Positions 1 through 50,294 of a stretch of DNA of 50,294 nt are shown piece after piece (position 1 is the stretch's first letter; every line of letters begins with the position of its first letter). Source of the stretch: an uncultured Candidatus Saccharibacteria bacterium. Lineage in GTDB: Bacteria; Patescibacteriota; Saccharimonadia; Saccharimonadales; JAGQNJ01. The position numbers and the translations under genes are program-made. The notes below the pieces were generated by a model. That model made no database searches, was not told the origin of the DNA, and worked only from the letters and a program-made list of their open reading frames with translations. Where the stretch lies: the NCBI GenBank assembly GCA_965231045.1, contig OZ246406.1, forward strand, positions 1 through 50,294, written 5' to 3'.

Positions 1-320
<320 letters not shown>

Positions 321-509
321 CGATCCAGGAATTGCTCACTTAACTGAGTGGTTCCTGGAAGTGTAGTTGACTAGTTATTGGTGTTTATCTATCCAGATAA
401 ATACCCGTTTGTTTAAGATTTACATCTCAAACCCGTGCCAAAGAGCGGGCATCAATCCGAGCGCCTTAGGCGTAGAAGTACCAATTTCTGCGTCATCGAG
501 ACGCAGAAA

Positions 510-622
510 TTGGTGCCCATAGCGAGAGGGAAACACCTGTTCCCATGCCGAACACAGCAGTTAAGCCTCTCAGCGGTTACAATACTTGGGTTTTAACCCT
601 GGGAAAATAGCACGGTGCCAAA
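510..622 (+). rRNA. rrf: 5S rRNA
   Basis: TTGGTG...GCCAA terminal helix; conserved CCCATGCCGAACAC and AGTTAAGC motifs; lies downstream of 23S. Confidence 0.95.
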
Positions 623-630
623 TTATGCAT

Positions 631-660
631 AAGAACCACCTTTAGGGGTGGTTCTTTGCT
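631..660 (+). terminator. rRNA operon intrinsic terminator
   Basis: 10-bp stem AAGAACCACC/GGTGGTTCTT followed by a T-rich tail directly after 5S. Confidence 0.8.
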
Positions 661-661
661 T

Positions 662-686
662 TTAGGAGGGGAACATCCCCTCCTAA
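662..686. terminator. GC-rich hairpin, probable terminator for the convergent minus-strand gene
   Basis: TTAGGAGGGGA-ACA-TCCCCTCCTAA, an 11-bp perfect stem. Confidence 0.5.
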
Positions 687-734
687 CGCGCGGGGGCTGA
701 AATGAATTCAGCTCTCCGGCTGTCCTCCCCTAAA

Positions 735-1472
735 CTAGGAGAGTTCTCTAATAAGGATGTGCAAGACCTCTATGGCTATTTTTGCTTCTTCTGGTTCAAC
801 CTTAAGGCCGCTTCTAATCTCAGCTCCCGGATGTATTAAGTTACGATATTCTCGCACAGAGTGACTTAGTTTAGCAACTCCTTTACCAACTAAAGATTCA
901 TTAACGGCCACCTCAATTAACTCATCCAGATTCCATTTACTTAAACTAGGCGCACTTGGTGCTTTTTCTGAAGCCTTTGCTATTTGCTCGTTCTTTTGCA
1001 GAAGGTCTAAAAGTATAGCTTCAATTGAACCTCCGCTAAGGATAATTGCAGACTTCCAATTTGTTGAAATAATATTTCTTTGCACTTCTAAGTAATCTCT
1101 TTCAAGTATTTTTCGCAAAGAATTTTCAGATATAAAATGGAAGCTTTTAGTATCTGTTACAGGTGTCTGTGAGTCCGTATCGACCCTTACTTTTAGAATT
1201 CCTAAGTTACGACCTATGTGTGCTTGTATCCCATCAGCTCTATAGAAAATGGAACGAACCCCATTATTGTGCGAGAAATAATCCTCTTTGTTAAAAGGGT
1301 TTAGAAGACCTGGTAAATCACTTCTTGCTTGATTTATGAATGCCTCATACTCTTTTACGAGATTTTCCTCAACCATGTGACTGTTTCCTGAGGCTCCTAC
1401 GAAAACACTTTTAATTTCTAAAAGCGCATGATAGTACTCTCGTAACTTATCATGTGAATATTCTTGTGACAT
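735..1472 (-). CDS. Hypothetical protein with C-terminal HEPN/DUF4145-like domain (putative RNase/defence protein)
   Basis: KSAIILSGGSIEAILL helix and REYRNLIHP (Rx6H) motif; TATAAT 6 nt upstream of ATG. Confidence 0.65.
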   Translation of the reverse strand: MSQEYSHDKLREYYHALLEIKSVFVGASGNSHMVEENLVKEYEAFINQARSDLPGLLNPFNKEDYFSHNNGVRSIFYRADGIQAHIGRNLGILKVRVDTDSQTPVTDTKSFHFISENSLRKILERDYLEVQRNIISTNWKSAIILSGGSIEAILLDLLQKNEQIAKASEKAPSAPSLSKWNLDELIEVAVNESLVGKGVAKLSHSVREYRNLIHPGAEIRSGLKVEPEEAKIAIEVLHILIRELS

Positions 1473-1500
1473 AACTAGATTATACGCTCAGGGGCGGGAA

Positions 1501-1524
1501 AGGGGAATTGTTGTGGGGTTACTA
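1501..1524 (+). repeat. Intergenic repeat copy R1 AGGGGAATTGTTGTGGGGTTACTA
   Basis: Direct reading; includes the stop codon of the 1522-2145 gene. Confidence 0.9.
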
Positions 1525-2145
1525 AGGTTCGAGGTAGGCGATGGTGTCAGGTAAGTTGGCTTCTTCTGGCTTATAGATCATGAGGCGTTGGGGTACATCG
1601 CAGTAAGGTTTCGGTAGGGTTTCTAGTATTTTTGGATCAACGTTTTCTACCCAGCCGGCATCTTGGTCAACCATTACATTGCCTTTGGTGCGGTGGTGTG
1701 CAAATGGCCAAAAGCTAGCCACACCGCCAGGCTTTAGAACTCGCCAAACATCATTATAAAAATCAGGCAACTCCTCTGTTAGCAGGGTATTTGGCACGCC
1801 TAGGACTGATACTACTGTGTCAAAGGATTCATCTCTAAAGGGTAGAAGGCCCTGGGCTAAGGCTGCTACTCCACCCAAATGGGCTTCTCTGGAAATTTCT
1901 CGTTCTTTACAGATGTCATCAAATGCCAGCTGAGGGTTAACAGGTACAATTAGTGTTTCGCCAACAAATTCAGGAGCTTCTATAGCAAAGCGATTTGTTT
2001 GGCCACTGCCTATATCTAGCACCCGTTTACCGGCATAGTGATCACCTGACAAACCAAGCATTGCAGCCTGCGCTGCAAAACCAGCATCACTGATGCTAAA
2101 TCTAAAAGCCCGTTCTAGCATTTCGCCTCGAGAAACTTCAGCCAT
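1522..2145 (-). CDS. Class I SAM-dependent methyltransferase
   Basis: RVLDIGSG motif I; LPFRDESFDTVVS and RVLKPGG motifs. Confidence 0.85.
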   Translation of the reverse strand: MAEVSRGEMLERAFRFSISDAGFAAQAAMLGLSGDHYAGKRVLDIGSGQTNRFAIEAPEFVGETLIVPVNPQLAFDDICKEREISREAHLGGVAALAQGLLPFRDESFDTVVSVLGVPNTLLTEELPDFYNDVWRVLKPGGVASFWPFAHHRTKGNVMVDQDAGWVENVDPKILETLPKPYCDVPQRLMIYKPEEANLPDTIAYLEP

Positions 2146-2184
2146 AATTGTAGAAGTCTAACACGCGCTCAGGCTTAAAGCACA

Positions 2185-2209
2185 AGGGGAACTGTTGGGG
2201 CGGCTACTT
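2185..2209 (+). repeat. Intergenic repeat copy R2 AGGGGAACTGTTGGGGCGGCTACTT
   Basis: Direct reading; shares AAGCACAAGGGGAACTGTTG (20 nt) with R3. Confidence 0.9.
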
Positions 2210-2241
2210 CGTGTTGAGGGTGATGGCTCGCTGCTTTATGT

Positions 2242-2832
2242 TCAAGGGCAGGCATTTGCAGCGACACGATCTGGATCACAGAGGCCACTGTTATCGAGAT
2301 CAAAGGGTGGATGGTCTTGTTTGTATTTTACGGCGAATTTATGAAACAAAATAGCTATCAATAGGATTGTAAGAATTACGGCTACGATTATCCTGACCTT
2401 TCTAGAGTAAAACTTACTTGGCATAAAGAGGTTTTTACGATTGAAAAACACGAGTAACAACGCTGTTAGCACACCCATACAAAAACTGATTACTAACAGA
2501 AACGCGATGATTCCGGTTACGCCGTAGTGAAAATAGTCGAAGTTCACATAAAGAAGGTAGGCTAGGCCAATTGAACATAACTGGCTGACCATTATAGATT
2601 GCTCAATCTTTTCAACTAATAATCTGCGTAATGAATACTTGTTTGCGTAAAAAACAGGTAGCATTAACACAACAAAGGCCAGGGCGGCTGATAAAATATA
2701 TCCACCCGCATCATTTACGAAGTTTATTAGCACATAGACAAATATAAGAACACTTGCTGCTATAGCCAAAAATGTGGCTATAAAGCTTAATGACAATGCC
2801 TTTAGAAACAGTTTAATTCCATCTTTTTGCAC
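2242..2832 (-). CDS. Hypothetical multi-pass membrane protein (about 5 TM)
   Basis: Several long hydrophobic segments; start codon uncertain. Confidence 0.75.
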   Translation of the reverse strand: MQKDGIKLFLKALSLSFIATFLAIAASVLIFVYVLINFVNDAGGYILSAALAFVVLMLPVFYANKYSLRRLLVEKIEQSIMVSQLCSIGLAYLLYVNFDYFHYGVTGIIAFLLVISFCMGVLTALLLVFFNRKNLFMPSKFYSRKVRIIVAVILTILLIAILFHKFAVKYKQDHPPFDLDNSGLCDPDRVAANACP

Positions 2833-2877
2833 TATACATAAACGATATCACACAATGCAAAAAGACATATAAGCACA

Positions 2878-2893
2878 AGGGGAACTGTTGTGG
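2878..2893 (+). repeat. Intergenic repeat copy R3 AGGGGAACTGTTGTGG
   Basis: Direct reading; lies between divergent genes. Confidence 0.9.
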
Positions 2894-2948
2894 CGCGGGG
2901 AAACAAAATACTTGTGTTTTCTGAGGCAACTTAGTGTAGACTTGTCTA

Positions 2949-3263
2949 ATGACAAAAGTTACTGATATTTATGAAGGTGGCTCGCACCAGATGAGGCACT
3001 GTGATCCATGTGAAATGCCTGAGGCAATGCAGTCCACAAGAGACCCATCCTACAGCTTGCTAAAACATGTGATTATAGAATCTAGACACTGTGCCTCCGA
3101 TCCAGAAGCCTTGGAATATATTCGAATTCAACTTGAGGCTAGAGGTGCAACGGAGGTTTTTGACGCTGCACAGAAGTGTATTCGTTGTGCTGAAGGCATG
3201 TGCCTTCTCATTAACGGTAGTGAAACAGGCTGGCAAGTAGGTGGATCACTAGCAGTTGAATAG
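2949..3263 (+). CDS. Small Cys-containing hypothetical protein
   Basis: 104-aa ORF with CDPC and CIRC pairs; TAGACT 6 nt before ATG; its TAG stop overlaps repeat R4. Confidence 0.65.
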   Translation: MTKVTDIYEGGSHQMRHCDPCEMPEAMQSTRDPSYSLLKHVIIESRHCASDPEALEYIRIQLEARGATEVFDAAQKCIRCAEGMCLLINGSETGWQVGGSLAVE

Positions 3264-3286
3264 GGGAATTGTTGTGGTGGTTACTA
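3262..3286 (+). repeat. Intergenic repeat copy R4 AGGGGAATTGTTGTGGTGGTTACTA
   Basis: Identical to R1 except one extra T; lies between convergent genes. Confidence 0.9.
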
Positions 3287-3311
3287 CGTCTAGTTGGTCG
3301 GTTCTAGAATA

Positions 3312-3638
3312 TTAGTCGCCGGCTACAAACGGAGCGACTTCTACGGTAGCCATAGCCCCAAGCGCGCCACCAACGACTGCTCCAAGGTATTTACCAACAG
3401 TATCAGCTACTTGTCCAAGTGATTGTTGTTCCGCACCTATTGATGCAAATTCATAGCCTAAGAAAGTGCCACCACCCACTAAACCAGCCCCAACCACAGC
3501 GGTTAGACCGCCTCTGGCTATCTTTACGGCCAGATGTCGACGTGTCTTGGGTTTAGCAGCTTCCTCTGCAGGAGGCTTTACTAAGGGTTCTTGTTTAGGC
3601 GCTTGTTCGCCCTGATTTTCAGTAGTCACATCAGACAC
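3312..3638 (-). CDS. Small membrane protein with two Gly-rich TM segments
   Basis: GGLTAVVGAGLVGGG and GAVVGGALGAMA helices. True start may be GTG at 3629, 7 nt after TATAGT. Confidence 0.7.
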   Translation of the reverse strand: MSDVTTENQGEQAPKQEPLVKPPAEEAAKPKTRRHLAVKIARGGLTAVVGAGLVGGGTFLGYEFASIGAEQQSLGQVADTVGKYLGAVVGGALGAMATVEVAPFVAGD

Positions 3639-3711
3639 TATACAACACCTCTGGATAGATGTTTATTGCTTGTGCCTATTTCTAATTGATTTCAAATAAG
3701 GATGGTAGTTA

Positions 3712-3740
3712 TTGACATAAGCATCACTTGGTGATATCAT
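3712..3740 (+). promoter_or_regulatory. Sigma70-type promoter
   Basis: TTGACA-N17-TATCAT with TGn extension. Confidence 0.7.
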
Positions 3741-3848
3741 AAGCGGAATTCCGGAGATGGAACAGAGGGTCATACCAATTTGGTGTGGCTTTTTTTCTTT
3801 CTCTGGCATCAGAGTGGGCATTTAACACTTAAGTGGGAGGTTTCACCA

Positions 3849-4046
3849 ATGGCTGGAACTAAGCAAGGCGGCAAAGCTGCTGCTTCAACTAACAAAACCA
3901 AGTATGGTGCTGATTTTTATGCAAAGATCGGTGCTATGGGTGGTAAAAAGGGTAAAACTGGTGGATTTTACGCTAACCGTGAACTAGCTCGTGTAGCTGG
4001 TGCTAAGGGCGGACGAATTAGCCGTCGAACTAAGAAAGTTGCCTAA
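3849..4046 (+). CDS. KGG-repeat general stress protein (YciG/GsiB-like)
   Basis: FYAKIGAMGGKKG and RELARVAGAKGG repeats; GGGAGG SD before ATG 3849 (ORF-track start 3780 unlikely). Confidence 0.85.
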   Translation: MAGTKQGGKAAASTNKTKYGADFYAKIGAMGGKKGKTGGFYANRELARVAGAKGGRISRRTKKVA

Positions 4047-4058
4047 GTCGTAACTTTT

Positions 4059-4556
4059 TCAGGCAAACGTCGCTTTCGATACAGAAGGCGACGTTTTTGT
4101 TTGCTTGGTCATTCGATAGGGCCGGCAGAATCGAGATAACGATACAGCCCAGGTTGTACCACAGTTGTAGCAACTGTACTCTCGGTTATTCTGCTGGAAG
4201 CTGCGATTATTACACTTAGGGCAGGCACTTCTCTGGTGAAGCCAATCGCGGTAGGTATCCAGGCAGTCCTCGATGTGGTGATTATCAATCTCGTAGCCAT
4301 AACTCTTACCAATCTCTTTGGCCTTGTTCCAGGCTAGAGCCTCAAGCTGCAGTAACTCTAGATCAGAATCGTACGATCGGTGCTCCAATACAGCGTGTCC
4401 AAGCTCATGAAACAATGACCAGGCACCATTACCTTTGGCAATGGCCTGGCTGTTATAGATAATCTCGTGAGTTTTTGGTGACCAGCAGAATTCCTTGGCA
4501 GCCACAAAGCTGATATCTGGGTAATCACGCCGCAGTTTCTTAAGTAAGCTATCCAT
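4059..4556 (-). CDS. HExxH metallopeptidase-like protein (ImmA/IrrE-like) with C-terminal zinc ribbon
   Basis: FHELGH motif, downstream LE.LAW; CPKC...CYNC. Confidence 0.7.
   Translation of the reverse strand: MDSLLKKLRRDYPDISFVAAKEFCWSPKTHEIIYNSQAIAKGNGAWSLFHELGHAVLEHRSYDSDLELLQLEALAWNKAKEIGKSYGYEIDNHHIEDCLDTYRDWLHQRSACPKCNNRSFQQNNREYSCYNCGTTWAVSLSRFCRPYRMTKQTKTSPSVSKATFA
4065..4098. terminator. Probable bidirectional terminator between convergent genes
   Basis: AAACGTCGCTTTC / GAAGGCGACGTTT stem followed by a T tract. Confidence 0.65.
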
Positions 4557-5361
4557 TGTTTTGTTTTATCAGATCAATACAGCCATAGAGAACGGCTTCT
4601 TCGGCATGCTTGGCCGGCAGAATAGCGGGTAGGGGGTTAACCCCTAGTTTTTGCAGATCTGCTTTTAGAAGATCGCCGTAGCGTTCAAAGTGTTTGCCAG
4701 CACCACCCCCAATAACAACCGCATCAGGATGCTTCTCGCCAATTAAGCGTTTAAGGCCCAAAGCTAGATCATTACTTATCAGTGACCAAGTCTCTACATC
4801 TGTAATATCGGTGGCTTTCTTGCCATAACGCTCTTTGATCGCGCTGCCCGAAACAATAGCCTCCCACTGTACGTTTGGATCGCCATCTTTCTCGACAAAA
4901 ACTTCCAGGCCACCACGATCACGATATTCTGTATCAATTATACCATCCTCGATATAAGCAATGCCAATTCCGGTACCAAGTGTGACATATAATGTCTTTT
5001 TAAAATCATTTTTGATAAGTAATGCTTCGGAAAGACCGCCGGCTTTGGCGTCATTTTCGATAAATACTGGGCAGTTGAGTATGGCCGATACATCACTCTT
5101 TACAGGGGTATTAACCCAAAAAAGATTACCATAACGAATGCCAATGCCGTTCTTTCGGTCAACGTCTCCAGGGATAGCTATACCTGCGGCGCTGAACTTA
5201 TCCACGCCCAACTCCGGTAAGTGCTGTTTGAACAATTCTAAAAACTCCTCATACGATTCGGGGGGTGTTTCAAAGCGTACTTCTTTAATTGGGCTTCCAC
5301 CATCTTCTTCGAAGCTGGCTAGCAGTGTTTTTGTTCCTCCGACGTCTACAGCAAGATACAT
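4549..5361 (-). CDS. ROK family sugar kinase
   Basis: LAVDVGGTK, IENDAKAGGLSE, VTLGTGIG motifs. Confidence 0.9.
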   Translation of the reverse strand: MYLAVDVGGTKTLLASFEEDGGSPIKEVRFETPPESYEEFLELFKQHLPELGVDKFSAAGIAIPGDVDRKNGIGIRYGNLFWVNTPVKSDVSAILNCPVFIENDAKAGGLSEALLIKNDFKKTLYVTLGTGIGIAYIEDGIIDTEYRDRGGLEVFVEKDGDPNVQWEAIVSGSAIKERYGKKATDITDVETWSLISNDLALGLKRLIGEKHPDAVVIGGGAGKHFERYGDLLKADLQKLGVNPLPAILPAKHAEEAVLYGCIDLIKQNNG

Positions 5362-5523
5362 ATTTGTCCCCTCATAGTTAATGTTAGTTTAGCACAAATC
5401 GGGAGCTCTTTACTCTAAGAAGTAAAACAGATATAATACCCAGTAATCTTGTGGGTATCTCTGTTGGCTATTGCCTATATCGGAGTGTCCATCAGAAATA
5501 CATTAGAAGGAGGCATGTAATAC

Positions 5524-6588
5524 ATGTCAAAAAACAGCGTAACTATGGACGACTTGCTGGAGTCCACAACAATTAAACAACTAAAAACCGGAGATGTTAT
5601 CGAAGGTAGTGTGCTTTCTATCAAGAAGCACGAAGCATGGATCGATCTAGGCTCATATGGTCTAGGGATTGTCATGCGTCGCGAACTGAGTGCAGCTAAC
5701 CTCGAAGAGGGCAAGCCTGTAACAGTTAGTGTCGTTGATCCAGAGGTAGACGAAGGCTACGTGCTCCTAAGCATGCGCCGAGCCGCCAAAGACAAGGGTT
5801 GGGATGAACTACAGCGTCAGTTTGAAGCCGGTGAAATCATCGACATCATTCCTTACGATGCTAACAGAGGTGGTTTACTTATTGAAGCTGAAGGTATCCG
5901 CGGATTCTTGCCAGTTTCTCAACTTGCAGCCGGTCACTACCCACGTGTATCAGGGGCCGATAAAGATGAAATTCTACAGAAGCTTAACTCTTTGGTTAAC
6001 AAGACTCTTAAGGTACGAATCCTTGATGTCAACAAGAAGGAGAACAAGCTAATCGTATCAGAGAAAGAAGCTCTAAAAGACGAACTTCAAGATCGTTTTG
6101 CCAAACTTAAGGTTGGCGATGAGGTTGAAGGTGTTATTACCGGTGTTATTGACTTCGGTGCATTCGTTAACGTTGATAGTATTGAAGGTTTAATTCACAT
6201 CTCAGAGATTTCTTGGGAACGAGTTGAAGATCCAAAAGATTACGTTAAGGTTGGCCAACAGGTTAAAGCTAAGATTATCGCTATCGATAAAGATCGCTTG
6301 AGCTTGAGCCTCAAACAGATGAGCGAAGATCCATGGCTACACGAAGTAAAAGCTTTCAAGAAAGGCGATACTGTAGAAGGTAAGATTACTCGAATTACAC
6401 CGTTTGGTGCGTTCGTACAGTTAAGCCCGGCGGTTGAAGCTTTGGTTCACGTATCAGAGATGGGTGACGATGAAAGTATCGACCCAGAGAAGATCTTCCA
6501 ATTGAACGAAAAGAAGAAATTTACAGTACTAGATATTGATCTTGAAGGTCGCAAGATTGCACTAAGCCTAAAGGACAAGAAGAAATAA
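5524..6588 (+). CDS. rpsA: 30S ribosomal protein S1 (short form)
   Basis: Repeated S1 domains (FGAFV...GLIHISE; FGAFV...ALVHVSE); GGAGG SD. Confidence 0.92.
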   Translation: MSKNSVTMDDLLESTTIKQLKTGDVIEGSVLSIKKHEAWIDLGSYGLGIVMRRELSAANLEEGKPVTVSVVDPEVDEGYVLLSMRRAAKDKGWDELQRQFEAGEIIDIIPYDANRGGLLIEAEGIRGFLPVSQLAAGHYPRVSGADKDEILQKLNSLVNKTLKVRILDVNKKENKLIVSEKEALKDELQDRFAKLKVGDEVEGVITGVIDFGAFVNVDSIEGLIHISEISWERVEDPKDYVKVGQQVKAKIIAIDKDRLSLSLKQMSEDPWLHEVKAFKKGDTVEGKITRITPFGAFVQLSPAVEALVHVSEMGDDESIDPEKIFQLNEKKKFTVLDIDLEGRKIALSLKDKKK

Positions 6589-6645
6589 TCCACCTACCAT
6601 AGGGAAACTGCTATGTAATTTACGGATTAAGAAAGGAGGCAAGAA

Positions 6646-8412
6646 ATGGCACAACAGATAGAAATTGAAGACATGATTACCGTCGGTGCGCTTGCCGAGA
6701 AACTCTTAATACCTGTAAGTAAACTGATCAGTGAGTTGTTCAAGAACGGTGTTATGGTCACTGTTAATGAACGGATTGATTTTGATACGGCCGAGATTAT
6801 TGTCGGCGAACTTGATCTGGACGTTGAACTAGTCCGCAAGACCGAAGAGCCAGTGGTTACGTCTCCGAAGGAGCGCCATCAGGTTAGCGATAAAGCGGTA
6901 TCACGCCCACCAGTGGTAGCAGTTATGGGTCATGTTGATCATGGTAAAACATCTCTGTTAGATGCAATTCGCACATCAGAGGTAACCAAGCAAGAGGCCG
7001 GCGGTATTACCCAGCACATCTCTGCTTATCAGATTGAACACAATAAGCGCAAGATCACCTTCTTGGATACACCTGGGCACGAAGCTTTCGCGGCTCTAAG
7101 AGAGCATGGCGCTCAATTAACAGATGTCGCAATCATTGTTATTGCTGCTGATGACGGCATTAAGCCCCAAACCCTTGAGGCGATTCGTTTTGCTCAAAAG
7201 GCCGGGGTTAAGATGATCGTTGCTATGAACAAGATCGACAAAGAAGGTGCGGATGAGAATCGGGTAAAACAACAACTTTCAGAAAACAATTTGATGCCAG
7301 AAGAATGGGGTGGAGATACTATTATTGTTCCTGTTTCGGCTAAGACCAAGAAGGGTATACCTGAACTACTTGATATGGTGCTTTTGGTTGCCGATGTTGA
7401 GGAGCTAAAAGCTGACGAAGATGTGCGAGCTACCGGATTGGTTATTGAATCACACATGGAACAGGGGCGAGGCCCAGTAGCTATTGCTTTGGTTGAAAAC
7501 GGTACTCTTAAGAGTACGGACTTTGTGGTTGCCGGGTCTACTTTTGGCAAAATTCGTAATTTGGAGACAACCGATGGTAAGCCGATTAAAGAAGCTCCAC
7601 CATCTACCCCTGTAATTATTAGCGGCTTTAGGAATCTGCCAGACTTTGGGGACACCTTTAGTGTGGCCGCCAATGAGAAAGAAGCTCGTGCTCTGGCCGA
7701 AGGCAAGGCTCGAACAACTCAGTCAGGTAGCGGCAAGCTTGACATCAACACTAGTAGCCAGCTAATGCATATGATTAATCGTAATATGCAGCTTCAAGAG
7801 CTACCGGTGATTGTTAAAGCTGATGTTCAAGGTTCGCTCACATCTGTAATAGATAGTCTTAAGACTCTTGATAACGATGAGGTGGCAGTAAGAGTTATTG
7901 GAGCTGGTGTAGGGGCTGTTAATGACAATGATATTCATCTGGCCCACAGTGGCAAGGCCGTCATCTATGGTTTTAATGTTAACATGCCAACCAACGTTAA
8001 ACAGATTGCTAATCGCGACAAGGTGCCAGTGCGACTTTACAAGGTTATTTATGAACTTATCGATGATGCAAAAAACGAACTGAGTAATCTGTTAAGCCCT
8101 GAGGTTATTGAAACGGATCTTGGTCGCTTGATAGTTAAGGGGATATTTAAGACTACTAAAACAGAGATAATCTGTGGCGGTGAAGTCACTAAAGGCAAGA
8201 TTACTCCTAACTCATTGGCACGTATCACGAGAGATGGTAAAGAGTTGGGTGTCGCTAAAGTCAGTGGCGTAAAGCGTGGACCACAAGAGGCTAAAGAAGT
8301 AGTCGAAGGTGAAATGTGCGGCCTACAGCTTGAAACTGAGGGCAAACTTGATCTTCTGGAAGGTGATCGAATCGACATCTTCACTAGAGAAGTTGTTGCA
8401 AGAACTCTTTAA
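6646..8412 (+). CDS. infB: Translation initiation factor IF-2
   Basis: RPPVVAVMGHVDHGKTSLLD, GGITQHI, DTPGHEAF. Confidence 0.98.
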   Translation: MAQQIEIEDMITVGALAEKLLIPVSKLISELFKNGVMVTVNERIDFDTAEIIVGELDLDVELVRKTEEPVVTSPKERHQVSDKAVSRPPVVAVMGHVDHGKTSLLDAIRTSEVTKQEAGGITQHISAYQIEHNKRKITFLDTPGHEAFAALREHGAQLTDVAIIVIAADDGIKPQTLEAIRFAQKAGVKMIVAMNKIDKEGADENRVKQQLSENNLMPEEWGGDTIIVPVSAKTKKGIPELLDMVLLVADVEELKADEDVRATGLVIESHMEQGRGPVAIALVENGTLKSTDFVVAGSTFGKIRNLETTDGKPIKEAPPSTPVIISGFRNLPDFGDTFSVAANEKEARALAEGKARTTQSGSGKLDINTSSQLMHMINRNMQLQELPVIVKADVQGSLTSVIDSLKTLDNDEVAVRVIGAGVGAVNDNDIHLAHSGKAVIYGFNVNMPTNVKQIANRDKVPVRLYKVIYELIDDAKNELSNLLSPEVIETDLGRLIVKGIFKTTKTEIICGGEVTKGKITPNSLARITRDGKELGVAKVSGVKRGPQEAKEVVEGEMCGLQLETEGKLDLLEGDRIDIFTREVVARTL

Positions 8413-8433
8413 AAATTATATAATAGGCATATT

Positions 8434-10059
8434 ATGGATATTGAACGGGGTGGACCTATCCCTCACGAAGATAAGCCAGAGAGTGATGATTCTTCCTCAA
8501 AAAAGAGGGAAGGATTTTTATCTGGTTTTTTGCGACGTGAAGATAGCGGCGAGTCAACACCACTACCTCCTGAACGAGGTGAGACAGATGATGATGACGA
8601 AGAGGAAGACAAAAGCCTTGGAGCTATGCTTCTAAAAGCCTTTAAGGGCAAAGAAGCTGAACACTCCGAAGATGAGCCAACAGATGAAGAAGAGGAAAAA
8701 CTCTCACTATTTGAATCTACCGAACCAGAATCAACCGATGAAGAAACAGCCATTGAAACCCCTGAAACTCCCATTGAATTGGCTCCGATTGAACAACCAG
8801 CCACCATCGAGGCGCCAGTTGATACTCAGCCAATAGCAGATGAAGAGCCATTACCTGAGTTGCCACCTGATCTTAATGTCGAAACTGGCATACCAGATGA
8901 AGAAGTTGCTCCTGAAACCGCTGAGCCAACACCGATCGTTGAACAAGGTGCTGGTGCTCCACCAGAGACACCTCCAGAAGCTCCAGGTGGTGGCGAAGAG
9001 CAAGAACCAGAAGAGGAGCCTGAAGAAACTCCTCAGATGCAACAAGTGGCTAGTCAGCAGCCATTGGGCCCAAGACCAGTTATTGATACCGATCCAACGT
9101 CAGGTGTATCTATACCGAGTGCCCCAGAATCTGTAACACCCAACATTACTATCAATAACAGAGGTATTAATCCGGCTGTTCCACTGGTTGGGCTAGGAAT
9201 TGCCGCTTATGAACACCATAGAATTACAAAGTCTAAGCATGAGAGTGAAAAGCGCGATAAAGCCCAGCAAGAACAGATTGATAAGCTAGCCAATGAGCAG
9301 GCCAAACAGAGGTATGAAGCTGCCGAAGCCGCTCGACGCACAGCCGAACAATCAGCCCAACAGATAGAAGAGTTTAGACGAGCGGTTGAACAAAAAGAGC
9401 TTGAAGCCAGACAGGCTAAATTCGAAGCAGCTAAACTGGCTCAAACAGAGGTCACAAAAGCTAAAGCAACTGAGTCACAAATGCCAAAACCAGAAGCTCA
9501 ACCTGCTAAAGCGCCTGAAGTTGCCGAGAAGTCCAAAGAAGTTATTCAGGATAAAGCCCCAAGTGTTGGTGAGGTTATAGCTGAGCGAACCGCTAAACTT
9601 CGTGAACAAGAGCCGAAGCAGGAACTTAAAAATCAAGAGGTAATTGCTAACACACCAAATGTTACACATCTTGATACCAAGGATATTCTTAAACCAGGTT
9701 TCAAGGAAAAGGCCCCAGAACTGTTACTTCAACAGACTGAAGCGGCCGCTGAACTTGATGTTGCTCAAGAGAAACAGTACGAACTTCGACATGAGCTAAA
9801 AGATGTGGCATCAGGTTCACAAACAGGGGCAGGAGCTGGTTTTACACCGCAATTTCCAATGCCATGGGATAAAACTGACGATAAGGGTCACTCAACGTCA
9901 CCGACACTTCAGGATATACATGCCCCAATTACGTCGCTGGGCAACTCAAAGTTAACAGATGAGAAACAGAGACAAGCTTATCGACAAGCTATGTGGGCCG
10001 GCCTCTGGGGTGGTCTGTTAGTAATTCTGGCAGTAGCTATTTGGGCTATTTCTACATAA
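8434..10059 (+). CDS. Acidic Pro/Glu-rich hypothetical protein with coiled coil and C-terminal TM anchor
   Basis: Low-complexity E/P/D N-terminal half, EQARK-rich central helix, terminal AMWAGLWGGLLVILAVAIWAI. Confidence 0.8.
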   Translation: MDIERGGPIPHEDKPESDDSSSKKREGFLSGFLRREDSGESTPLPPERGETDDDDEEEDKSLGAMLLKAFKGKEAEHSEDEPTDEEEEKLSLFESTEPESTDEETAIETPETPIELAPIEQPATIEAPVDTQPIADEEPLPELPPDLNVETGIPDEEVAPETAEPTPIVEQGAGAPPETPPEAPGGGEEQEPEEEPEETPQMQQVASQQPLGPRPVIDTDPTSGVSIPSAPESVTPNITINNRGINPAVPLVGLGIAAYEHHRITKSKHESEKRDKAQQEQIDKLANEQAKQRYEAAEAARRTAEQSAQQIEEFRRAVEQKELEARQAKFEAAKLAQTEVTKAKATESQMPKPEAQPAKAPEVAEKSKEVIQDKAPSVGEVIAERTAKLREQEPKQELKNQEVIANTPNVTHLDTKDILKPGFKEKAPELLLQQTEAAAELDVAQEKQYELRHELKDVASGSQTGAGAGFTPQFPMPWDKTDDKGHSTSPTLQDIHAPITSLGNSKLTDEKQRQAYRQAMWAGLWGGLLVILAVAIWAIST

Positions 10060-10141
10060 CAGGGGTGATACACTAGAAAAACTCTTGCCAAATTAAAGTT
10101 TTTATGCTAAAATACTTCAGTTAATCAAGTGAGAGGATTTT

Positions 10142-13100
10142 ATGTCTGATTTTGGTCCAGAAAATGACCCCAAGACTACCCCTGCAGACCAGCCAATGCC
10201 TGGTATCTTTGACTTTGAAGCAGCTGATCCTCATTCATTTGCACTTGATCCTAGTGACGTATCTAAATTAGGCGATTTTGATGTGCCTGACTTTCTAAAG
10301 CCTGACGCCACAAAGCCAGCCGATGTGCCAGTTATCCCAATTGTACCGCCAACACACGTGGTTATCGGTGGCCCAGATACGGCTCCGCTACCAGCTTGGG
10401 TTGGTTTGCCAGAGACCGAGAATAAGCCAGAAATCAAGCGACAGCCATTTTCAGTCGGGCTTGTACATAGAACTGGTTACGAAGAGCAACAACGTATAGG
10501 CTCAACCAAAAGATATGTTCCGGGGCAACCAAATGAAGATTCATATGTATATGATGATGAAACCGGTTTGCTTGCGGTAGCCGATGGTATGGGTGGCCAT
10601 GCTGACGGTGCAGAAGCTAGTAAGCGTACGATTCGTGGGATTGAGCATATTTTTGAAGATAAGACTCCTAAGACAGCAGCTGAAGCTAAAGACATGTTTA
10701 GGTCAGCAGTTTCCAGCGCGATTATTAATATTAGAATGCTTGGTAATAACGGTGGCTCAACATTAGCCGCTGCACAGGTTGTGGATGACAGACTAGTCGG
10801 TGTTAACATTGGCGACTCAGCTGTTTGGGTTCTTCGAAAGGGCAAACTGATTAAGCCAACAACCGAACAATGTATTGAGAGCCCTCGGAACCCTGGTGTT
10901 AAAAATATCTTGACTAACGTAATTGATGGTAACGCTGAAACAAACTTAGCTCTTAGCCGAGGTGATGAATTTGATGTTCAGCTTGAGGACGGTGACCGAA
11001 TTGTCCTAATGACTGATGGAGTACTCGGTGATAAGGATGAAGATCGATTAACTGACAAGGAATATATTACCGCTCTTGACCCTAAACAATATTCAACCCA
11101 AGAAGCAGCCGAAAAATTAGCTGATGCTAGTAAAAAAGTTGATGACACAACAGTTCTAGTATTTGATTACAAACTTGAGAAAGAACAAGCTGATGATGAG
11201 CCAAAATCTAAGCGTCGGATATTTGGTCGCCGAAAGAAAGATGTCACAGAGACAGATGATGATCAAACTGAAGCTGAGCCAGTAGCACCCGAGATTGAAC
11301 CTGCCGTGGCTGCAGTTGCTAAAGTGAGCGAACTAGCACCTGATCTGATTGAGGCCATTGAGGAAGCACGCTTAGACTTTCTAGAAGCTTCTGTTGACTA
11401 CCAACTATCACGTAACCGTAAAGATAAAAGGGCTAATAAAAAAGTCTATCAGGCGGCCAAGATGCGTTACATCAGCCTTAGGGAGAGGGCTGGTATGCTG
11501 GCGGCTGAGATCATGCAAGATGCTGGTGCCTCAGAAGCCGAGATTTACCAGTTTGGGGCCATGTCGTTTATTGAGACTACCAAGATAAATCAGGAGCAGA
11601 TGGCATACTTCTTAGAGAATGGTTCTATTCATGCTTCTCAAGCTGAGTTAAATGAGGCCAAAGCCTATAGAGATAAACTAGACGGCTCTCTACGTGCCCG
11701 ATTCTTCAATTGGTGGGTTGAAGGTGCCGGGGAAAAGATTATAACAATCCGTGGCGGATTAGGCCTAAGTGATAATTATAAGGAAGCAATCAAGAAGCGC
11801 TGGAAGAAATCAGCTGCTATCGGTGCAATTACATTTATACCTGGTGTGGTTGCTGGTGTCGCTGCTAGTACGCTATTGGCTCCAGTAGCTGTGCCGGCAG
11901 TATTAAGCGCGACAGTTGCACGAAGTGTAACGCGTGGTGTCTTTGTTGAGGGCGTTAATAAGCGAGCTCAAAAATGGAGTCGTTTGCAGAACACGAGCCC
12001 TTCAGATCCTTCCAGCCCAATGGAATCACTGGCTAGTATTCAGTCTAAGTTCAACCAGGCCAATTCGGTTGAGCTTCTAGAGGGAGTAATGAAGTCTAAT
12101 GGGGATATCAACACAGATTTACTCATAAGTCTTATTGATGCTCAAACAACTAAAGAAGCACGACAAACCGAGGAAAAACGTAAAGCTGCCGTTAAATTTG
12201 GTGGTCGAATGGTACTATATGCCAGCATTGGCTTAGCTGGTTACGGAGTTGGTCGCGGAATAAAGTGGGTTTGGGACAATATGCACACTGTTGATGGTAG
12301 TGTCGTTTCTGGCGGTGGTAATGGGGGTAACACCACAACTACCATAGCTCAACAGCAAGGTAATAACGGAGGCGGCGGTGTAGTTAATCACGGTAGCGGT
12401 TCATCAAGCACTACAACTTCAAGCAGCTCTTCTACCACTAGTACTGTTGCAAGTACTACAACAACTAAGGCACCAACGACCACTACAACAACTGCGCCTA
12501 CTACCACTGCGGCCCCAACAACAACTGCTACTCCTACAACGACTATGCCAGCCCCTACGACTACAGCTCCAGCCCCATCTGGCGGCGGTAACGTACTTAA
12601 TCCACCACGCGTATCTCAGTTAACCCCAGATCAATCCAAATACTTAACTGACCTTGATACATACATGAAGGGTAATGCCGACGCCAAAGCCGCTTTCGAA
12701 CGAATGGCCGGTAACCCACACCAATTCGATCGTTACTACCATGCTATGCAAGATTTACAGACACAGAATCCAGGCATGTCACAGGCTCAGGTAAACCAAT
12801 TAGGCGATAACGTCTTGAAGCTGGCTGCTGATCAACAGCACCAAGCTGCAGTAGATAAAATTGTGGCAACAGGTATGCAGCCTGGATCAAGTAGTTTTGA
12901 TCAAGCAGTAGATTACCAGGTTGGTTTAATGCAGAAGCAACCGATGATGGATATTATTAACCATAATGTAGCAAGCTTCCCAGAGCCACAGCCAAAATCA
13001 CTATTTACCAATTCTTTCCCTCTAACGGAGACACCTTTGCAATATGAAACTATGCGTAATAACTTCGCCAATATAATGGCGACAAACTCAAACATGACTA

Positions 13101-13231
13101 ACAATCAGGTAAATACTTGGCTTGTAAGTCTTAACGACCAAAATGTTAACAGTATGATCGAGACATTAAAGCGTTACGGTTTTAGTGATGATGAAATTGC
13201 TGAATATATCAAAGCCTACTATGCTAGCTAA
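10142..13231 (+). CDS. PP2C/PPM-family phosphatase fused to TM segments, a Thr-rich stalk and a C-terminal domain
   Basis: NEDS, AVADGMGGH, IGDS, MTDGV, DDTT motifs; hydrophobic segments in the C-terminal half; TTTTAP repeats near 12400-12580. Confidence 0.85.
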   Translation: MSDFGPENDPKTTPADQPMPGIFDFEAADPHSFALDPSDVSKLGDFDVPDFLKPDATKPADVPVIPIVPPTHVVIGGPDTAPLPAWVGLPETENKPEIKRQPFSVGLVHRTGYEEQQRIGSTKRYVPGQPNEDSYVYDDETGLLAVADGMGGHADGAEASKRTIRGIEHIFEDKTPKTAAEAKDMFRSAVSSAIINIRMLGNNGGSTLAAAQVVDDRLVGVNIGDSAVWVLRKGKLIKPTTEQCIESPRNPGVKNILTNVIDGNAETNLALSRGDEFDVQLEDGDRIVLMTDGVLGDKDEDRLTDKEYITALDPKQYSTQEAAEKLADASKKVDDTTVLVFDYKLEKEQADDEPKSKRRIFGRRKKDVTETDDDQTEAEPVAPEIEPAVAAVAKVSELAPDLIEAIEEARLDFLEASVDYQLSRNRKDKRANKKVYQAAKMRYISLRERAGMLAAEIMQDAGASEAEIYQFGAMSFIETTKINQEQMAYFLENGSIHASQAELNEAKAYRDKLDGSLRARFFNWWVEGAGEKIITIRGGLGLSDNYKEAIKKRWKKSAAIGAITFIPGVVAGVAASTLLAPVAVPAVLSATVARSVTRGVFVEGVNKRAQKWSRLQNTSPSDPSSPMESLASIQSKFNQANSVELLEGVMKSNGDINTDLLISLIDAQTTKEARQTEEKRKAAVKFGGRMVLYASIGLAGYGVGRGIKWVWDNMHTVDGSVVSGGGNGGNTTTTIAQQQGNNGGGGVVNHGSGSSSTTTSSSSSTTSTVASTTTTKAPTTTTTTAPTTTAAPTTTATPTTTMPAPTTTAPAPSGGGNVLNPPRVSQLTPDQSKYLTDLDTYMKGNADAKAAFERMAGNPHQFDRYYHAMQDLQTQNPGMSQAQVNQLGDNVLKLAADQQHQAAVDKIVATGMQPGSSSFDQAVDYQVGLMQKQPMMDIINHNVASFPEPQPKSLFTNSFPLTETPLQYETMRNNFANIMATNSNMTNNQVNTWLVSLNDQNVNSMIETLKRYGFSDDEIAEYIKAYYAS

Positions 13232-13267
13232 AGTTTGTTAAAATAGGGGAATAGAAAGGAACAATTG

Positions 13268-13621
13268 ATGTTTAAACTTGATGACAATCTACTGCAAGAA
13301 CTTGGCCTAGGATCGTTACCACCCCAAGAAAAGAACCGCATGCTACAGCACATTTACGAGACCTTAGAGATGCGTGTCGGTATGCAACTGGCTTCACAGA
13401 TGAGTGAACAGCAGCTTGACGAATTCGAGAAGCTTATGCCAGCCGAGACTGATACTCCAGAGGTCAATGCCCAGAAAGAAAAAGATGCCCTCAAGTGGTT
13501 AGAAACCAATTTTCCAAACTACAAACAAGTTGTTGCTGATGAGCTAGAGAAGCTAAAAGCTGAGATTAAAGCTAGTGCTGCTCAGATAGTGGCTTCGGTT
13601 CAACAACCACCTCAACAGTAA
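13268..13621 (+). CDS. DUF5663-like Patescibacteria protein
   Basis: MFKLDDNLLQELGL...LEMRVGMQL...WLETNFPNYKQVV pattern, recognised by eye. Confidence 0.7.
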   Translation: MFKLDDNLLQELGLGSLPPQEKNRMLQHIYETLEMRVGMQLASQMSEQQLDEFEKLMPAETDTPEVNAQKEKDALKWLETNFPNYKQVVADELEKLKAEIKASAAQIVASVQQPPQQ

Positions 13622-13623
13622 TT

Positions 13624-14535
13624 TTAGACAAGCTTATCTTTATGCCCGGCTACGAATGACCAGCCGGACATTTCATTTTTACCCTCAGGTTTCAGGGACT
13701 CAATAATTAGCGCTTGCTCACCACAGTAAACGCCCAAGGATTTATCCTTAACAAATGTCTTGCCAGCTTCGCCAGGTTCATCTATCACACGGGCTTTTGT
13801 TATTGTAACTTTTTTGCCAGCTAGCTCTGTATAGCTGCCTGGCCACCCCAAGAAAGCTCGAACTTCTCGCTCAAGCTCGGCAGCTGATTTGTGCCAATCA
13901 ATTTCACCGTCTTGCTTGGTTAGTTTACGTGAGTAGGTTGCCCGGTCAGGGTGTGGTTGAGCATGAGGTTTGAGCTCTCCATCCATGTAACGTGGCAGGT
14001 AGTCTTGCAGCAGTTGATTACTTAGTTCAATCAGCTCATTGGTCAAAGACGAAATAGTGACATCGTCTTTAATCGCTAAACTTTTTTGGGTAAGTAGCTT
14101 GCCGGTATCGAGTGATGGTTCAATTAACATAATACTTACACCTGTTTTTGCCTGTCCGCTAAGAAGGGAAAAAGTGATTGGATCTGCGCCACGCCATTGT
14201 GGCAGCAAGCTAAAATGGCTGTTAACTATACCAAGTTCAAAAGCATCAATAGTCTGTTGCGACACAATTACACCGTAATCGACAATTATGCCCAGCGGGC
14301 TACTAAATCTGCTATCAGCTATTAAGGTATCGAGCTCTGCTTTTGTGTTGGCAAATAACAGATTGAGGCCTTTTTGTTTGGCCAGTTCTTCAACTGGGGC
14401 TGGCTCTTTATGATGAGGTGCCTTAGCTTTTGTTATAACCGCCTCAACAGGGAAATGATCGCTAATAAAGTCTAGCGACTTAGCGGCTACTGGGCCACTA
14501 CCAAAGAATACGACTGTCTTTGACATCTTTTTCAT
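13624..14535 (-). CDS. fmt: Methionyl-tRNA formyltransferase
   Basis: VVFFGS, VNSHFSLLPQWRGADPI, LDTG motifs; adjacent to def. Confidence 0.95.
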   Translation of the reverse strand: MKKMSKTVVFFGSGPVAAKSLDFISDHFPVEAVITKAKAPHHKEPAPVEELAKQKGLNLLFANTKAELDTLIADSRFSSPLGIIVDYGVIVSQQTIDAFELGIVNSHFSLLPQWRGADPITFSLLSGQAKTGVSIMLIEPSLDTGKLLTQKSLAIKDDVTISSLTNELIELSNQLLQDYLPRYMDGELKPHAQPHPDRATYSRKLTKQDGEIDWHKSAAELEREVRAFLGWPGSYTELAGKKVTITKARVIDEPGEAGKTFVKDKSLGVYCGEQALIIESLKPEGKNEMSGWSFVAGHKDKLV

Positions 14536-15079
14536 AATCTAATTTTATCAATTCACGACCATCACTACTTAGCCGATAAAAAGCCTCAGGGTTGTCCTTT
14601 ATATGATCAATAAATAGCTTGCCGTTTAGATGATCAACTTCATGCTGCAGCAACCTTGCCAAAAATCCCTCAGCCTTAAAGCGTATTTCTTTGCCTTGAG
14701 CATTCAGTGCTTTAATACGAACTTTACGATACCTTGGAACCATGCCGTATACGGTAGGGATGCTTAGGCAACCTTCATGATCGGTATAGATATCTCCCTC
14801 GTACTTGGTAATCTCTGGGTTAACCAAAATCCGGAAATTTTTGTTATCGAAATCATCGAAATCTTCACGGATAATAACAACCCGCAGCAGTTTATCTATC
14901 TGAACCGCTGCTAATCCGACAGTAACTTCGTGATTACGCGAGTTTTCCCAGTCAATAGAAGCGGCAATCATATCATCACAGAGGTCCTGGACATCTTTGG
15001 TTATTAGTCCAACTCGTTTTGACTTTTGCCGCAAATGTTCATTCGGTAGGGTAATGATATCTTTTCTAGTTGCTGTCAT
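14498..15079 (-). CDS. def: Peptide deformylase
   Basis: VGLAAVQ, EGCLS, QHEVDHLNG motifs. Confidence 0.97.
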   Translation of the reverse strand: MTATRKDIITLPNEHLRQKSKRVGLITKDVQDLCDDMIAASIDWENSRNHEVTVGLAAVQIDKLLRVVIIREDFDDFDNKNFRILVNPEITKYEGDIYTDHEGCLSIPTVYGMVPRYRKVRIKALNAQGKEIRFKAEGFLARLLQHEVDHLNGKLFIDHIKDNPEAFYRLSSDGRELIKLDYEKDVKDSRILW

Positions 15080-15127
15080 TGTTACATAGCAGTATATCGT
15101 AGCTCTGTTAACAATGGAAACACTAAT

Positions 15128-17053
15128 CTATAGGAGGTTGCTTGGGTCGATATTAGCTTGCCATCCGCTTGGGAGGTCACTAATTATATCAAGTAAGTTT
15201 TGTCGCTGTTTACTACTGACGATTATTTGCCAGTTGTACTTGTCTCGAACTTTTTCATGTAGTTGAGGGCTCGGACCTCTTAAGGCGATACCTGATTTGG
15301 CCTTTAGTTTCTCAGCTAGTTGGCGGCTGGCTGACTCAACACTTGCTCGACTAGACCGTGAAATGCGTAACTGCAAAAGGTGATAAAAAGGTGGGAAGCC
15401 AAACTGTTTGCGCTCAGCAAGCTGACTTCTATAAAAACCTAGCCAGTCTTTGTTAATACTTAGCTCAAGTAGAGGATTGGTGGGATTATAGGTTTGAACT
15501 ACTACACTGGTTGTTTGATGATGACGTCCAACTCTCCCAATTACCTGAGTCAATAATTGATAAGTCTTTTCTTCGGTAGTATAGTCGGGGAAGTTTAAGC
15601 TGGCATCGGCGTTCATAATGCCTACCAGACCTAGTTTTGGTAGATCTAAGCCCTTGGTCACTAACTGAGTGCCAATTATTATGTCTACTTCACCACTGAC
15701 CAGCTCCTTATAATGTTTTTCCAGTTTCTCGGCTGCCAAATTATCACTGTCAAAGCGTTTAACAATCAGCTCTGGGTAGAGGTTGCTGACTTCAATTTCA
15801 AGAGATTTTGTACCTGGAGAGTTATAAATAACATCACTACTTTTACAGCTTCGACAGCTAGTAATGATATTATCTGTAAAGCCACAGGTATGACATCTTA
15901 ACAGGTTTTGATCAGAGTGGTAGGTTAGTGGTATATCGCATCTTGGACAAAGTGCTTGCCAGCCACAGTTTTCACATAAGACCATACGAGCACTACCGCG
16001 ACGGTTGAGAAACAGTAGAATCTGTTGATTTTGGGCCAAGTGTTCATCAATTTTATTCTTAAGAGTGGTGGTAACAATTCCAGTTTTTCGCTCAGTCGGA
16101 TCCTTAAGGTCAACAATTTTAACATGCGGTGCCTTAACCTCCCCTGTGGCCAGGCCCGTCATGCGGATTATTGGCATCTTCTTTTCAGTAAAGAGGTAGT
16201 AATCGGCAACAAGGGGAGTTGCTGTACCAATTATATATTTGGCTCGATGCAATCTAGCTAATTGCGCAGCCACTCTTGTGGCCTGATAGTACGGTGCTTG
16301 CTCTTGCTTGTAAGCTTGTTCATGGGCTTCATCAACAATTATCAACCCGATGTTGCTAAGCGGAGCAAAAAGGGCAGAGCGCGGCCCAATAATGATCAGA
16401 GGCTCTTTGGATTGAGCGATCTGGTACCAGATTTTATTTCTTTTTGCCGGTGTTTGATTAGAGTGCATGACTATTACTTGACCTGGGAAAGTCTGGTCTA
16501 AGTCACGAAATAGTTGTGGTGTTAGGCCAATTTCTGGGGTTAACACAACAGCAGATTTATTATTTTCTAAAGTGTTTATGATTAGTTCAACATAGACACG
16601 TGTTTTGCCCGTACCGGTATCGCCATGTAGAAGGATGCTTGTTGAATCTGATTTGGCAATGGCTTCAAGAGCACTTTTTTGCTCGCTTGTCAGAGGCGGC
16701 AGTTCCAATGGCTTTTTATCTGATTTGTTTATCGGGACATCTTTGGGTAGGGAACTTGGCAAAATTAGGTTAGCAATTGTACCGCTCGGTGCTGGGTAAT
16801 AGCTATTTAGCCAATCATGTAGTTGCCGGGTTTCATCACTTAGAACAATTCCTGTAGATGTGATGATAGATTTTACTTTGTCTTTAAGGGAGGAATTAGG
16901 CTTAACCTCTGCAGCAACAAAACCGATGGCCTTTTGATTTCGGAGTGGAATTTCGACAACTTCGCCTACCAAGAGCTTATTATCAGAGGAATAGGTAAGA
17001 GCATTGGCACTGTGAAAGCGCTGTGAACCAATCCAAACCTCATAGTAGAACAT
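15128..17053 (-). CDS. priA: Primosomal protein N'
   Basis: GDTGTGKT, DEAH, two Cys-pair zinc motifs, GTQLVTKGLD, QVIGRVGR. Confidence 0.96.
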   Translation of the reverse strand: MFYYEVWIGSQRFHSANALTYSSDNKLLVGEVVEIPLRNQKAIGFVAAEVKPNSSLKDKVKSIITSTGIVLSDETRQLHDWLNSYYPAPSGTIANLILPSSLPKDVPINKSDKKPLELPPLTSEQKSALEAIAKSDSTSILLHGDTGTGKTRVYVELIINTLENNKSAVVLTPEIGLTPQLFRDLDQTFPGQVIVMHSNQTPAKRNKIWYQIAQSKEPLIIIGPRSALFAPLSNIGLIIVDEAHEQAYKQEQAPYYQATRVAAQLARLHRAKYIIGTATPLVADYYLFTEKKMPIIRMTGLATGEVKAPHVKIVDLKDPTERKTGIVTTTLKNKIDEHLAQNQQILLFLNRRGSARMVLCENCGWQALCPRCDIPLTYHSDQNLLRCHTCGFTDNIITSCRSCKSSDVIYNSPGTKSLEIEVSNLYPELIVKRFDSDNLAAEKLEKHYKELVSGEVDIIIGTQLVTKGLDLPKLGLVGIMNADASLNFPDYTTEEKTYQLLTQVIGRVGRHHQTTSVVVQTYNPTNPLLELSINKDWLGFYRSQLAERKQFGFPPFYHLLQLRISRSSRASVESASRQLAEKLKAKSGIALRGPSPQLHEKVRDKYNWQIIVSSKQRQNLLDIISDLPSGWQANIDPSNLL

Positions 17054-17146
17054 ACACCCATTATAAAGATTAAAATGTGATGTTGAAAAAAATATATATC
17101 TCGCTATACTACATGTCAGGACGTTGTTCTAAACACAATAAAGCTT

Positions 17147-17434
17147 ATGTTAGATGTATTTATAACTTCACGGGTCAGGCGGAAAATCATAGTGGTATAT
17201 GCAAAATACCCTGATTTCAAAACGCACGTACGCGGTCTGGCTAAACTTATCAAAGAAGATGCTGGTAACATCCAGCGCGAACTAAAGCGACTAGAAAAAG
17301 TCGGTTTTCTTATCTCTGAAAGACAAGGCAATACTAAAATTTACTACACCAATAAACACTTCCCAATCTTTAAAGAATTACAAAGTATAGTGTTGAAGTC
17401 ACAACGTATGACCCAAAAGCGTGGGTCAAATTAG
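17147..17434 (+). CDS. Winged-helix (ArsR-like) DNA-binding protein
   Basis: HVRGLAKLIKEDAGNIQRELKRLEKVGFL HTH and G-N-x-K-x-Y wing. Confidence 0.75.
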   Translation: MLDVFITSRVRRKIIVVYAKYPDFKTHVRGLAKLIKEDAGNIQRELKRLEKVGFLISERQGNTKIYYTNKHFPIFKELQSIVLKSQRMTQKRGSN

Positions 17435-17488
17435 TATTATCTCAGATATTTCTTGCTAAACGATCCCTGTTAAGGTACAATTATTGCC

Positions 17489-17704
17489 ATGATTCAAGTA
17501 ACACGTAAAGATCCCAAAGAACCTTTGGAAAACATGCTTCGTCGTTTCACGCGTAAAGTACAACAGTCAGGTGTTGTAGCTGTTGCAAAGCAATCTCAAT
17601 ATTTTGAGAAACCTCTCAGTAAACGTGAACGTCGAGAACGAGCAATTGTTCGTAAAAACCGTAAAATTCAAAAAATAAAAAGAGTAAAACTCTCTAATAG
17701 GTAA
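17489..17704 (+). CDS. rpsU: 30S ribosomal protein S21
   Basis: EPLENMLRRFTRKV...YFEKPLSKR. Confidence 0.92.
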   Translation: MIQVTRKDPKEPLENMLRRFTRKVQQSGVVAVAKQSQYFEKPLSKRERRERAIVRKNRKIQKIKRVKLSNR

Positions 17705-18163
17705 ATGAGCACAGTCAAGCAGCAACTCGATCAAAACTTAAAGGCTGCAATGCTAGCGGGTGATAAAGAGCTCGCTACTACTCTTCGTGGTTTGAAGAGT
17801 GCAATTCTATACGAAGAAGTTGCTGCCGGTAAGCGAGACGAAGGGCTTGATGACGCTGCCACAATTGCTGTTCTTCAAAAAGAAGCCAAGAAGCGTCAAG
17901 ATAGTGCTGACCTTTACGAAAAAGGTGGTGATGCCCAGCGCCGAGATAAAGAGCTTGCCGAAAAAGAAATTATTGCTGGATATCTTCCAGCAGAATTATC
18001 AGATGAGGAACTGGCAAAGCTGATAGACAAAGCCATTGAGGACAAGGGTCCGCTTACTCAGCAAACTATGGGCCAGATTATTGGTGAAGTGAAAAATGCA
18101 TCAAAAGGTCAAGCTGATGGCGGAAGAATCGCAGGAGCTATCCGAGAGAGGTTAGCACAATGA
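17705..18163 (+). CDS. GatB/YqeY domain protein
   Basis: LKAAMLAGDK...KEAKKRQDSADLY...YLPAELS; classical position after rpsU. Confidence 0.92.
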   Translation: MSTVKQQLDQNLKAAMLAGDKELATTLRGLKSAILYEEVAAGKRDEGLDDAATIAVLQKEAKKRQDSADLYEKGGDAQRRDKELAEKEIIAGYLPAELSDEELAKLIDKAIEDKGPLTQQTMGQIIGEVKNASKGQADGGRIAGAIRERLAQ

Positions 18164-18690
18164 TAATCTTCATGGGAGTGGCAGGTTCGGGCAAGAGTGT
18201 TCAAGGCCGCATGTTGGCCGATGAGCGAGGATTGCCTTGGCTTTCAACTGGTGAGTTTTTGAGAATGCTCATCAGTGGTGAGCGTCGTCAACAAATGACT
18301 GAGGGTAAATTACTTGATGACCAAGAGATAATTGCTCTTGTCCAAAAAATATTCAGGGTAATAGATACCGATCAAGATTTTGTATTAGATGGTTTTCCAA
18401 GAACACCAGCTCAAGCTGACTGGCTACTCAGTCAGGTAAAACACGGGCAACTAGATATAACAGCCGTTATACATCTCCGTGCTTCAGAAAAAGAAGTCCA
18501 AAAGCGCCTTCTAAATCGAGGACGGCCAGATGATAATAAGGATGCGATTAATGCCCGTTTTAAAGAGTATCAGGAAACTATCGTGCCTATACTTGCCCAG
18601 TTCAAAGAGGCCGGTATTAGTGTTTGCGAGATTGACGCGGCTCAATCAGTTGATAAGGTTCATAAAGATATCATAAAAGTTCTTAGTTAG
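18160..18690 (+). CDS. adk: Adenylate/nucleoside monophosphate kinase
   Basis: GVAGSGKS P-loop, STGEFLR, LDGFPRT. Confidence 0.88.
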   Translation: MIIFMGVAGSGKSVQGRMLADERGLPWLSTGEFLRMLISGERRQQMTEGKLLDDQEIIALVQKIFRVIDTDQDFVLDGFPRTPAQADWLLSQVKHGQLDITAVIHLRASEKEVQKRLLNRGRPDDNKDAINARFKEYQETIVPILAQFKEAGISVCEIDAAQSVDKVHKDIIKVLS

Positions 18691-18701
18691 ACTATTTGCT
18701 T

Positions 18702-19454
18702 ATGATGACAAAAATTAAAACTGAGTCCGAGATACAGGCTATGAGAGAAGGTGGTCTTATACTTGCCAAGGTGTTAAGACTCATGGAAGAAAAAGCCGCA
18801 CCAGGGCTAACGCCGATTGATATGTCACGGCTGGCAAATGAGGAACTACGTAAACTTGGTGGTGAACCAGCATTTCTTGGCTATCATGGATACCCTGATG
18901 TAATTTGTATATCAGCTAATGATCAAGTACAACACTCCATACCAAACGATCGTCCGTTTGAAGAAGGCGATATTGTTAATTTTGACTTTGGGGTTAGGTA
19001 TAAAGGGCTAATAACTGATGCTGGCGTTACGGTTTGTATTGGTAATAAGTTTACCCCTGACACTAAACGCCTAATTAATGGCACCAAACAAGCCCTGGAA
19101 GCCGGTATCAGCGCAGTTAAACCAAATTGTCATGTAGGGGATATATCAGCGGCTATCGAATCAGTACTTCGCAAACATAAACTTGGCATAGTAAGGATAT
19201 TAGTTGGGCATGGTGTTGGCAATAATTTGCATGAAGAGCCTGAGATTCCAAATTACGGTATTGCGGGGCGTGGTCCAATCCTAAAGTCAGGTATGACAAT
19301 TGCAATTGAACCAATTACAACCCTTGGTACGTCTGAGATAAGAGAGTTGAGGGATGGCTGGACTCTAGTGACTATTGATGGAAGTTGGTCTGCTCAGTTT
19401 GAGCACACAGTGCTTATAACCAATAAAGGTGCTGAGATTCTTACAACAGTTTGA
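18702..19454 (+). CDS. map: Type I methionine aminopeptidase
   Basis: HSIP, DIVNFD, GHGVG, HEEP, IAIEP, AQFEHTV. ATG 18702 preferred over TTG 18696. Confidence 0.96.
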   Translation: MMTKIKTESEIQAMREGGLILAKVLRLMEEKAAPGLTPIDMSRLANEELRKLGGEPAFLGYHGYPDVICISANDQVQHSIPNDRPFEEGDIVNFDFGVRYKGLITDAGVTVCIGNKFTPDTKRLINGTKQALEAGISAVKPNCHVGDISAAIESVLRKHKLGIVRILVGHGVGNNLHEEPEIPNYGIAGRGPILKSGMTIAIEPITTLGTSEIRELRDGWTLVTIDGSWSAQFEHTVLITNKGAEILTTV

Positions 19455-19509
19455 GTAAATTTTGTAGTCGCTCTTGCCAGGGGTAGAGGATAAGCGTTAT
19501 ACTGCTTCC

Positions 19510-20748
19510 ATGCGCGAACAGCCGGTACCCCATTTCGTGGGCTTAGACATAGGGACAAGCCGAGTAAGATGTGTAGTCGGGACTATGGATCCGCACGATC
19601 CAACTCGACCTTCAATTGTCGGTCACGGTGAAGCTGTTAATCGGGGAATGCGGAAGGGTGTAATTGCCCATCTTGATGATGTTGTTGAGGCCGTAGGTCA
19701 GGCAATTAGTGAAGCTGAGCGTGTCTCAGGCATTCAATTTCATGGCGTAACAGTGAACGTTAATGGATCTCACGTGGTTGGGATTAACTCTAAAGGTGTT
19801 ATTGCAATAAGTAGTGCCAACAGAGAAATTAGTCCACATGACCGCATGCGTGCCGAAGAAGCGGCAACAATCGTGCAGTTGCCCCCCAACAGAGAAATAA
19901 TCCAAGTTTTTGCTAAGAATTACTCGGTTGATGGACAAGACAATATTAAAGATCCTGTAGGGATGCAGGGTGTACGACTAGAGGTTGATACGCACATCGT
20001 CACAGCTGCGACACCAAATGTTCGATCTATTGAACAGGCTCTAGAGAAGTTAAATATCCATCCTACTCACAAGACTGTATCTGGTTTGGCAGCCGCTGAA
20101 GCTGTATTATCACGACAACAAAAAGAGGCCGGCACATTACTCTTGGATATAGGGGCAGGTACAACCAACCTTGCCATTATTGAAGATGGTGAAGTTCAAC
20201 ATGTAGGTGTGATTCCAATCGGAGGCATTCATGTTACTAATGATCTGGCGATCGGTCTTAAAACAGATCTAGATATCGCCGAAAAGGTCAAAATTGAGCA
20301 TGCTGCAGTTGCGGGGGCTACTAACAAGAAACTTATGACTGTAAAAATCGGCAAAAAACAGTATAGCTTTGATGGTGAAGAAGTTGTAATGATCACCGAA
20401 GCCCGTATCGAAGAACTTCTTGAATTCGTTGATAAAGAGTTAAAGCGAATTCATAAGTCACGTAAACTTCCTGGTGGTGTTGTTATTGTTGGTGGTGTAT
20501 CAAGACTACCTGGTATTGCGGAGTTCACAAAAGATAAACTCCAATTAGCTTCTAGACTCGGTAAGCTCCAGCCAGTTGGTGGACTAATAGACACTGTTAA
20601 TGACCCAGCTTATGCGACGGCTACTGGTTTAATGCTGCTTGATATGCTCTTGTTGCCACCACAACATGGCGATCAATATATGAACACTGATAAGTTCTTT
20701 GGCACGGTTGAGGGTATCTGGAAGCGCTTCAAGCGGCCAAAACACTGA
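19510..20748 (+). CDS. ftsA: Cell division protein FtsA
   Basis: GLDIGTS, LDIGAGTT, GGIHVTNDLA; ATG 19510 is 6 nt after TATACT. Confidence 0.96.
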   Translation: MREQPVPHFVGLDIGTSRVRCVVGTMDPHDPTRPSIVGHGEAVNRGMRKGVIAHLDDVVEAVGQAISEAERVSGIQFHGVTVNVNGSHVVGINSKGVIAISSANREISPHDRMRAEEAATIVQLPPNREIIQVFAKNYSVDGQDNIKDPVGMQGVRLEVDTHIVTAATPNVRSIEQALEKLNIHPTHKTVSGLAAAEAVLSRQQKEAGTLLLDIGAGTTNLAIIEDGEVQHVGVIPIGGIHVTNDLAIGLKTDLDIAEKVKIEHAAVAGATNKKLMTVKIGKKQYSFDGEEVVMITEARIEELLEFVDKELKRIHKSRKLPGGVVIVGGVSRLPGIAEFTKDKLQLASRLGKLQPVGGLIDTVNDPAYATATGLMLLDMLLLPPQHGDQYMNTDKFFGTVEGIWKRFKRPKH

Positions 20749-20858
20749 GCACATAATGTGATCGTCAATTTATGGATGGTTTTTGGGTGATACATTGAAG
20801 TTGTTCAAATACTCAAGTATACTGGCACTGTAAAACGTGTAAGAAGAGGGAACAATTT

Positions 20859-22196
20859 ATGCCACAAGTCGCTCCAGCTATAGAGACATTTGCTTCCATA
20901 AAGGTTGTTGGTGTTGGTGGGGCCGGCGGTGCAGCTATTAATAGAATGGTTGAAGCCGGTGTTAGGGACGTAGAATTTATTGCAGTAAATACTGATGCTC
21001 AAGCTTTGCATCATTCAAAAGCCGATAAGAAGATCCATATAGGTAAAGAAGCTACGCGTGGGCTTGGTGCTGGCGCTGACCCAATCGTTGGTCAAAAAGC
21101 TGCGGAGGAATCAATAGAGGACATCAAGAACGCTCTACAGGGCGCTGACATGGTCTTTGTAACTATTGGTGCGGGCGGTGGAACTGGTAGTGGCGCAGGA
21201 CATGTTGTCGCTAAGCTGGCTAGAGATATGAATGCGCTCGTAGTTGGTTTTGCTACAAAGCCTTTCGCATTTGAGGGTGAGAAACGCCGAAAGAATGCTG
21301 AAGCGGCTATAACAAACCTTCGTGAGGCCGTCGATACGCTTATTACAATTCCAAATGATAGACTTCTTCAAACTATTGATAGACAAACACCTCTACTTGA
21401 GGCCTTTAAGGTTGCCGATGACGTGTTGCGACAGGGTGTTCAAGGTATTGCCGATCTTATTACTGTACATGGTCTTATCAACCTTGACTTTGCCGATGTT
21501 AAAACTGTTATGAGTAGCGCTGGGTCAGCACTTATGGGAATTGGCCGTGCTAGCGGGGAAGATCGAGCGGTTAAGGCAGCACAACAGGCTATCGAATCAC
21601 CACTGCTTGAAGTATCAATTGATGGAGCTAGAGGCATCCTATTTAATGTCATCGGCGGCAATGATATGACCATGCATGAGATAAATTCTGCGGCCGAAAC
21701 TATTACTAACGCTGCAGATCCTGACGCAAATATCATATTTGGTGCCACAATTAACCCTGAACTTGAAGGTGAAATCATTATTACAGTCGTTGCGACTGGG
21801 TTTGATGCGGCTTACTTTACCAAACGCGATAAAACAGAGTCTGAAATAACAGAACCAAAGGTAGTTGAGGATAATACTGAGGACGATATTTCAACTATTG
21901 GCGCCAAAGAAATGCAAGATATCGACATGAAGCTCGAAGATAATAATATCGATGATGCTCATGCTGCTGACTTCCATAGTGATAACCCGATGCCTAACAT
22001 CTGGACACTAGACTCTGAAGAGTCAACAGATAGCGATACATCAAGTGAAGACCATGACAATCAAGCAGTTGTCAGTAATCATGATGAAGATGAACTTGAA
22101 AAGCCATCATTCCTGCGCCGATTCAAAAAGAATCGTAAGAACGAAAAGCCTGAAGATACTTCAGAACCTCAAGAAAACGACGAAAAATCTGAGTAA
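20859..22196 (+). CDS. ftsZ: Cell division protein FtsZ
   Basis: GGGTGSG tubulin signature, NLDFADV, C-terminal LEKPSFLRR. Confidence 0.98.
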
Positions 22197-22226
22197 AACG
22201 TACTAAATAATACACCGTATTTTTGC

Positions 22227-22282
22227 TTGCAAAACGCTACGAGTGGGGCTATGATCAAATGTATAGGCGCTATATGTAGGGA
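22227..22282 (+). promoter_or_regulatory. nrdR-nrdJ promoter with tandem NrdR-box-like sites
   Basis: TTGCAA-N17-TATGAT; CTACGAGTGG (22237) and CTATATGTAG (22270) resemble the NrdR-box core CwAtATaTwG, 33 bp apart. Confidence 0.65.
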
Positions 22283-22382
22283 TGAAATATGGCAATAGTA
22301 CATTCAGATTGAGTACAAAAATGTATCACTTCAGCAGTCTGGATATATTTCTGAGCGAAGGTGATCATAAAAGGAGGTGTGC

Positions 22383-22865
22383 ATGAAGTGTAGCCAATGC
22401 CATCATGATGATACTAAGGTAATTGAATCACGTGATGTAAATGAAGGCGAAGCTATCAGGCGCCGACGAGCTTGCACCGCCTGTAAATATCGATTTACGA
22501 CTTATGAACGTATAGAACGGCCCCAGTTGATTGTAATTAAGCACAACGGCACAAGGGAGCTGTACAGTCGTGAAAAATTACTAGGCGGACTCTATCGAGC
22601 GTGCGAAAAGACCACGCTGACAGGATTACAGCTTGAACGTTTGGTTGCTGATATAGAACAACAGCTCTATGCTTGCGGAGAATCAGAAGTTTCTTCAGCG
22701 AAGATAGGTGAGCTTGTTATGGAAGGGTTAGCACCCCTAAATGAAGTTGCATATGTTCGATTTGCAAGCGTCTACCGACGCTTTAAGGATATCGCCAGCT
22801 TTGAGCGGGAGTTATCGCAGATCAGGCATATGAAAACAGAGAAAACAGAAAAGGCCAAATCATAA
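22383..22865 (+). CDS. nrdR: Transcriptional repressor NrdR
   Basis: MKCSQC...TKVIESR...IRRRRAC..C..RFTTYE, ATP cone, VAYVRFASVY. Confidence 0.97.
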   Translation: MKCSQCHHDDTKVIESRDVNEGEAIRRRRACTACKYRFTTYERIERPQLIVIKHNGTRELYSREKLLGGLYRACEKTTLTGLQLERLVADIEQQLYACGESEVSSAKIGELVMEGLAPLNEVAYVRFASVYRRFKDIASFERELSQIRHMKTEKTEKAKS

Positions 22866-22994
22866 AGGTTTGGCCGCTACCCGTAAGTTTTAAATCCCTT
22901 GAAACTTGCGGGGAGCTGGTGACCAGAGGTGTAAAATATGCGGTCACGGACTCTAAACAAAAAATAAAATAATAACAACTAAGTGAGGGTAACT

Positions 22995-25772
22995 ATGGGA
23001 CACACAGCCAAATTAACGGTTGGGAGGTTATTCACCCAACCAAAAACTCGAGCATATGACATGCTCAACTGGACAAAAAGAGATTCAATCATCGTCAATC
23101 CGATGAGTAATACGCCGGTATTTGAACAAAAAGATGTTGAATTTCCTGACTTTTGGTCACTAAACGCTATTAATATTGTTGCCCAAAAATATTTCACTGG
23201 TACACCTGGTACGAGTGAAAGAGAGCAATCTCTAAAAGATTTAATTGATCGTGTTGCCGATACTATTACTAGGCACGGCTTAAAAGAAGATTACTTTACA
23301 TCTGATGAAGAAGCAGAGTCATTCCGTGAGGAATTAAAGTATATTCTTGCAACTCAACGAGCAGCCTTCAACTCACCAGTATGGTTTAACATCGGTGCAC
23401 CTAGCCGGTCCCAGCAAGCTAGCGCCTGTTTCATCCTTGGTATTGAAGACACCATGCCCTCGATTCTTAACTGGTACAAAGAAGAAGGTATGATCTTCAA
23501 AGGTGGCTCAGGTTCAGGTATTAATCTAAGCCCATTACGTTCTTCTCAAGAAAAACTTGGTAAGAGTGCGGGTACGGCATCAGGACCGCTTAGCTTTATG
23601 CGTGGAGCTGATGCTTCAGCTGGTGCAATTAAGAGTGGTGGCAAGACTCGTCGAGCTGCCAAGATGGTGATTTTGAATGTTTCTCACCCTGATGTCGAAG
23701 AGTTTATCTGGTGCAAAGCAATTGAGGAGCGCAAGGCTCGTGTATTGCAAGAAGCTGGCTTTGACATGAACCTTGATGGCAAAGATGCTTTCTCTGTTCA
23801 GTATCAAAACGCTAACAACTCGGTAAGAGTCACTGATGAGTTCATGCAAGCAGTTGTTGATGACAAAGATTGGGACTTAACTGCAGTCAAAGATGGTAAG
23901 ACAATCAGGAAAGTTAGAGCACGTGATATCTTCAGACAGATCTCTGAAGCGGCATGGGAATGTGCTGATCCTGGCATGCAGTTTGATACCACCATTAACA
24001 AGTGGCATACTGCTCCAAATGCTGGACGTATCAACGCCTCAAACCCTTGTAGTGAGTACATGCATCTCGACAATTCAGCCTGTAACTTAGCCTCAATCAA
24101 CCTATTGAAGTACTTGCGAGATGACAATACTTTCGATGTAGAGGCTTTCAAGCACACTGTAAATATCATGTTTACTGCTCAAGAGATCTTGGTCGGCTAC
24201 TCTGAATACCCAACAGAGAGCATTACTAAGAATGCTAAGGCCTATCGCGAGCTAGGTTTAGGCTATGCTAACCTCGGTGCATTATTGATGGCTCAAGGCT
24301 TGCCATATGATTCAGATGAGGGTCGTGCTCAAGCGGCAGCTATTACAGCTCTAATGACAGGGTATGCTTATGCTACTAGCGCTAAGATTGCTGAACGGGT
24401 CGGACCATTTACTGGCTTCCACAAAGATCGTGAAGGCATGCTTAACGTTATTCGTATGCATCGTGGAGAAGTTTCCAACATTGATGCCAGCATGGTATCT
24501 GAGGAGCTTTTGAGTGCCGCTGCGGCAGCATGGGATGAAGCAGTTGAGCTATCAGAGCTTTATGGTGTTCGTAATTCTCAGGCTAGTGTATTGGCTCCAA
24601 CAGGGACAATTGGTCTGATGATGGACTGTGACACGACTGGTATTGAGCCTGATCTAGGCCTCGTTAAGGTTAAGAAGTTAGTCGGTGGTGGAACGATGAG
24701 TATTGTTAACCAAACAGTTCCACGCGCATTAAAAGCTCTTGGCTACAACAAAAATCAGATAGACGATATCATAAATTACATTGATGTTGAAAAAACAATA
24801 ATTGGCGCACCGCACCTCAAGAAAGAGCATGAAGATGTCTTTGCCTGCTCCATGGGTGAGAACTCGATTCACTACATGGGTCACGTTAAGATGATGGCGG
24901 CTGTTCAGCCATTCCTGTCTGGCGCCATCAGTAAAACGATCAACATGCCCGAAGAAGCCACTGTTGAAGACGTTGAGCAACTGCACATCGAATCTTGGAA
25001 ACTTGGTTTGAAAGCCGTAGCTATTTACCGAGATAACTGTAAGGTAGCTCAGCCACTTTCAATGGCTAAAAAGGAAGGTAAGGAAGAGGACAAGCCAGCA
25101 AGCGCTGAAACAATTAACGATAAGATTATCGTAAAGGGTGCTGTTCGACGACCATTACCTAAGGTTCGTAATGCTAAAACATTTGCCTTCACAGTTGGTG
25201 GTAGCAAAGGTTTCGTAACGGTAGGTGAGTACGAAGATGGTACCCCTGGTGAAGTATTCATGCAGATAGCAAAACAGGGCTCAACCCTAGCTGGGGTTAT
25301 GGACTCATTGGCTATATCTGTAAGCTATGGCTTGCAGTACGGTGTGCCACTTAAGAGTTATGTCTATGGCTTGACCAACATGGCCTTTGCACCGGCTGGT
25401 GTAACAGATGACAGCGAGATCCGCACAGCTTCATCACTTGTTGACTACGTCTTCAAGCGTCTAGGCAAGACCTATTTGTCATTCGATGATCAGCTTGAGT
25501 TGGGTCTTGCTTCGATCGACGACATGCCAGACACACAAGTTAGTCTTCTCGAGGAAGATTTGGTTAAAAAACAAGAAAAGCCAGCAATTGTAAAAGAAGA
25601 GAAACCGAAAATGGTAGAAGTGCCTGTGGCTAAAGTGGAGAAGAAAGTCAGCAAATCCCCTATGGCTCAAGACGACACAGCTCCAATGTGCTACAACTGT
25701 GGCAATCAGACACAACGAGCCGGTAGCTGCTATGTCTGTACGGCTTGCGGTTCGACAACGGGCTGCTCTTAA
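22995..25772 (+). CDS. nrdJ: Adenosylcobalamin-dependent (class II) ribonucleotide reductase with C-terminal TSCPD/zinc-ribbon region
   Basis: FNSPVWFN, SACFI, NPCSEY, APTGTI, GAISKTINMP, YRDNC, CYNC...CTAC. Confidence 0.93.
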   Translation: MGHTAKLTVGRLFTQPKTRAYDMLNWTKRDSIIVNPMSNTPVFEQKDVEFPDFWSLNAINIVAQKYFTGTPGTSEREQSLKDLIDRVADTITRHGLKEDYFTSDEEAESFREELKYILATQRAAFNSPVWFNIGAPSRSQQASACFILGIEDTMPSILNWYKEEGMIFKGGSGSGINLSPLRSSQEKLGKSAGTASGPLSFMRGADASAGAIKSGGKTRRAAKMVILNVSHPDVEEFIWCKAIEERKARVLQEAGFDMNLDGKDAFSVQYQNANNSVRVTDEFMQAVVDDKDWDLTAVKDGKTIRKVRARDIFRQISEAAWECADPGMQFDTTINKWHTAPNAGRINASNPCSEYMHLDNSACNLASINLLKYLRDDNTFDVEAFKHTVNIMFTAQEILVGYSEYPTESITKNAKAYRELGLGYANLGALLMAQGLPYDSDEGRAQAAAITALMTGYAYATSAKIAERVGPFTGFHKDREGMLNVIRMHRGEVSNIDASMVSEELLSAAAAAWDEAVELSELYGVRNSQASVLAPTGTIGLMMDCDTTGIEPDLGLVKVKKLVGGGTMSIVNQTVPRALKALGYNKNQIDDIINYIDVEKTIIGAPHLKKEHEDVFACSMGENSIHYMGHVKMMAAVQPFLSGAISKTINMPEEATVEDVEQLHIESWKLGLKAVAIYRDNCKVAQPLSMAKKEGKEEDKPASAETINDKIIVKGAVRRPLPKVRNAKTFAFTVGGSKGFVTVGEYEDGTPGEVFMQIAKQGSTLAGVMDSLAISVSYGLQYGVPLKSYVYGLTNMAFAPAGVTDDSEIRTASSLVDYVFKRLGKTYLSFDDQLELGLASIDDMPDTQVSLLEEDLVKKQEKPAIVKEEKPKMVEVPVAKVEKKVSKSPMAQDDTAPMCYNCGNQTQRAGSCYVCTACGSTTGCS

Positions 25773-25780
25773 AAAGCAGT

Positions 25781-25812
25781 AAAGAGGGGCGAAGATGCCC
25801 CTCTTTTGTTTT
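25781..25812 (+). terminator. Intrinsic terminator after nrdJ
   Basis: AAAGAGGGGC-GAAGAT-GCCCCTCTTT followed by TGTTTTT. Confidence 0.85.
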
Positions 25813-25844
25813 TGGCCAATGATGCTTGTGCTAAACTACATGTA

Positions 25845-26108
25845 ATGAAAGCTATCGTTCTCTATAGGCCCCAGTCAGAATTTGCTCGAGCAGTCGAAGA
25901 GTTTACTCATGACTTTAAAACTAGAACACCATACGATATTGAGCTAACAGATGTTGATAGCTCTGAAGGTACGGCTCTTGCTGAGTTGTATGACGTAATG
26001 GATTATCCGACAGTTATCGTTAGTAAGGATGATGGCCAGCTTATCAAGAGTTGGACCGGAACACCGCTACCTCTAGTGAACGATGTAGCAGGTTACGTTA
26101 GAGGCTAG
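25845..26108 (+). CDS. Small thioredoxin-like-fold protein lacking Cys
   Basis: IELTDVDS...LAELYDVMDYPTVIV pattern; ATG 25845 is 7 nt after TGcTAAACT (ORF-track TTG 25806 lies in the terminator). Confidence 0.6.
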   Translation: MKAIVLYRPQSEFARAVEEFTHDFKTRTPYDIELTDVDSSEGTALAELYDVMDYPTVIVSKDDGQLIKSWTGTPLPLVNDVAGYVRG

Positions 26109-26140
26109 GCTTGTTAAAAAACTAAGCATAGAGTATATTT

Positions 26141-26336
26141 ACAGATGAAATCCGTTCTACCTTGGTAGATGAGTGGCTATCAACCACGAAGGTGTGAGAA
26201 GAAATCAGATTGAGAGTAGAGCTCACCGGGTATGCCCGTAACAGCAGTCAATAAGCGCTAAAAGAGTCACTTCTTTTGGAAGTCAGATGGTACCTCCCAG
26301 CAATGGGATCTGACAGTCAAAAGAGGTGATTTTTTG
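26141..26336 (+). ncRNA. T-box riboswitch, Ile (AUC) specifier
   Basis: Promoter TTGTTA-N17-TATATT; AAUC/GAUU helix and specifier loop GAA-AUC-A (26204-26206); antiterminator GUCAGA-UGGUACC-UCCC/GGGA-UCUGAC; upstream of ileS. Confidence 0.85.
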
Positions 26337-26354
26337 TTTAATTAAGGAGTGACA

Positions 26355-29243
26355 ATGGCCAACCAACCAACTAAAAAACATTTTCTAGCTGACGTTGAAG
26401 AACAAGTCCTTGATATTTGGGACAAGGAAAAAACCTTCGACAAAAGTCTTGATAATCGCAAAGGCGGTAAACTTTTTAATTTCTATGACGGACCGCCATT
26501 TGCCAATGGAGTTCCACACTATGGGCACCTGGTTCAAACAACCATTAAAGATTCGGTTACCAGATACAAAACTATGCAGGGCTTTTATGTTCCACGACGG
26601 GTTGGTTGGGATACACACGGCTTGCCAGTTGAATACGCCATCGAAAAAGAGCATGGATTTAAGGGTAAAAAAGACATTCTGGACTATGGCATTGATAAGT
26701 TCAATGCTGAGTGCCGAGAGTCGGTTTTTAAATACAAAGATGTATGGGAAGCAATGTTCCGACGCGTTGGGCGTTGGGCTGACTATGACAAGACCTATGC
26801 AACACTGGATGAGAGCTACATAGAAAGCGTCTGGTGGGTTTTTAAGACGATCTACGATAAAGACTTGGTATATAAAGATTTTCGCAGCTCACCGTACTGT
26901 CCGCGCTGCGCAACGCCACTATCAAACTTTGAGTTAAACCAAGGTTATCAGGACAACGTACCTGACCCGAGCTTATTCGTTAAATTCAAGCTTAAAGACG
27001 AAGATGCCTACTTGCTAGGCTGGACAACAACCCCTTGGAGTTTACCAGGCAATGCCGCGATCGCTGTTAAACCTGATGCCGAATATGTCTACGTAAAACT
27101 TAGTGACGATGAAGGCAAAGAAGAAGTTCTAGTGGTTGCCAGGGATCGGCTCGAAGCTTTAAATACCGACACCTACCACATTGTTAAAGAGGTAATGGGT
27201 GAGGAATTAGTTGGCAAACAATATGAACCACTATTCAAGCTAAAGGATGTTGATGATCAAAAGGGATCACAAAACTTATACAAGGTTTGGGGAGCTGAAT
27301 TCGTAAGTATCGAAGACGGTTCCGGCGTTTTGCATGTAGCACCAGCATTTGGTGAGGATGATTTGTTGTTAGGAAAGCAACAAAACCTGCCTGTACTACT
27401 GACGATTGATGAGAATGGACATGTTGTAAAAGATGCAGATTTGCCAAAAGAATTCGCTGGATTGTTCTTCAAAGAAGCCGATGAACACATCATTTCATAC
27501 CTTTCAAAACAAGGTATGGTTTATGCTGCTGAAACGTTTACGCACACCTATCCATTCTGTTGGCGTTGCGACACGCCCCTTTTGTACTACGCTACAGACT
27601 CCTGGATGGTCAAGGTGACGGCAGTCAAAGATCAGTTAACCAAGAATAACCAGCAAATTAACTGGACGCCAGGTCACATCAAAGATGGCCGATTTGGTAA
27701 ATGGCTAGAGAACGCCCGTGATTGGGGAATCTCACGCAATCGATTCTGGGGCGCACCGCTGCCAGTTTGGGTTACGGACGATGGCGAAACAGTAGTTATT
27801 GGTAGCGTCGAGGAACTCAAGCAGCGAGCAGTTGACCCTAGCAAAGTCGGTGATTTACACCGGCCATTTATTGACGACGTTGAAATCAAGACAGATTCTG
27901 GCAAGATAGCTAAGCGAATACCCGAAGTGTTTGACTGTTGGTTTGAATCGGGCTCAATGCCTTACGCTCAAGACCATTATCCGTTTGAGGATAAGAAAGA
28001 GTGGGAAGAGCACTTTCCAGCTGACTTTATTGCTGAAGCTATAGATCAAACAAGAGGTTGGTTCTATACTTTGCACGTCCTCTCAACCGCACTGTTTGAT
28101 AAGCCAGCTTTTAATGACGTTATCTGTAGTGGCTGGGTGGTTGCCGCTGATGGCGAGAAGCTTAGCAAGCGCAAGAAAAACTATGCCCCAATGGACGAAA
28201 TCTTTGATCAATACGGTGTCGATACGTTGAGGTACTTTATGGCCTCTAGTCCGATTGTTAACGGTGAAGATGTTCGTTTTAGTGTTGATTTCTTGAGGGA
28301 TGTGCAACGTAAAGTTTTCATGACCCTAAATAACATCTATAGTTTCTACAAGCTTTACGCTGATGTTGATGGTTGGAAGCCAGATAAACCCCTAGAAGAG
28401 CCCAAAAGTGATAACTTATTGGATAAGTGGATGATCTCTATACTGAATGAGGCAATTGCTGAAGTCACCAAAGCCATGGATGAATATCGACTTGATCGAG
28501 CGACACGACCGATTACTGATCTTCTAGATGATGCCTCAAACTGGTTTGTTCGCCGATCACGACGTCGTTTCTGGAAGAGTGAAGATGATAGTGATAAGAA
28601 GCAAGCTTACGCAACACTTCATTACACCTTACTTAGACTTTGTCAGTTACTTGCGCCGTTTTCACCGTTTCTAACAGATCATCTGTGGCGGAAACTTGTG
28701 GATGGCACTGATGTCCCTTCATCCGTACACCTTAGCGATTGGCCAAAATCTGGTTATGTTGATCAGAAATTACTTGCAGAAATGGCACAAGCTAGGCAGA
28801 TCATCACCGAAGGTCTTGCAGTTCGAGCCGAAGCAAAAGTGAAGGTTAGGCAACCACTAGCTGATCTTATTTGCCCTAAGTTATCAGATGACTACAAAGA
28901 AATAATCGCTGAGGAATTAAACGTTAAAGAAGTTAATTGGGGCAAAGAACTGAAGCTTAATACTAAAGTTTCACCTGATCTCAAGCGCGAAGGATTGATG
29001 AGGGAAGTTATCCGTAATGTACAGAATGCCCGAAAACAAGCCGATCTACAGGTTGATGATCGTATTAATCTAAGCTTAGTAACAGATGACAACGAGCTGA
29101 AGAAGGCTATTGAAGAACACAAGGATACTATAGCCCAAGAAACACTTGCCAAAGATCTCTCAACAGATAAGAGTGAGCATAAGAATCAGAATGAAGTTAA
29201 GGTTGATGGGGCAGAACTATACATTTCTCTAGCAAAGGCTTAA
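26355..29243 (+). CDS. ileS: Isoleucine--tRNA ligase (IleRS2 type)
   Basis: DGPPFANGVPHYGH (HIGH), WTTTPWSLPGN, KLSKR (KMSKS), DW.ISRNRFWG. Confidence 0.97.
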   Translation: MANQPTKKHFLADVEEQVLDIWDKEKTFDKSLDNRKGGKLFNFYDGPPFANGVPHYGHLVQTTIKDSVTRYKTMQGFYVPRRVGWDTHGLPVEYAIEKEHGFKGKKDILDYGIDKFNAECRESVFKYKDVWEAMFRRVGRWADYDKTYATLDESYIESVWWVFKTIYDKDLVYKDFRSSPYCPRCATPLSNFELNQGYQDNVPDPSLFVKFKLKDEDAYLLGWTTTPWSLPGNAAIAVKPDAEYVYVKLSDDEGKEEVLVVARDRLEALNTDTYHIVKEVMGEELVGKQYEPLFKLKDVDDQKGSQNLYKVWGAEFVSIEDGSGVLHVAPAFGEDDLLLGKQQNLPVLLTIDENGHVVKDADLPKEFAGLFFKEADEHIISYLSKQGMVYAAETFTHTYPFCWRCDTPLLYYATDSWMVKVTAVKDQLTKNNQQINWTPGHIKDGRFGKWLENARDWGISRNRFWGAPLPVWVTDDGETVVIGSVEELKQRAVDPSKVGDLHRPFIDDVEIKTDSGKIAKRIPEVFDCWFESGSMPYAQDHYPFEDKKEWEEHFPADFIAEAIDQTRGWFYTLHVLSTALFDKPAFNDVICSGWVVAADGEKLSKRKKNYAPMDEIFDQYGVDTLRYFMASSPIVNGEDVRFSVDFLRDVQRKVFMTLNNIYSFYKLYADVDGWKPDKPLEEPKSDNLLDKWMISILNEAIAEVTKAMDEYRLDRATRPITDLLDDASNWFVRRSRRRFWKSEDDSDKKQAYATLHYTLLRLCQLLAPFSPFLTDHLWRKLVDGTDVPSSVHLSDWPKSGYVDQKLLAEMAQARQIITEGLAVRAEAKVKVRQPLADLICPKLSDDYKEIIAEELNVKEVNWGKELKLNTKVSPDLKREGLMREVIRNVQNARKQADLQVDDRINLSLVTDDNELKKAIEEHKDTIAQETLAKDLSTDKSEHKNQNEVKVDGAELYISLAKA

Positions 29244-29388
29244 GGGAAAAGAGCAGAGAGGCTTGGCCTTTAGGCTCAGCTATGCTGACCGAACGATGAG
29301 AAAAACCGTAGGTTTGTCTCATTCTACTTTACAGATAAGAACTTATCTGTTAATCTCTATTGGTAACTAAATTTCTAAGAAGAGATCA

Positions 29389-29694
29389 ATGAAAAAAGCT
29401 GTAATTGCCACCGGTGGAAAACAATACCTTGTATCAGAAGGTGAAACTCTTGATGTAGAGCTACTTAAAACATCTGATAAAAAGGTTGATTTCAAGGCAC
29501 TCCTGACTATTGATGGCGATAAAGTGGATGTCGGTACGCCTGAGCTTACTGCTAAAGTAACTGCTGAAATCGTATCTCAAGAAGTAAAAGACGATAAAGT
29601 GACAGCTATTCGCTACAAATCAAAAAAGCGCGTCAAAAAAGTCCACGGTCATCGTCAACGACACACTCAAATTCGTATTACAAAAATTGGATAA
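29389..29694 (+). CDS. rplU: 50S ribosomal protein L21
   Basis: AVIATGGKQYLVSEG...GHRQRHT.IRI. Confidence 0.96.
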   Translation: MKKAVIATGGKQYLVSEGETLDVELLKTSDKKVDFKALLTIDGDKVDVGTPELTAKVTAEIVSQEVKDDKVTAIRYKSKKRVKKVHGHRQRHTQIRITKIG

Positions 29695-29748
29695 ATAGCT
29701 AACTTCTAGCTGTAGTAAAAGATTCCGGCTTCCGGTAGAATATATATC

Positions 29749-30606
29749 ATGCTAATGGTTGAGGGTAATAGGATGACCTCCAGGTCTGTAATTTCAACCT
29801 TTATTGCTAGTATTCTGCTAGTAGTTTTTAGTGTTCTGTATTTTGTTTCTATGCCAGCAAAAGCTATTAGCATATCACAAGGCTATAGCACTACTGATAA
29901 AGATCTACAGGTGAGTATGATTGCAGCACTAGCATCAGAAAGCAGTGACAACAAGCCAATCGTAGAGAGAGCTAGTGAAAATAACAGAGGTAAGGTTGTT
30001 GGTATAGTTACAACAATAGATTCCAGTTTATTAACACTAACCAATGCTGATGCGAAGGTCCATGTTGCTACATCTGGAGAGACAAATACATACGTAACAG
30101 ATCTTAACGGTAACATCAAAAAAGGTGATTTTATAGCCGTATCTCCACTTAAGGGAGTTGGCATGAAGGCCTCGGATACTGATAACTTCTTGGTTGGGGT
30201 GGCGCTTGATGATTTCTCTAGCAACAACGCTAAAACAGAACAGGTTCAGACTGTAGATGGCGGATCCCGTACAGTTTTAGTTAGCCAGATTAAAATAAAT
30301 GTCGCTCCTCAAGATCGAGGACAATCAGCGGCCAAACAAAAGCCGTTTCTAGTTCTATTTGGCCAATCTGTTAGCGGCAAATCAGTGTCTCAGACACAAG
30401 TAATAGTCGCGTTAATCATCTTTCTTATCCTTCTCATCGTAGAGGGATCAATTATATATGGTGCAATACACAGCACGATCATTTCTATAGGAAGGAATCC
30501 ACTGGCAAGGACGGCCTTATTCAAGCAACTATTACAAGTTTCATGGCTTGCGCTTGTGATACTGGTTTTTGGTCTTGGAACAATTTACGCAATACTCTGG
30601 ATATAA
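29749..30606 (+). CDS. Exported membrane protein with C-terminal helix-GRNP-helix hairpin (paralog 1)
   Basis: N-terminal signal/TM; DLNGNIKKGDFIAVSPLKGVGMKA domain; SIGRNPLA at 30484-30507 between two TM helices. Confidence 0.8.
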   Translation: MLMVEGNRMTSRSVISTFIASILLVVFSVLYFVSMPAKAISISQGYSTTDKDLQVSMIAALASESSDNKPIVERASENNRGKVVGIVTTIDSSLLTLTNADAKVHVATSGETNTYVTDLNGNIKKGDFIAVSPLKGVGMKASDTDNFLVGVALDDFSSNNAKTEQVQTVDGGSRTVLVSQIKINVAPQDRGQSAAKQKPFLVLFGQSVSGKSVSQTQVIVALIIFLILLIVEGSIIYGAIHSTIISIGRNPLARTALFKQLLQVSWLALVILVFGLGTIYAILWI

Positions 30607-30858
30607 GATTTCGTTGTAAAAATATACAAAACACAGTAATTAACAGGGAAGAAATGATAAGTATAGCTATTGATAATTTAACAACAGTAAATTGACAAAA
30701 TTTGCATAAATCGTAAACCTAAAAATGACCAAAAAAATCTGTGGATAACTTCGGTAATTTGTATACATTTTGTATACATTTTTCTTTAGTTAGCACCCCT
30801 ATTGGAGTAGAATTAAATTAAGGTATGCATAAGCAAAAAGCTTAGAACTACAAAAACC

Positions 30859-33800
30859 ATGGACAACCAATATCAAAATACCCAAAATCTGAGTACTAAT
30901 GTTACTCCTAACCAACAGGGGACCGGGGTTCCTTTGCCTAGCTCTGTGTTCGTACCTCAAGTTGCATCAAATGAGCAAGTAGTGACACCTGTTGAGGTAC
31001 CAGTGTTGCCAGAAGCAAGCTCTCTTGAACAGAGTCCAACCACTGCTCCAGGGTCAATTACTCCTCAGCCGGTAAACAGTAATCTCACTCCTCAGATTCC
31101 AGGCGACAGGCCTAATCCTCAGCCAAGTCTAGAGCCTACCCGTACTGGCATTAGCAAGAGGTTATTAATTATTGGCGGTATTGCTCTTGTAATTGTCTTG
31201 TTAGTTGTTCTTCTGGCGGGTTTAATCAGTAAAAAAAATGCAGCTAAGTTGCAGTCACCAGCACAGTCAGTAAGTGAGCAAGGAATAACACTTGGTAGTA
31301 GCACAACTGAAACACTTAATGTTCTCCAGCTTAAGGGTAGCCATGACAAATTGATTGTTAATGGCGACGTTATTAGCACTGGAAGGCTGACTATGGCCTC
31401 AGGTAGTTACTTCGGGCAATTTGTAACAAATAACTTATCCCAAAACAGAGAGTATTTATTGCCTGATGCTTCTGGCACAATATGTCTCGATGTTAACAAC
31501 TGTAACTTTGCTAAAGCTGGTGGGGTAGTCTCTTCGATTAATGGCGTGGCTGGTGCTATATCTGTTGGGTCAGGCTTAACAATACAGGGCAATACGATTA
31601 TTAACTCTCAGACTCCGACAACAGTTAACGGGTTTAATGGTAATGTCGTGGTTCAAGGAACCACTAATCAAGTATTAGTAAGTTCGGCTGGTGGAGTTAT
31701 TACTTTAGCTACTCCACAAGATATTGCCATTACTAGCAGCCCAACATTCTCTTCGATTAATATCTCTGGTAACACAACGACCATAAATAATATCGCTTAT
31801 ACCTGGCCAGTATCACAGGTGAACGGTGTACTTGTGAACGATGGAAGCGGCGGGCTTACTTGGTCAGCAATCGCAGCAGCTTGCCCAACATGTTTTGTTA
31901 ATGGTGGTAATAGTTTCGGTGGTAATGCGACCCTTGGTACAAACGACAACTTTAGCTTAGCTTTCGAGACTAACGGCATTAGCCGTGTATTTTTAGATAC
32001 AACTGGTAATGTGGGAATATCATCGGCGTCAAACGGAGCAAAACTGTATGTACCATATCAGACTGGCGATGTAGGTGGCACGGCATCTGCTTTCTTGTTC
32101 GCTGGGAACACCTTGGCTCAGTTTGGTGATAGTGCAAACACTAACAATAACTTAATAGCTGTCGATGGTGAAAGCTATAGTGGGGTAGGTGTTCAAGGTA
32201 TCTCGACTACTGGAATAGGTGTTGCTGGTTACAGCAATGGAAGTGGGGGTGGCTCTTTTTCTGCGGGAGTATTTGGTTATGATCCAAATTCAGGTGGGTC
32301 TGGAGTAATAGGCTTGGGCGGTTTATTTGGTGCTGGTGATGGAATTGGTGTGGCTGGGTATAGCGGAACAAGTTATGGTATTTTTGGCCAGTCATCCAAC
32401 GGAATTAGTGGATTTTTCCAGAGTACGTGTACGGGACTATTTGGTTGTTCTGGTTCATCGGCAATGCCAACACTGGTAACTAAGCAGTATAGTAGTTCCA
32501 CGACGGATTTGTTTCAGGCACGAGACTCAGCTGACAACGCACGGTTTGCCATTGGCTACAATGGTCATACTGGGATCGGCAACCTTAATAATGCAGCTAT
32601 TGATGACTGTTCACTTGTGCTCACTACTTGCTACGCAGATCTAAACATCCAAGAAGGTGTAACTGATTTTTCTAGAGCAAATAACTACGGGATAAATAAC
32701 TTTATGGTGCTTAGCCCAAGTGCTGACACGAGTAATGCCGTAGCAGGAATTAATAATAATATAGCAACAGATATAAATGCGTTTAATTACAGCACGATAA
32801 GGGGTAATCTTACTACCGTAGCTCATTCAGGTACTGGCGGAATTTCCTTTGCAGAAGCAAATCATCTAACAACCGTTAACTACAGTTCGGGTACTATAGC
32901 TTTTGCTAAAGGAACGCAGAGCGATGTTGTTAACGCTGGGTCTGGCAGCATTGGTTCTGCAACTGGCTTAGATGCTGATGCTTATAACTTCAGTACTGGT
33001 ACGATAGGCACGACTACAGGAATTGGGGTAAACAGTGGAAATCTTGGTAGCGGAGCTGTTACAACCAACTACGGGATAAATATTGCTACAGGATCAAGTG
33101 GTTCTGGAGGACTAACAGATAACTATGGCATAAACATTCAAACTGCTGCTCATACAGGAACAATTACAAACAACTATGGTTTGTATATTCAGGACCAATC
33201 AGCGGCTTCAGCAAATTCATACAACCTTTACTCAGCGGGAACAGGTACTAATTACTTTGGTGGTAACATAGTTGCGGCAACACTTGGGTCGGCCGATACA
33301 TCAACTTATCTTTGCCGTAACTCTTTAAACCAGATTGCAGCTTGTAATAGCACTGGTGCGGGAGCCGCTTTTGTCCAGGGTGGCAATAGTTTTGGGGCGA
33401 CGGCAACACTGGGCACAAACGACAATAATTCATTAAATATTCGAACAAATGGAACAACACGAATTGCTGTTGATACCTCCGGCGGCGTAACGGTTCGCAA
33501 TCAGCTGGCGGTTGGTTCGACAGCGAATATAACAAATAATACAACCTTAAGTATCGCTGAAACCTCTACGGCTACCAGCGGGAATATTTATGGTAGCAAT
33601 AACGTCTTAAACTACAATCCAAGTGGTGCGACAACGGCAGTTGTTTACGGTGGTGTTAATCAAATTACTACACCAGCCGGTAATGCCCAGAACATTTCGG
33701 CAATTGTCGGAGGCCAAAGTCGTGTTGATCATAGTGGCACAGGTACAGTTTCTAGCATATACGGACAGTATGGATATGTAGGCGGGATAAGTGGTTCTGG

Positions 33801-36800
33801 TGCCGTCACGACGGCAATAGGTAGTATTGGCCAAGTCGATAACTTTAGCTCCTCTACATACACCCAAACAGCAGGTCTGTATGGTATTGCAAAAAATGGT
33901 GCAGGAGGTTCAATTACCACTGCTTATGGTGTATTTGGTAACGTTGCTAACGGTTCCACAGGATCAATAGGCTCAGCATATAACTTCTCTAGTCTTCTAC
34001 AAAACGTTAATGCCGCAGGTACGATAACAACTGCAGCTGGGTTCTATGCTCAAAATCCTAGCAATGCCGGCACTATAACTACAAACTACGGTATATTAGT
34101 TGATCCACAAACAGCCGGTGTTAGTGACTACGGTGTTGCTATTGGTGCTGCCGACACCCAAACTCTTTGGGTTTCAAGCAATGCCGACAATACTACCGCG
34201 AGTGCTGGTATAGCTTTTGGCAGTTCGAGAGATACCAACTTATATCGTTCAGCCGCCGATACTTTACGTACTGATGATATGTTTTCACTCGGCACACTAG
34301 GCACAACAGATACGGCGACATATCTGTGTAGAAATAGCTCAAATATTTTGGCGGCTTGTTCTGGCACTTCAACTGGGTCAGCCTTTGTTCAGGGTGGCAA
34401 TGCATTCGGAGCTGCTGCAGTACTAGGTACTACTGACGCCAATGACTTACAGATAAAAGTTAACGGTACCAATACATTTACGTTTAATGCTGGCAGTGGT
34501 GGGTCATTCCAGTCGAATGGCTACCAGTTTAGAGGTTCAAGCACTCTTAACAATGCTAGTGCACCTGCTTATGCCTTTACTGGTGCAACCAACTCAGGAC
34601 TATTCAACCCATCAACTACTATTGTTGGCGTAGCAGTAGCTGGCTCAGAGGTAGCTCGCTTTAGTGGCTCTGCTCTTGAAGTTGCTTCAACTGGAGCGGT
34701 AGGGACTGTTGAAAAATTCCGGGTTAATACACCTACGACTGTTGATAACTCAGCTAACGCAGTTATTGCTACTTCAGCCACAACCAGCAAAGGTCTTGTT
34801 ATCCAGGGCGCCGCCAGCCAAACGGCAGACCTGCAACAGTGGCAAAATAGTGCTGGAACTGTTTTGTCGAGCGTCGGAAGCAATGGATTTGTGGGAATTG
34901 GTAAGGCCGCCGCCGCAGGCTATGCACTTTCGATTCGCCAGACAGGCACAGCCCAGGACATATTATTTGATAGAACCGATTCCAATGGGGTACGCATTGG
35001 TGCTTACTGGCAGACCGGTGCCGCCAATGGTGTGACCATCGAAGATTTAATCTCAAGTGTCACGAGTTCGCCGGGCGGCTACGGTATTCGCCTTGGTAAC
35101 GTCTTTAGCACCGGAATTACATCTGGTAACTATGATCAGGTTCGGATCATGACGAACAACTTCAACCCAGCTTCTGGCAGTTCACAATTCAACTACTTGG
35201 CCATCCAAGGTGGTGCGATTACTCAAACTGGCACGGCTAGCGGCATTACTAGGGGCATCCTCATTAACCCAACACTTACCTCGGCTGTCGACTTCCGTGG
35301 TATCGAAATCGCCAACGCCTCTGGTAAAGGCTTGTGGCAGACCGGTTCCTCAGTACCAAACTACTTTGCTGGCAACGTTGGTATTGGCTCATCGGGTACA
35401 GCTGGCACGGTTGAAAAGTTCCGGGTTAACACACCAACCACGGTTGATAATACCGCCGCTACCATCCTTTCGAGTGGTGCGACCACCAGTAAAGCCCTAG
35501 TTGTTCAAGGTGTAGCCAGTCAATCAGCTAACTTACAGGAGTGGCAAGATAGTACAGGGGCAACTAAGTTATATGTAGGCAAGACAGGTTCTTTTGGTGC
35601 AGTGACCATTGGGGCTGATGCAGCCACAAACAGTAGTGCATTAGTATTAAAATATGCTCAAACTCTTACTTATCTGACTGCCGCAGATAGTGGGAATAGC
35701 TCCCTCCTAACAATTGATAATACTGTTGACCCTACATGGAAGAATCTAATAGTAAAAGCAAAGGCTGCACAGACTGCTGATCTAGTGCAGTTCCAAAACT
35801 CAGCTGGGACAAACTTACTATCTGTTACTAGTGCAGGTGCTCTCCAGGGTAACAATGGTTCTGGCACTAACGTCGCTGGTAGTAACATAACTATCAATGG
35901 TGGCCAAGGTACTGGCACAGGCGTGGGTGGCAACATCGTCTTCCAGTACGCTCCGGGTGGTACGAGCGGCAGCAGCCTTAATGCGTTGCAAACGGCTTGT
36001 AGTATATCTGGTAGCACGGGTAGCTTGAGCTGCCCTGGTGCAGGCGCTAGCAGTGAACGGTTTGGAGCTGGGGCAACGGCAGCAGGTGCAAGTTCGGTGG
36101 CCCTGGGTAATGGTGCCTCAGCTCCTGCATCATCATCAATAGCAATTGGTTTGTCGGCAGTTACCCCAAGTTCTGGTGGTGTTGGGTCTGTCGCTATTGG
36201 TAATAGTGCCTCAGTAAGTGGTACCGGTGCCGGGTCGGTAGTTATTGGTTATACTGCCAGCTCGGCTGGTTCGGGAAACGTCATTATCGGTGCAACAGCA
36301 ACCGCCTCAGCGGCAACTTTCAATAACGCTGTGGCAATTGGTATTGGAGCCAGTACTAGTTTAAGGGGTACGGTTGTCGGTGCTGCCAGTGTAGTCGGCC
36401 AAGATGCCGTAGCTATCGGAAGTAATATTACCACCAATAATACGTGGTCGGTGGCAATTGGAGGGGGGGCAGCAACAGGCGGTACTTCGGCGATTGCCAT
36501 CGGTATCAGCGCTAGTGCGCCATCGGCTAACTCAATTGCTATTGGCGCTAATATGGCAACTACTGCAGGCGCCCAACTAGTGGTAGGTCCAATTACAACT
36601 GCCTATCTTGGTAACGGAGTTACTAATGCCACGCCAAACAGCATTAGTATCAATGCCACCGGCGGCTCCGGCACCAACATTGCTGGAGCCAGCCTGACCC
36701 TAGCTGGTGGCCGTGGCACCGGTACCGGTAACGGCGGTGACATTAATCTACAAGTTGCCAAGCCGGGAACTAGTGGATCATCGGCTAATAGTTTGGCGAC

Positions 36801-39429
36801 CGTAGCAACATTCAGTGGAATAAACGGTGCAGCAACCTTACAGAACTCTGCCGACTCAGCGACTGCACTTCAGGTTAAAAATGCTGCCGGCAGTACCACG
36901 GTACTCGATGTTGATACTACAAACACCCGAGTAGGTATTGGTACAAATGCGCCGGGTGCATTACTTGAATTAAGCCAGACCAACCAAGGCCCAAATTACG
37001 GATTACGCATAACTCAGAGTAGTGTTTCGGTAAATCAATACATTGGTTCAGGGGCATCATATTATCTGGATATTCCTACCAATACCAGATTTCAAATTGG
37101 AAACCCAGCAACTGGCACCGGTACGGGAGCTATTTATGCCGGTCGCTATTTGACACTTGCAACGTGGAATGGCAGTAACTTAGGTGGCGTGAAGCTGACT
37201 AATAATGGAACAGATGTTCTGACACTACAGGGATCCGACAATAATCTCTATTTTGGTAACGGGGTTACTAGTGCAACGCCAACCGGCCAGAAACTGATCG
37301 CCACCGGCGGCTCTGGCACCAACATTGCCGGCGCTAGCCTGACACTAGCAGGTGGTAAGGGTACTGGCACCGGAAATGGTGGGGATATCGTCTTCCAGTA
37401 CGCCCCAGCTGGCTCAACTGGTAGCACTGCTAACACGCTTACTACTGCCTGTACTATCTCTGGCACCAACGGTAGCTTGAGCTGTCCTGGGGCAGGCGGT
37501 AGCAGTGAACGATTTGGTGCAGGTAGTACAGCAGCAGGCGGCAATTCAACTGTCGTTGGGAATGCCGCCAGTGCTTCTACCAGTAGCGGTGTTTCTGTCG
37601 GCTATTCTGCATCTGCGGGTGGGACGTCTGGCTCGATTGCAATAGGAAGCTCAGCAAGCACAACAGTTACAGATGCGATTGCAATCGGTAGAAGTGCAAG
37701 TTCAACAGGGAGTGGTAACGTTGCACTCGGTGCGGCTGCAACAGCCGGATTTGGTTTAAGTACTGCTATAGGCGCCTCTGCTTCAGCAACAGGCAGTACA
37801 GCAATAGCTTTGGGCGCTAGCACATCCGCCGGCCTCAACTATTCAATAGCTCTCGGAGGCGGTGCGACAACAACGGCAGCAAACCAGTTAGTGATTGGCG
37901 GAAGTACAGCATTTATCAGTTCTGCTTATATAGGTAACGGTGTTACCAATGCTGCCCCACAAAACTTCACCCTCAATGCCACAGGTGGCTCGGGTACTAA
38001 CATTGCTGGTGCCAGCTTGACACTTGCTGGCGGACAAGGAACCGGTACAGGTGTGGGAGGGGCTATTAACTTCCAAACAAGTGCTGCTGGAGCTAGTGGT
38101 TCGTCACTTAACTCATTGAGCACTGTATTTAGCCTGGCAGCTGGTACAGGTGCTGCAACCTTCCAAAATACAGCCAACAGCACTACGGCACTTGTGGTGA
38201 AGGGTTCATCTGGTGCTACTAATCTTCTGCAGGTTGATACCAATGATGTTCGGGTTAAAGTAGGTTATGGGAGTACTGCGCCATCAAGTAGCTATGGTGT
38301 TCTACATGTGCTTAATAATACTGCTGGATCTGCTGACACGCTCGTAGCTGATAATAGCACCTCAACAGGTTCAATCATTGTCGGTAAAGACAATGGAACG
38401 GCTGTCTTTACTGTAGGAGATAACGGCGTAACAACTGTACAAACCAGCACAAACAATACAGCTGGGTTTGTAGTAAAAGACTCAGGTGGTACAAACAATG
38501 TTCTTGGTGTTGATACGACCAATGACAGGGTAGCTATAGGTACAGGCACAACTGCTCCAGCCTACACTTTAGATGTTCTATCAGGTGGTGCTGACGCTAC
38601 CACGGTTGCTCAGTTTAAGAATGCTGGTGCCACAAGTTGTACGGTTCAACCTGGTGGTACTGGCTTTGCGTGTAGCTCGGATGCAAGGCTAAAGACCAAT
38701 GTTGCCACCGTTATTAACCCTGAAGATACTATCAAGGCTTTGAGAGGTGTGACCTTTAACTGGATTACTGATCCAAACGGCCAAACGCACGCTGGCTTTA
38801 TAGCCCAAGAACTTGAACAGGTGATCCCTAGTGCCGTATCAACTGATAGCAACGGCTATAAGGTGGCAAATTACAGTGAGGTTATCCCTTATCTAGTTGG
38901 CACGGCTCAATATCAAGATACTCAGATTACTGGTTTGCAACAGGGGCAAGTTAACTTACAGCAAACTCAAACGGCAAGCAATACTAGTCTTGCAAGCTTA
39001 GAGGGCAGGGTGAATACTCTAGAGCAGAAGGTATCAGCGCTTGAAGCTAACCAGGGTAACACTAACTTTGCTAGCCTAAACGTCTCTGGTCCAGCCACTA
39101 TCCAGACTCTAACAGTAACCGGCTCAGCTACAATCGCTAACCTAACTGTTACTGGTAACGCGACCATTGCGGGCAACCTAACTATCCAAGGCCATGTACT
39201 GGGTAATAGTGATACCAGGGGAACAATTACCATGCCTGCCGGTCAAACCCAGTACAAGTTTACCTTTGTTAAACCTTACGCTAGTGGTAGCAAACCAGTT
39301 GTAATCCTAACGCCAAGCAATACATTTGCTCCAAGCTATAGAGTGGATGGCACGGATACAGACTTTACCATATACTTCGAGACGCCAGCCCCAACGGATG
39401 TGATTATGAACTACCAGGTGCAGCAGTAA
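30859..39429 (+). CDS. Giant (2856 aa) membrane-anchored fibre/adhesin with YadA-like head repeats and peptidase S74 chaperone
   Basis: Pro-rich N-terminus, single TM near aa 103-122, G/S/T/A/N-rich repeats (SVALG/SIAIG), SDARLK...GFIAQELEQVIP at about 38677-38900, then coiled coil and a terminal beta domain. Confidence 0.88.
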   Translation: MDNQYQNTQNLSTNVTPNQQGTGVPLPSSVFVPQVASNEQVVTPVEVPVLPEASSLEQSPTTAPGSITPQPVNSNLTPQIPGDRPNPQPSLEPTRTGISKRLLIIGGIALVIVLLVVLLAGLISKKNAAKLQSPAQSVSEQGITLGSSTTETLNVLQLKGSHDKLIVNGDVISTGRLTMASGSYFGQFVTNNLSQNREYLLPDASGTICLDVNNCNFAKAGGVVSSINGVAGAISVGSGLTIQGNTIINSQTPTTVNGFNGNVVVQGTTNQVLVSSAGGVITLATPQDIAITSSPTFSSINISGNTTTINNIAYTWPVSQVNGVLVNDGSGGLTWSAIAAACPTCFVNGGNSFGGNATLGTNDNFSLAFETNGISRVFLDTTGNVGISSASNGAKLYVPYQTGDVGGTASAFLFAGNTLAQFGDSANTNNNLIAVDGESYSGVGVQGISTTGIGVAGYSNGSGGGSFSAGVFGYDPNSGGSGVIGLGGLFGAGDGIGVAGYSGTSYGIFGQSSNGISGFFQSTCTGLFGCSGSSAMPTLVTKQYSSSTTDLFQARDSADNARFAIGYNGHTGIGNLNNAAIDDCSLVLTTCYADLNIQEGVTDFSRANNYGINNFMVLSPSADTSNAVAGINNNIATDINAFNYSTIRGNLTTVAHSGTGGISFAEANHLTTVNYSSGTIAFAKGTQSDVVNAGSGSIGSATGLDADAYNFSTGTIGTTTGIGVNSGNLGSGAVTTNYGINIATGSSGSGGLTDNYGINIQTAAHTGTITNNYGLYIQDQSAASANSYNLYSAGTGTNYFGGNIVAATLGSADTSTYLCRNSLNQIAACNSTGAGAAFVQGGNSFGATATLGTNDNNSLNIRTNGTTRIAVDTSGGVTVRNQLAVGSTANITNNTTLSIAETSTATSGNIYGSNNVLNYNPSGATTAVVYGGVNQITTPAGNAQNISAIVGGQSRVDHSGTGTVSSIYGQYGYVGGISGSGAVTTAIGSIGQVDNFSSSTYTQTAGLYGIAKNGAGGSITTAYGVFGNVANGSTGSIGSAYNFSSLLQNVNAAGTITTAAGFYAQNPSNAGTITTNYGILVDPQTAGVSDYGVAIGAADTQTLWVSSNADNTTASAGIAFGSSRDTNLYRSAADTLRTDDMFSLGTLGTTDTATYLCRNSSNILAACSGTSTGSAFVQGGNAFGAAAVLGTTDANDLQIKVNGTNTFTFNAGSGGSFQSNGYQFRGSSTLNNASAPAYAFTGATNSGLFNPSTTIVGVAVAGSEVARFSGSALEVASTGAVGTVEKFRVNTPTTVDNSANAVIATSATTSKGLVIQGAASQTADLQQWQNSAGTVLSSVGSNGFVGIGKAAAAGYALSIRQTGTAQDILFDRTDSNGVRIGAYWQTGAANGVTIEDLISSVTSSPGGYGIRLGNVFSTGITSGNYDQVRIMTNNFNPASGSSQFNYLAIQGGAITQTGTASGITRGILINPTLTSAVDFRGIEIANASGKGLWQTGSSVPNYFAGNVGIGSSGTAGTVEKFRVNTPTTVDNTAATILSSGATTSKALVVQGVASQSANLQEWQDSTGATKLYVGKTGSFGAVTIGADAATNSSALVLKYAQTLTYLTAADSGNSSLLTIDNTVDPTWKNLIVKAKAAQTADLVQFQNSAGTNLLSVTSAGALQGNNGSGTNVAGSNITINGGQGTGTGVGGNIVFQYAPGGTSGSSLNALQTACSISGSTGSLSCPGAGASSERFGAGATAAGASSVALGNGASAPASSSIAIGLSAVTPSSGGVGSVAIGNSASVSGTGAGSVVIGYTASSAGSGNVIIGATATASAATFNNAVAIGIGASTSLRGTVVGAASVVGQDAVAIGSNITTNNTWSVAIGGGAATGGTSAIAIGISASAPSANSIAIGANMATTAGAQLVVGPITTAYLGNGVTNATPNSISINATGGSGTNIAGASLTLAGGRGTGTGNGGDINLQVAKPGTSGSSANSLATVATFSGINGAATLQNSADSATALQVKNAAGSTTVLDVDTTNTRVGIGTNAPGALLELSQTNQGPNYGLRITQSSVSVNQYIGSGASYYLDIPTNTRFQIGNPATGTGTGAIYAGRYLTLATWNGSNLGGVKLTNNGTDVLTLQGSDNNLYFGNGVTSATPTGQKLIATGGSGTNIAGASLTLAGGKGTGTGNGGDIVFQYAPAGSTGSTANTLTTACTISGTNGSLSCPGAGGSSERFGAGSTAAGGNSTVVGNAASASTSSGVSVGYSASAGGTSGSIAIGSSASTTVTDAIAIGRSASSTGSGNVALGAAATAGFGLSTAIGASASATGSTAIALGASTSAGLNYSIALGGGATTTAANQLVIGGSTAFISSAYIGNGVTNAAPQNFTLNATGGSGTNIAGASLTLAGGQGTGTGVGGAINFQTSAAGASGSSLNSLSTVFSLAAGTGAATFQNTANSTTALVVKGSSGATNLLQVDTNDVRVKVGYGSTAPSSSYGVLHVLNNTAGSADTLVADNSTSTGSIIVGKDNGTAVFTVGDNGVTTVQTSTNNTAGFVVKDSGGTNNVLGVDTTNDRVAIGTGTTAPAYTLDVLSGGADATTVAQFKNAGATSCTVQPGGTGFACSSDARLKTNVATVINPEDTIKALRGVTFNWITDPNGQTHAGFIAQELEQVIPSAVSTDSNGYKVANYSEVIPYLVGTAQYQDTQITGLQQGQVNLQQTQTASNTSLASLEGRVNTLEQKVSALEANQGNTNFASLNVSGPATIQTLTVTGSATIANLTVTGNATIAGNLTIQGHVLGNSDTRGTITMPAGQTQYKFTFVKPYASGSKPVVILTPSNTFAPSYRVDGTDTDFTIYFETPAPTDVIMNYQVQQ

Positions 39430-39446
39430 GCTGCTATACTGCCGGC

Positions 39447-40004
39447 ATGAAACAACAGGTTATATTAGCCTCAGGCTCACCACGAAGAAGGGAATTATTA
39501 CAGAAAGTTATTCCTGACTTTACGGTTGTGCCACCTGATATCGATGAAGTTATAGACCCCAATTTACCAATTGGTAAGGCAATCGAGAAGTTGGCTTTGG
39601 ATAAAGCTAAGTCCGTTTCAGCACGCTATCCTGAAGCGATGGTTATAAGTGGCGACACAATTGTAACGCTCAAACATAAGATCTTACTTAAACCGGTAGA
39701 TGCTAACGACGCAAAGAGTATGCTTAGAAGTCTCAGTGGCCAAAAACAAGAGGTAATAACAGGCGTTGCAATCGTTAACATGGGTGGTCGTACAATATCG
39801 TTCTTTGAGGTTACTCGGATGAAGTTTCGTGAACTATCAGATAAAGAGATAGGAGACTATGTGGCAACCGGAGAGCCTCTAGATAAAGCAGGGGCATATG
39901 CTGTTCAGGGTGGGGCAAAGGACTTTATAGAAACTATTGAGGGTGATTTTGATAATGTCGTAGGGCTGCCAATAAAAAGAATACAACAGGTATTAAACAG
40001 CTAG
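39447..40004 (+). CDS. maf: Maf family nucleotide pyrophosphatase
   Basis: ILASGSPRRRELL, GDTIV, DKAGAYAVQG, NVVGLP. Confidence 0.95.
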   Translation: MKQQVILASGSPRRRELLQKVIPDFTVVPPDIDEVIDPNLPIGKAIEKLALDKAKSVSARYPEAMVISGDTIVTLKHKILLKPVDANDAKSMLRSLSGQKQEVITGVAIVNMGGRTISFFEVTRMKFRELSDKEIGDYVATGEPLDKAGAYAVQGGAKDFIETIEGDFDNVVGLPIKRIQQVLNS

Positions 40005-40106
40005 CCGTATAGTACTAATTATCTAGTTGGCTTATTTGACCTTTGCTTAAGTATTGTTTATGCTACGTGTATTAGTTGGCTAAAAGCCAGAAGTGTGAGA
40101 GGGTAC

Positions 40107-40808
40107 ATGGAAGAAATTAAAGTTAAATATAATGATGACTCGAAAGATAGTACTTCTTCGAAGTCTAAAAAGTCAAAAAAGCGAAGTGGCAAAGCGATAA
40201 TAGGAGTATTAATTCTTGTAATACTGCTTCTTGGGGCGGGACTTGCTTTCTATTATCAGAAATACCAAAAAGTTAAGAAAAATCCTGATATAGTAACCAA
40301 AGAAGAAACACAAGCAATCGTTGAAAAAGTTGGTAAGTTAATCGATTTGCCAAAGGATGAAACTCCAACCTTAGCGACTATTCTTGATAAGGAAAAATTA
40401 AAAGATCAGGCGTTTTTTAATAACGCTAAAAATGGCGATAAGATTCTAATATATACAAAGGCGCAGAAGGCGATTATTTATAGGGAAGCTGACAATAAAA
40501 TCATTAATGTTGGACCAGTAACATTGAACCAAAGTAATCAGGTGCTTATATCTGTAGTAAATGCAGGTGGTAATACTGCTGATGCTCAAAAGAAGGTTGC
40601 CGAAAAATATGGAGCAGTCGTCAACGTTGTTCAGTCGGGCGATGCCAAGAATAAGGCTGCAATCAAGAAAACAGTAGTAGTTGATACGACAGGCCGTTTT
40701 AGTAAAGAGTCGCAAGAAATTGCCGACATGCTTGGTGGAAGTGTTGGTCAAACCCCAGCAGGTGAGTCTGTTCCTGAAGGCGCAGCGATAGTAATCTTTG
40801 TAAAATAA
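40107..40808 (+). CDS. Single-pass membrane protein with C-terminal LytR_C-like domain
   Basis: KR-rich N-terminus, TM IIGVLILVILLLGAGLAFYY; SVVNAGG...GDA...KTVVVD...IADMLGG pattern. ATG 40107 follows GAGAGGG. Confidence 0.65.
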   Translation: MEEIKVKYNDDSKDSTSSKSKKSKKRSGKAIIGVLILVILLLGAGLAFYYQKYQKVKKNPDIVTKEETQAIVEKVGKLIDLPKDETPTLATILDKEKLKDQAFFNNAKNGDKILIYTKAQKAIIYREADNKIINVGPVTLNQSNQVLISVVNAGGNTADAQKKVAEKYGAVVNVVQSGDAKNKAAIKKTVVVDTTGRFSKESQEIADMLGGSVGQTPAGESVPEGAAIVIFVK

Positions 40809-40825
40809 AGCCTTATTATGACTTG

Positions 40826-40850
40826 TTGTACCTGTATATAACAGGTACAA
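40826..40850. promoter_or_regulatory. Perfect inverted repeat overlapping a promoter
   Basis: TTGTACCTGT-ATATA-ACAGGTACAA; TTGTTG-N17-TACAAT overlaps it. Confidence 0.7.
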
Positions 40851-40877
40851 TATTTTCAATAAGCATAAGGGGAGCAG

Positions 40878-41711
40878 GTGCTGTTTAAATCAAAGTTTAC
40901 TAAGCCGGGCGTAGTAGGTATTTTAACGAGTTTCTGCCTGTTATTTACATTGTTTACACCTATGATCGCAACTGCCTCCAGTGTGGTTTCTCAAGGATTC
41001 AAGGTAAATGGACAACTTAGTTCAGGTCAAGCTGTATCACTTAACGGAGATACATTGTCCCAAGCTACACCCGAAAATCAAAACCAACTCTACGGGGTTG
41101 TAATTAGCCAGCAAGATGCGGCTATTAGTTTGTCTAGCGGGGGTAACCAGGTTCAGGTAGTTACAAGTGGCCCAGCGTCTGTCATAGCGTCGGATATTAA
41201 CGGAGATATAAAAACGGGTGATCAGCTTGCCGCTTCACCGATTAGCGGTGTAGTAATGAAGGCTACCGAAAACGGTAAGTCATTGGGTGTTGCTCAGCAA
41301 GACATGAGCTCCCTAAGCTCCTCATATAAAAAACAGACGGTAAAGGCCAAAAACGGCACCACGAAGTCGGTTAATGTGGTGCTGCTAGCCGCTATTGTTA
41401 ACATTCACGATTATCAAGCAAATGCACCAAGTACACCAGCAATATTACTACCATTACAAACTGCTCTTTCAAATAGTATTGGTCGACAAGTATCTACGGT
41501 AAGGGTAATTATTGCTATGGCAATTCTATTGGTAACACTTATTGCCGTTCTAGTGATTTTATACGCGGCATCATCTAGCAGTATTCGATCGGTGGGTCGT
41601 AACCCAACAGCTCAGCGAGCCATTATCGTTAGCATGTTACAGGTTATTGGCATCATTGCGCTTATTTTGTTGGCGGCGTTCGGATTAATAATGTTGATTA
41701 TTAGGGGTTAG
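40878..41711 (+). CDS. Exported membrane protein with C-terminal helix-GRNP-helix hairpin (paralog 2)
   Basis: Signal peptide; SDINGDIKTGDQLAASPISGVVMKA; SVGRNPTA at 41589-41612; stop 2 nt before the alpha-like gene. Confidence 0.8.
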   Translation: MLFKSKFTKPGVVGILTSFCLLFTLFTPMIATASSVVSQGFKVNGQLSSGQAVSLNGDTLSQATPENQNQLYGVVISQQDAAISLSSGGNQVQVVTSGPASVIASDINGDIKTGDQLAASPISGVVMKATENGKSLGVAQQDMSSLSSSYKKQTVKAKNGTTKSVNVVLLAAIVNIHDYQANAPSTPAILLPLQTALSNSIGRQVSTVRVIIAMAILLVTLIAVLVILYAASSSSIRSVGRNPTAQRAIIVSMLQVIGIIALILLAAFGLIMLIIRG

Positions 41712-41713
41712 CC

Positions 41714-43131
41714 GTGGATGTGAGTGCAAGATTTTCAAAGCTAATTAAAGAAGGAAAACCACATGCAAAGGTGTTGGCGGTACAAGACAATCTGGTTATT
41801 ACTTCGTCACTGCCTGGGGCTAAGGTTTATGGAAGTGTTCAGTTTGCCGAAGGTGCTAAAGGTGTTATTTGGCAAATTAACGATCATGGCTATGCTGTTT
41901 TACCCCTAAATAATCACACTGTAAGGCCGGATGAACCAGTGGTCGTAAAAACTGATGAACTGTCACTTGGCGTTGGAAAAGAGCTGCTGGGCAGAGTTGT
42001 TAATCCGATAGGGCAAGCGCTTGATGGGCGAGGCTATATTGAGCCTACCGCACATGTGCCATATTTTAGGGCGGCACCAAGCTTCGGAGAGCGTGAGGAG
42101 CTTACAGAACAACTAGAAACGGGTATTACTATGGTTGATACACTGCTGCCGGTTGTTAAGGGCCAACGTATTGCAATAATGGGTGACAGTAAGTCTGGTA
42201 AAACTGGTTTTTTGAGCCAAGTTGCGATACACCAAGCAAAGCAGGGTCGTGTGGTTGTATATGTTTTGGTTGCCAAGCGTCGCCAAGAGATGAATCGTTT
42301 GATTGAAAAATTTGCTAACAGTGAGCACATGGATAATATAGTACTCGTTGTCACAACCAGTTCAGACCCGCTGGCGCTCGGTGTGCTTGCCCCATATGCT
42401 GGCTGTGCAATTGGTGAGTACTTTTGGCATCATGGTCAAGACACGGTTGTCATCTATGATGATTTTACGTCTCAAGCGAAGCTATATAGAGAAATGTCAC
42501 TCATGCTTGGTAACAATCCAGGCCGTGAAGCATATCCGGGTGATATGTTTCATGTTCAATCGGCACTTCTTGAACGAGCAGGAAAGCTCAAAAGTAATGG
42601 CGCGAGCCAAACAGTGCTGGTGACTGGCTTAACCCCAGGTAATGATCTTACTGGCTATCAATCAACTAGCCTTATATCAATGACGGATGGACAGATTGTA
42701 TTTGATACCAACTTATTACAGACCGGAAGACAACCAGCTATTAATAGTGGACTTTCAGTTAGTCGTATTGGTGGACGTGTCCAGGATGCAAAAAAACAGG
42801 ACCTCGTGCAATCAATTATCAAGCAGCTTTCCGATTATAAAAGTGCAAAAGAGTACAGTAGATTTAATGATCAATCTAGTGAAATTATTGAGCGTGAGAT
42901 TCTATTGGGTGAACAGATTCAAGAAGCCTTTAATCAGCGAAGTAATGAATGGTTTTCAATTGCTGAACAAACAGTACTTTTGAATGCGATACTTACTAAC
43001 AAAAGTAATAACGATCTAAACATAGAAAAATTAAAAGAACTTGTAAGAAAAAACTATAAAATTTTAGCTTCTGCAGATGAAAAAACGATCGATAAGGTAA
43101 CAAAAATCTTGGTAAAAGAGGGGAATAAATC

Positions 43132-43135
<4 letters not shown>
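41714..43135 (+). CDS. atpA: Divergent F1 ATPase alpha-like subunit
   Basis: GQRIAIMGDSKSGKT, GREAYPGDMF, LLERAGK, TDGQI, PAINSGLSVSRIGG. Confidence 0.9.
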
Positions 43136-45564
<2,429 letters not shown>

Positions 45565-45590
45565 AAAATGTGTTCAGCCGGACAATATAT

Positions 45591-45632
45591 TTTAATCTGT
45601 TAAAAGCATTGATTTAATCTGTTAAAAGCATT
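45591..45632 (+). repeat. Tandem 20-bp direct repeat in a promoter
   Basis: TTTAATCTGTTAAAAGCATT at 45591-45610 and 45613-45632. Confidence 0.9.
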
Positions 45633-45666
45633 ACAATTTTAATGTATAAAACAACTGAGGGAAGTT

Positions 45667-48600
45667 GTGGCTTTAAAAGCAAATAACGATCAAAAGAAGT
45701 CGGGGAACATCGATACACTTTCTAGCCGTTTGGCAAGAGAGAATATTCTTAATGAGTCCAATTTTGGCAAGAATTCTAGCGCCATGGAAACCCCGGTATC
45801 TGTCCAAGAGAAGAGGTACTTTAGATTACGGCTGTGGCACTATTTACTATTAGCTGCAGCAATCATTGCTTTAATTCTTTTGGGATGGGGCGCACGAAAG
45901 ATCTTTTTTTCGAAATCTACCAACGGCGTTCAGGGTGCAAGCGAGTACAACACTACCTCTCTTGATGTAAAGGGTTTGCAATCTTCGCAAGGGAGTACAT
46001 CTACAAATCAACTGGTTATCAATGGTGCAACAATTGTTAATGGTAATGTTGTGGCCCAAAATTTTTCAGGTAATGGCTCAGATTTAACTAATTTAAATGC
46101 CAGTAACATATCACTAGGTACGCTGAATAATGCTCGACTTAGCCCAGATGTTGCGCTGCTCGGACGAACTCAGAGCTTCACGGGCGGCAATAGCTTTACC
46201 GGATCTGTTAGTTTACCGGCAACAGTGACATTTGGCGGTCAGAAATATACTTTTCCAAGTGCCCAAAACGGAGGGTTTTTAAGGACTGATGGAAATGGTA
46301 ACTTGACTTGGAGTGCCAGTGGAGCTGGTGGCGGTGGCGGCTGTGTATCTCAGTGCGTTAATAATGGGGGTGATTTGTACGGTAGCAATATATCAATTGG
46401 ACCAAATGATCCATTCAGCATGTCATTAAGAACAAACGGCACTGATCGCTTAACAATTTCTCCTACCGGAGCGGCGGCATTCAGTGGAAATGTTACAGCG
46501 CCCTTCTTTTTTGGCAACGGATCTAATCTTAGCAATCTTGATGCGGGACAAATTACTACAGGCACGCTAAGCAACGCCCGTCTTAGTAACAGCGTTACTG
46601 TTCAAGGCAACACGTTTAATGGGGCTGATCAGTTGGTACAGTTAAACAGTCTTGGCTATTTGCCAACATTAAACGGCGGTAATTTAACAAGTCTAAATGC
46701 AAGCTTTGTTACAAGTGGCACACTGTCTGATGCGCGTCTTAGTGGTAACGCTGCGCTGCTCGATAATACCCAAGTTTTCACTGGTGCTAAAACATTCACA
46801 CAGCCAATAACAGTAAATACATTAACGCCAAATGCAGCAATGAGCATTGGAGCATCGGGGCAGAACCTTACATTACAAGGCAATGGGTCAACTAGCTGGA
46901 CGTCAACGAAGTCAGGCTTTACGACCACAGTAAACTTTACGGGTACACCAACAGGAGGTGTAGTTTACCAATTTGACTCTTCGGTTACGCCAGGAACTTA
47001 TACTATCTGTACTTCAGCAGGCTGTGGCGCCGGTGGCGGTGTTAATTCACCTGGAGGCACCGTTAACACGCTGGCTAAGTTTACCGGCGGGCAAATTATT
47101 GGCAATAGCACAATTACTGATAACGGGAGCATTATTACATTGGGAACACCAATTGTACGGGTTAATGGTGCGACCGGAAACTATGCCTTGGACGCAACAG
47201 GAGACATTAACGCTAGTCAATATTTACGTGTTGGTGGCAATATTGTCTGTGATAGTAGTGGTTGTATAGCTGGTGGAGGTGGCGGTGCATTTATAAATAA
47301 CTCCGTTCTTCAGCAAACTGGAGCTAACTTCTTCATACAGTCGGCTGGGGTAGGTAATGTAACGGGAATTATTAAGCAATTGGCAAGTCAATCAGCCGAT
47401 CTATTACAATTCCAAAATTCAGCTGGCAGTGTAATTGCCGATGTATATGCGAATGGGGCAATAAATTCCCAGGGCTATTATGTAGCTGGTGCAGCTCTAA
47501 ACAGCACCCATCTTAGTGATACAAGTAATATAGCTCGTTTAAGCCTTGGAAGTGTCCAGACATTCACGACCGATAATACATTTGCTGGAAACTTTATCGC
47601 CCAAAGATCAAGCAATTCAACTACTGCATTCAGAGTACAGAATTCTGGAGGGGCAGATGTTTTGGTCGCTGACACAACCAACAAACGAGTCGCGATTGCT
47701 GGCACTAGTGCGAGCTATCCACTAGACGTAACAGGTGATATTAACTCCAGTACTGGGCTAAGGGTTGGGGGCAATCTTGTCTGTGATAGCACCGGTTGTG
47801 CTGCATCAGGCAGTTCTGGCTATTACATTCAGAATGGTGTAGCCACTCAGGCAAACGCCAACTTTAATATAAAAACGGTTAGTGCAAATGATGTCGTGGG
47901 TATTTTGCAAGGCACAACTAGCCAGGCAGTTGATCTTTTCCAAATAAAGGATAGTCTTGGGACTAATTTGTTCAAAGTTGGGAATACCGGTCTTACAACA
48001 ATAAATAACGGCATTTCATTCACCGGGGGAAATCAAACAATTCAAAATAACACCGGTACATTGAATGTTGTTGCTAACAATACTACCTTTGCAATAAATA
48101 ATACGACCGTTATAACCAGCGGAGATGGCACGGGTATTCGTTATGCAGGCAACTATGCCTACCAACCATTATCATTGGTCACAAGGCAATATGTTGATGA
48201 TTCAATATCTGGAGTAGTTGCCGGTACCTGTCCAACATGCTTTGTTAATGGTGGAAATAGCTTTGGTACATCGGCAAGTGTTGGTACAAATGATAATAAT
48301 ACATTTACGATAGAGACAGCCAACACCTCAAGAATATTTCTTGGTACAAATGGGGGTGTGGCTATGCAAAGTTCTACGGCAAGCGGCAACTATGCTACTG
48401 CATCAGGGGCGTCATTAGCAAGCGGTGACTATTCGTTTGCAGTAGGTGGCGGTACTGCCAGTGGCCTAGAATCATTTGCTGGTGGTTACAATATCAATCC
48501 TATTACCGCTAGCGGACGTGGATCTATGGCATTTGGCTCAGCCGATAATGGCGCTATTACAGCAGCTGGAGTTGGCTCGGTAGCAATTGGTAATAATGTG

Positions 48601-50294
48601 CTTGCCAATACTGTATCGGGCAACTGGTCAACAGCAATTGGTGTGGGTGCTCGAGCAAATGGTACAGGGTCGATGGCAGTCAATGCTGGCCAAACAACGG
48701 GTGATTATTCATTTGCTGCTAATGCCGGTTCTACAGCCAGTGGCTTACAATCTTTTGCCATAAATAATGGAACAGCTAGCGGTGTGAATAGTTTTGCAGG
48801 AGGGTACAACGCTGGCGGTGGGGCAATCACGGCTGCTGGTAATGGCTCCATGGCCTTTGGCTATACAGGCAACGGCCCAATAACAGCCAATGGAGTTGGT
48901 TCGTTTGCGGGTGGTAACCAAACCTCAACTAGCGTCAATGGAATATACTCGATTGCATATGGCTATGGTGCCCAGGCAAACGGTAACTACTCGGCAGCCT
49001 TTAATGGGTCAACAGCGAGTGGTACAGGTGCAACAGCTATTGGAAGTACTTTAATCACGGCAAGCGGTACTTATTCTTTTGCTGGTGGATACGGTGCTTC
49101 GGCTATCAATTCTACTAGCAATGGTTCGTTTGCGTTTGGTAGGGCAGGTGGCTATACCATTGATGCTAATGGGGAAGGTTCGGTTGCACTTGGTTTTAGT
49201 AATGATGGTGCTATTACTGCTACAGGTGCTGGTTCATTAGCGGGCGGTAACAAATCTTCAACTGGCCTAAATGGAATTTACTCGATTGCATATGGCTATG
49301 GTACACAAGCAAACGGTAACTACTCGGCAGCCTTTAATAATGCAACCGCCAGTGGTAATGGCGCAACGGCTATCGGTAGTACATTAGTTACTTCTAGCGG
49401 AACATATTCTTTTGCGGGTGGGTATGCCCAAAGTGCAATTAGTTCTACTACTAACGGTTCGTTTGCGTTTGGTAGGGCAGGTGCTTATACCATTACTGCT
49501 TCTGGCGAAGGAGCAACTGCACTTGGTTTTTCTCGTGATGGCGCAATCCTAGCAAGTGGTCTTGGCGCCTTTGCAGGTGGTACCAATTCTACTGCAAGTA
49601 ATGAATTTGCCTTTGCGTATGGTACTGGAACTCAGGCAACGGGCGCATATTCGACAGCCTTTAATAACTCTGTTGCCAGTAATACTGGTGCCTTTGCCAT
49701 AAATAATGCAACTGCTAGTGGCGTGCTTAGTTTTGCTGGCGGAAGTAATGGCTCGCAGGCATATGCGCAAGATTCATTTGCCTACGGATATAATGCAAAA
49801 TCTAATAATATAAACGGAATAGCGTCAGTTGCTTTTGGACGCGATACTACTGCAAACGGGTCATATTCATTTGCTGCTGGTTATGGTGCCGCATCGAGTG
49901 GAGATGCCTCAGTAGCGTTAAACTATTCCAGTGCCAGTGGCCCTGGTGCTACATCTATGGGGAGTACATTGGTAAGCTCGAGCGGGGCTTACTCGTTTGC
50001 AGGTGGGTATGCCCAAAGTGTAATATCTGCCACCAATAATGGTTCACTAGCGTTTGGTAGATCTGGAGGTTATACCATAAGCTCTACTGGTGAAGGAGCG
50101 GTTGCATTTGGAGCATCGCGTGATGGCGCGATCCTGGCAAGTGGCTATGGTGCCTTTGCGGGTGGTACTGCTTCAACTGCCAGCAATGAATTTGCCATTG
50201 CTTACGGAAATGGTACGCAGGCCACAGGATTATATTCGGCAGCTTTTAACAATGCTCGTGCTACCAATACAGGGGCATTTGCAACCGGTAGCGG
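45667..50294 (+). CDS. Second giant membrane-anchored fibre/adhesin with YadA-like head repeats (>1540 aa, 3'-truncated by window)
   Basis: GTG 45667 after GAGGGA; MALKANNDQKK..., TM LWHYLLLAAAIIALILLGWG; CPTCFVNGGNSFG module; SFAGG/SVALG/SAAFN repeats. Frame spot-checked to the window end; absent from the ORF track, presumably because it has no stop in the window. Confidence 0.88.
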   Translation, partial: MALKANNDQKKSGNIDTLSSRLARENILNESNFGKNSSAMETPVSVQEKRYFRLRLWHYLLLAAAIIALILLGWGARKIFFSKSTNGVQGASEYNTTSLDVKGLQSSQGSTSTNQLVINGATIVNGNVVAQNFSGNGSDLTNLNASNISLGTLNNARLSPDVALLGRTQSFTGGNSFTGSVSLPATVTFGGQKYTFPSAQNGGFLRTDGNGNLTWSASGAGGGGGCVSQCVNNGGDLYGSNISIGPNDPFSMSLRTNGTDRLTISPTGAAAFSGNVTAPFFFGNGSNLSNLDAGQITTGTLSNARLSNSVTVQGNTFNGADQLVQLNSLGYLPTLNGGNLTSLNASFVTSGTLSDARLSGNAALLDNTQVFTGAKTFTQPITVNTLTPNAAMSIGASGQNLTLQGNGSTSWTSTKSGFTTTVNFTGTPTGGVVYQFDSSVTPGTYTICTSAGCGAGGGVNSPGGTVNTLAKFTGGQIIGNSTITDNGSIITLGTPIVRVNGATGNYALDATGDINASQYLRVGGNIVCDSSGCIAGGGGGAFINNSVLQQTGANFFIQSAGVGNVTGIIKQLASQSADLLQFQNSAGSVIADVYANGAINSQGYYVAGAALNSTHLSDTSNIARLSLGSVQTFTTDNTFAGNFIAQRSSNSTTAFRVQNSGGADVLVADTTNKRVAIAGTSASYPLDVTGDINSSTGLRVGGNLVCDSTGCAASGSSGYYIQNGVATQANANFNIKTVSANDVVGILQGTTSQAVDLFQIKDSLGTNLFKVGNTGLTTINNGISFTGGNQTIQNNTGTLNVVANNTTFAINNTTVITSGDGTGIRYAGNYAYQPLSLVTRQYVDDSISGVVAGTCPTCFVNGGNSFGTSASVGTNDNNTFTIETANTSRIFLGTNGGVAMQSSTASGNYATASGASLASGDYSFAVGGGTASGLESFAGGYNINPITASGRGSMAFGSADNGAITAAGVGSVAIGNNVLANTVSGNWSTAIGVGARANGTGSMAVNAGQTTGDYSFAANAGSTASGLQSFAINNGTASGVNSFAGGYNAGGGAITAAGNGSMAFGYTGNGPITANGVGSFAGGNQTSTSVNGIYSIAYGYGAQANGNYSAAFNGSTASGTGATAIGSTLITASGTYSFAGGYGASAINSTSNGSFAFGRAGGYTIDANGEGSVALGFSNDGAITATGAGSLAGGNKSSTGLNGIYSIAYGYGTQANGNYSAAFNNATASGNGATAIGSTLVTSSGTYSFAGGYAQSAISSTTNGSFAFGRAGAYTITASGEGATALGFSRDGAILASGLGAFAGGTNSTASNEFAFAYGTGTQATGAYSTAFNNSVASNTGAFAINNATASGVLSFAGGSNGSQAYAQDSFAYGYNAKSNNINGIASVAFGRDTTANGSYSFAAGYGAASSGDASVALNYSSASGPGATSMGSTLVSSSGAYSFAGGYAQSVISATNNGSLAFGRSGGYTISSTGEGAVAFGASRDGAILASGYGAFAGGTASTASNEFAIAYGNGTQATGLYSAAFNNARATNTGAFATGS

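What the first reader, a model, noticed from the sequence alone, without database searches (positions are those of the whole stretch)
1501..3286. Candidate new gene-cassette array: one gene per interval between four same-orientation 16-bp sites, no integrase in view
Seen: AGGGGAAYTGTTGKGG occurs at 1501, 2185, 2878 and 3262 and nowhere else that I noticed in 50 kb. Three copies continue (N)GGYTACT. Intervals of 684, 693 and 384 bp each hold exactly one unrelated ORF (methyltransferase, membrane protein, Cys protein), with single genes on either side. The motif keeps its orientation whether flanking genes are tandem (R1, R2), divergent (R3) or convergent (R4), which argues against a promoter or terminator. 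Stop codons are built into sites: the TAG of 1522-2145 lies in R1 and the TAG of 2949-3263 overlaps R4. Most genes have their own -10 box. Established: integron cassettes also embed stops in their sites, but attC is palindromic with GTTRRRY cores, which this is not. Inference: an integron-like capture system using a non-palindromic site and a recombinase in trans, parked behind the rRNA operon.
Basis: partly seen in the sequence, partly recalled or inferred. Interest (0 to 1): 0.85.

Follow-up and report, generated by a model that had tools for sequence, protein, structure and literature searches.

The report
Repeat-bounded one-gene units behind rRNA genes
A small Saccharibacteria genome has a row of single accessory genes just after its ribosomal RNA genes, each separated by the same 16-base word, and a closely related strain carries different genes between copies of that word, so it marks where genes are swapped in and out by a mechanism not yet identified.

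Summary
AGGGGAAYTGTTGKGG occurs at 1501, 2185, 2878 and 3262, all on the + strand. It occurs nowhere else in the 840-kb single-contig genome.

The four copies lie in a hypervariable slot between the 5S rRNA gene and a conserved KGG / M78-peptidase / ROK-kinase block. In 18 family genomes this slot ranges from 244 bp to 5.4 kb.

A sister strain (contigs L204 and L227) has a different array at the same place, with four motif copies in the same orientation.
- Homology of the shared methyltransferase unit ends 3 nt after the core.
- The window's membrane-protein unit behaves as a clean insertion or deletion flanked by a 25-bp direct repeat that is single-copy in L204.
- One ORF is replaced between conserved boundaries.

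Shared units are 5-7 times more diverged at synonymous sites than the flanking core genes. Another genus (G010) has an exact copy and a 13/16 copy at the same locus, bounding unrelated genes.

The integron mechanism is not supported. The site has no hairpin and no useful dyad. The genome has one Xer-type tyrosine recombinase and no serine, IS110, Y1 or rve enzyme.

My best reading is boundary repeats that mediate modular shuffling of one-gene units. A recombinase acting in trans remains possible. Tests for excised circles could not be run.

The parts
509..623 (+). 5S rRNA gene, the conserved left anchor of the variable slot. The 3' end of 23S is at 1-322.
   Evidence: Rfam RF00001 at 89.6 bits and RF02541 at 310 bits. 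The order 23S-5S...KGG-M78-ROK was seen in all 21 family loci fetched; the M78 anchor was found in 23 of 24 family genomes.
631..656 (+). Hairpin plus T-run terminator after 5S. A second hairpin follows at about 664-688.
   Evidence: Terminator scan and sequence.
735..1472 (-). Leftmost unit: a 245-aa HEPN/DUF4145-like gene, with TATAAT 6 nt upstream of its ATG.
   Evidence: ORF list. Weak Pfam DUF4145 hit, E 0.0015. Absent from the same slot in relatives.
1501..1524 (+). R1: 16-bp core (1501-1516) plus the GGTTACTA arm, which holds the methyltransferase stop codon.
   Evidence: Its counterpart in the sister strain is a degenerate copy, AGGGGCTGTTGTAAGGTTA (reverse-complemented L204 1344-1362), which also holds that gene's stop.
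1522..2145 (-). Unit 1: 207-aa class-I SAM methyltransferase.
   Evidence: Pfam Methyltransf_11, 6e-9. Window 1528-2203 matches L204 at 81.7%. dS is 0.88 against 0.09-0.28 for core genes, and dN/dS is about 0.1.
2178..2202 (+). R2: 25-bp boundary repeat with core at 2185-2200.
   Evidence: Homology to the sister strain ends 3 nt after the core.
2242..2832 (-). Unit 2: 196-aa multi-pass membrane ORFan, flanked by the 25-bp direct repeat R2/R3.
   Evidence: Only self-hits among 5.8 billion proteins. Absent in L204, where the R2-left and R3-right flanks are joined through one repeat copy.
2871..2895 (+). R3: 25-bp boundary repeat with core at 2878-2893, at a divergent junction.
2949..3263 (+). 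Unit 3: 104-aa Cys-rich ORFan. In L204 a 237-aa methyltransferase-like ORF takes its place between the same boundaries.
3262..3308 (+). R4: core (3262-3277) plus a long right arm, TGGTTACTACGTCTAGTTGG..., at a convergent junction.
   Evidence: It is 89% identical to L204 copy M4 and 88.6% identical (35 nt, window 3264-3298) to M3.
3312..3638 (-). Rightmost unit: 108-aa Gly-rich two-TM protein (p108).
   Evidence: 95% amino-acid identity to the L204 homologue, with dS 0.58.
3712..4046 (+). Conserved right anchor. It comprises the KGG promoter (TTGACA-17-TATCAT), a 10-bp palindrome CGGAATTCCG at about +1, a hairpin plus T-run at 3764-3794, and the KGG stress-protein gene at 3849-4046.
   Evidence: 98.8% identical to L204.
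4059..4556 (-). M78/ImmA-like peptidase with a zinc ribbon. This core gene was used as the synteny anchor.

Best explanation
**What it is.** The 16-bp word is the conserved core of a 25-45-bp boundary element with consensus AAGCAyA-AGGGGAAyTGTTGkGG-nGGTTACTACGTCTAG. This element separates one-gene units in a strain-variable array placed directly behind the 23S-5S rRNA genes.

**Shown by comparison.**
- Units are gained, lost and replaced at this element.
- Shared units have an older history than the flanking core genes.
- The element keeps one orientation relative to the rRNA genes, whatever the direction of the neighbouring genes.
- The element supplies stop codons to ORFs that run into it.

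**Inferred mechanism.**
- The repeated elements act as portable joints. Recombination between two direct copies removes a unit plus one copy.
- Incoming DNA that carries units bounded by the same element is joined in at a resident copy. Saccharibacteria are naturally competent, so such DNA can enter.
- Whole-array exchange can use the highly conserved rRNA and KGG flanks.
- This works like the PeSL 'mobile regulatory cassettes' of T4-type phages, rather than like an integron with its own integrase.
- The core's strong conservation suggests it is also bound by some protein, but none was identified.

**Odds.**
- The element marks the exchange points of units: about 0.8.
- The exchange is driven by the repeats and general recombination, rather than by a dedicated site-specific enzyme: about 0.45-0.5.
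For: **Locus-specific and real.**
- The four copies are significant and unique in the genome.
- This is the only non-coding clustered repeat array in the genome.

**Hypervariable slot.**
- The 5S-to-KGG distance ranges from 244 bp to 5,390 bp in 18 family genomes.
- None of the window's five genes is found in that slot in relatives.

**Sister strain L204/L227.**
- Core DNA is 96.5% identical to the window.
- Its array is 141(-) | memb185(+) | M1 | MTase(-) | M2 | 237(+) | M3 | 185(-) | M4 | DUF1801(-) | p108(-) | ADK(+), with all four motif copies on the + strand.
- Homology of the methyltransferase unit runs from its stop, at the degenerate M1, to 3 nt past the R2/M2 core.
- The L204 junction aligns colinearly with the window's R2-left plus R3-right flanks. 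The 693-bp membrane-gene unit plus one 25-bp repeat is therefore a clean insertion or deletion.
- The Cys ORF and the 237-aa ORF replace each other between the motif-plus-promoter on one side and the stop-plus-motif on the other.

**Independent history of units.** dS is 0.88 for the methyltransferase and 0.58 for p108, against 0.09-0.28 for KGG, ROK, S1 and M78. Selection on the methyltransferase is purifying.

**Conservation of the element.**
- The R2/M2 element is 24/25 identical although 52% of neighbouring synonymous sites differ.
- Genus G010 has an exact 16-mer and a 13/16 copy at the same locus, in the same orientation, bounding unrelated genes.
- G001 has a degenerate copy at a convergent junction.

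**Against a dedicated enzyme.**
- The genome has one Xer-type recombinase and no serine, IS110, Y1 or rve enzyme.
- The site shows no fold.
- Insertions and deletions not bounded by the motif occur at the same locus.

**From the literature.**
- Natural competence and homologous integration are documented in Saccharibacteria (PMC10633639).
- Recombination between short regulatory repeats shuffles ORFan genes and yields mini-circles in T4-type phages (PMC2839356).
Against: - A 16-25-bp repeat is short for RecA-type recombination.
- Homologous recombination cannot move a 16-bp word between genera without flanking homology. Yet G010 shares the exact core and nothing around it.
- The distribution is patchy. 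The motif is absent in 399 of 401 genomes of the order and in the near relatives L226 and L207. Together with the perfect core, this looks more like a mobile system, or an accessory binding protein, than vertical inheritance.
- No rearranged form was seen among the contigs of the window's own strain.
- Only two array types could be compared.
- No function of the core itself was demonstrated.
Confidence: 0.5

Rival explanations
1. Integron-like site-specific system. A recombinase supplied in trans cuts and joins at a fixed position in the non-palindromic core. Units would be excised as circles and inserted at resident copies. The enzyme could come from a lost or extrachromosomal element, belong to an unknown enzyme family, or be the housekeeping Xer.
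For: - The orientation is strictly conserved in four arrays.
- The exact 16-bp core is shared by two genera with no flanking homology.
- The distribution is patchy.
- A clean one-unit difference is flanked by a 25-bp direct repeat.
- Units are compact, with stop codons inside the site.
- The cargo is mostly ORFans.
Against: - The 98.5%-complete single-contig genome has no integrase other than one Xer-type enzyme, which is universal in the family. It has no serine recombinase and no IS110, Y1-HUH or rve transposase.
- The site has no hairpin on either strand.
- It has no dyad beyond a 5-bp CACAA/TTGTG seen in some copies only.
- No dif-like relative of the motif exists elsewhere in the genome.
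- The extended motif gave no hits in viral contigs.
- Units carry their own promoters and point both ways.
- The DUF1801 and ADK differences at the same locus lack the motif.
Confidence: 0.28
2. The core is mainly a protein-binding regulatory site specific to this locus. It could be an insulator or a polar roadblock against read-through from the rRNA genes, or the operator of a local regulator. Its coincidence with breakpoints would then be secondary: each unit needs one copy, and repeats recombine as a by-product.
For: - The core is much more conserved than neighbouring neutral sites.
- Its orientation is fixed relative to the rRNA transcription direction in all arrays.
- It lies 18 nt upstream of a -35 box at three + strand promoters: R3, L204 M2 and G010 site A.
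- Its left half, AAGGGGAAYT, resembles the AAGCGGAATT half of the palindrome at the KGG promoter start.
Against: - No regulon exists elsewhere in the genome.
- Four of twelve copies sit at stop/stop junctions with no promoter nearby.
- Two strong hairpin terminators already follow 5S.
- Most relatives manage the same slot without the motif.
- No candidate binding protein was identified.
Confidence: 0.15
3. Neutral leftovers: the copies are decaying remnants of one duplicated intergenic segment and play no role in either recombination or regulation.
For: The copies carry different subsets of the arms, as decaying duplicates would.
Against: - The exact core is shared across genera.
- R2 and M2 are 24/25 identical next to sites with pS 0.52.
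- Breakpoints coincide with the element.
Confidence: 0.05

Closest known systems
PeSLs (promoter-early stem-loops), the mobile regulatory cassettes of T4-type phages (Arbiol et al. 2010, PMC2839356)
   Same: Short conserved intergenic repeats bound small, mostly ORFan genes in a hyperplastic region. Close relatives differ by insertion, deletion and replacement of genes between the repeats. No dedicated recombinase is involved.
   Different: PeSLs are a strong promoter plus a stem-loop terminator, and they occur in a phage. Here the core has no stem-loop, is not itself a promoter, keeps one orientation while the genes point both ways, and lies in a bacterial chromosome. Mini-circles were not tested.
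Integrons and CALINs (IntI, attI, attC cassette arrays)
   Same: An array of one-gene units is separated by same-orientation sites. The cargo is ORFan-rich and varies between strains. Some stop codons lie in the site.
   Different: There is no IntI: the integron-integrase model scores 146 bits against a cut-off of 265. The site has no folded attC-like hairpin and no GTTRRRY core. Units have their own promoters and either orientation. No attI/Pc platform is present.
Hypervariable regions next to rRNA genes in streamlined genomes. Examples are the SAR11 HVRs 'flanked by rRNA operons' (cited in bioRxiv 10.64898/2026.04.03.716430) and the Chlamydia suis rrn-nqrF plasticity zone (PMC10715202).
   Same: A strain-variable island is anchored on the highly conserved rRNA genes. 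Its content is replaced between relatives while the flanks stay syntenic.
   Different: As far as I could check, those regions are not described as divided into one-gene units by a repeated, oriented boundary word.
Xer-dependent modules (IMEX elements at dif; pdif modules of Acinetobacter plasmids). This comparison is from my own knowledge.
   Same: Small gene modules are bounded by repeated short recombination sites and are moved by a housekeeping recombinase.
   Different: dif-type sites have two inverted 11-bp arms around a 6-8-bp spacer, and pdif sites alternate in orientation. Here the site has no such dyad and all copies are direct. The locus is not at the terminus: ori is near 690 kb and ter near 195 kb. 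No dif-like relative of the motif exists elsewhere.
   Same: Same phylum and same architecture: one-gene units, same-strand repeats, and no integron parts.
   Different: The repeat is a different word, since no shared sequence was found by look-up. I could not inspect that locus, so the link is only a lead.

Membership tests
Integron / CALIN | IntI-type tyrosine recombinase (integron) next to the array | tested here: not met
   The genome has one tyrosine recombinase, at 786 kb. It scores as XerC/XerD/XerA type (235-254 bits); the integron-integrase model TIGR02249 gives 146 bits against a cut-off of 265.
Integron / CALIN | attC sites: imperfect inverted repeats (R''-L''...L'-R') that fold as single-stranded hairpins, with a GTTRRRY core | tested here: not met
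   ssDNA folds of 68-71 nt around R1-R4 on both strands give z-scores from -1.1 to +0.2. The core reads GTTGKGG, which does not fit GTTRRRY.
Integron / CALIN | Cassette content and order differ between related genomes, with sites at the boundaries | tested here: met
   Comparison of the window with L204/L227.
PeSL-type mobile regulatory cassettes | The repeat is a sigma-70 promoter plus a stem-loop terminator | tested here: not met
   There is no stem-loop. Promoter-like hexamers lie beside the core, not in it, and only at some copies.
PeSL-type mobile regulatory cassettes | Insertions, deletions and replacements of small ORFan genes between repeats distinguish close relatives | tested here: met
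PeSL-type mobile regulatory cassettes | Mini-circles formed by exchange between neighbouring repeats | not testable with these tools
Xer/dif-dependent modules (IMEX, pdif) | A 28-31-bp site with two inverted recombinase-binding arms that resembles the chromosome's dif | tested here: not met
   There is no dyad beyond 5 bp in some copies. No related site exists elsewhere in the genome at up to 8 mismatches in 25-27 nt. The locus is far from the skew-inferred terminus.
Dispersed repeats (REP/BIME, MITE, uptake sequences) | Many copies scattered over the genome | tested here: not met
   All copies lie within 1.8 kb. The motif is absent from 399 of 401 genomes of the order.
rRNA-anchored hypervariable region | A strain- and species-variable gene set between conserved rRNA genes and a conserved core block | tested here: met
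   Synteny in the family genomes, a slot of 244-5,390 bp, and gene content that differs among relatives (only patchily shared) and is unique to the window's genome.

The most novel reading that the evidence does not exclude
Saccharibacteria may possess a gene-cassette system of their own. In this reading, short non-palindromic, lineage-specific boundary words (this 16-mer here, a 22-mer in another genome noted by this scan) are recognised by a recombinase that is not yet identified. That enzyme might be the single Xer or a new family. It would capture, excise and reorder single promoter-bearing genes at hot spots anchored on the rRNA genes. This would be a functional analogue of integrons in ultra-small episymbiotic bacteria.
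Probability: 0.25. Interest if true: 0.85.

Novelty: new variant of a known kind. Interest (0 to 1): 0.62.

Why it matters
Episymbiotic bacteria with genomes under 1 Mb have very few classical mobile elements, yet they must keep renewing their accessory genes. A compact, repeat-delimited slot behind the rRNA genes would show how they do this. Single genes, each with its own promoter, are exchanged between strains there.

The slot would also give a natural, probably neutral, docking site for genetic engineering of Saccharibacteria. If a dedicated enzyme recognises the non-palindromic core, it would be a new site-specific recombination system.

Tried and rejected
**Genome-wide regulon or uptake sequence: rejected.** There are no other copies, and the sub-motifs occur at chance level.

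**Replication terminus, Ter or dif site: rejected.** dnaA is at 671 kb, the skew minimum is near 690 kb and the maximum near 195 kb. The near-match at 170.5 kb is coding.

**ECF-type or phage-type promoter reading of the core.**
- The pattern GGAAY-N18-GTT appears in some copies. I considered this from the sequence alone.
- On the + strand it fits R1, R2 and R4 only loosely, and it would drive antisense RNA.
- In the minus-strand reading it fails at R4, G010 and G001. I dropped the idea.

**Rho-type C-rich terminator on the minus strand.** This fails in G010, where the neighbouring genes are on the + strand.

**Conserved mini-ORF (SD-like AGGGG, then TTG TGG...).** The peptides share only the M-W forced by the motif itself. 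I dropped the idea.

**Searches that returned only chance hits or nothing.**
- Rfam found nothing in the array or in L204.
- Public scans for the motif in 185k species genomes, JGI metagenomes and viral contigs gave only chance hits in unrelated high-GC or other taxa.

**Search for further array types.** Exact-protein look-ups for the methyltransferase, p108 and M78 variants found only the window type, the L204/L227 type and a motif-free relative, L226.

**Promoter homology to the right of R3 and M2.** It is only marginal (p about 0.04), so I do not build on it.

**Read-level search for circles or deletions.** I did not pass run names to read laying by another route.
Full report
**1. The observation**

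- AGGGGAAYTGTTGKGG occurs at 1501, 2185, 2878 and 3262, all on the + strand. Shuffles expect 0.09 matches, and none of 100 shuffles reached four. Spacings are 684, 693 and 384 bp.
- The window is bases 1-50294 of a single 840,197-bp contig. In that whole genome the only other match with up to two mismatches lies inside a 378-aa coding frame at 170.5 kb.
- R1, R2 and R4 continue with (N)GGYTACT.
- R2 and R3 share a longer 25-bp repeat, AAGCACAAGGGGAACTGTTG[G/T]GGCG.
- One ORF lies in each interval:
  - a class-I SAM methyltransferase (Pfam 6e-9);
  - a 196-aa membrane protein with no relatives in 5.8 billion proteins;
  - a 104-aa Cys-rich ORFan.
- The flanking units are a HEPN/DUF4145-like gene (weak hit) and a 108-aa Gly-rich membrane protein, here called p108.
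- The methyltransferase stop lies in the R1 arm, and the Cys-protein TAG overlaps R4.
- The 20 Logan/JGI contig loci returned by two look-ups, from several studies, are 99.75-100% identical and colinear with the window. The array is therefore not an assembly artefact. Some contigs appear in both look-ups.

**2. Setting**

- The array fills the space between the 5S rRNA gene (509-623) and a conserved block: KGG stress protein, M78-like zinc-ribbon peptidase and ROK kinase.
- The M78 anchor is found in 23 of 24 family genomes, and the order 23S-5S...KGG-M78-ROK is seen in the 21 family loci fetched.
- The space between 5S and KGG varies from 244 bp (G003, essentially empty) to 5,390 bp in 18 genomes.
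- None of the window's five genes is present there in any relative. Other genera share a different, patchy set of genes.
- The locus is thus a hypervariable slot anchored on the rRNA genes. This situation is known from streamlined genomes such as SAR11 (bioRxiv 10.64898/2026.04.03.716430).
- By GC skew and dnaA, the locus is neither at the origin nor at the terminus.

**3. Distribution of the motif**

- Among 401 genomes of the order, the 15-mer occurs only in the window's genome (four times) and in G010, a different genus (once).
- G010 has the exact 16-mer and a 13/16 copy 493 bp apart. They lie in the same slot and in the same orientation relative to the rRNA genes. Each follows the stop of one + strand gene and precedes the promoter of the next.
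- The same-genus genome G001 has a degenerate copy, AGGGGAATTGT---GGGGTTA, squeezed into a 19-bp convergent spacer. The TAA of the minus-strand gene lies in the GGTTA arm.
- Relaxed searches over 61 kb of variable slots found the motif nowhere else.
- Scans of 185k species genomes, JGI metagenome contigs and viral contigs gave only chance hits.

**4. The decisive comparison**

- A search for relatives of the M78 anchor found a 98%-identical protein on a 29-kb Logan contig, L204. A second contig of the same type, L227, was also found.
- Core DNA of L204 is 96.5% identical to the window, but the slot differs.
  - Window: 5S | HEPN(-) | R1 | MTase(-) | R2 | memb196(-) | R3 | Cys(+) | R4 | p108(-) | KGG.
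  - L204: 5S | 141(-) | memb185(+) | M1 | MTase(-) | M2 | 237-aa MTase-like(+) | M3 | 185(-) | M4 | DUF1801(-) | p108(-) | ADK(+) | KGG.
- M1-M4 are motif copies in the same orientation. M2 is exact, M4 has one change, M3 has two changes, and M1 is degenerate with a 2-nt gap.
- The breakpoints sit at the element:
  - The methyltransferase unit is homologous from its stop (inside R1/M1) to 3 nt past the R2/M2 core, and not beyond.
  - The L204 junction MTase-M2-promoter aligns colinearly with the window's R2-left flank joined to its R3-right flank. The 693-bp membrane-gene unit plus one 25-bp repeat is therefore a clean insertion or deletion. L204 shows the single-copy form.
  - The Cys ORF and the 237-aa ORF replace each other between the motif-plus-leaderless-promoter on the left and the stop-overlapping motif on the right.
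  - L204 has one extra unit, 185(-) plus M4.
- Two further differences are not bounded by the motif. DUF1801 is flanked by an imperfect 11-12-nt repeat, CTAGAWATCTTA. ADK is the other.
- Another near relative, L226, and also L207, have other genes in the slot and no motif.

**5. History of the units**

| Gene (window vs L204) | Class | dS |
|---|---|---|
| methyltransferase | shared unit | 0.88 |
| p108 | shared unit | 0.58 |
| KGG | flanking core | 0.09 |
| ROK | flanking core | 0.12 |
| S1 | flanking core | 0.13 |
| M78 | flanking core | 0.28 |

- dN/dS for the methyltransferase is about 0.1.
- The alleles in the array are therefore much older than the split of the two strains. They appear to have been exchanged with more distant lineages.
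- Against this background, the 25-bp R2/M2 element is 24/25 identical. It is either constrained or kept uniform among copies.

**6. Anatomy of the element**

- An alignment of ten copies gives AAGCAyA-AGGGGAAyTGTTGkGG-nGGTTACTACGTCTAG, with TGTTG invariant.
- Copies carry different subsets of the arms:
  - The left arm AAGCAyA goes with a minus-strand gene start on the left (R2, R3, M2, M4).
  - The right arm goes with a minus-strand gene end on the right. Its complement reads TAG-TAA in frame. Three different genes stop in it: the window methyltransferase, the L204 methyltransferase and the G001 143-aa gene.
- On the other side, the TAG or TAA of + strand genes overlaps the first bases of the core (R4, M3).
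- Copies occur at tandem, divergent and convergent junctions. Four of twelve have no gene start beside them.
- Neither strand folds better than shuffled sequence (z from -1.1 to +0.2).
- The only dyad is a 5-bp CACAA/TTGTG, present in some copies.

**7. Enzymes**

- The window's genome has a single tyrosine recombinase, at 786 kb. A corresponding enzyme is present in all 24 family genomes, and NCBIfam scores the window's enzyme as Xer type, not as an integron integrase.
- It has no serine recombinase. G010 likewise has none.
- The window's genome, G001 and G010 have no IS110, Y1-HUH or rve transposase.
- No dif-like relative of the motif exists elsewhere in the genome.
- Unknown enzyme families, or an enzyme supplied by an extrachromosomal element, cannot be excluded.

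**8. Interpretation**

- Shown:
  - The element marks the points at which one-gene units differ between relatives.
  - The units have their own evolutionary history.
  - The element is conserved and oriented.
  - None of an integron's defining parts is present.
- Inferred: how the exchange happens.
- I favour repeat-mediated modular shuffling, at about 0.45-0.5. Four lines of evidence point this way:
  - No dedicated enzyme or recombinase-type site architecture was found.
  - Events not bounded by the motif occur at the same locus.
  - Natural competence with homologous integration is documented in the phylum (PMC10633639).
  - There is a precedent in T4-type phages, where short regulatory repeats shuffle ORFan genes and even form mini-circles (PMC2839356).
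- The main rival, at about 0.28, is a site-specific system with an enzyme acting in trans. It explains better the exact core shared by two genera without flanking homology, the patchy distribution, and the short length of the repeat.
- A mainly regulatory or insulator role for the core, at about 0.15, is compatible with either reading.

**9. Limits**

- Only two array types with shared units were available.
- All contigs of the window's own strain show one order.
- An earlier AI note (e1-5251702) describes a similar repeat-bounded array with a different word in another Saccharibacteria genome. I treat it as a lead that the architecture may be more general, not as evidence.
- I found no description of such arrays in Saccharibacteria in the literature searches.

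Noticed in passing
window 3712-3848: Upstream of the KGG stress-protein gene there is a near-consensus promoter (TTGACA-17-TATCAT). A perfect 10-bp palindrome, CGGAATTCCG, sits at about +1, followed by a 14-pair hairpin plus T-run (3764-3794) ahead of the ribosome-binding site. The whole leader is conserved across most genomes of the family and has no Rfam match. It looks like an operator plus attenuator or an unknown leader RNA.
   Followed up: partly
window 1472-1490, 2145-2165, 2925-2951; L011 2354-2392: Array genes have a -10-like box only 6-9 nt upstream of the ATG and no Shine-Dalgarno sequence. Examples are TATAAT-6-ATG, TAGACT-9-ATG and TAATAT-6-ATG. This suggests leaderless mRNAs for the accessory units, whereas KGG has a long leader with GGGAGG.
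   Followed up: no
L204 10047-10460 (reverse-complemented L204 3459-3872): The DUF1801 gene present in the sister strain and absent in the window is flanked by an imperfect 11-12-nt direct repeat (CTAGATATCTTA / GTAGAATCTTA) that includes the stop codon of each downstream gene. This is a second kind of insertion junction, free of the motif, at the same locus.
   Followed up: partly
window 4059-6588 vs L204: Synonymous divergence is higher in M78 (0.28), which lies close to the array, than in ROK (0.12) and S1 (0.13) further away. Recombination tracts entering the flank could produce this. KGG, the gene nearest the array, has few sites and dS 0.09, so it does not fit a simple gradient.
   Followed up: no
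L172 (G002) 412-1209 and L180 (G009) 186-988: In two relatives the match to the 3' end of 23S is split by about 800 bp, at the position that corresponds to window base 90. This suggests an intron or intervening sequence in 23S rRNA that the window's genome lacks.
   Followed up: no
L168 (G015), first 135 nt after 5S: A stretch of at least 25 bp just after the 5S gene recurs 121 bp downstream in this relative.
   Followed up: no
window 735-1472: The leftmost unit is a 245-aa protein with a weak DUF4145 (HEPN-superfamily) match in its C-terminal half and an R-x6-H motif. It converges on the rRNA genes and is absent from all relatives' slots, so it may be a solitary defence-type gene.
   Followed up: partly

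Follow-up and report, generated by a model that had tools for sequence, protein, structure and literature searches.

What does an F1-like ATPase do when its genes stand between genes for giant surface fibres? The question is raised by a locus in the window (the whole stretch of 50,294 nucleotides that was analysed), which is part of an 840 kb, single-contig Saccharibacteria genome. Read on the + strand, the locus opens, behind an ORF called as L21 (29389-29694), with the gene for GRNP1, followed by giant fibre 1, maf, a 237-aa protein, GRNP2, the F1-like alpha, gamma, beta and epsilon subunits and giant fibre 2; the ORF coordinates confirmed this order, as given in the initial annotation, from GRNP1 to fibre 2. 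The overlap of the alpha-to-epsilon genes, claimed there as well, was seen at every junction: 4 bases for alpha/gamma and for gamma/beta, and at least 11 bases for beta/epsilon. The GRNP2 stop lies 2 bases 5' of alpha. A terminator-like hairpin with a 12-bp stem followed by a T-run (40824-40852, + strand, found by consensus scan only) separates the 237-aa gene from GRNP2, and suggests that GRNP2 to epsilon would form a transcription unit of its own.

The F1-like head is of the alpha3beta3 type, with all of its catalytic residues intact. The alpha subunit (41714-43135, 473 aa; Pfam and NCBIfam matches) retains the Arg finger (SVSRIGG) and has the P-loop GDSKSGKT; its N-terminus is ∼11 aa shorter than that of canonical alpha. 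The gamma subunit (43132-43986, 284 aa) was matched by Pfam ATP-synt with E 9e-28, scoring 76 bits with TIGR01146, under the cut-off of 194. The beta subunit (43983-45314, 443 aa; profile matches, motif check and tree) is predicted from its motifs to be catalytically competent, and has SELSVAD for the DELSEED loop; in the motif table, Walker A, the catalytic Glu, Walker B and the alpha Arg finger were all intact throughout the family described below. The epsilon ORF (45238-45564, with the start likely at 45292 or 45304, giving 86-90 aa) matched Pfam ATP-synt_DE_N only: it is the beta-sandwich domain, and the C-terminal inhibitory helices are absent. The median epsilon length in the family is 84-88 aa versus 141 aa in canonical epsilon. 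Intact catalytic residues and an epsilon lacking its inhibitory C-terminal domain point to an F1-like set built for hydrolysis.

Three alpha/beta pairs were found in the genome that carries the window. A search for a separate canonical operon, proposed with the initial annotation, located a complete atpBEFHAGDC at ∼193-200 kb, with a, b and delta present and with a c subunit having the GRNPE loop and Glu; because of this operon, the F1-like set of the window should be seen as an extra one, not as the cell's ATP synthase. A second F1-like cluster, at ∼436-441 kb, has b-like and delta-like genes. Thus, the earlier remark that a, b and delta are missing from the window cluster holds for that cluster, and for a it holds throughout the family, but the lack of b and delta is particular to this locus. 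The identity of the stator genes was supported by hhalign, with probability 90% for b-like versus b and 96.5% for delta-like versus delta (cross-controls <3%). The window copy may borrow b2 and delta2, or it may operate stator-free.

The placement of the window beta was assessed in a tree that covered GRNP-linked betas, canonical betas and the reference N-ATPases (L122, L123). All 50 GRNP-linked betas formed one clade (SH-aLRT 99), with the window beta in its A3 clade (support 100); the betas of E. coli and Prevotella together with nine canonical Patescibacteria betas fell into a canonical clade (support 98). For its beta part, the alpha/beta tree suggested earlier therefore puts the window sequence outside canonical F1, including that of Patescibacteria, and outside N-ATPases. 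Family models told a similar story. With TIGR01039 (cut-off 462.85) beta3 and beta2 scored 387 and 427 versus 798 for the host's canonical beta; with TIGR00962 (cut-off 484.45) alpha3 and alpha2 scored 316 and 364 versus 741 for the canonical alpha. The atpD cut-off was missed by three of the four family betas tested, the L105 beta just passing at 486, and the N-ATPase, MSC_0618 and MMOB1670 beta cut-offs were reached by none of the family betas tested. For the window proteins, the N-ATPase models TIGR03305/TIGR03324 gave 390 versus 752 (beta) and 300 versus 750 (alpha); the MSC_0618 beta model gave 369 versus a cut-off of 570 (384-388 for other clade members), the MSC_0619 alpha model 210 bits versus 520, and the MMOB1670 and MMOB1660 models 311 and 275 bits versus cut-offs of 850 and 600. 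The window beta scored 253 bits against the G1 beta in PDB, 9io5_A, and 338 against an ordinary F1 beta.

N-ATPases (atpDCQRBEFAG) resemble the Patescibacteria family as a laterally distinct F-type clade that branches early and is found alongside a canonical enzyme. In both reference N-ATPase operons, as in the window cluster, a separate delta gene is not annotated. N-ATPases differ from the family in keeping a and an ion-binding c, in having added AtpQ and AtpR, in pumping ions, in gene order and in forming a separate clade.

Considering related loci, we saw that the system, which could be taken for an oddity of one fibre locus, is instead a family that spans the phylum and counts 8456 representative clusters. 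Of the 80 Saccharimonadia loci, 76 had an operon of c-like, b-like, delta-like, alpha, gamma, beta and epsilon genes, and the identical order was present at 19 of 20 loci of other Patescibacteria families. Neither the window cluster nor any of ∼100 related operons contained a gene for subunit a, and no polytopic membrane gene was conserved within the related operons. In 12 carrier genomes, 94-99% complete, the operon holds the only F-type alpha/beta pair, and searches of these genomes with PF00119 (six-frame searches included) and PF00137 gave no match; three genomes (G404, G401 and G406) have F1-like pairs only. This a-less, predicted ion-blind ATPase family is widespread in ultrasmall (CPR) bacteria. 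A literature search found no paper describing it.

One could ask if the window copy is a decaying duplicate of an ATP synthase operon, either functionless or borrowing the canonical a and c. It has no b and delta, its alpha and beta are shortened, and a full canonical operon stands ready to supply parts; however, every frame is open, with translational coupling, catalytic motifs are invariant, the family is ancient and monophyletic, with representative clusters counted in thousands, and it is also carried by genomes that have neither a canonical a nor a canonical c gene. The evidence being strongly contrary overall, decay is hardly credible as an explanation.

The membrane part is represented by the GRNP proteins. 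GRNP1 (29749-30606, 285 aa; family profile match with E 2.8e-84) and GRNP2 (40878-41711, 277 aa) are paralogues, as had been proposed (33% identity, E 5e-31), and have a common topology: a signal peptide, an exported beta-rich domain of ∼150 aa on the N-terminal side, then a C-terminal c-type hairpin with the GRNP loop. The AlphaFold2 model of GRNP2 (pLDDT 85) has a signal/TM helix, a beta domain at 36-179 and a hairpin at 207-239/245-276. In Foldseek comparisons, c subunits of ATP synthases were matched by this hairpin (TM 0.72-0.84, rmsd 1.5-1.8 A), and decoration proteins of phage capsids by the ectodomain. Alignment of the hairpin with c subunits by hhalign, with the RNP loops aligned, covered 65 columns (probability 91%, E 9e-7). 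PF00137 produced full-length sub-threshold matches in three relatives (17-19 bits versus the 24-bit cut-off) and matched neither GRNP protein of the window; the hairpin matched none of the PDB sequences. We consider the GRNP proteins to be predicted homologues of subunit c, the support for homology being moderate, with the 91% probability and the Pfam scores under threshold.

The GRNP cytoplasmic loop of F-ATPase c subunits docks gamma and epsilon. This loop is invariant in all 97 hairpins compared. In the same alignment with c subunits, the canonical Glu column meets a hydrophobic residue in the GRNP hairpins, and no hairpin among the 97 contains D or E in the span from +13 to +33 or in either membrane core. 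With no membrane-core carboxylate, ion binding by the c-like membrane subunit is predicted to be impossible. An atypical ion pump or ATP synthase, in which H+ or Na+ would use a non-standard site at position +12 after GRNP and some unrecognised protein would replace a, might appeal to the Gln found at +12 in 75 of the 97 hairpins (Glu or Asp in a few) and to the retained b-like and delta-like stators. By the hhalign alignment, though, +12 lies ∼5 residues closer to the cytoplasm than the canonical ion site, and the carboxylate is missing from every hairpin core; together with the absence of PF00119 from the 12 carrier genomes (even in six frames), the lack of a conserved polytopic gene in the operon and an epsilon without the regulatory domain typical of synthases, this makes ion pumping very improbable.

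Of the eight subunit types of canonical F1Fo (atpIBEFHAGDC), seven can be recognised in the family (c, b, delta, alpha, gamma, beta and epsilon); the gene order after c and the catalytic residues are the same, and the GRNP motif is as in the host's own c. Unlike canonical F1Fo, the family lacks a, its c has no carboxylate and carries the ∼150-aa exported domain, and its epsilon is without the C-terminal helices.

The two GRNP genes of the window seem to belong to different machines. GRNP2 falls in the A3 clade of the GRNP tree (support 99) and is the c-like rotor protein of the window's own F1-like cluster. The nearest rows to GRNP1 in this tree are A2-type, its branch being long and not strongly supported; GRNP1 probably serves as rotor subunit for the host's other F1-like cluster at ∼436-441 kb. 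The window would then contain one copy of the a-less, ion-blind F-type ATPase plus a stray rotor gene of a second copy.

The neighbouring giants share a layout of a cytoplasmic tail, a single TM helix and a huge ectodomain. Giant fibre 1 (30859-39429, 2856 aa) has a cytoplasmic N-terminal tail of ∼100 aa, one TM helix and an ectodomain rich in G, S, T, N and A; Pfam Peptidase_S74 at aa 2607-2660, together with terminal sequence and composition, marks its C-terminus as a putative intramolecular-chaperone module. The gene for giant fibre 2 starts at 45667, runs past the window's end at 50294 and stops at position 51960 of the genome, coding for 2097 aa in full. Here a tail of ∼55 aa and one TM helix precede a repetitive ectodomain, with YadA-head repeats, Peptidase_S74 and then an H-lectin-like end in the C-terminal part. 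In relatives, orthologues of giant fibre 2 follow epsilon immediately. Giant fibre 2 has 56% identity over ∼1500 aa with the ORF downstream of epsilon in locus L017, and is also related to post-epsilon ORFs of L016, L023, L012, L022, L013, L021 and L026; S74-type C-termini are encoded directly upstream of the c-like gene at L015, L016 and L017. Across distant lineages the neighbouring giants group into conserved families.

How general is the linkage of the ATPase to fibres? We counted ORFs of 800 aa or more that lay no farther than 1.5 kb from the operon, for which the random baseline was 11.6%. Such an ORF was present at all five A3 loci (A3 being the window's subtype) and at 15 of 17 loci of other Patescibacteria classes; among loci of the sister subtype A2, the commonest in Saccharimonadia, the count of 7 in 40 was no better than chance. 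The idea of a conserved linkage to fibres thus stands for A3 and for the other classes, and does not stand for A2. The A2 loci have a conserved downstream block of secreted proteins (c7, three c1 genes and c9). A c-like gene split from its F1 genes, as GRNP1 in the window or L093 in genome G170, still adjoins a giant gene.

We interpret the family, with a probability of roughly 0.6, as a rotary or torque transducer that is driven by ATP, blind to ions and directed at surface fibres. Support for the anatomy is good; the function we infer, and the export, assembly, rotation or retraction of fibres proposed with the initial annotation would likewise be functions by inference. The c-like proteins would, by homology, assemble into a ring beneath gamma and epsilon; ATP hydrolysis in beta would turn or twist this ring, with no ion flow, against a stator anchored by b and delta, and the crown of exported domains would therefore be moved outside the cell. 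The load would most likely be the neighbouring S74-type giant fibres with their N-terminal membrane anchors, and the work on them could serve to attach the cell to a host, to tension or release the fibres, or to drive motility. If so, cells with little proton-motive force would gain ATP-powered work beyond the membrane. As a counterpoint, without subunit a there is no known part that holds the stator against the ring.

The mechanical device could also have another load: cell-wall or S-layer remodelling, pili or surface enzymes, the adjacency of giants reflecting a shared surface neighbourhood. The A2 loci, with giants not enriched (7/40 versus ∼12%) and a secreted-protein block instead, are in line with this; the GRNP ectodomain was looked for in the flanking giants and was absent, and in Mycoplasma the Type 3 ATPase works for a pair of surface enzymes rather than for fibres (10.64898/2025.12.04.692339). 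Against it speak the giant gene within 1.5 kb at 15 of 17 loci of other Patescibacteria and at 5 of 5 A3 loci, the conservation of the adjoining families over distant lineages and the stray c-like gene that remains beside a giant gene, so that we regard a load other than fibres as unlikely.

Export is another function that adjacency to giants could indicate, since a secretion or assembly ATPase of the FliI-FliH-FliJ kind might feed or unfold giants or other cargo, with the c-like ring as a static platform or pore. It is established that FliI, FliJ and FliH have homologues in alpha/beta, gamma and b/delta, respectively (discussed in 10.64898/2026.10.01.756066), and the cytoplasmic N-terminal domains of many giants would be within reach of the ATPase. 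FliI/SctN models scored 190-203 bits versus cut-offs of 380-630, and alpha and beta are separate genes here, unlike the single gene of a homohexameric export ATPase. Yet an alpha/beta heterohexamer, gamma, a ring-docking epsilon and the invariant GRNP loop are parts of rotary coupling rather than of an export gate, the operons showed no export-gate (FlhA/FlhB-like) genes, and the N-terminal TM anchor of the giants suits Sec/YidC insertion. We find such a role unlikely.

Within the preferred reading of a fibre-acting transducer, a stronger version can be offered tentatively: the c-like proteins might form a true rotor ring whose crown grips, or whose lumen holds, the N-terminal anchors of trimeric giant fibres, F1 spinning or torsionally loading the fibre. 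If true, this would be the first known rotary motor delivering ATP-derived torque outside a cell, and the torque could serve host attachment, release, drilling or motility in ultrasmall bacteria that have little proton-motive force. In the V-ATPase c-ring, single-pass ATP6AP1/Ac45 and ATP6AP2, with large luminal domains, sit inside the rotor ring. This precedent makes a fibre anchor inside the ring conceivable, as an analogy only, the two being not homologous in any tested sense.

Two of the closest known systems come from Mycoplasma. According to published accounts, ATP hydrolysis by the Type 2 F1-like (G1) ATPase of M. mobile moves giant surface 'leg' proteins (PMC8406192; 10.1101/2024.06.11.597861). 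That motor is likewise a repurposed F1-like ATPase associated with giant surface proteins; unlike the Patescibacteria family, it lacks a c-like ring and takes the form of a dimeric chain in the cytoplasm, with phosphoglycerate kinase. The Type 3 F1-like X0 ATPase (MSC_0618/0619; MMCAP2_0575-0581), required for MIB-MIP antibody cleavage, is, like the window cluster, an extra alpha/beta/gamma/epsilon set beside a genuine F1Fo (10.64898/2025.12.04.692339). In both systems a is absent and the alpha N-terminus is shortened; Type 3 is also without c. Its MMCAP2_0577 may be likened to the GRNP proteins, by topology alone: a signal peptide is followed by an ectodomain and, at the C-terminus, by two TM helices. 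Type 3 is linked genetically to surface proteins and needed for their extracellular function, and the linkage to surface genes is shared here. The seven-gene Type 3 cluster encodes a 12-TM protein along with a small cytoplasmic one, and b-like and delta-like genes are absent from it; the Patescibacteria operon does include b-like and delta-like genes, and a 12-TM protein is missing there; gene order and phylum differ as well.

Two genes between the parts of the system remain to be placed. The maf gene (39447-40004; nucleotide pyrophosphatase, Pfam Maf with E 4e-58) had no match across 100 related loci; since it is not a conserved neighbour, it is probably outside the system despite its position. 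The 237-aa protein (40095-40808), with a single TM helix and an exported C-terminal domain in its translation, had been labelled LytR_C-like; we could not reproduce this label, Pfam giving a weak CD1107-like match only and no significant family being found in Pfam or NCBIfam. Among the related loci compared, a homologue adjoins the operon at just one other (L096), and it is doubtful that this protein belongs to the ATPase system.

Many of the partner fibres also have a cytoplasmic tail with a MerR-type HTH domain; one could speculate that such tails might additionally report fibre load to transcription.

The F1-like cluster of the window belongs to a large family of F-type ATPases that is apparently undescribed. 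We put the probability of the family anatomy at about 90%: no a subunit, no ion binding and a c-ring that bears an ectodomain.

The genome that hosts the window is a single contig of 840,197 bp (98.5% complete). Considering ORFs and domains, we saw that the gene order and content of the locus were as described in the initial annotation. On the + strand, an L21 gene (∼29.4 kb) is followed by GRNP1 (285 aa, 29749-30606), a giant of 2856 aa with a Peptidase_S74 module (30859-39429), maf (39447-40004; 17 bases 3′ of the stop of this fibre gene), a single-TM protein of 237 aa, GRNP2 (277 aa, 40878-41711), alpha, gamma, beta and epsilon in this order (to 45564), and a second giant (2097 aa, from 45667 to genome position 51960) with YadA-head, Peptidase_S74 and H-lectin matches. 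Alpha begins 2 bases past the GRNP2 stop, and all four F1 genes overlap in turn; the true start of epsilon is probably 45292 or 45304. GRNP1 and GRNP2 are paralogues (33% identity, E 5e-31). The ‘LytR_C-like’ label given earlier to the 237-aa protein could not be reproduced. The idea that this protein stands in for subunit b was discarded, since it is oriented the other way round (the Lys-rich N-terminus lies inside and the C-terminal domain outside) and is not conserved. Neither maf nor the L21 gene is kept as a neighbour of the ATPase in relatives; the placement of maf inside a fibre/ATPase locus was found in no relative.

A PF00006 search detected three alpha/beta pairs in the genome. The initial annotation had raised the matter of a separate canonical atp operon; such an operon was found, complete with a, c, b, delta, alpha, gamma, beta and epsilon, its c subunit having a GRNPE loop and a Glu in TM2. 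The third pair belongs to a second F1-like cluster (∼436-441 kb, minus strand) of b-like, delta-like, alpha, gamma, beta and epsilon genes, with no a or c gene in it. The betas of the two F1-like sets are 51% identical, versus 41-44% identity to the canonical set. The canonical operon also contains small ORFs with no Pfam match: 92 aa between alpha and gamma (L007:8828-9106, L007 being the locus of this operon), 91 aa between gamma and beta (L007:10046-10321) and 71 aa at the beta/epsilon junction (L007:11720-11935).

A beta tree (IQ-TREE, LG+C20, rooted on alpha) was built from E. coli, Prevotella, two N-ATPases, nine canonical Patescibacteria betas and 50 GRNP-linked betas. All GRNP-linked betas formed one clade (SH-aLRT 99), canonical betas formed another (98) and N-ATPases a third; the window beta, for which comparison with canonical F1 and N-ATPases had been proposed, branches outside both. 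Scores of the atpD model (cut-off 463) were 798 for the canonical beta of this genome, 427 for the beta of the 436-441 kb cluster and 387 for the window beta. None of the GRNP-linked betas tested reached the N-ATPase, MSC_0618 or MMOB1670 cut-offs. Among solved structures, an ordinary F1 beta was the best match to the window beta (338 bits), with the M. mobile G1 beta at 253 bits; the Mycoplasma Type 2/3 enzymes were compared through such PDB scores and NCBIfam cut-offs, the tree holding the other groups.

The catalytic head is well preserved: Walker A, the catalytic GER-x-RE and Walker B are kept in the beta of every member, and alpha keeps the Arg finger and the P-loop, with an N-terminus shorter by ∼11 residues. 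Epsilon has 84-88 aa and lacks the C-terminal helices, which inhibit hydrolysis in canonical enzymes. Judged by sequence, these features of alpha, beta and epsilon fit an ATP-hydrolysing enzyme that drives its central stalk.

Both GRNP proteins start with a signal-peptide-like segment with an AXA motif, continue with a beta-rich domain of ∼150 aa and end in a two-helix hairpin with the loop G-R-N-P; the AlphaFold2 model of GRNP2 (pLDDT 85) reproduced this three-part layout. In Foldseek searches the GRNP2 hairpin resembled ATP synthase c subunits (TM 0.72-0.84, rmsd 1.5-1.8 Å) and the ectodomain resembled phage capsid decoration/cement proteins (E about 2e-4). Profile-profile alignment (hhalign) of 97 distinct hairpins with c subunits gave a probability of 91% (E 9e-7) with both helices covered; the RNP loops coincide, and the column of the canonical Glu is occupied by a hydrophobic residue. 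Pfam ATP-synt_C gave full-length, sub-threshold matches on three relatives. Because a search of PDB chains with the GRNP family sequence profile returned nothing, even at E 10, it is hhalign, Foldseek and the sub-threshold Pfam matches that carry the link to c subunits.

The GRNP loop was present in 97/97 hairpins and an Asp or Glu in either membrane core in none of the 97; a Gln at +12 after the loop occurs in 75. Gamma and epsilon of F-ATPases dock on the R-N/Q-P loop; invariance of GRNP argues that this contact persists.

Relatives were detected in 386 stretches of species-representative genomes, and the best 80 of the 386 were fetched. Among these best 80 loci, 76 carry c-like, b-like, delta-like, alpha, gamma, beta and epsilon genes in this order on the same strand. 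Of 75 b-like proteins, 71 have an N-terminal TM helix; the b-like protein aligned with canonical b with a probability of 90%, and the delta-like protein with canonical delta with 96.5% (cross-controls <3%). In Saccharimonadia two subtypes, A3 (with the window cluster) and A2 (with the ∼436-441 kb cluster), are sister clades. The window cluster itself has lost the b and delta genes; a locus of another MAG (L083) has the same b/delta-free layout. Among c-like proteins, GRNP2 groups with those of A3 (support 99). GRNP1, on a long branch, is closest to the A2 c-like proteins and so is probably, to judge from this placement, the displaced rotor gene of the ∼436-441 kb cluster.

The family is widely distributed: 131 of 401 sampled Patescibacteria genomes match its profile, and at least 46 genomes, spread over many families, encode full-length c-like ORFs. 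Of 20 loci fetched from outside Saccharimonadia, 19 have the c-like gene in front of two small ORFs, with alpha, gamma, beta and epsilon behind these. Searched against 1.84 billion representative proteins, the profile had 8456 matches at E 1e-3 and 668 at E 1e-30.

In 12 operon-carrying genomes (94-99% completeness) the a subunit, the c subunit and any other F-type alpha/beta pair were all absent; with carriers devoid of any a or c gene, the machine does not require a canonical Fo. Three genomes carrying A3 have two F1-like pairs each and no pair scoring as canonical. In the genome of ∼900 kb that is the source of locus L017 (G404, contig 1), the two F1-like alpha/beta pairs, at ∼688.9-691.8 kb and 711.6-714.5 kb, are only 20 kb apart, with no canonical-scoring pair; by this gene content, some Saccharimonadia may hold only the ion-blind type. 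Two further genomes pair the c-like/F1-like operon with a V-type enzyme; in G022 and G193 the operon is accompanied, in place of a canonical F1Fo, by a V/A-type ATPase whose c is a double hairpin of 163-188 aa and whose A subunit has ∼600 aa (L121: G022:C1:434000-446000).

The gene table of Southlakia epibionticum, from a Tn-seq study, lists one ATP synthase operon only, and this cultured species seems to be without the F1-like system; in agreement with this table, the GRNP family is missing from 8 of the 11 sampled genomes of family f2. Such a lack in a cultured organism may explain why the system went unstudied.

The initial annotation had asked for a check of whether linkage to fibres is conserved, and linkage was upheld for some of the lineages. 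An ORF ≥800 aa was present within 1.5 kb of the operon in 5/5 informative A3 loci and in 15/17 loci of other Patescibacteria classes, whereas in A2 loci the count was 7/40, to be compared with 11.6% of random 5.5-kb segments of this genome. Orthologues of the second giant are situated just 3′ of epsilon in relatives (56% identity over about 1500 aa in L017), and S74-type C-termini are located directly 5′ of the c-like gene in L015, L016 and L017. A c-like gene may be detached from the F1 genes and still adjoin a giant gene, as GRNP1 does here and as is seen in genome G170 (L093). The family is often, not always, tied to giant surface fibres.

The giants adjoining the operon group into conserved families. 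All are built alike: an N-terminal tail in the cytoplasm leads into one TM helix and then into a huge, repetitive ectodomain. A MerR-type HTH domain makes up this tail in many lineages. For instance, giants >2900 aa at loci from other Patescibacteria (L096:2-8737, − strand; L102:10752-19499, + strand; L105; L094) have one or two cytoplasmic MerR-type HTH domains at the start, then a single TM helix that leads to a huge ectodomain. A domain of DNA-binding type is unexpected at the inner tip of a surface fibre; it might link the state of the fibre to transcription.

The idea that flanking giants bear the GRNP ectodomain, allowing like-with-like pairing, was rejected, as this domain is absent from the window giants and from nearly all neighbours; among neighbouring giants it was found only in a 2267-aa ORF (L120), near the C-terminus. 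Nor does that ORF end in a c-like hairpin, having no GRNP motif and no hairpin-profile match.

A2 loci in Saccharimonadia instead have a conserved block of secreted proteins 3′ of the operon. In L028-L090 this block, 3′ of epsilon (e.g. L046:15877-20774), comprises a convergent gene for a TM-anchored protein of ∼340 aa, genes for three secreted paralogues of 250-400 aa that end in ...TYICTPTF/Y and one for a ∼180-aa protein; its make-up is similar to that of a WxL-like surface-protein cluster.

Among known systems, the Mycoplasma Type 3 ‘F1-like X0’ ATPase comes closest. It, too, does without a and c, a surface system requires it, and one protein of its gene set combines a signal peptide with an ectodomain and two TM helices (10.64898/2025.12.04.692339). 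The GRNP-linked family differs from it in the other membrane parts, in gene order and in family scores. A 2026 preprint noted CPR beta homologues in ‘unusual genomic neighborhoods’ and treated them as basal F-ATPases; neither a ring fusion nor a missing subunit a is described in its text (10.64898/2026.10.01.756066). Our literature search returned no paper tying Saccharibacteria or Patescibacteria to an F1-like ATPase without subunit a.

At the level of genes and proteins compared here, the parts list with its homologies, the lost ion path, the distinct lineage and the gene linkage can be regarded as well supported. The earlier interpretation was in part borne out, and its scope widened from one locus to a large family. 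A mechanical function is a plausible prediction, on which we would place even odds. The c-like proteins would form a ring beneath gamma and epsilon, ATP hydrolysis would turn or twist this ring against the b/delta stator, and the exported crown would pass the movement to an outside load, most likely the fibres.

In the textbook view, rotary ATPases are ion-coupled machines, and to our knowledge the repurposed F1-like motors known so far are of two Mycoplasma-specific types only. The GRNP-linked ATPase would be a third kind, far wider spread, with thousands of sequence clusters across Patescibacteria, themselves a large share of bacterial diversity; it appears to keep rotor, stator and catalytic head, to drop the ion path and to place a part of the rotor on the cell exterior. 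The ‘ATP synthase’ genes of CPR bacteria need a new reading: as at least 12 good genomes have ion-blind F-type genes only, metabolic reconstructions that take such genes for ATP synthases or proton pumps are probably wrong. If the mechanical reading is true, cells with neither respiration nor an outer membrane would have a way to power extracellular work, and the role of the giant, enigmatic surface proteins that episymbiotic bacteria carry would become accessible.

Exported domains of the GRNP type also serve as modules, in some cases in several copies, of giant ORFs (1000 to 11,716 aa) at other places in Patescibacteria genomes (G198, G321, G315, G167 and others). Within the window, a 1029-aa protein (10142-13231), with a PP2C phosphatase as its sole recognisable domain, and a 541-aa protein with no Pfam match (8434-10059) are neighbours of the housekeeping genes for IF-2, PriA, FtsA, FtsZ, class II RNR and IleRS.
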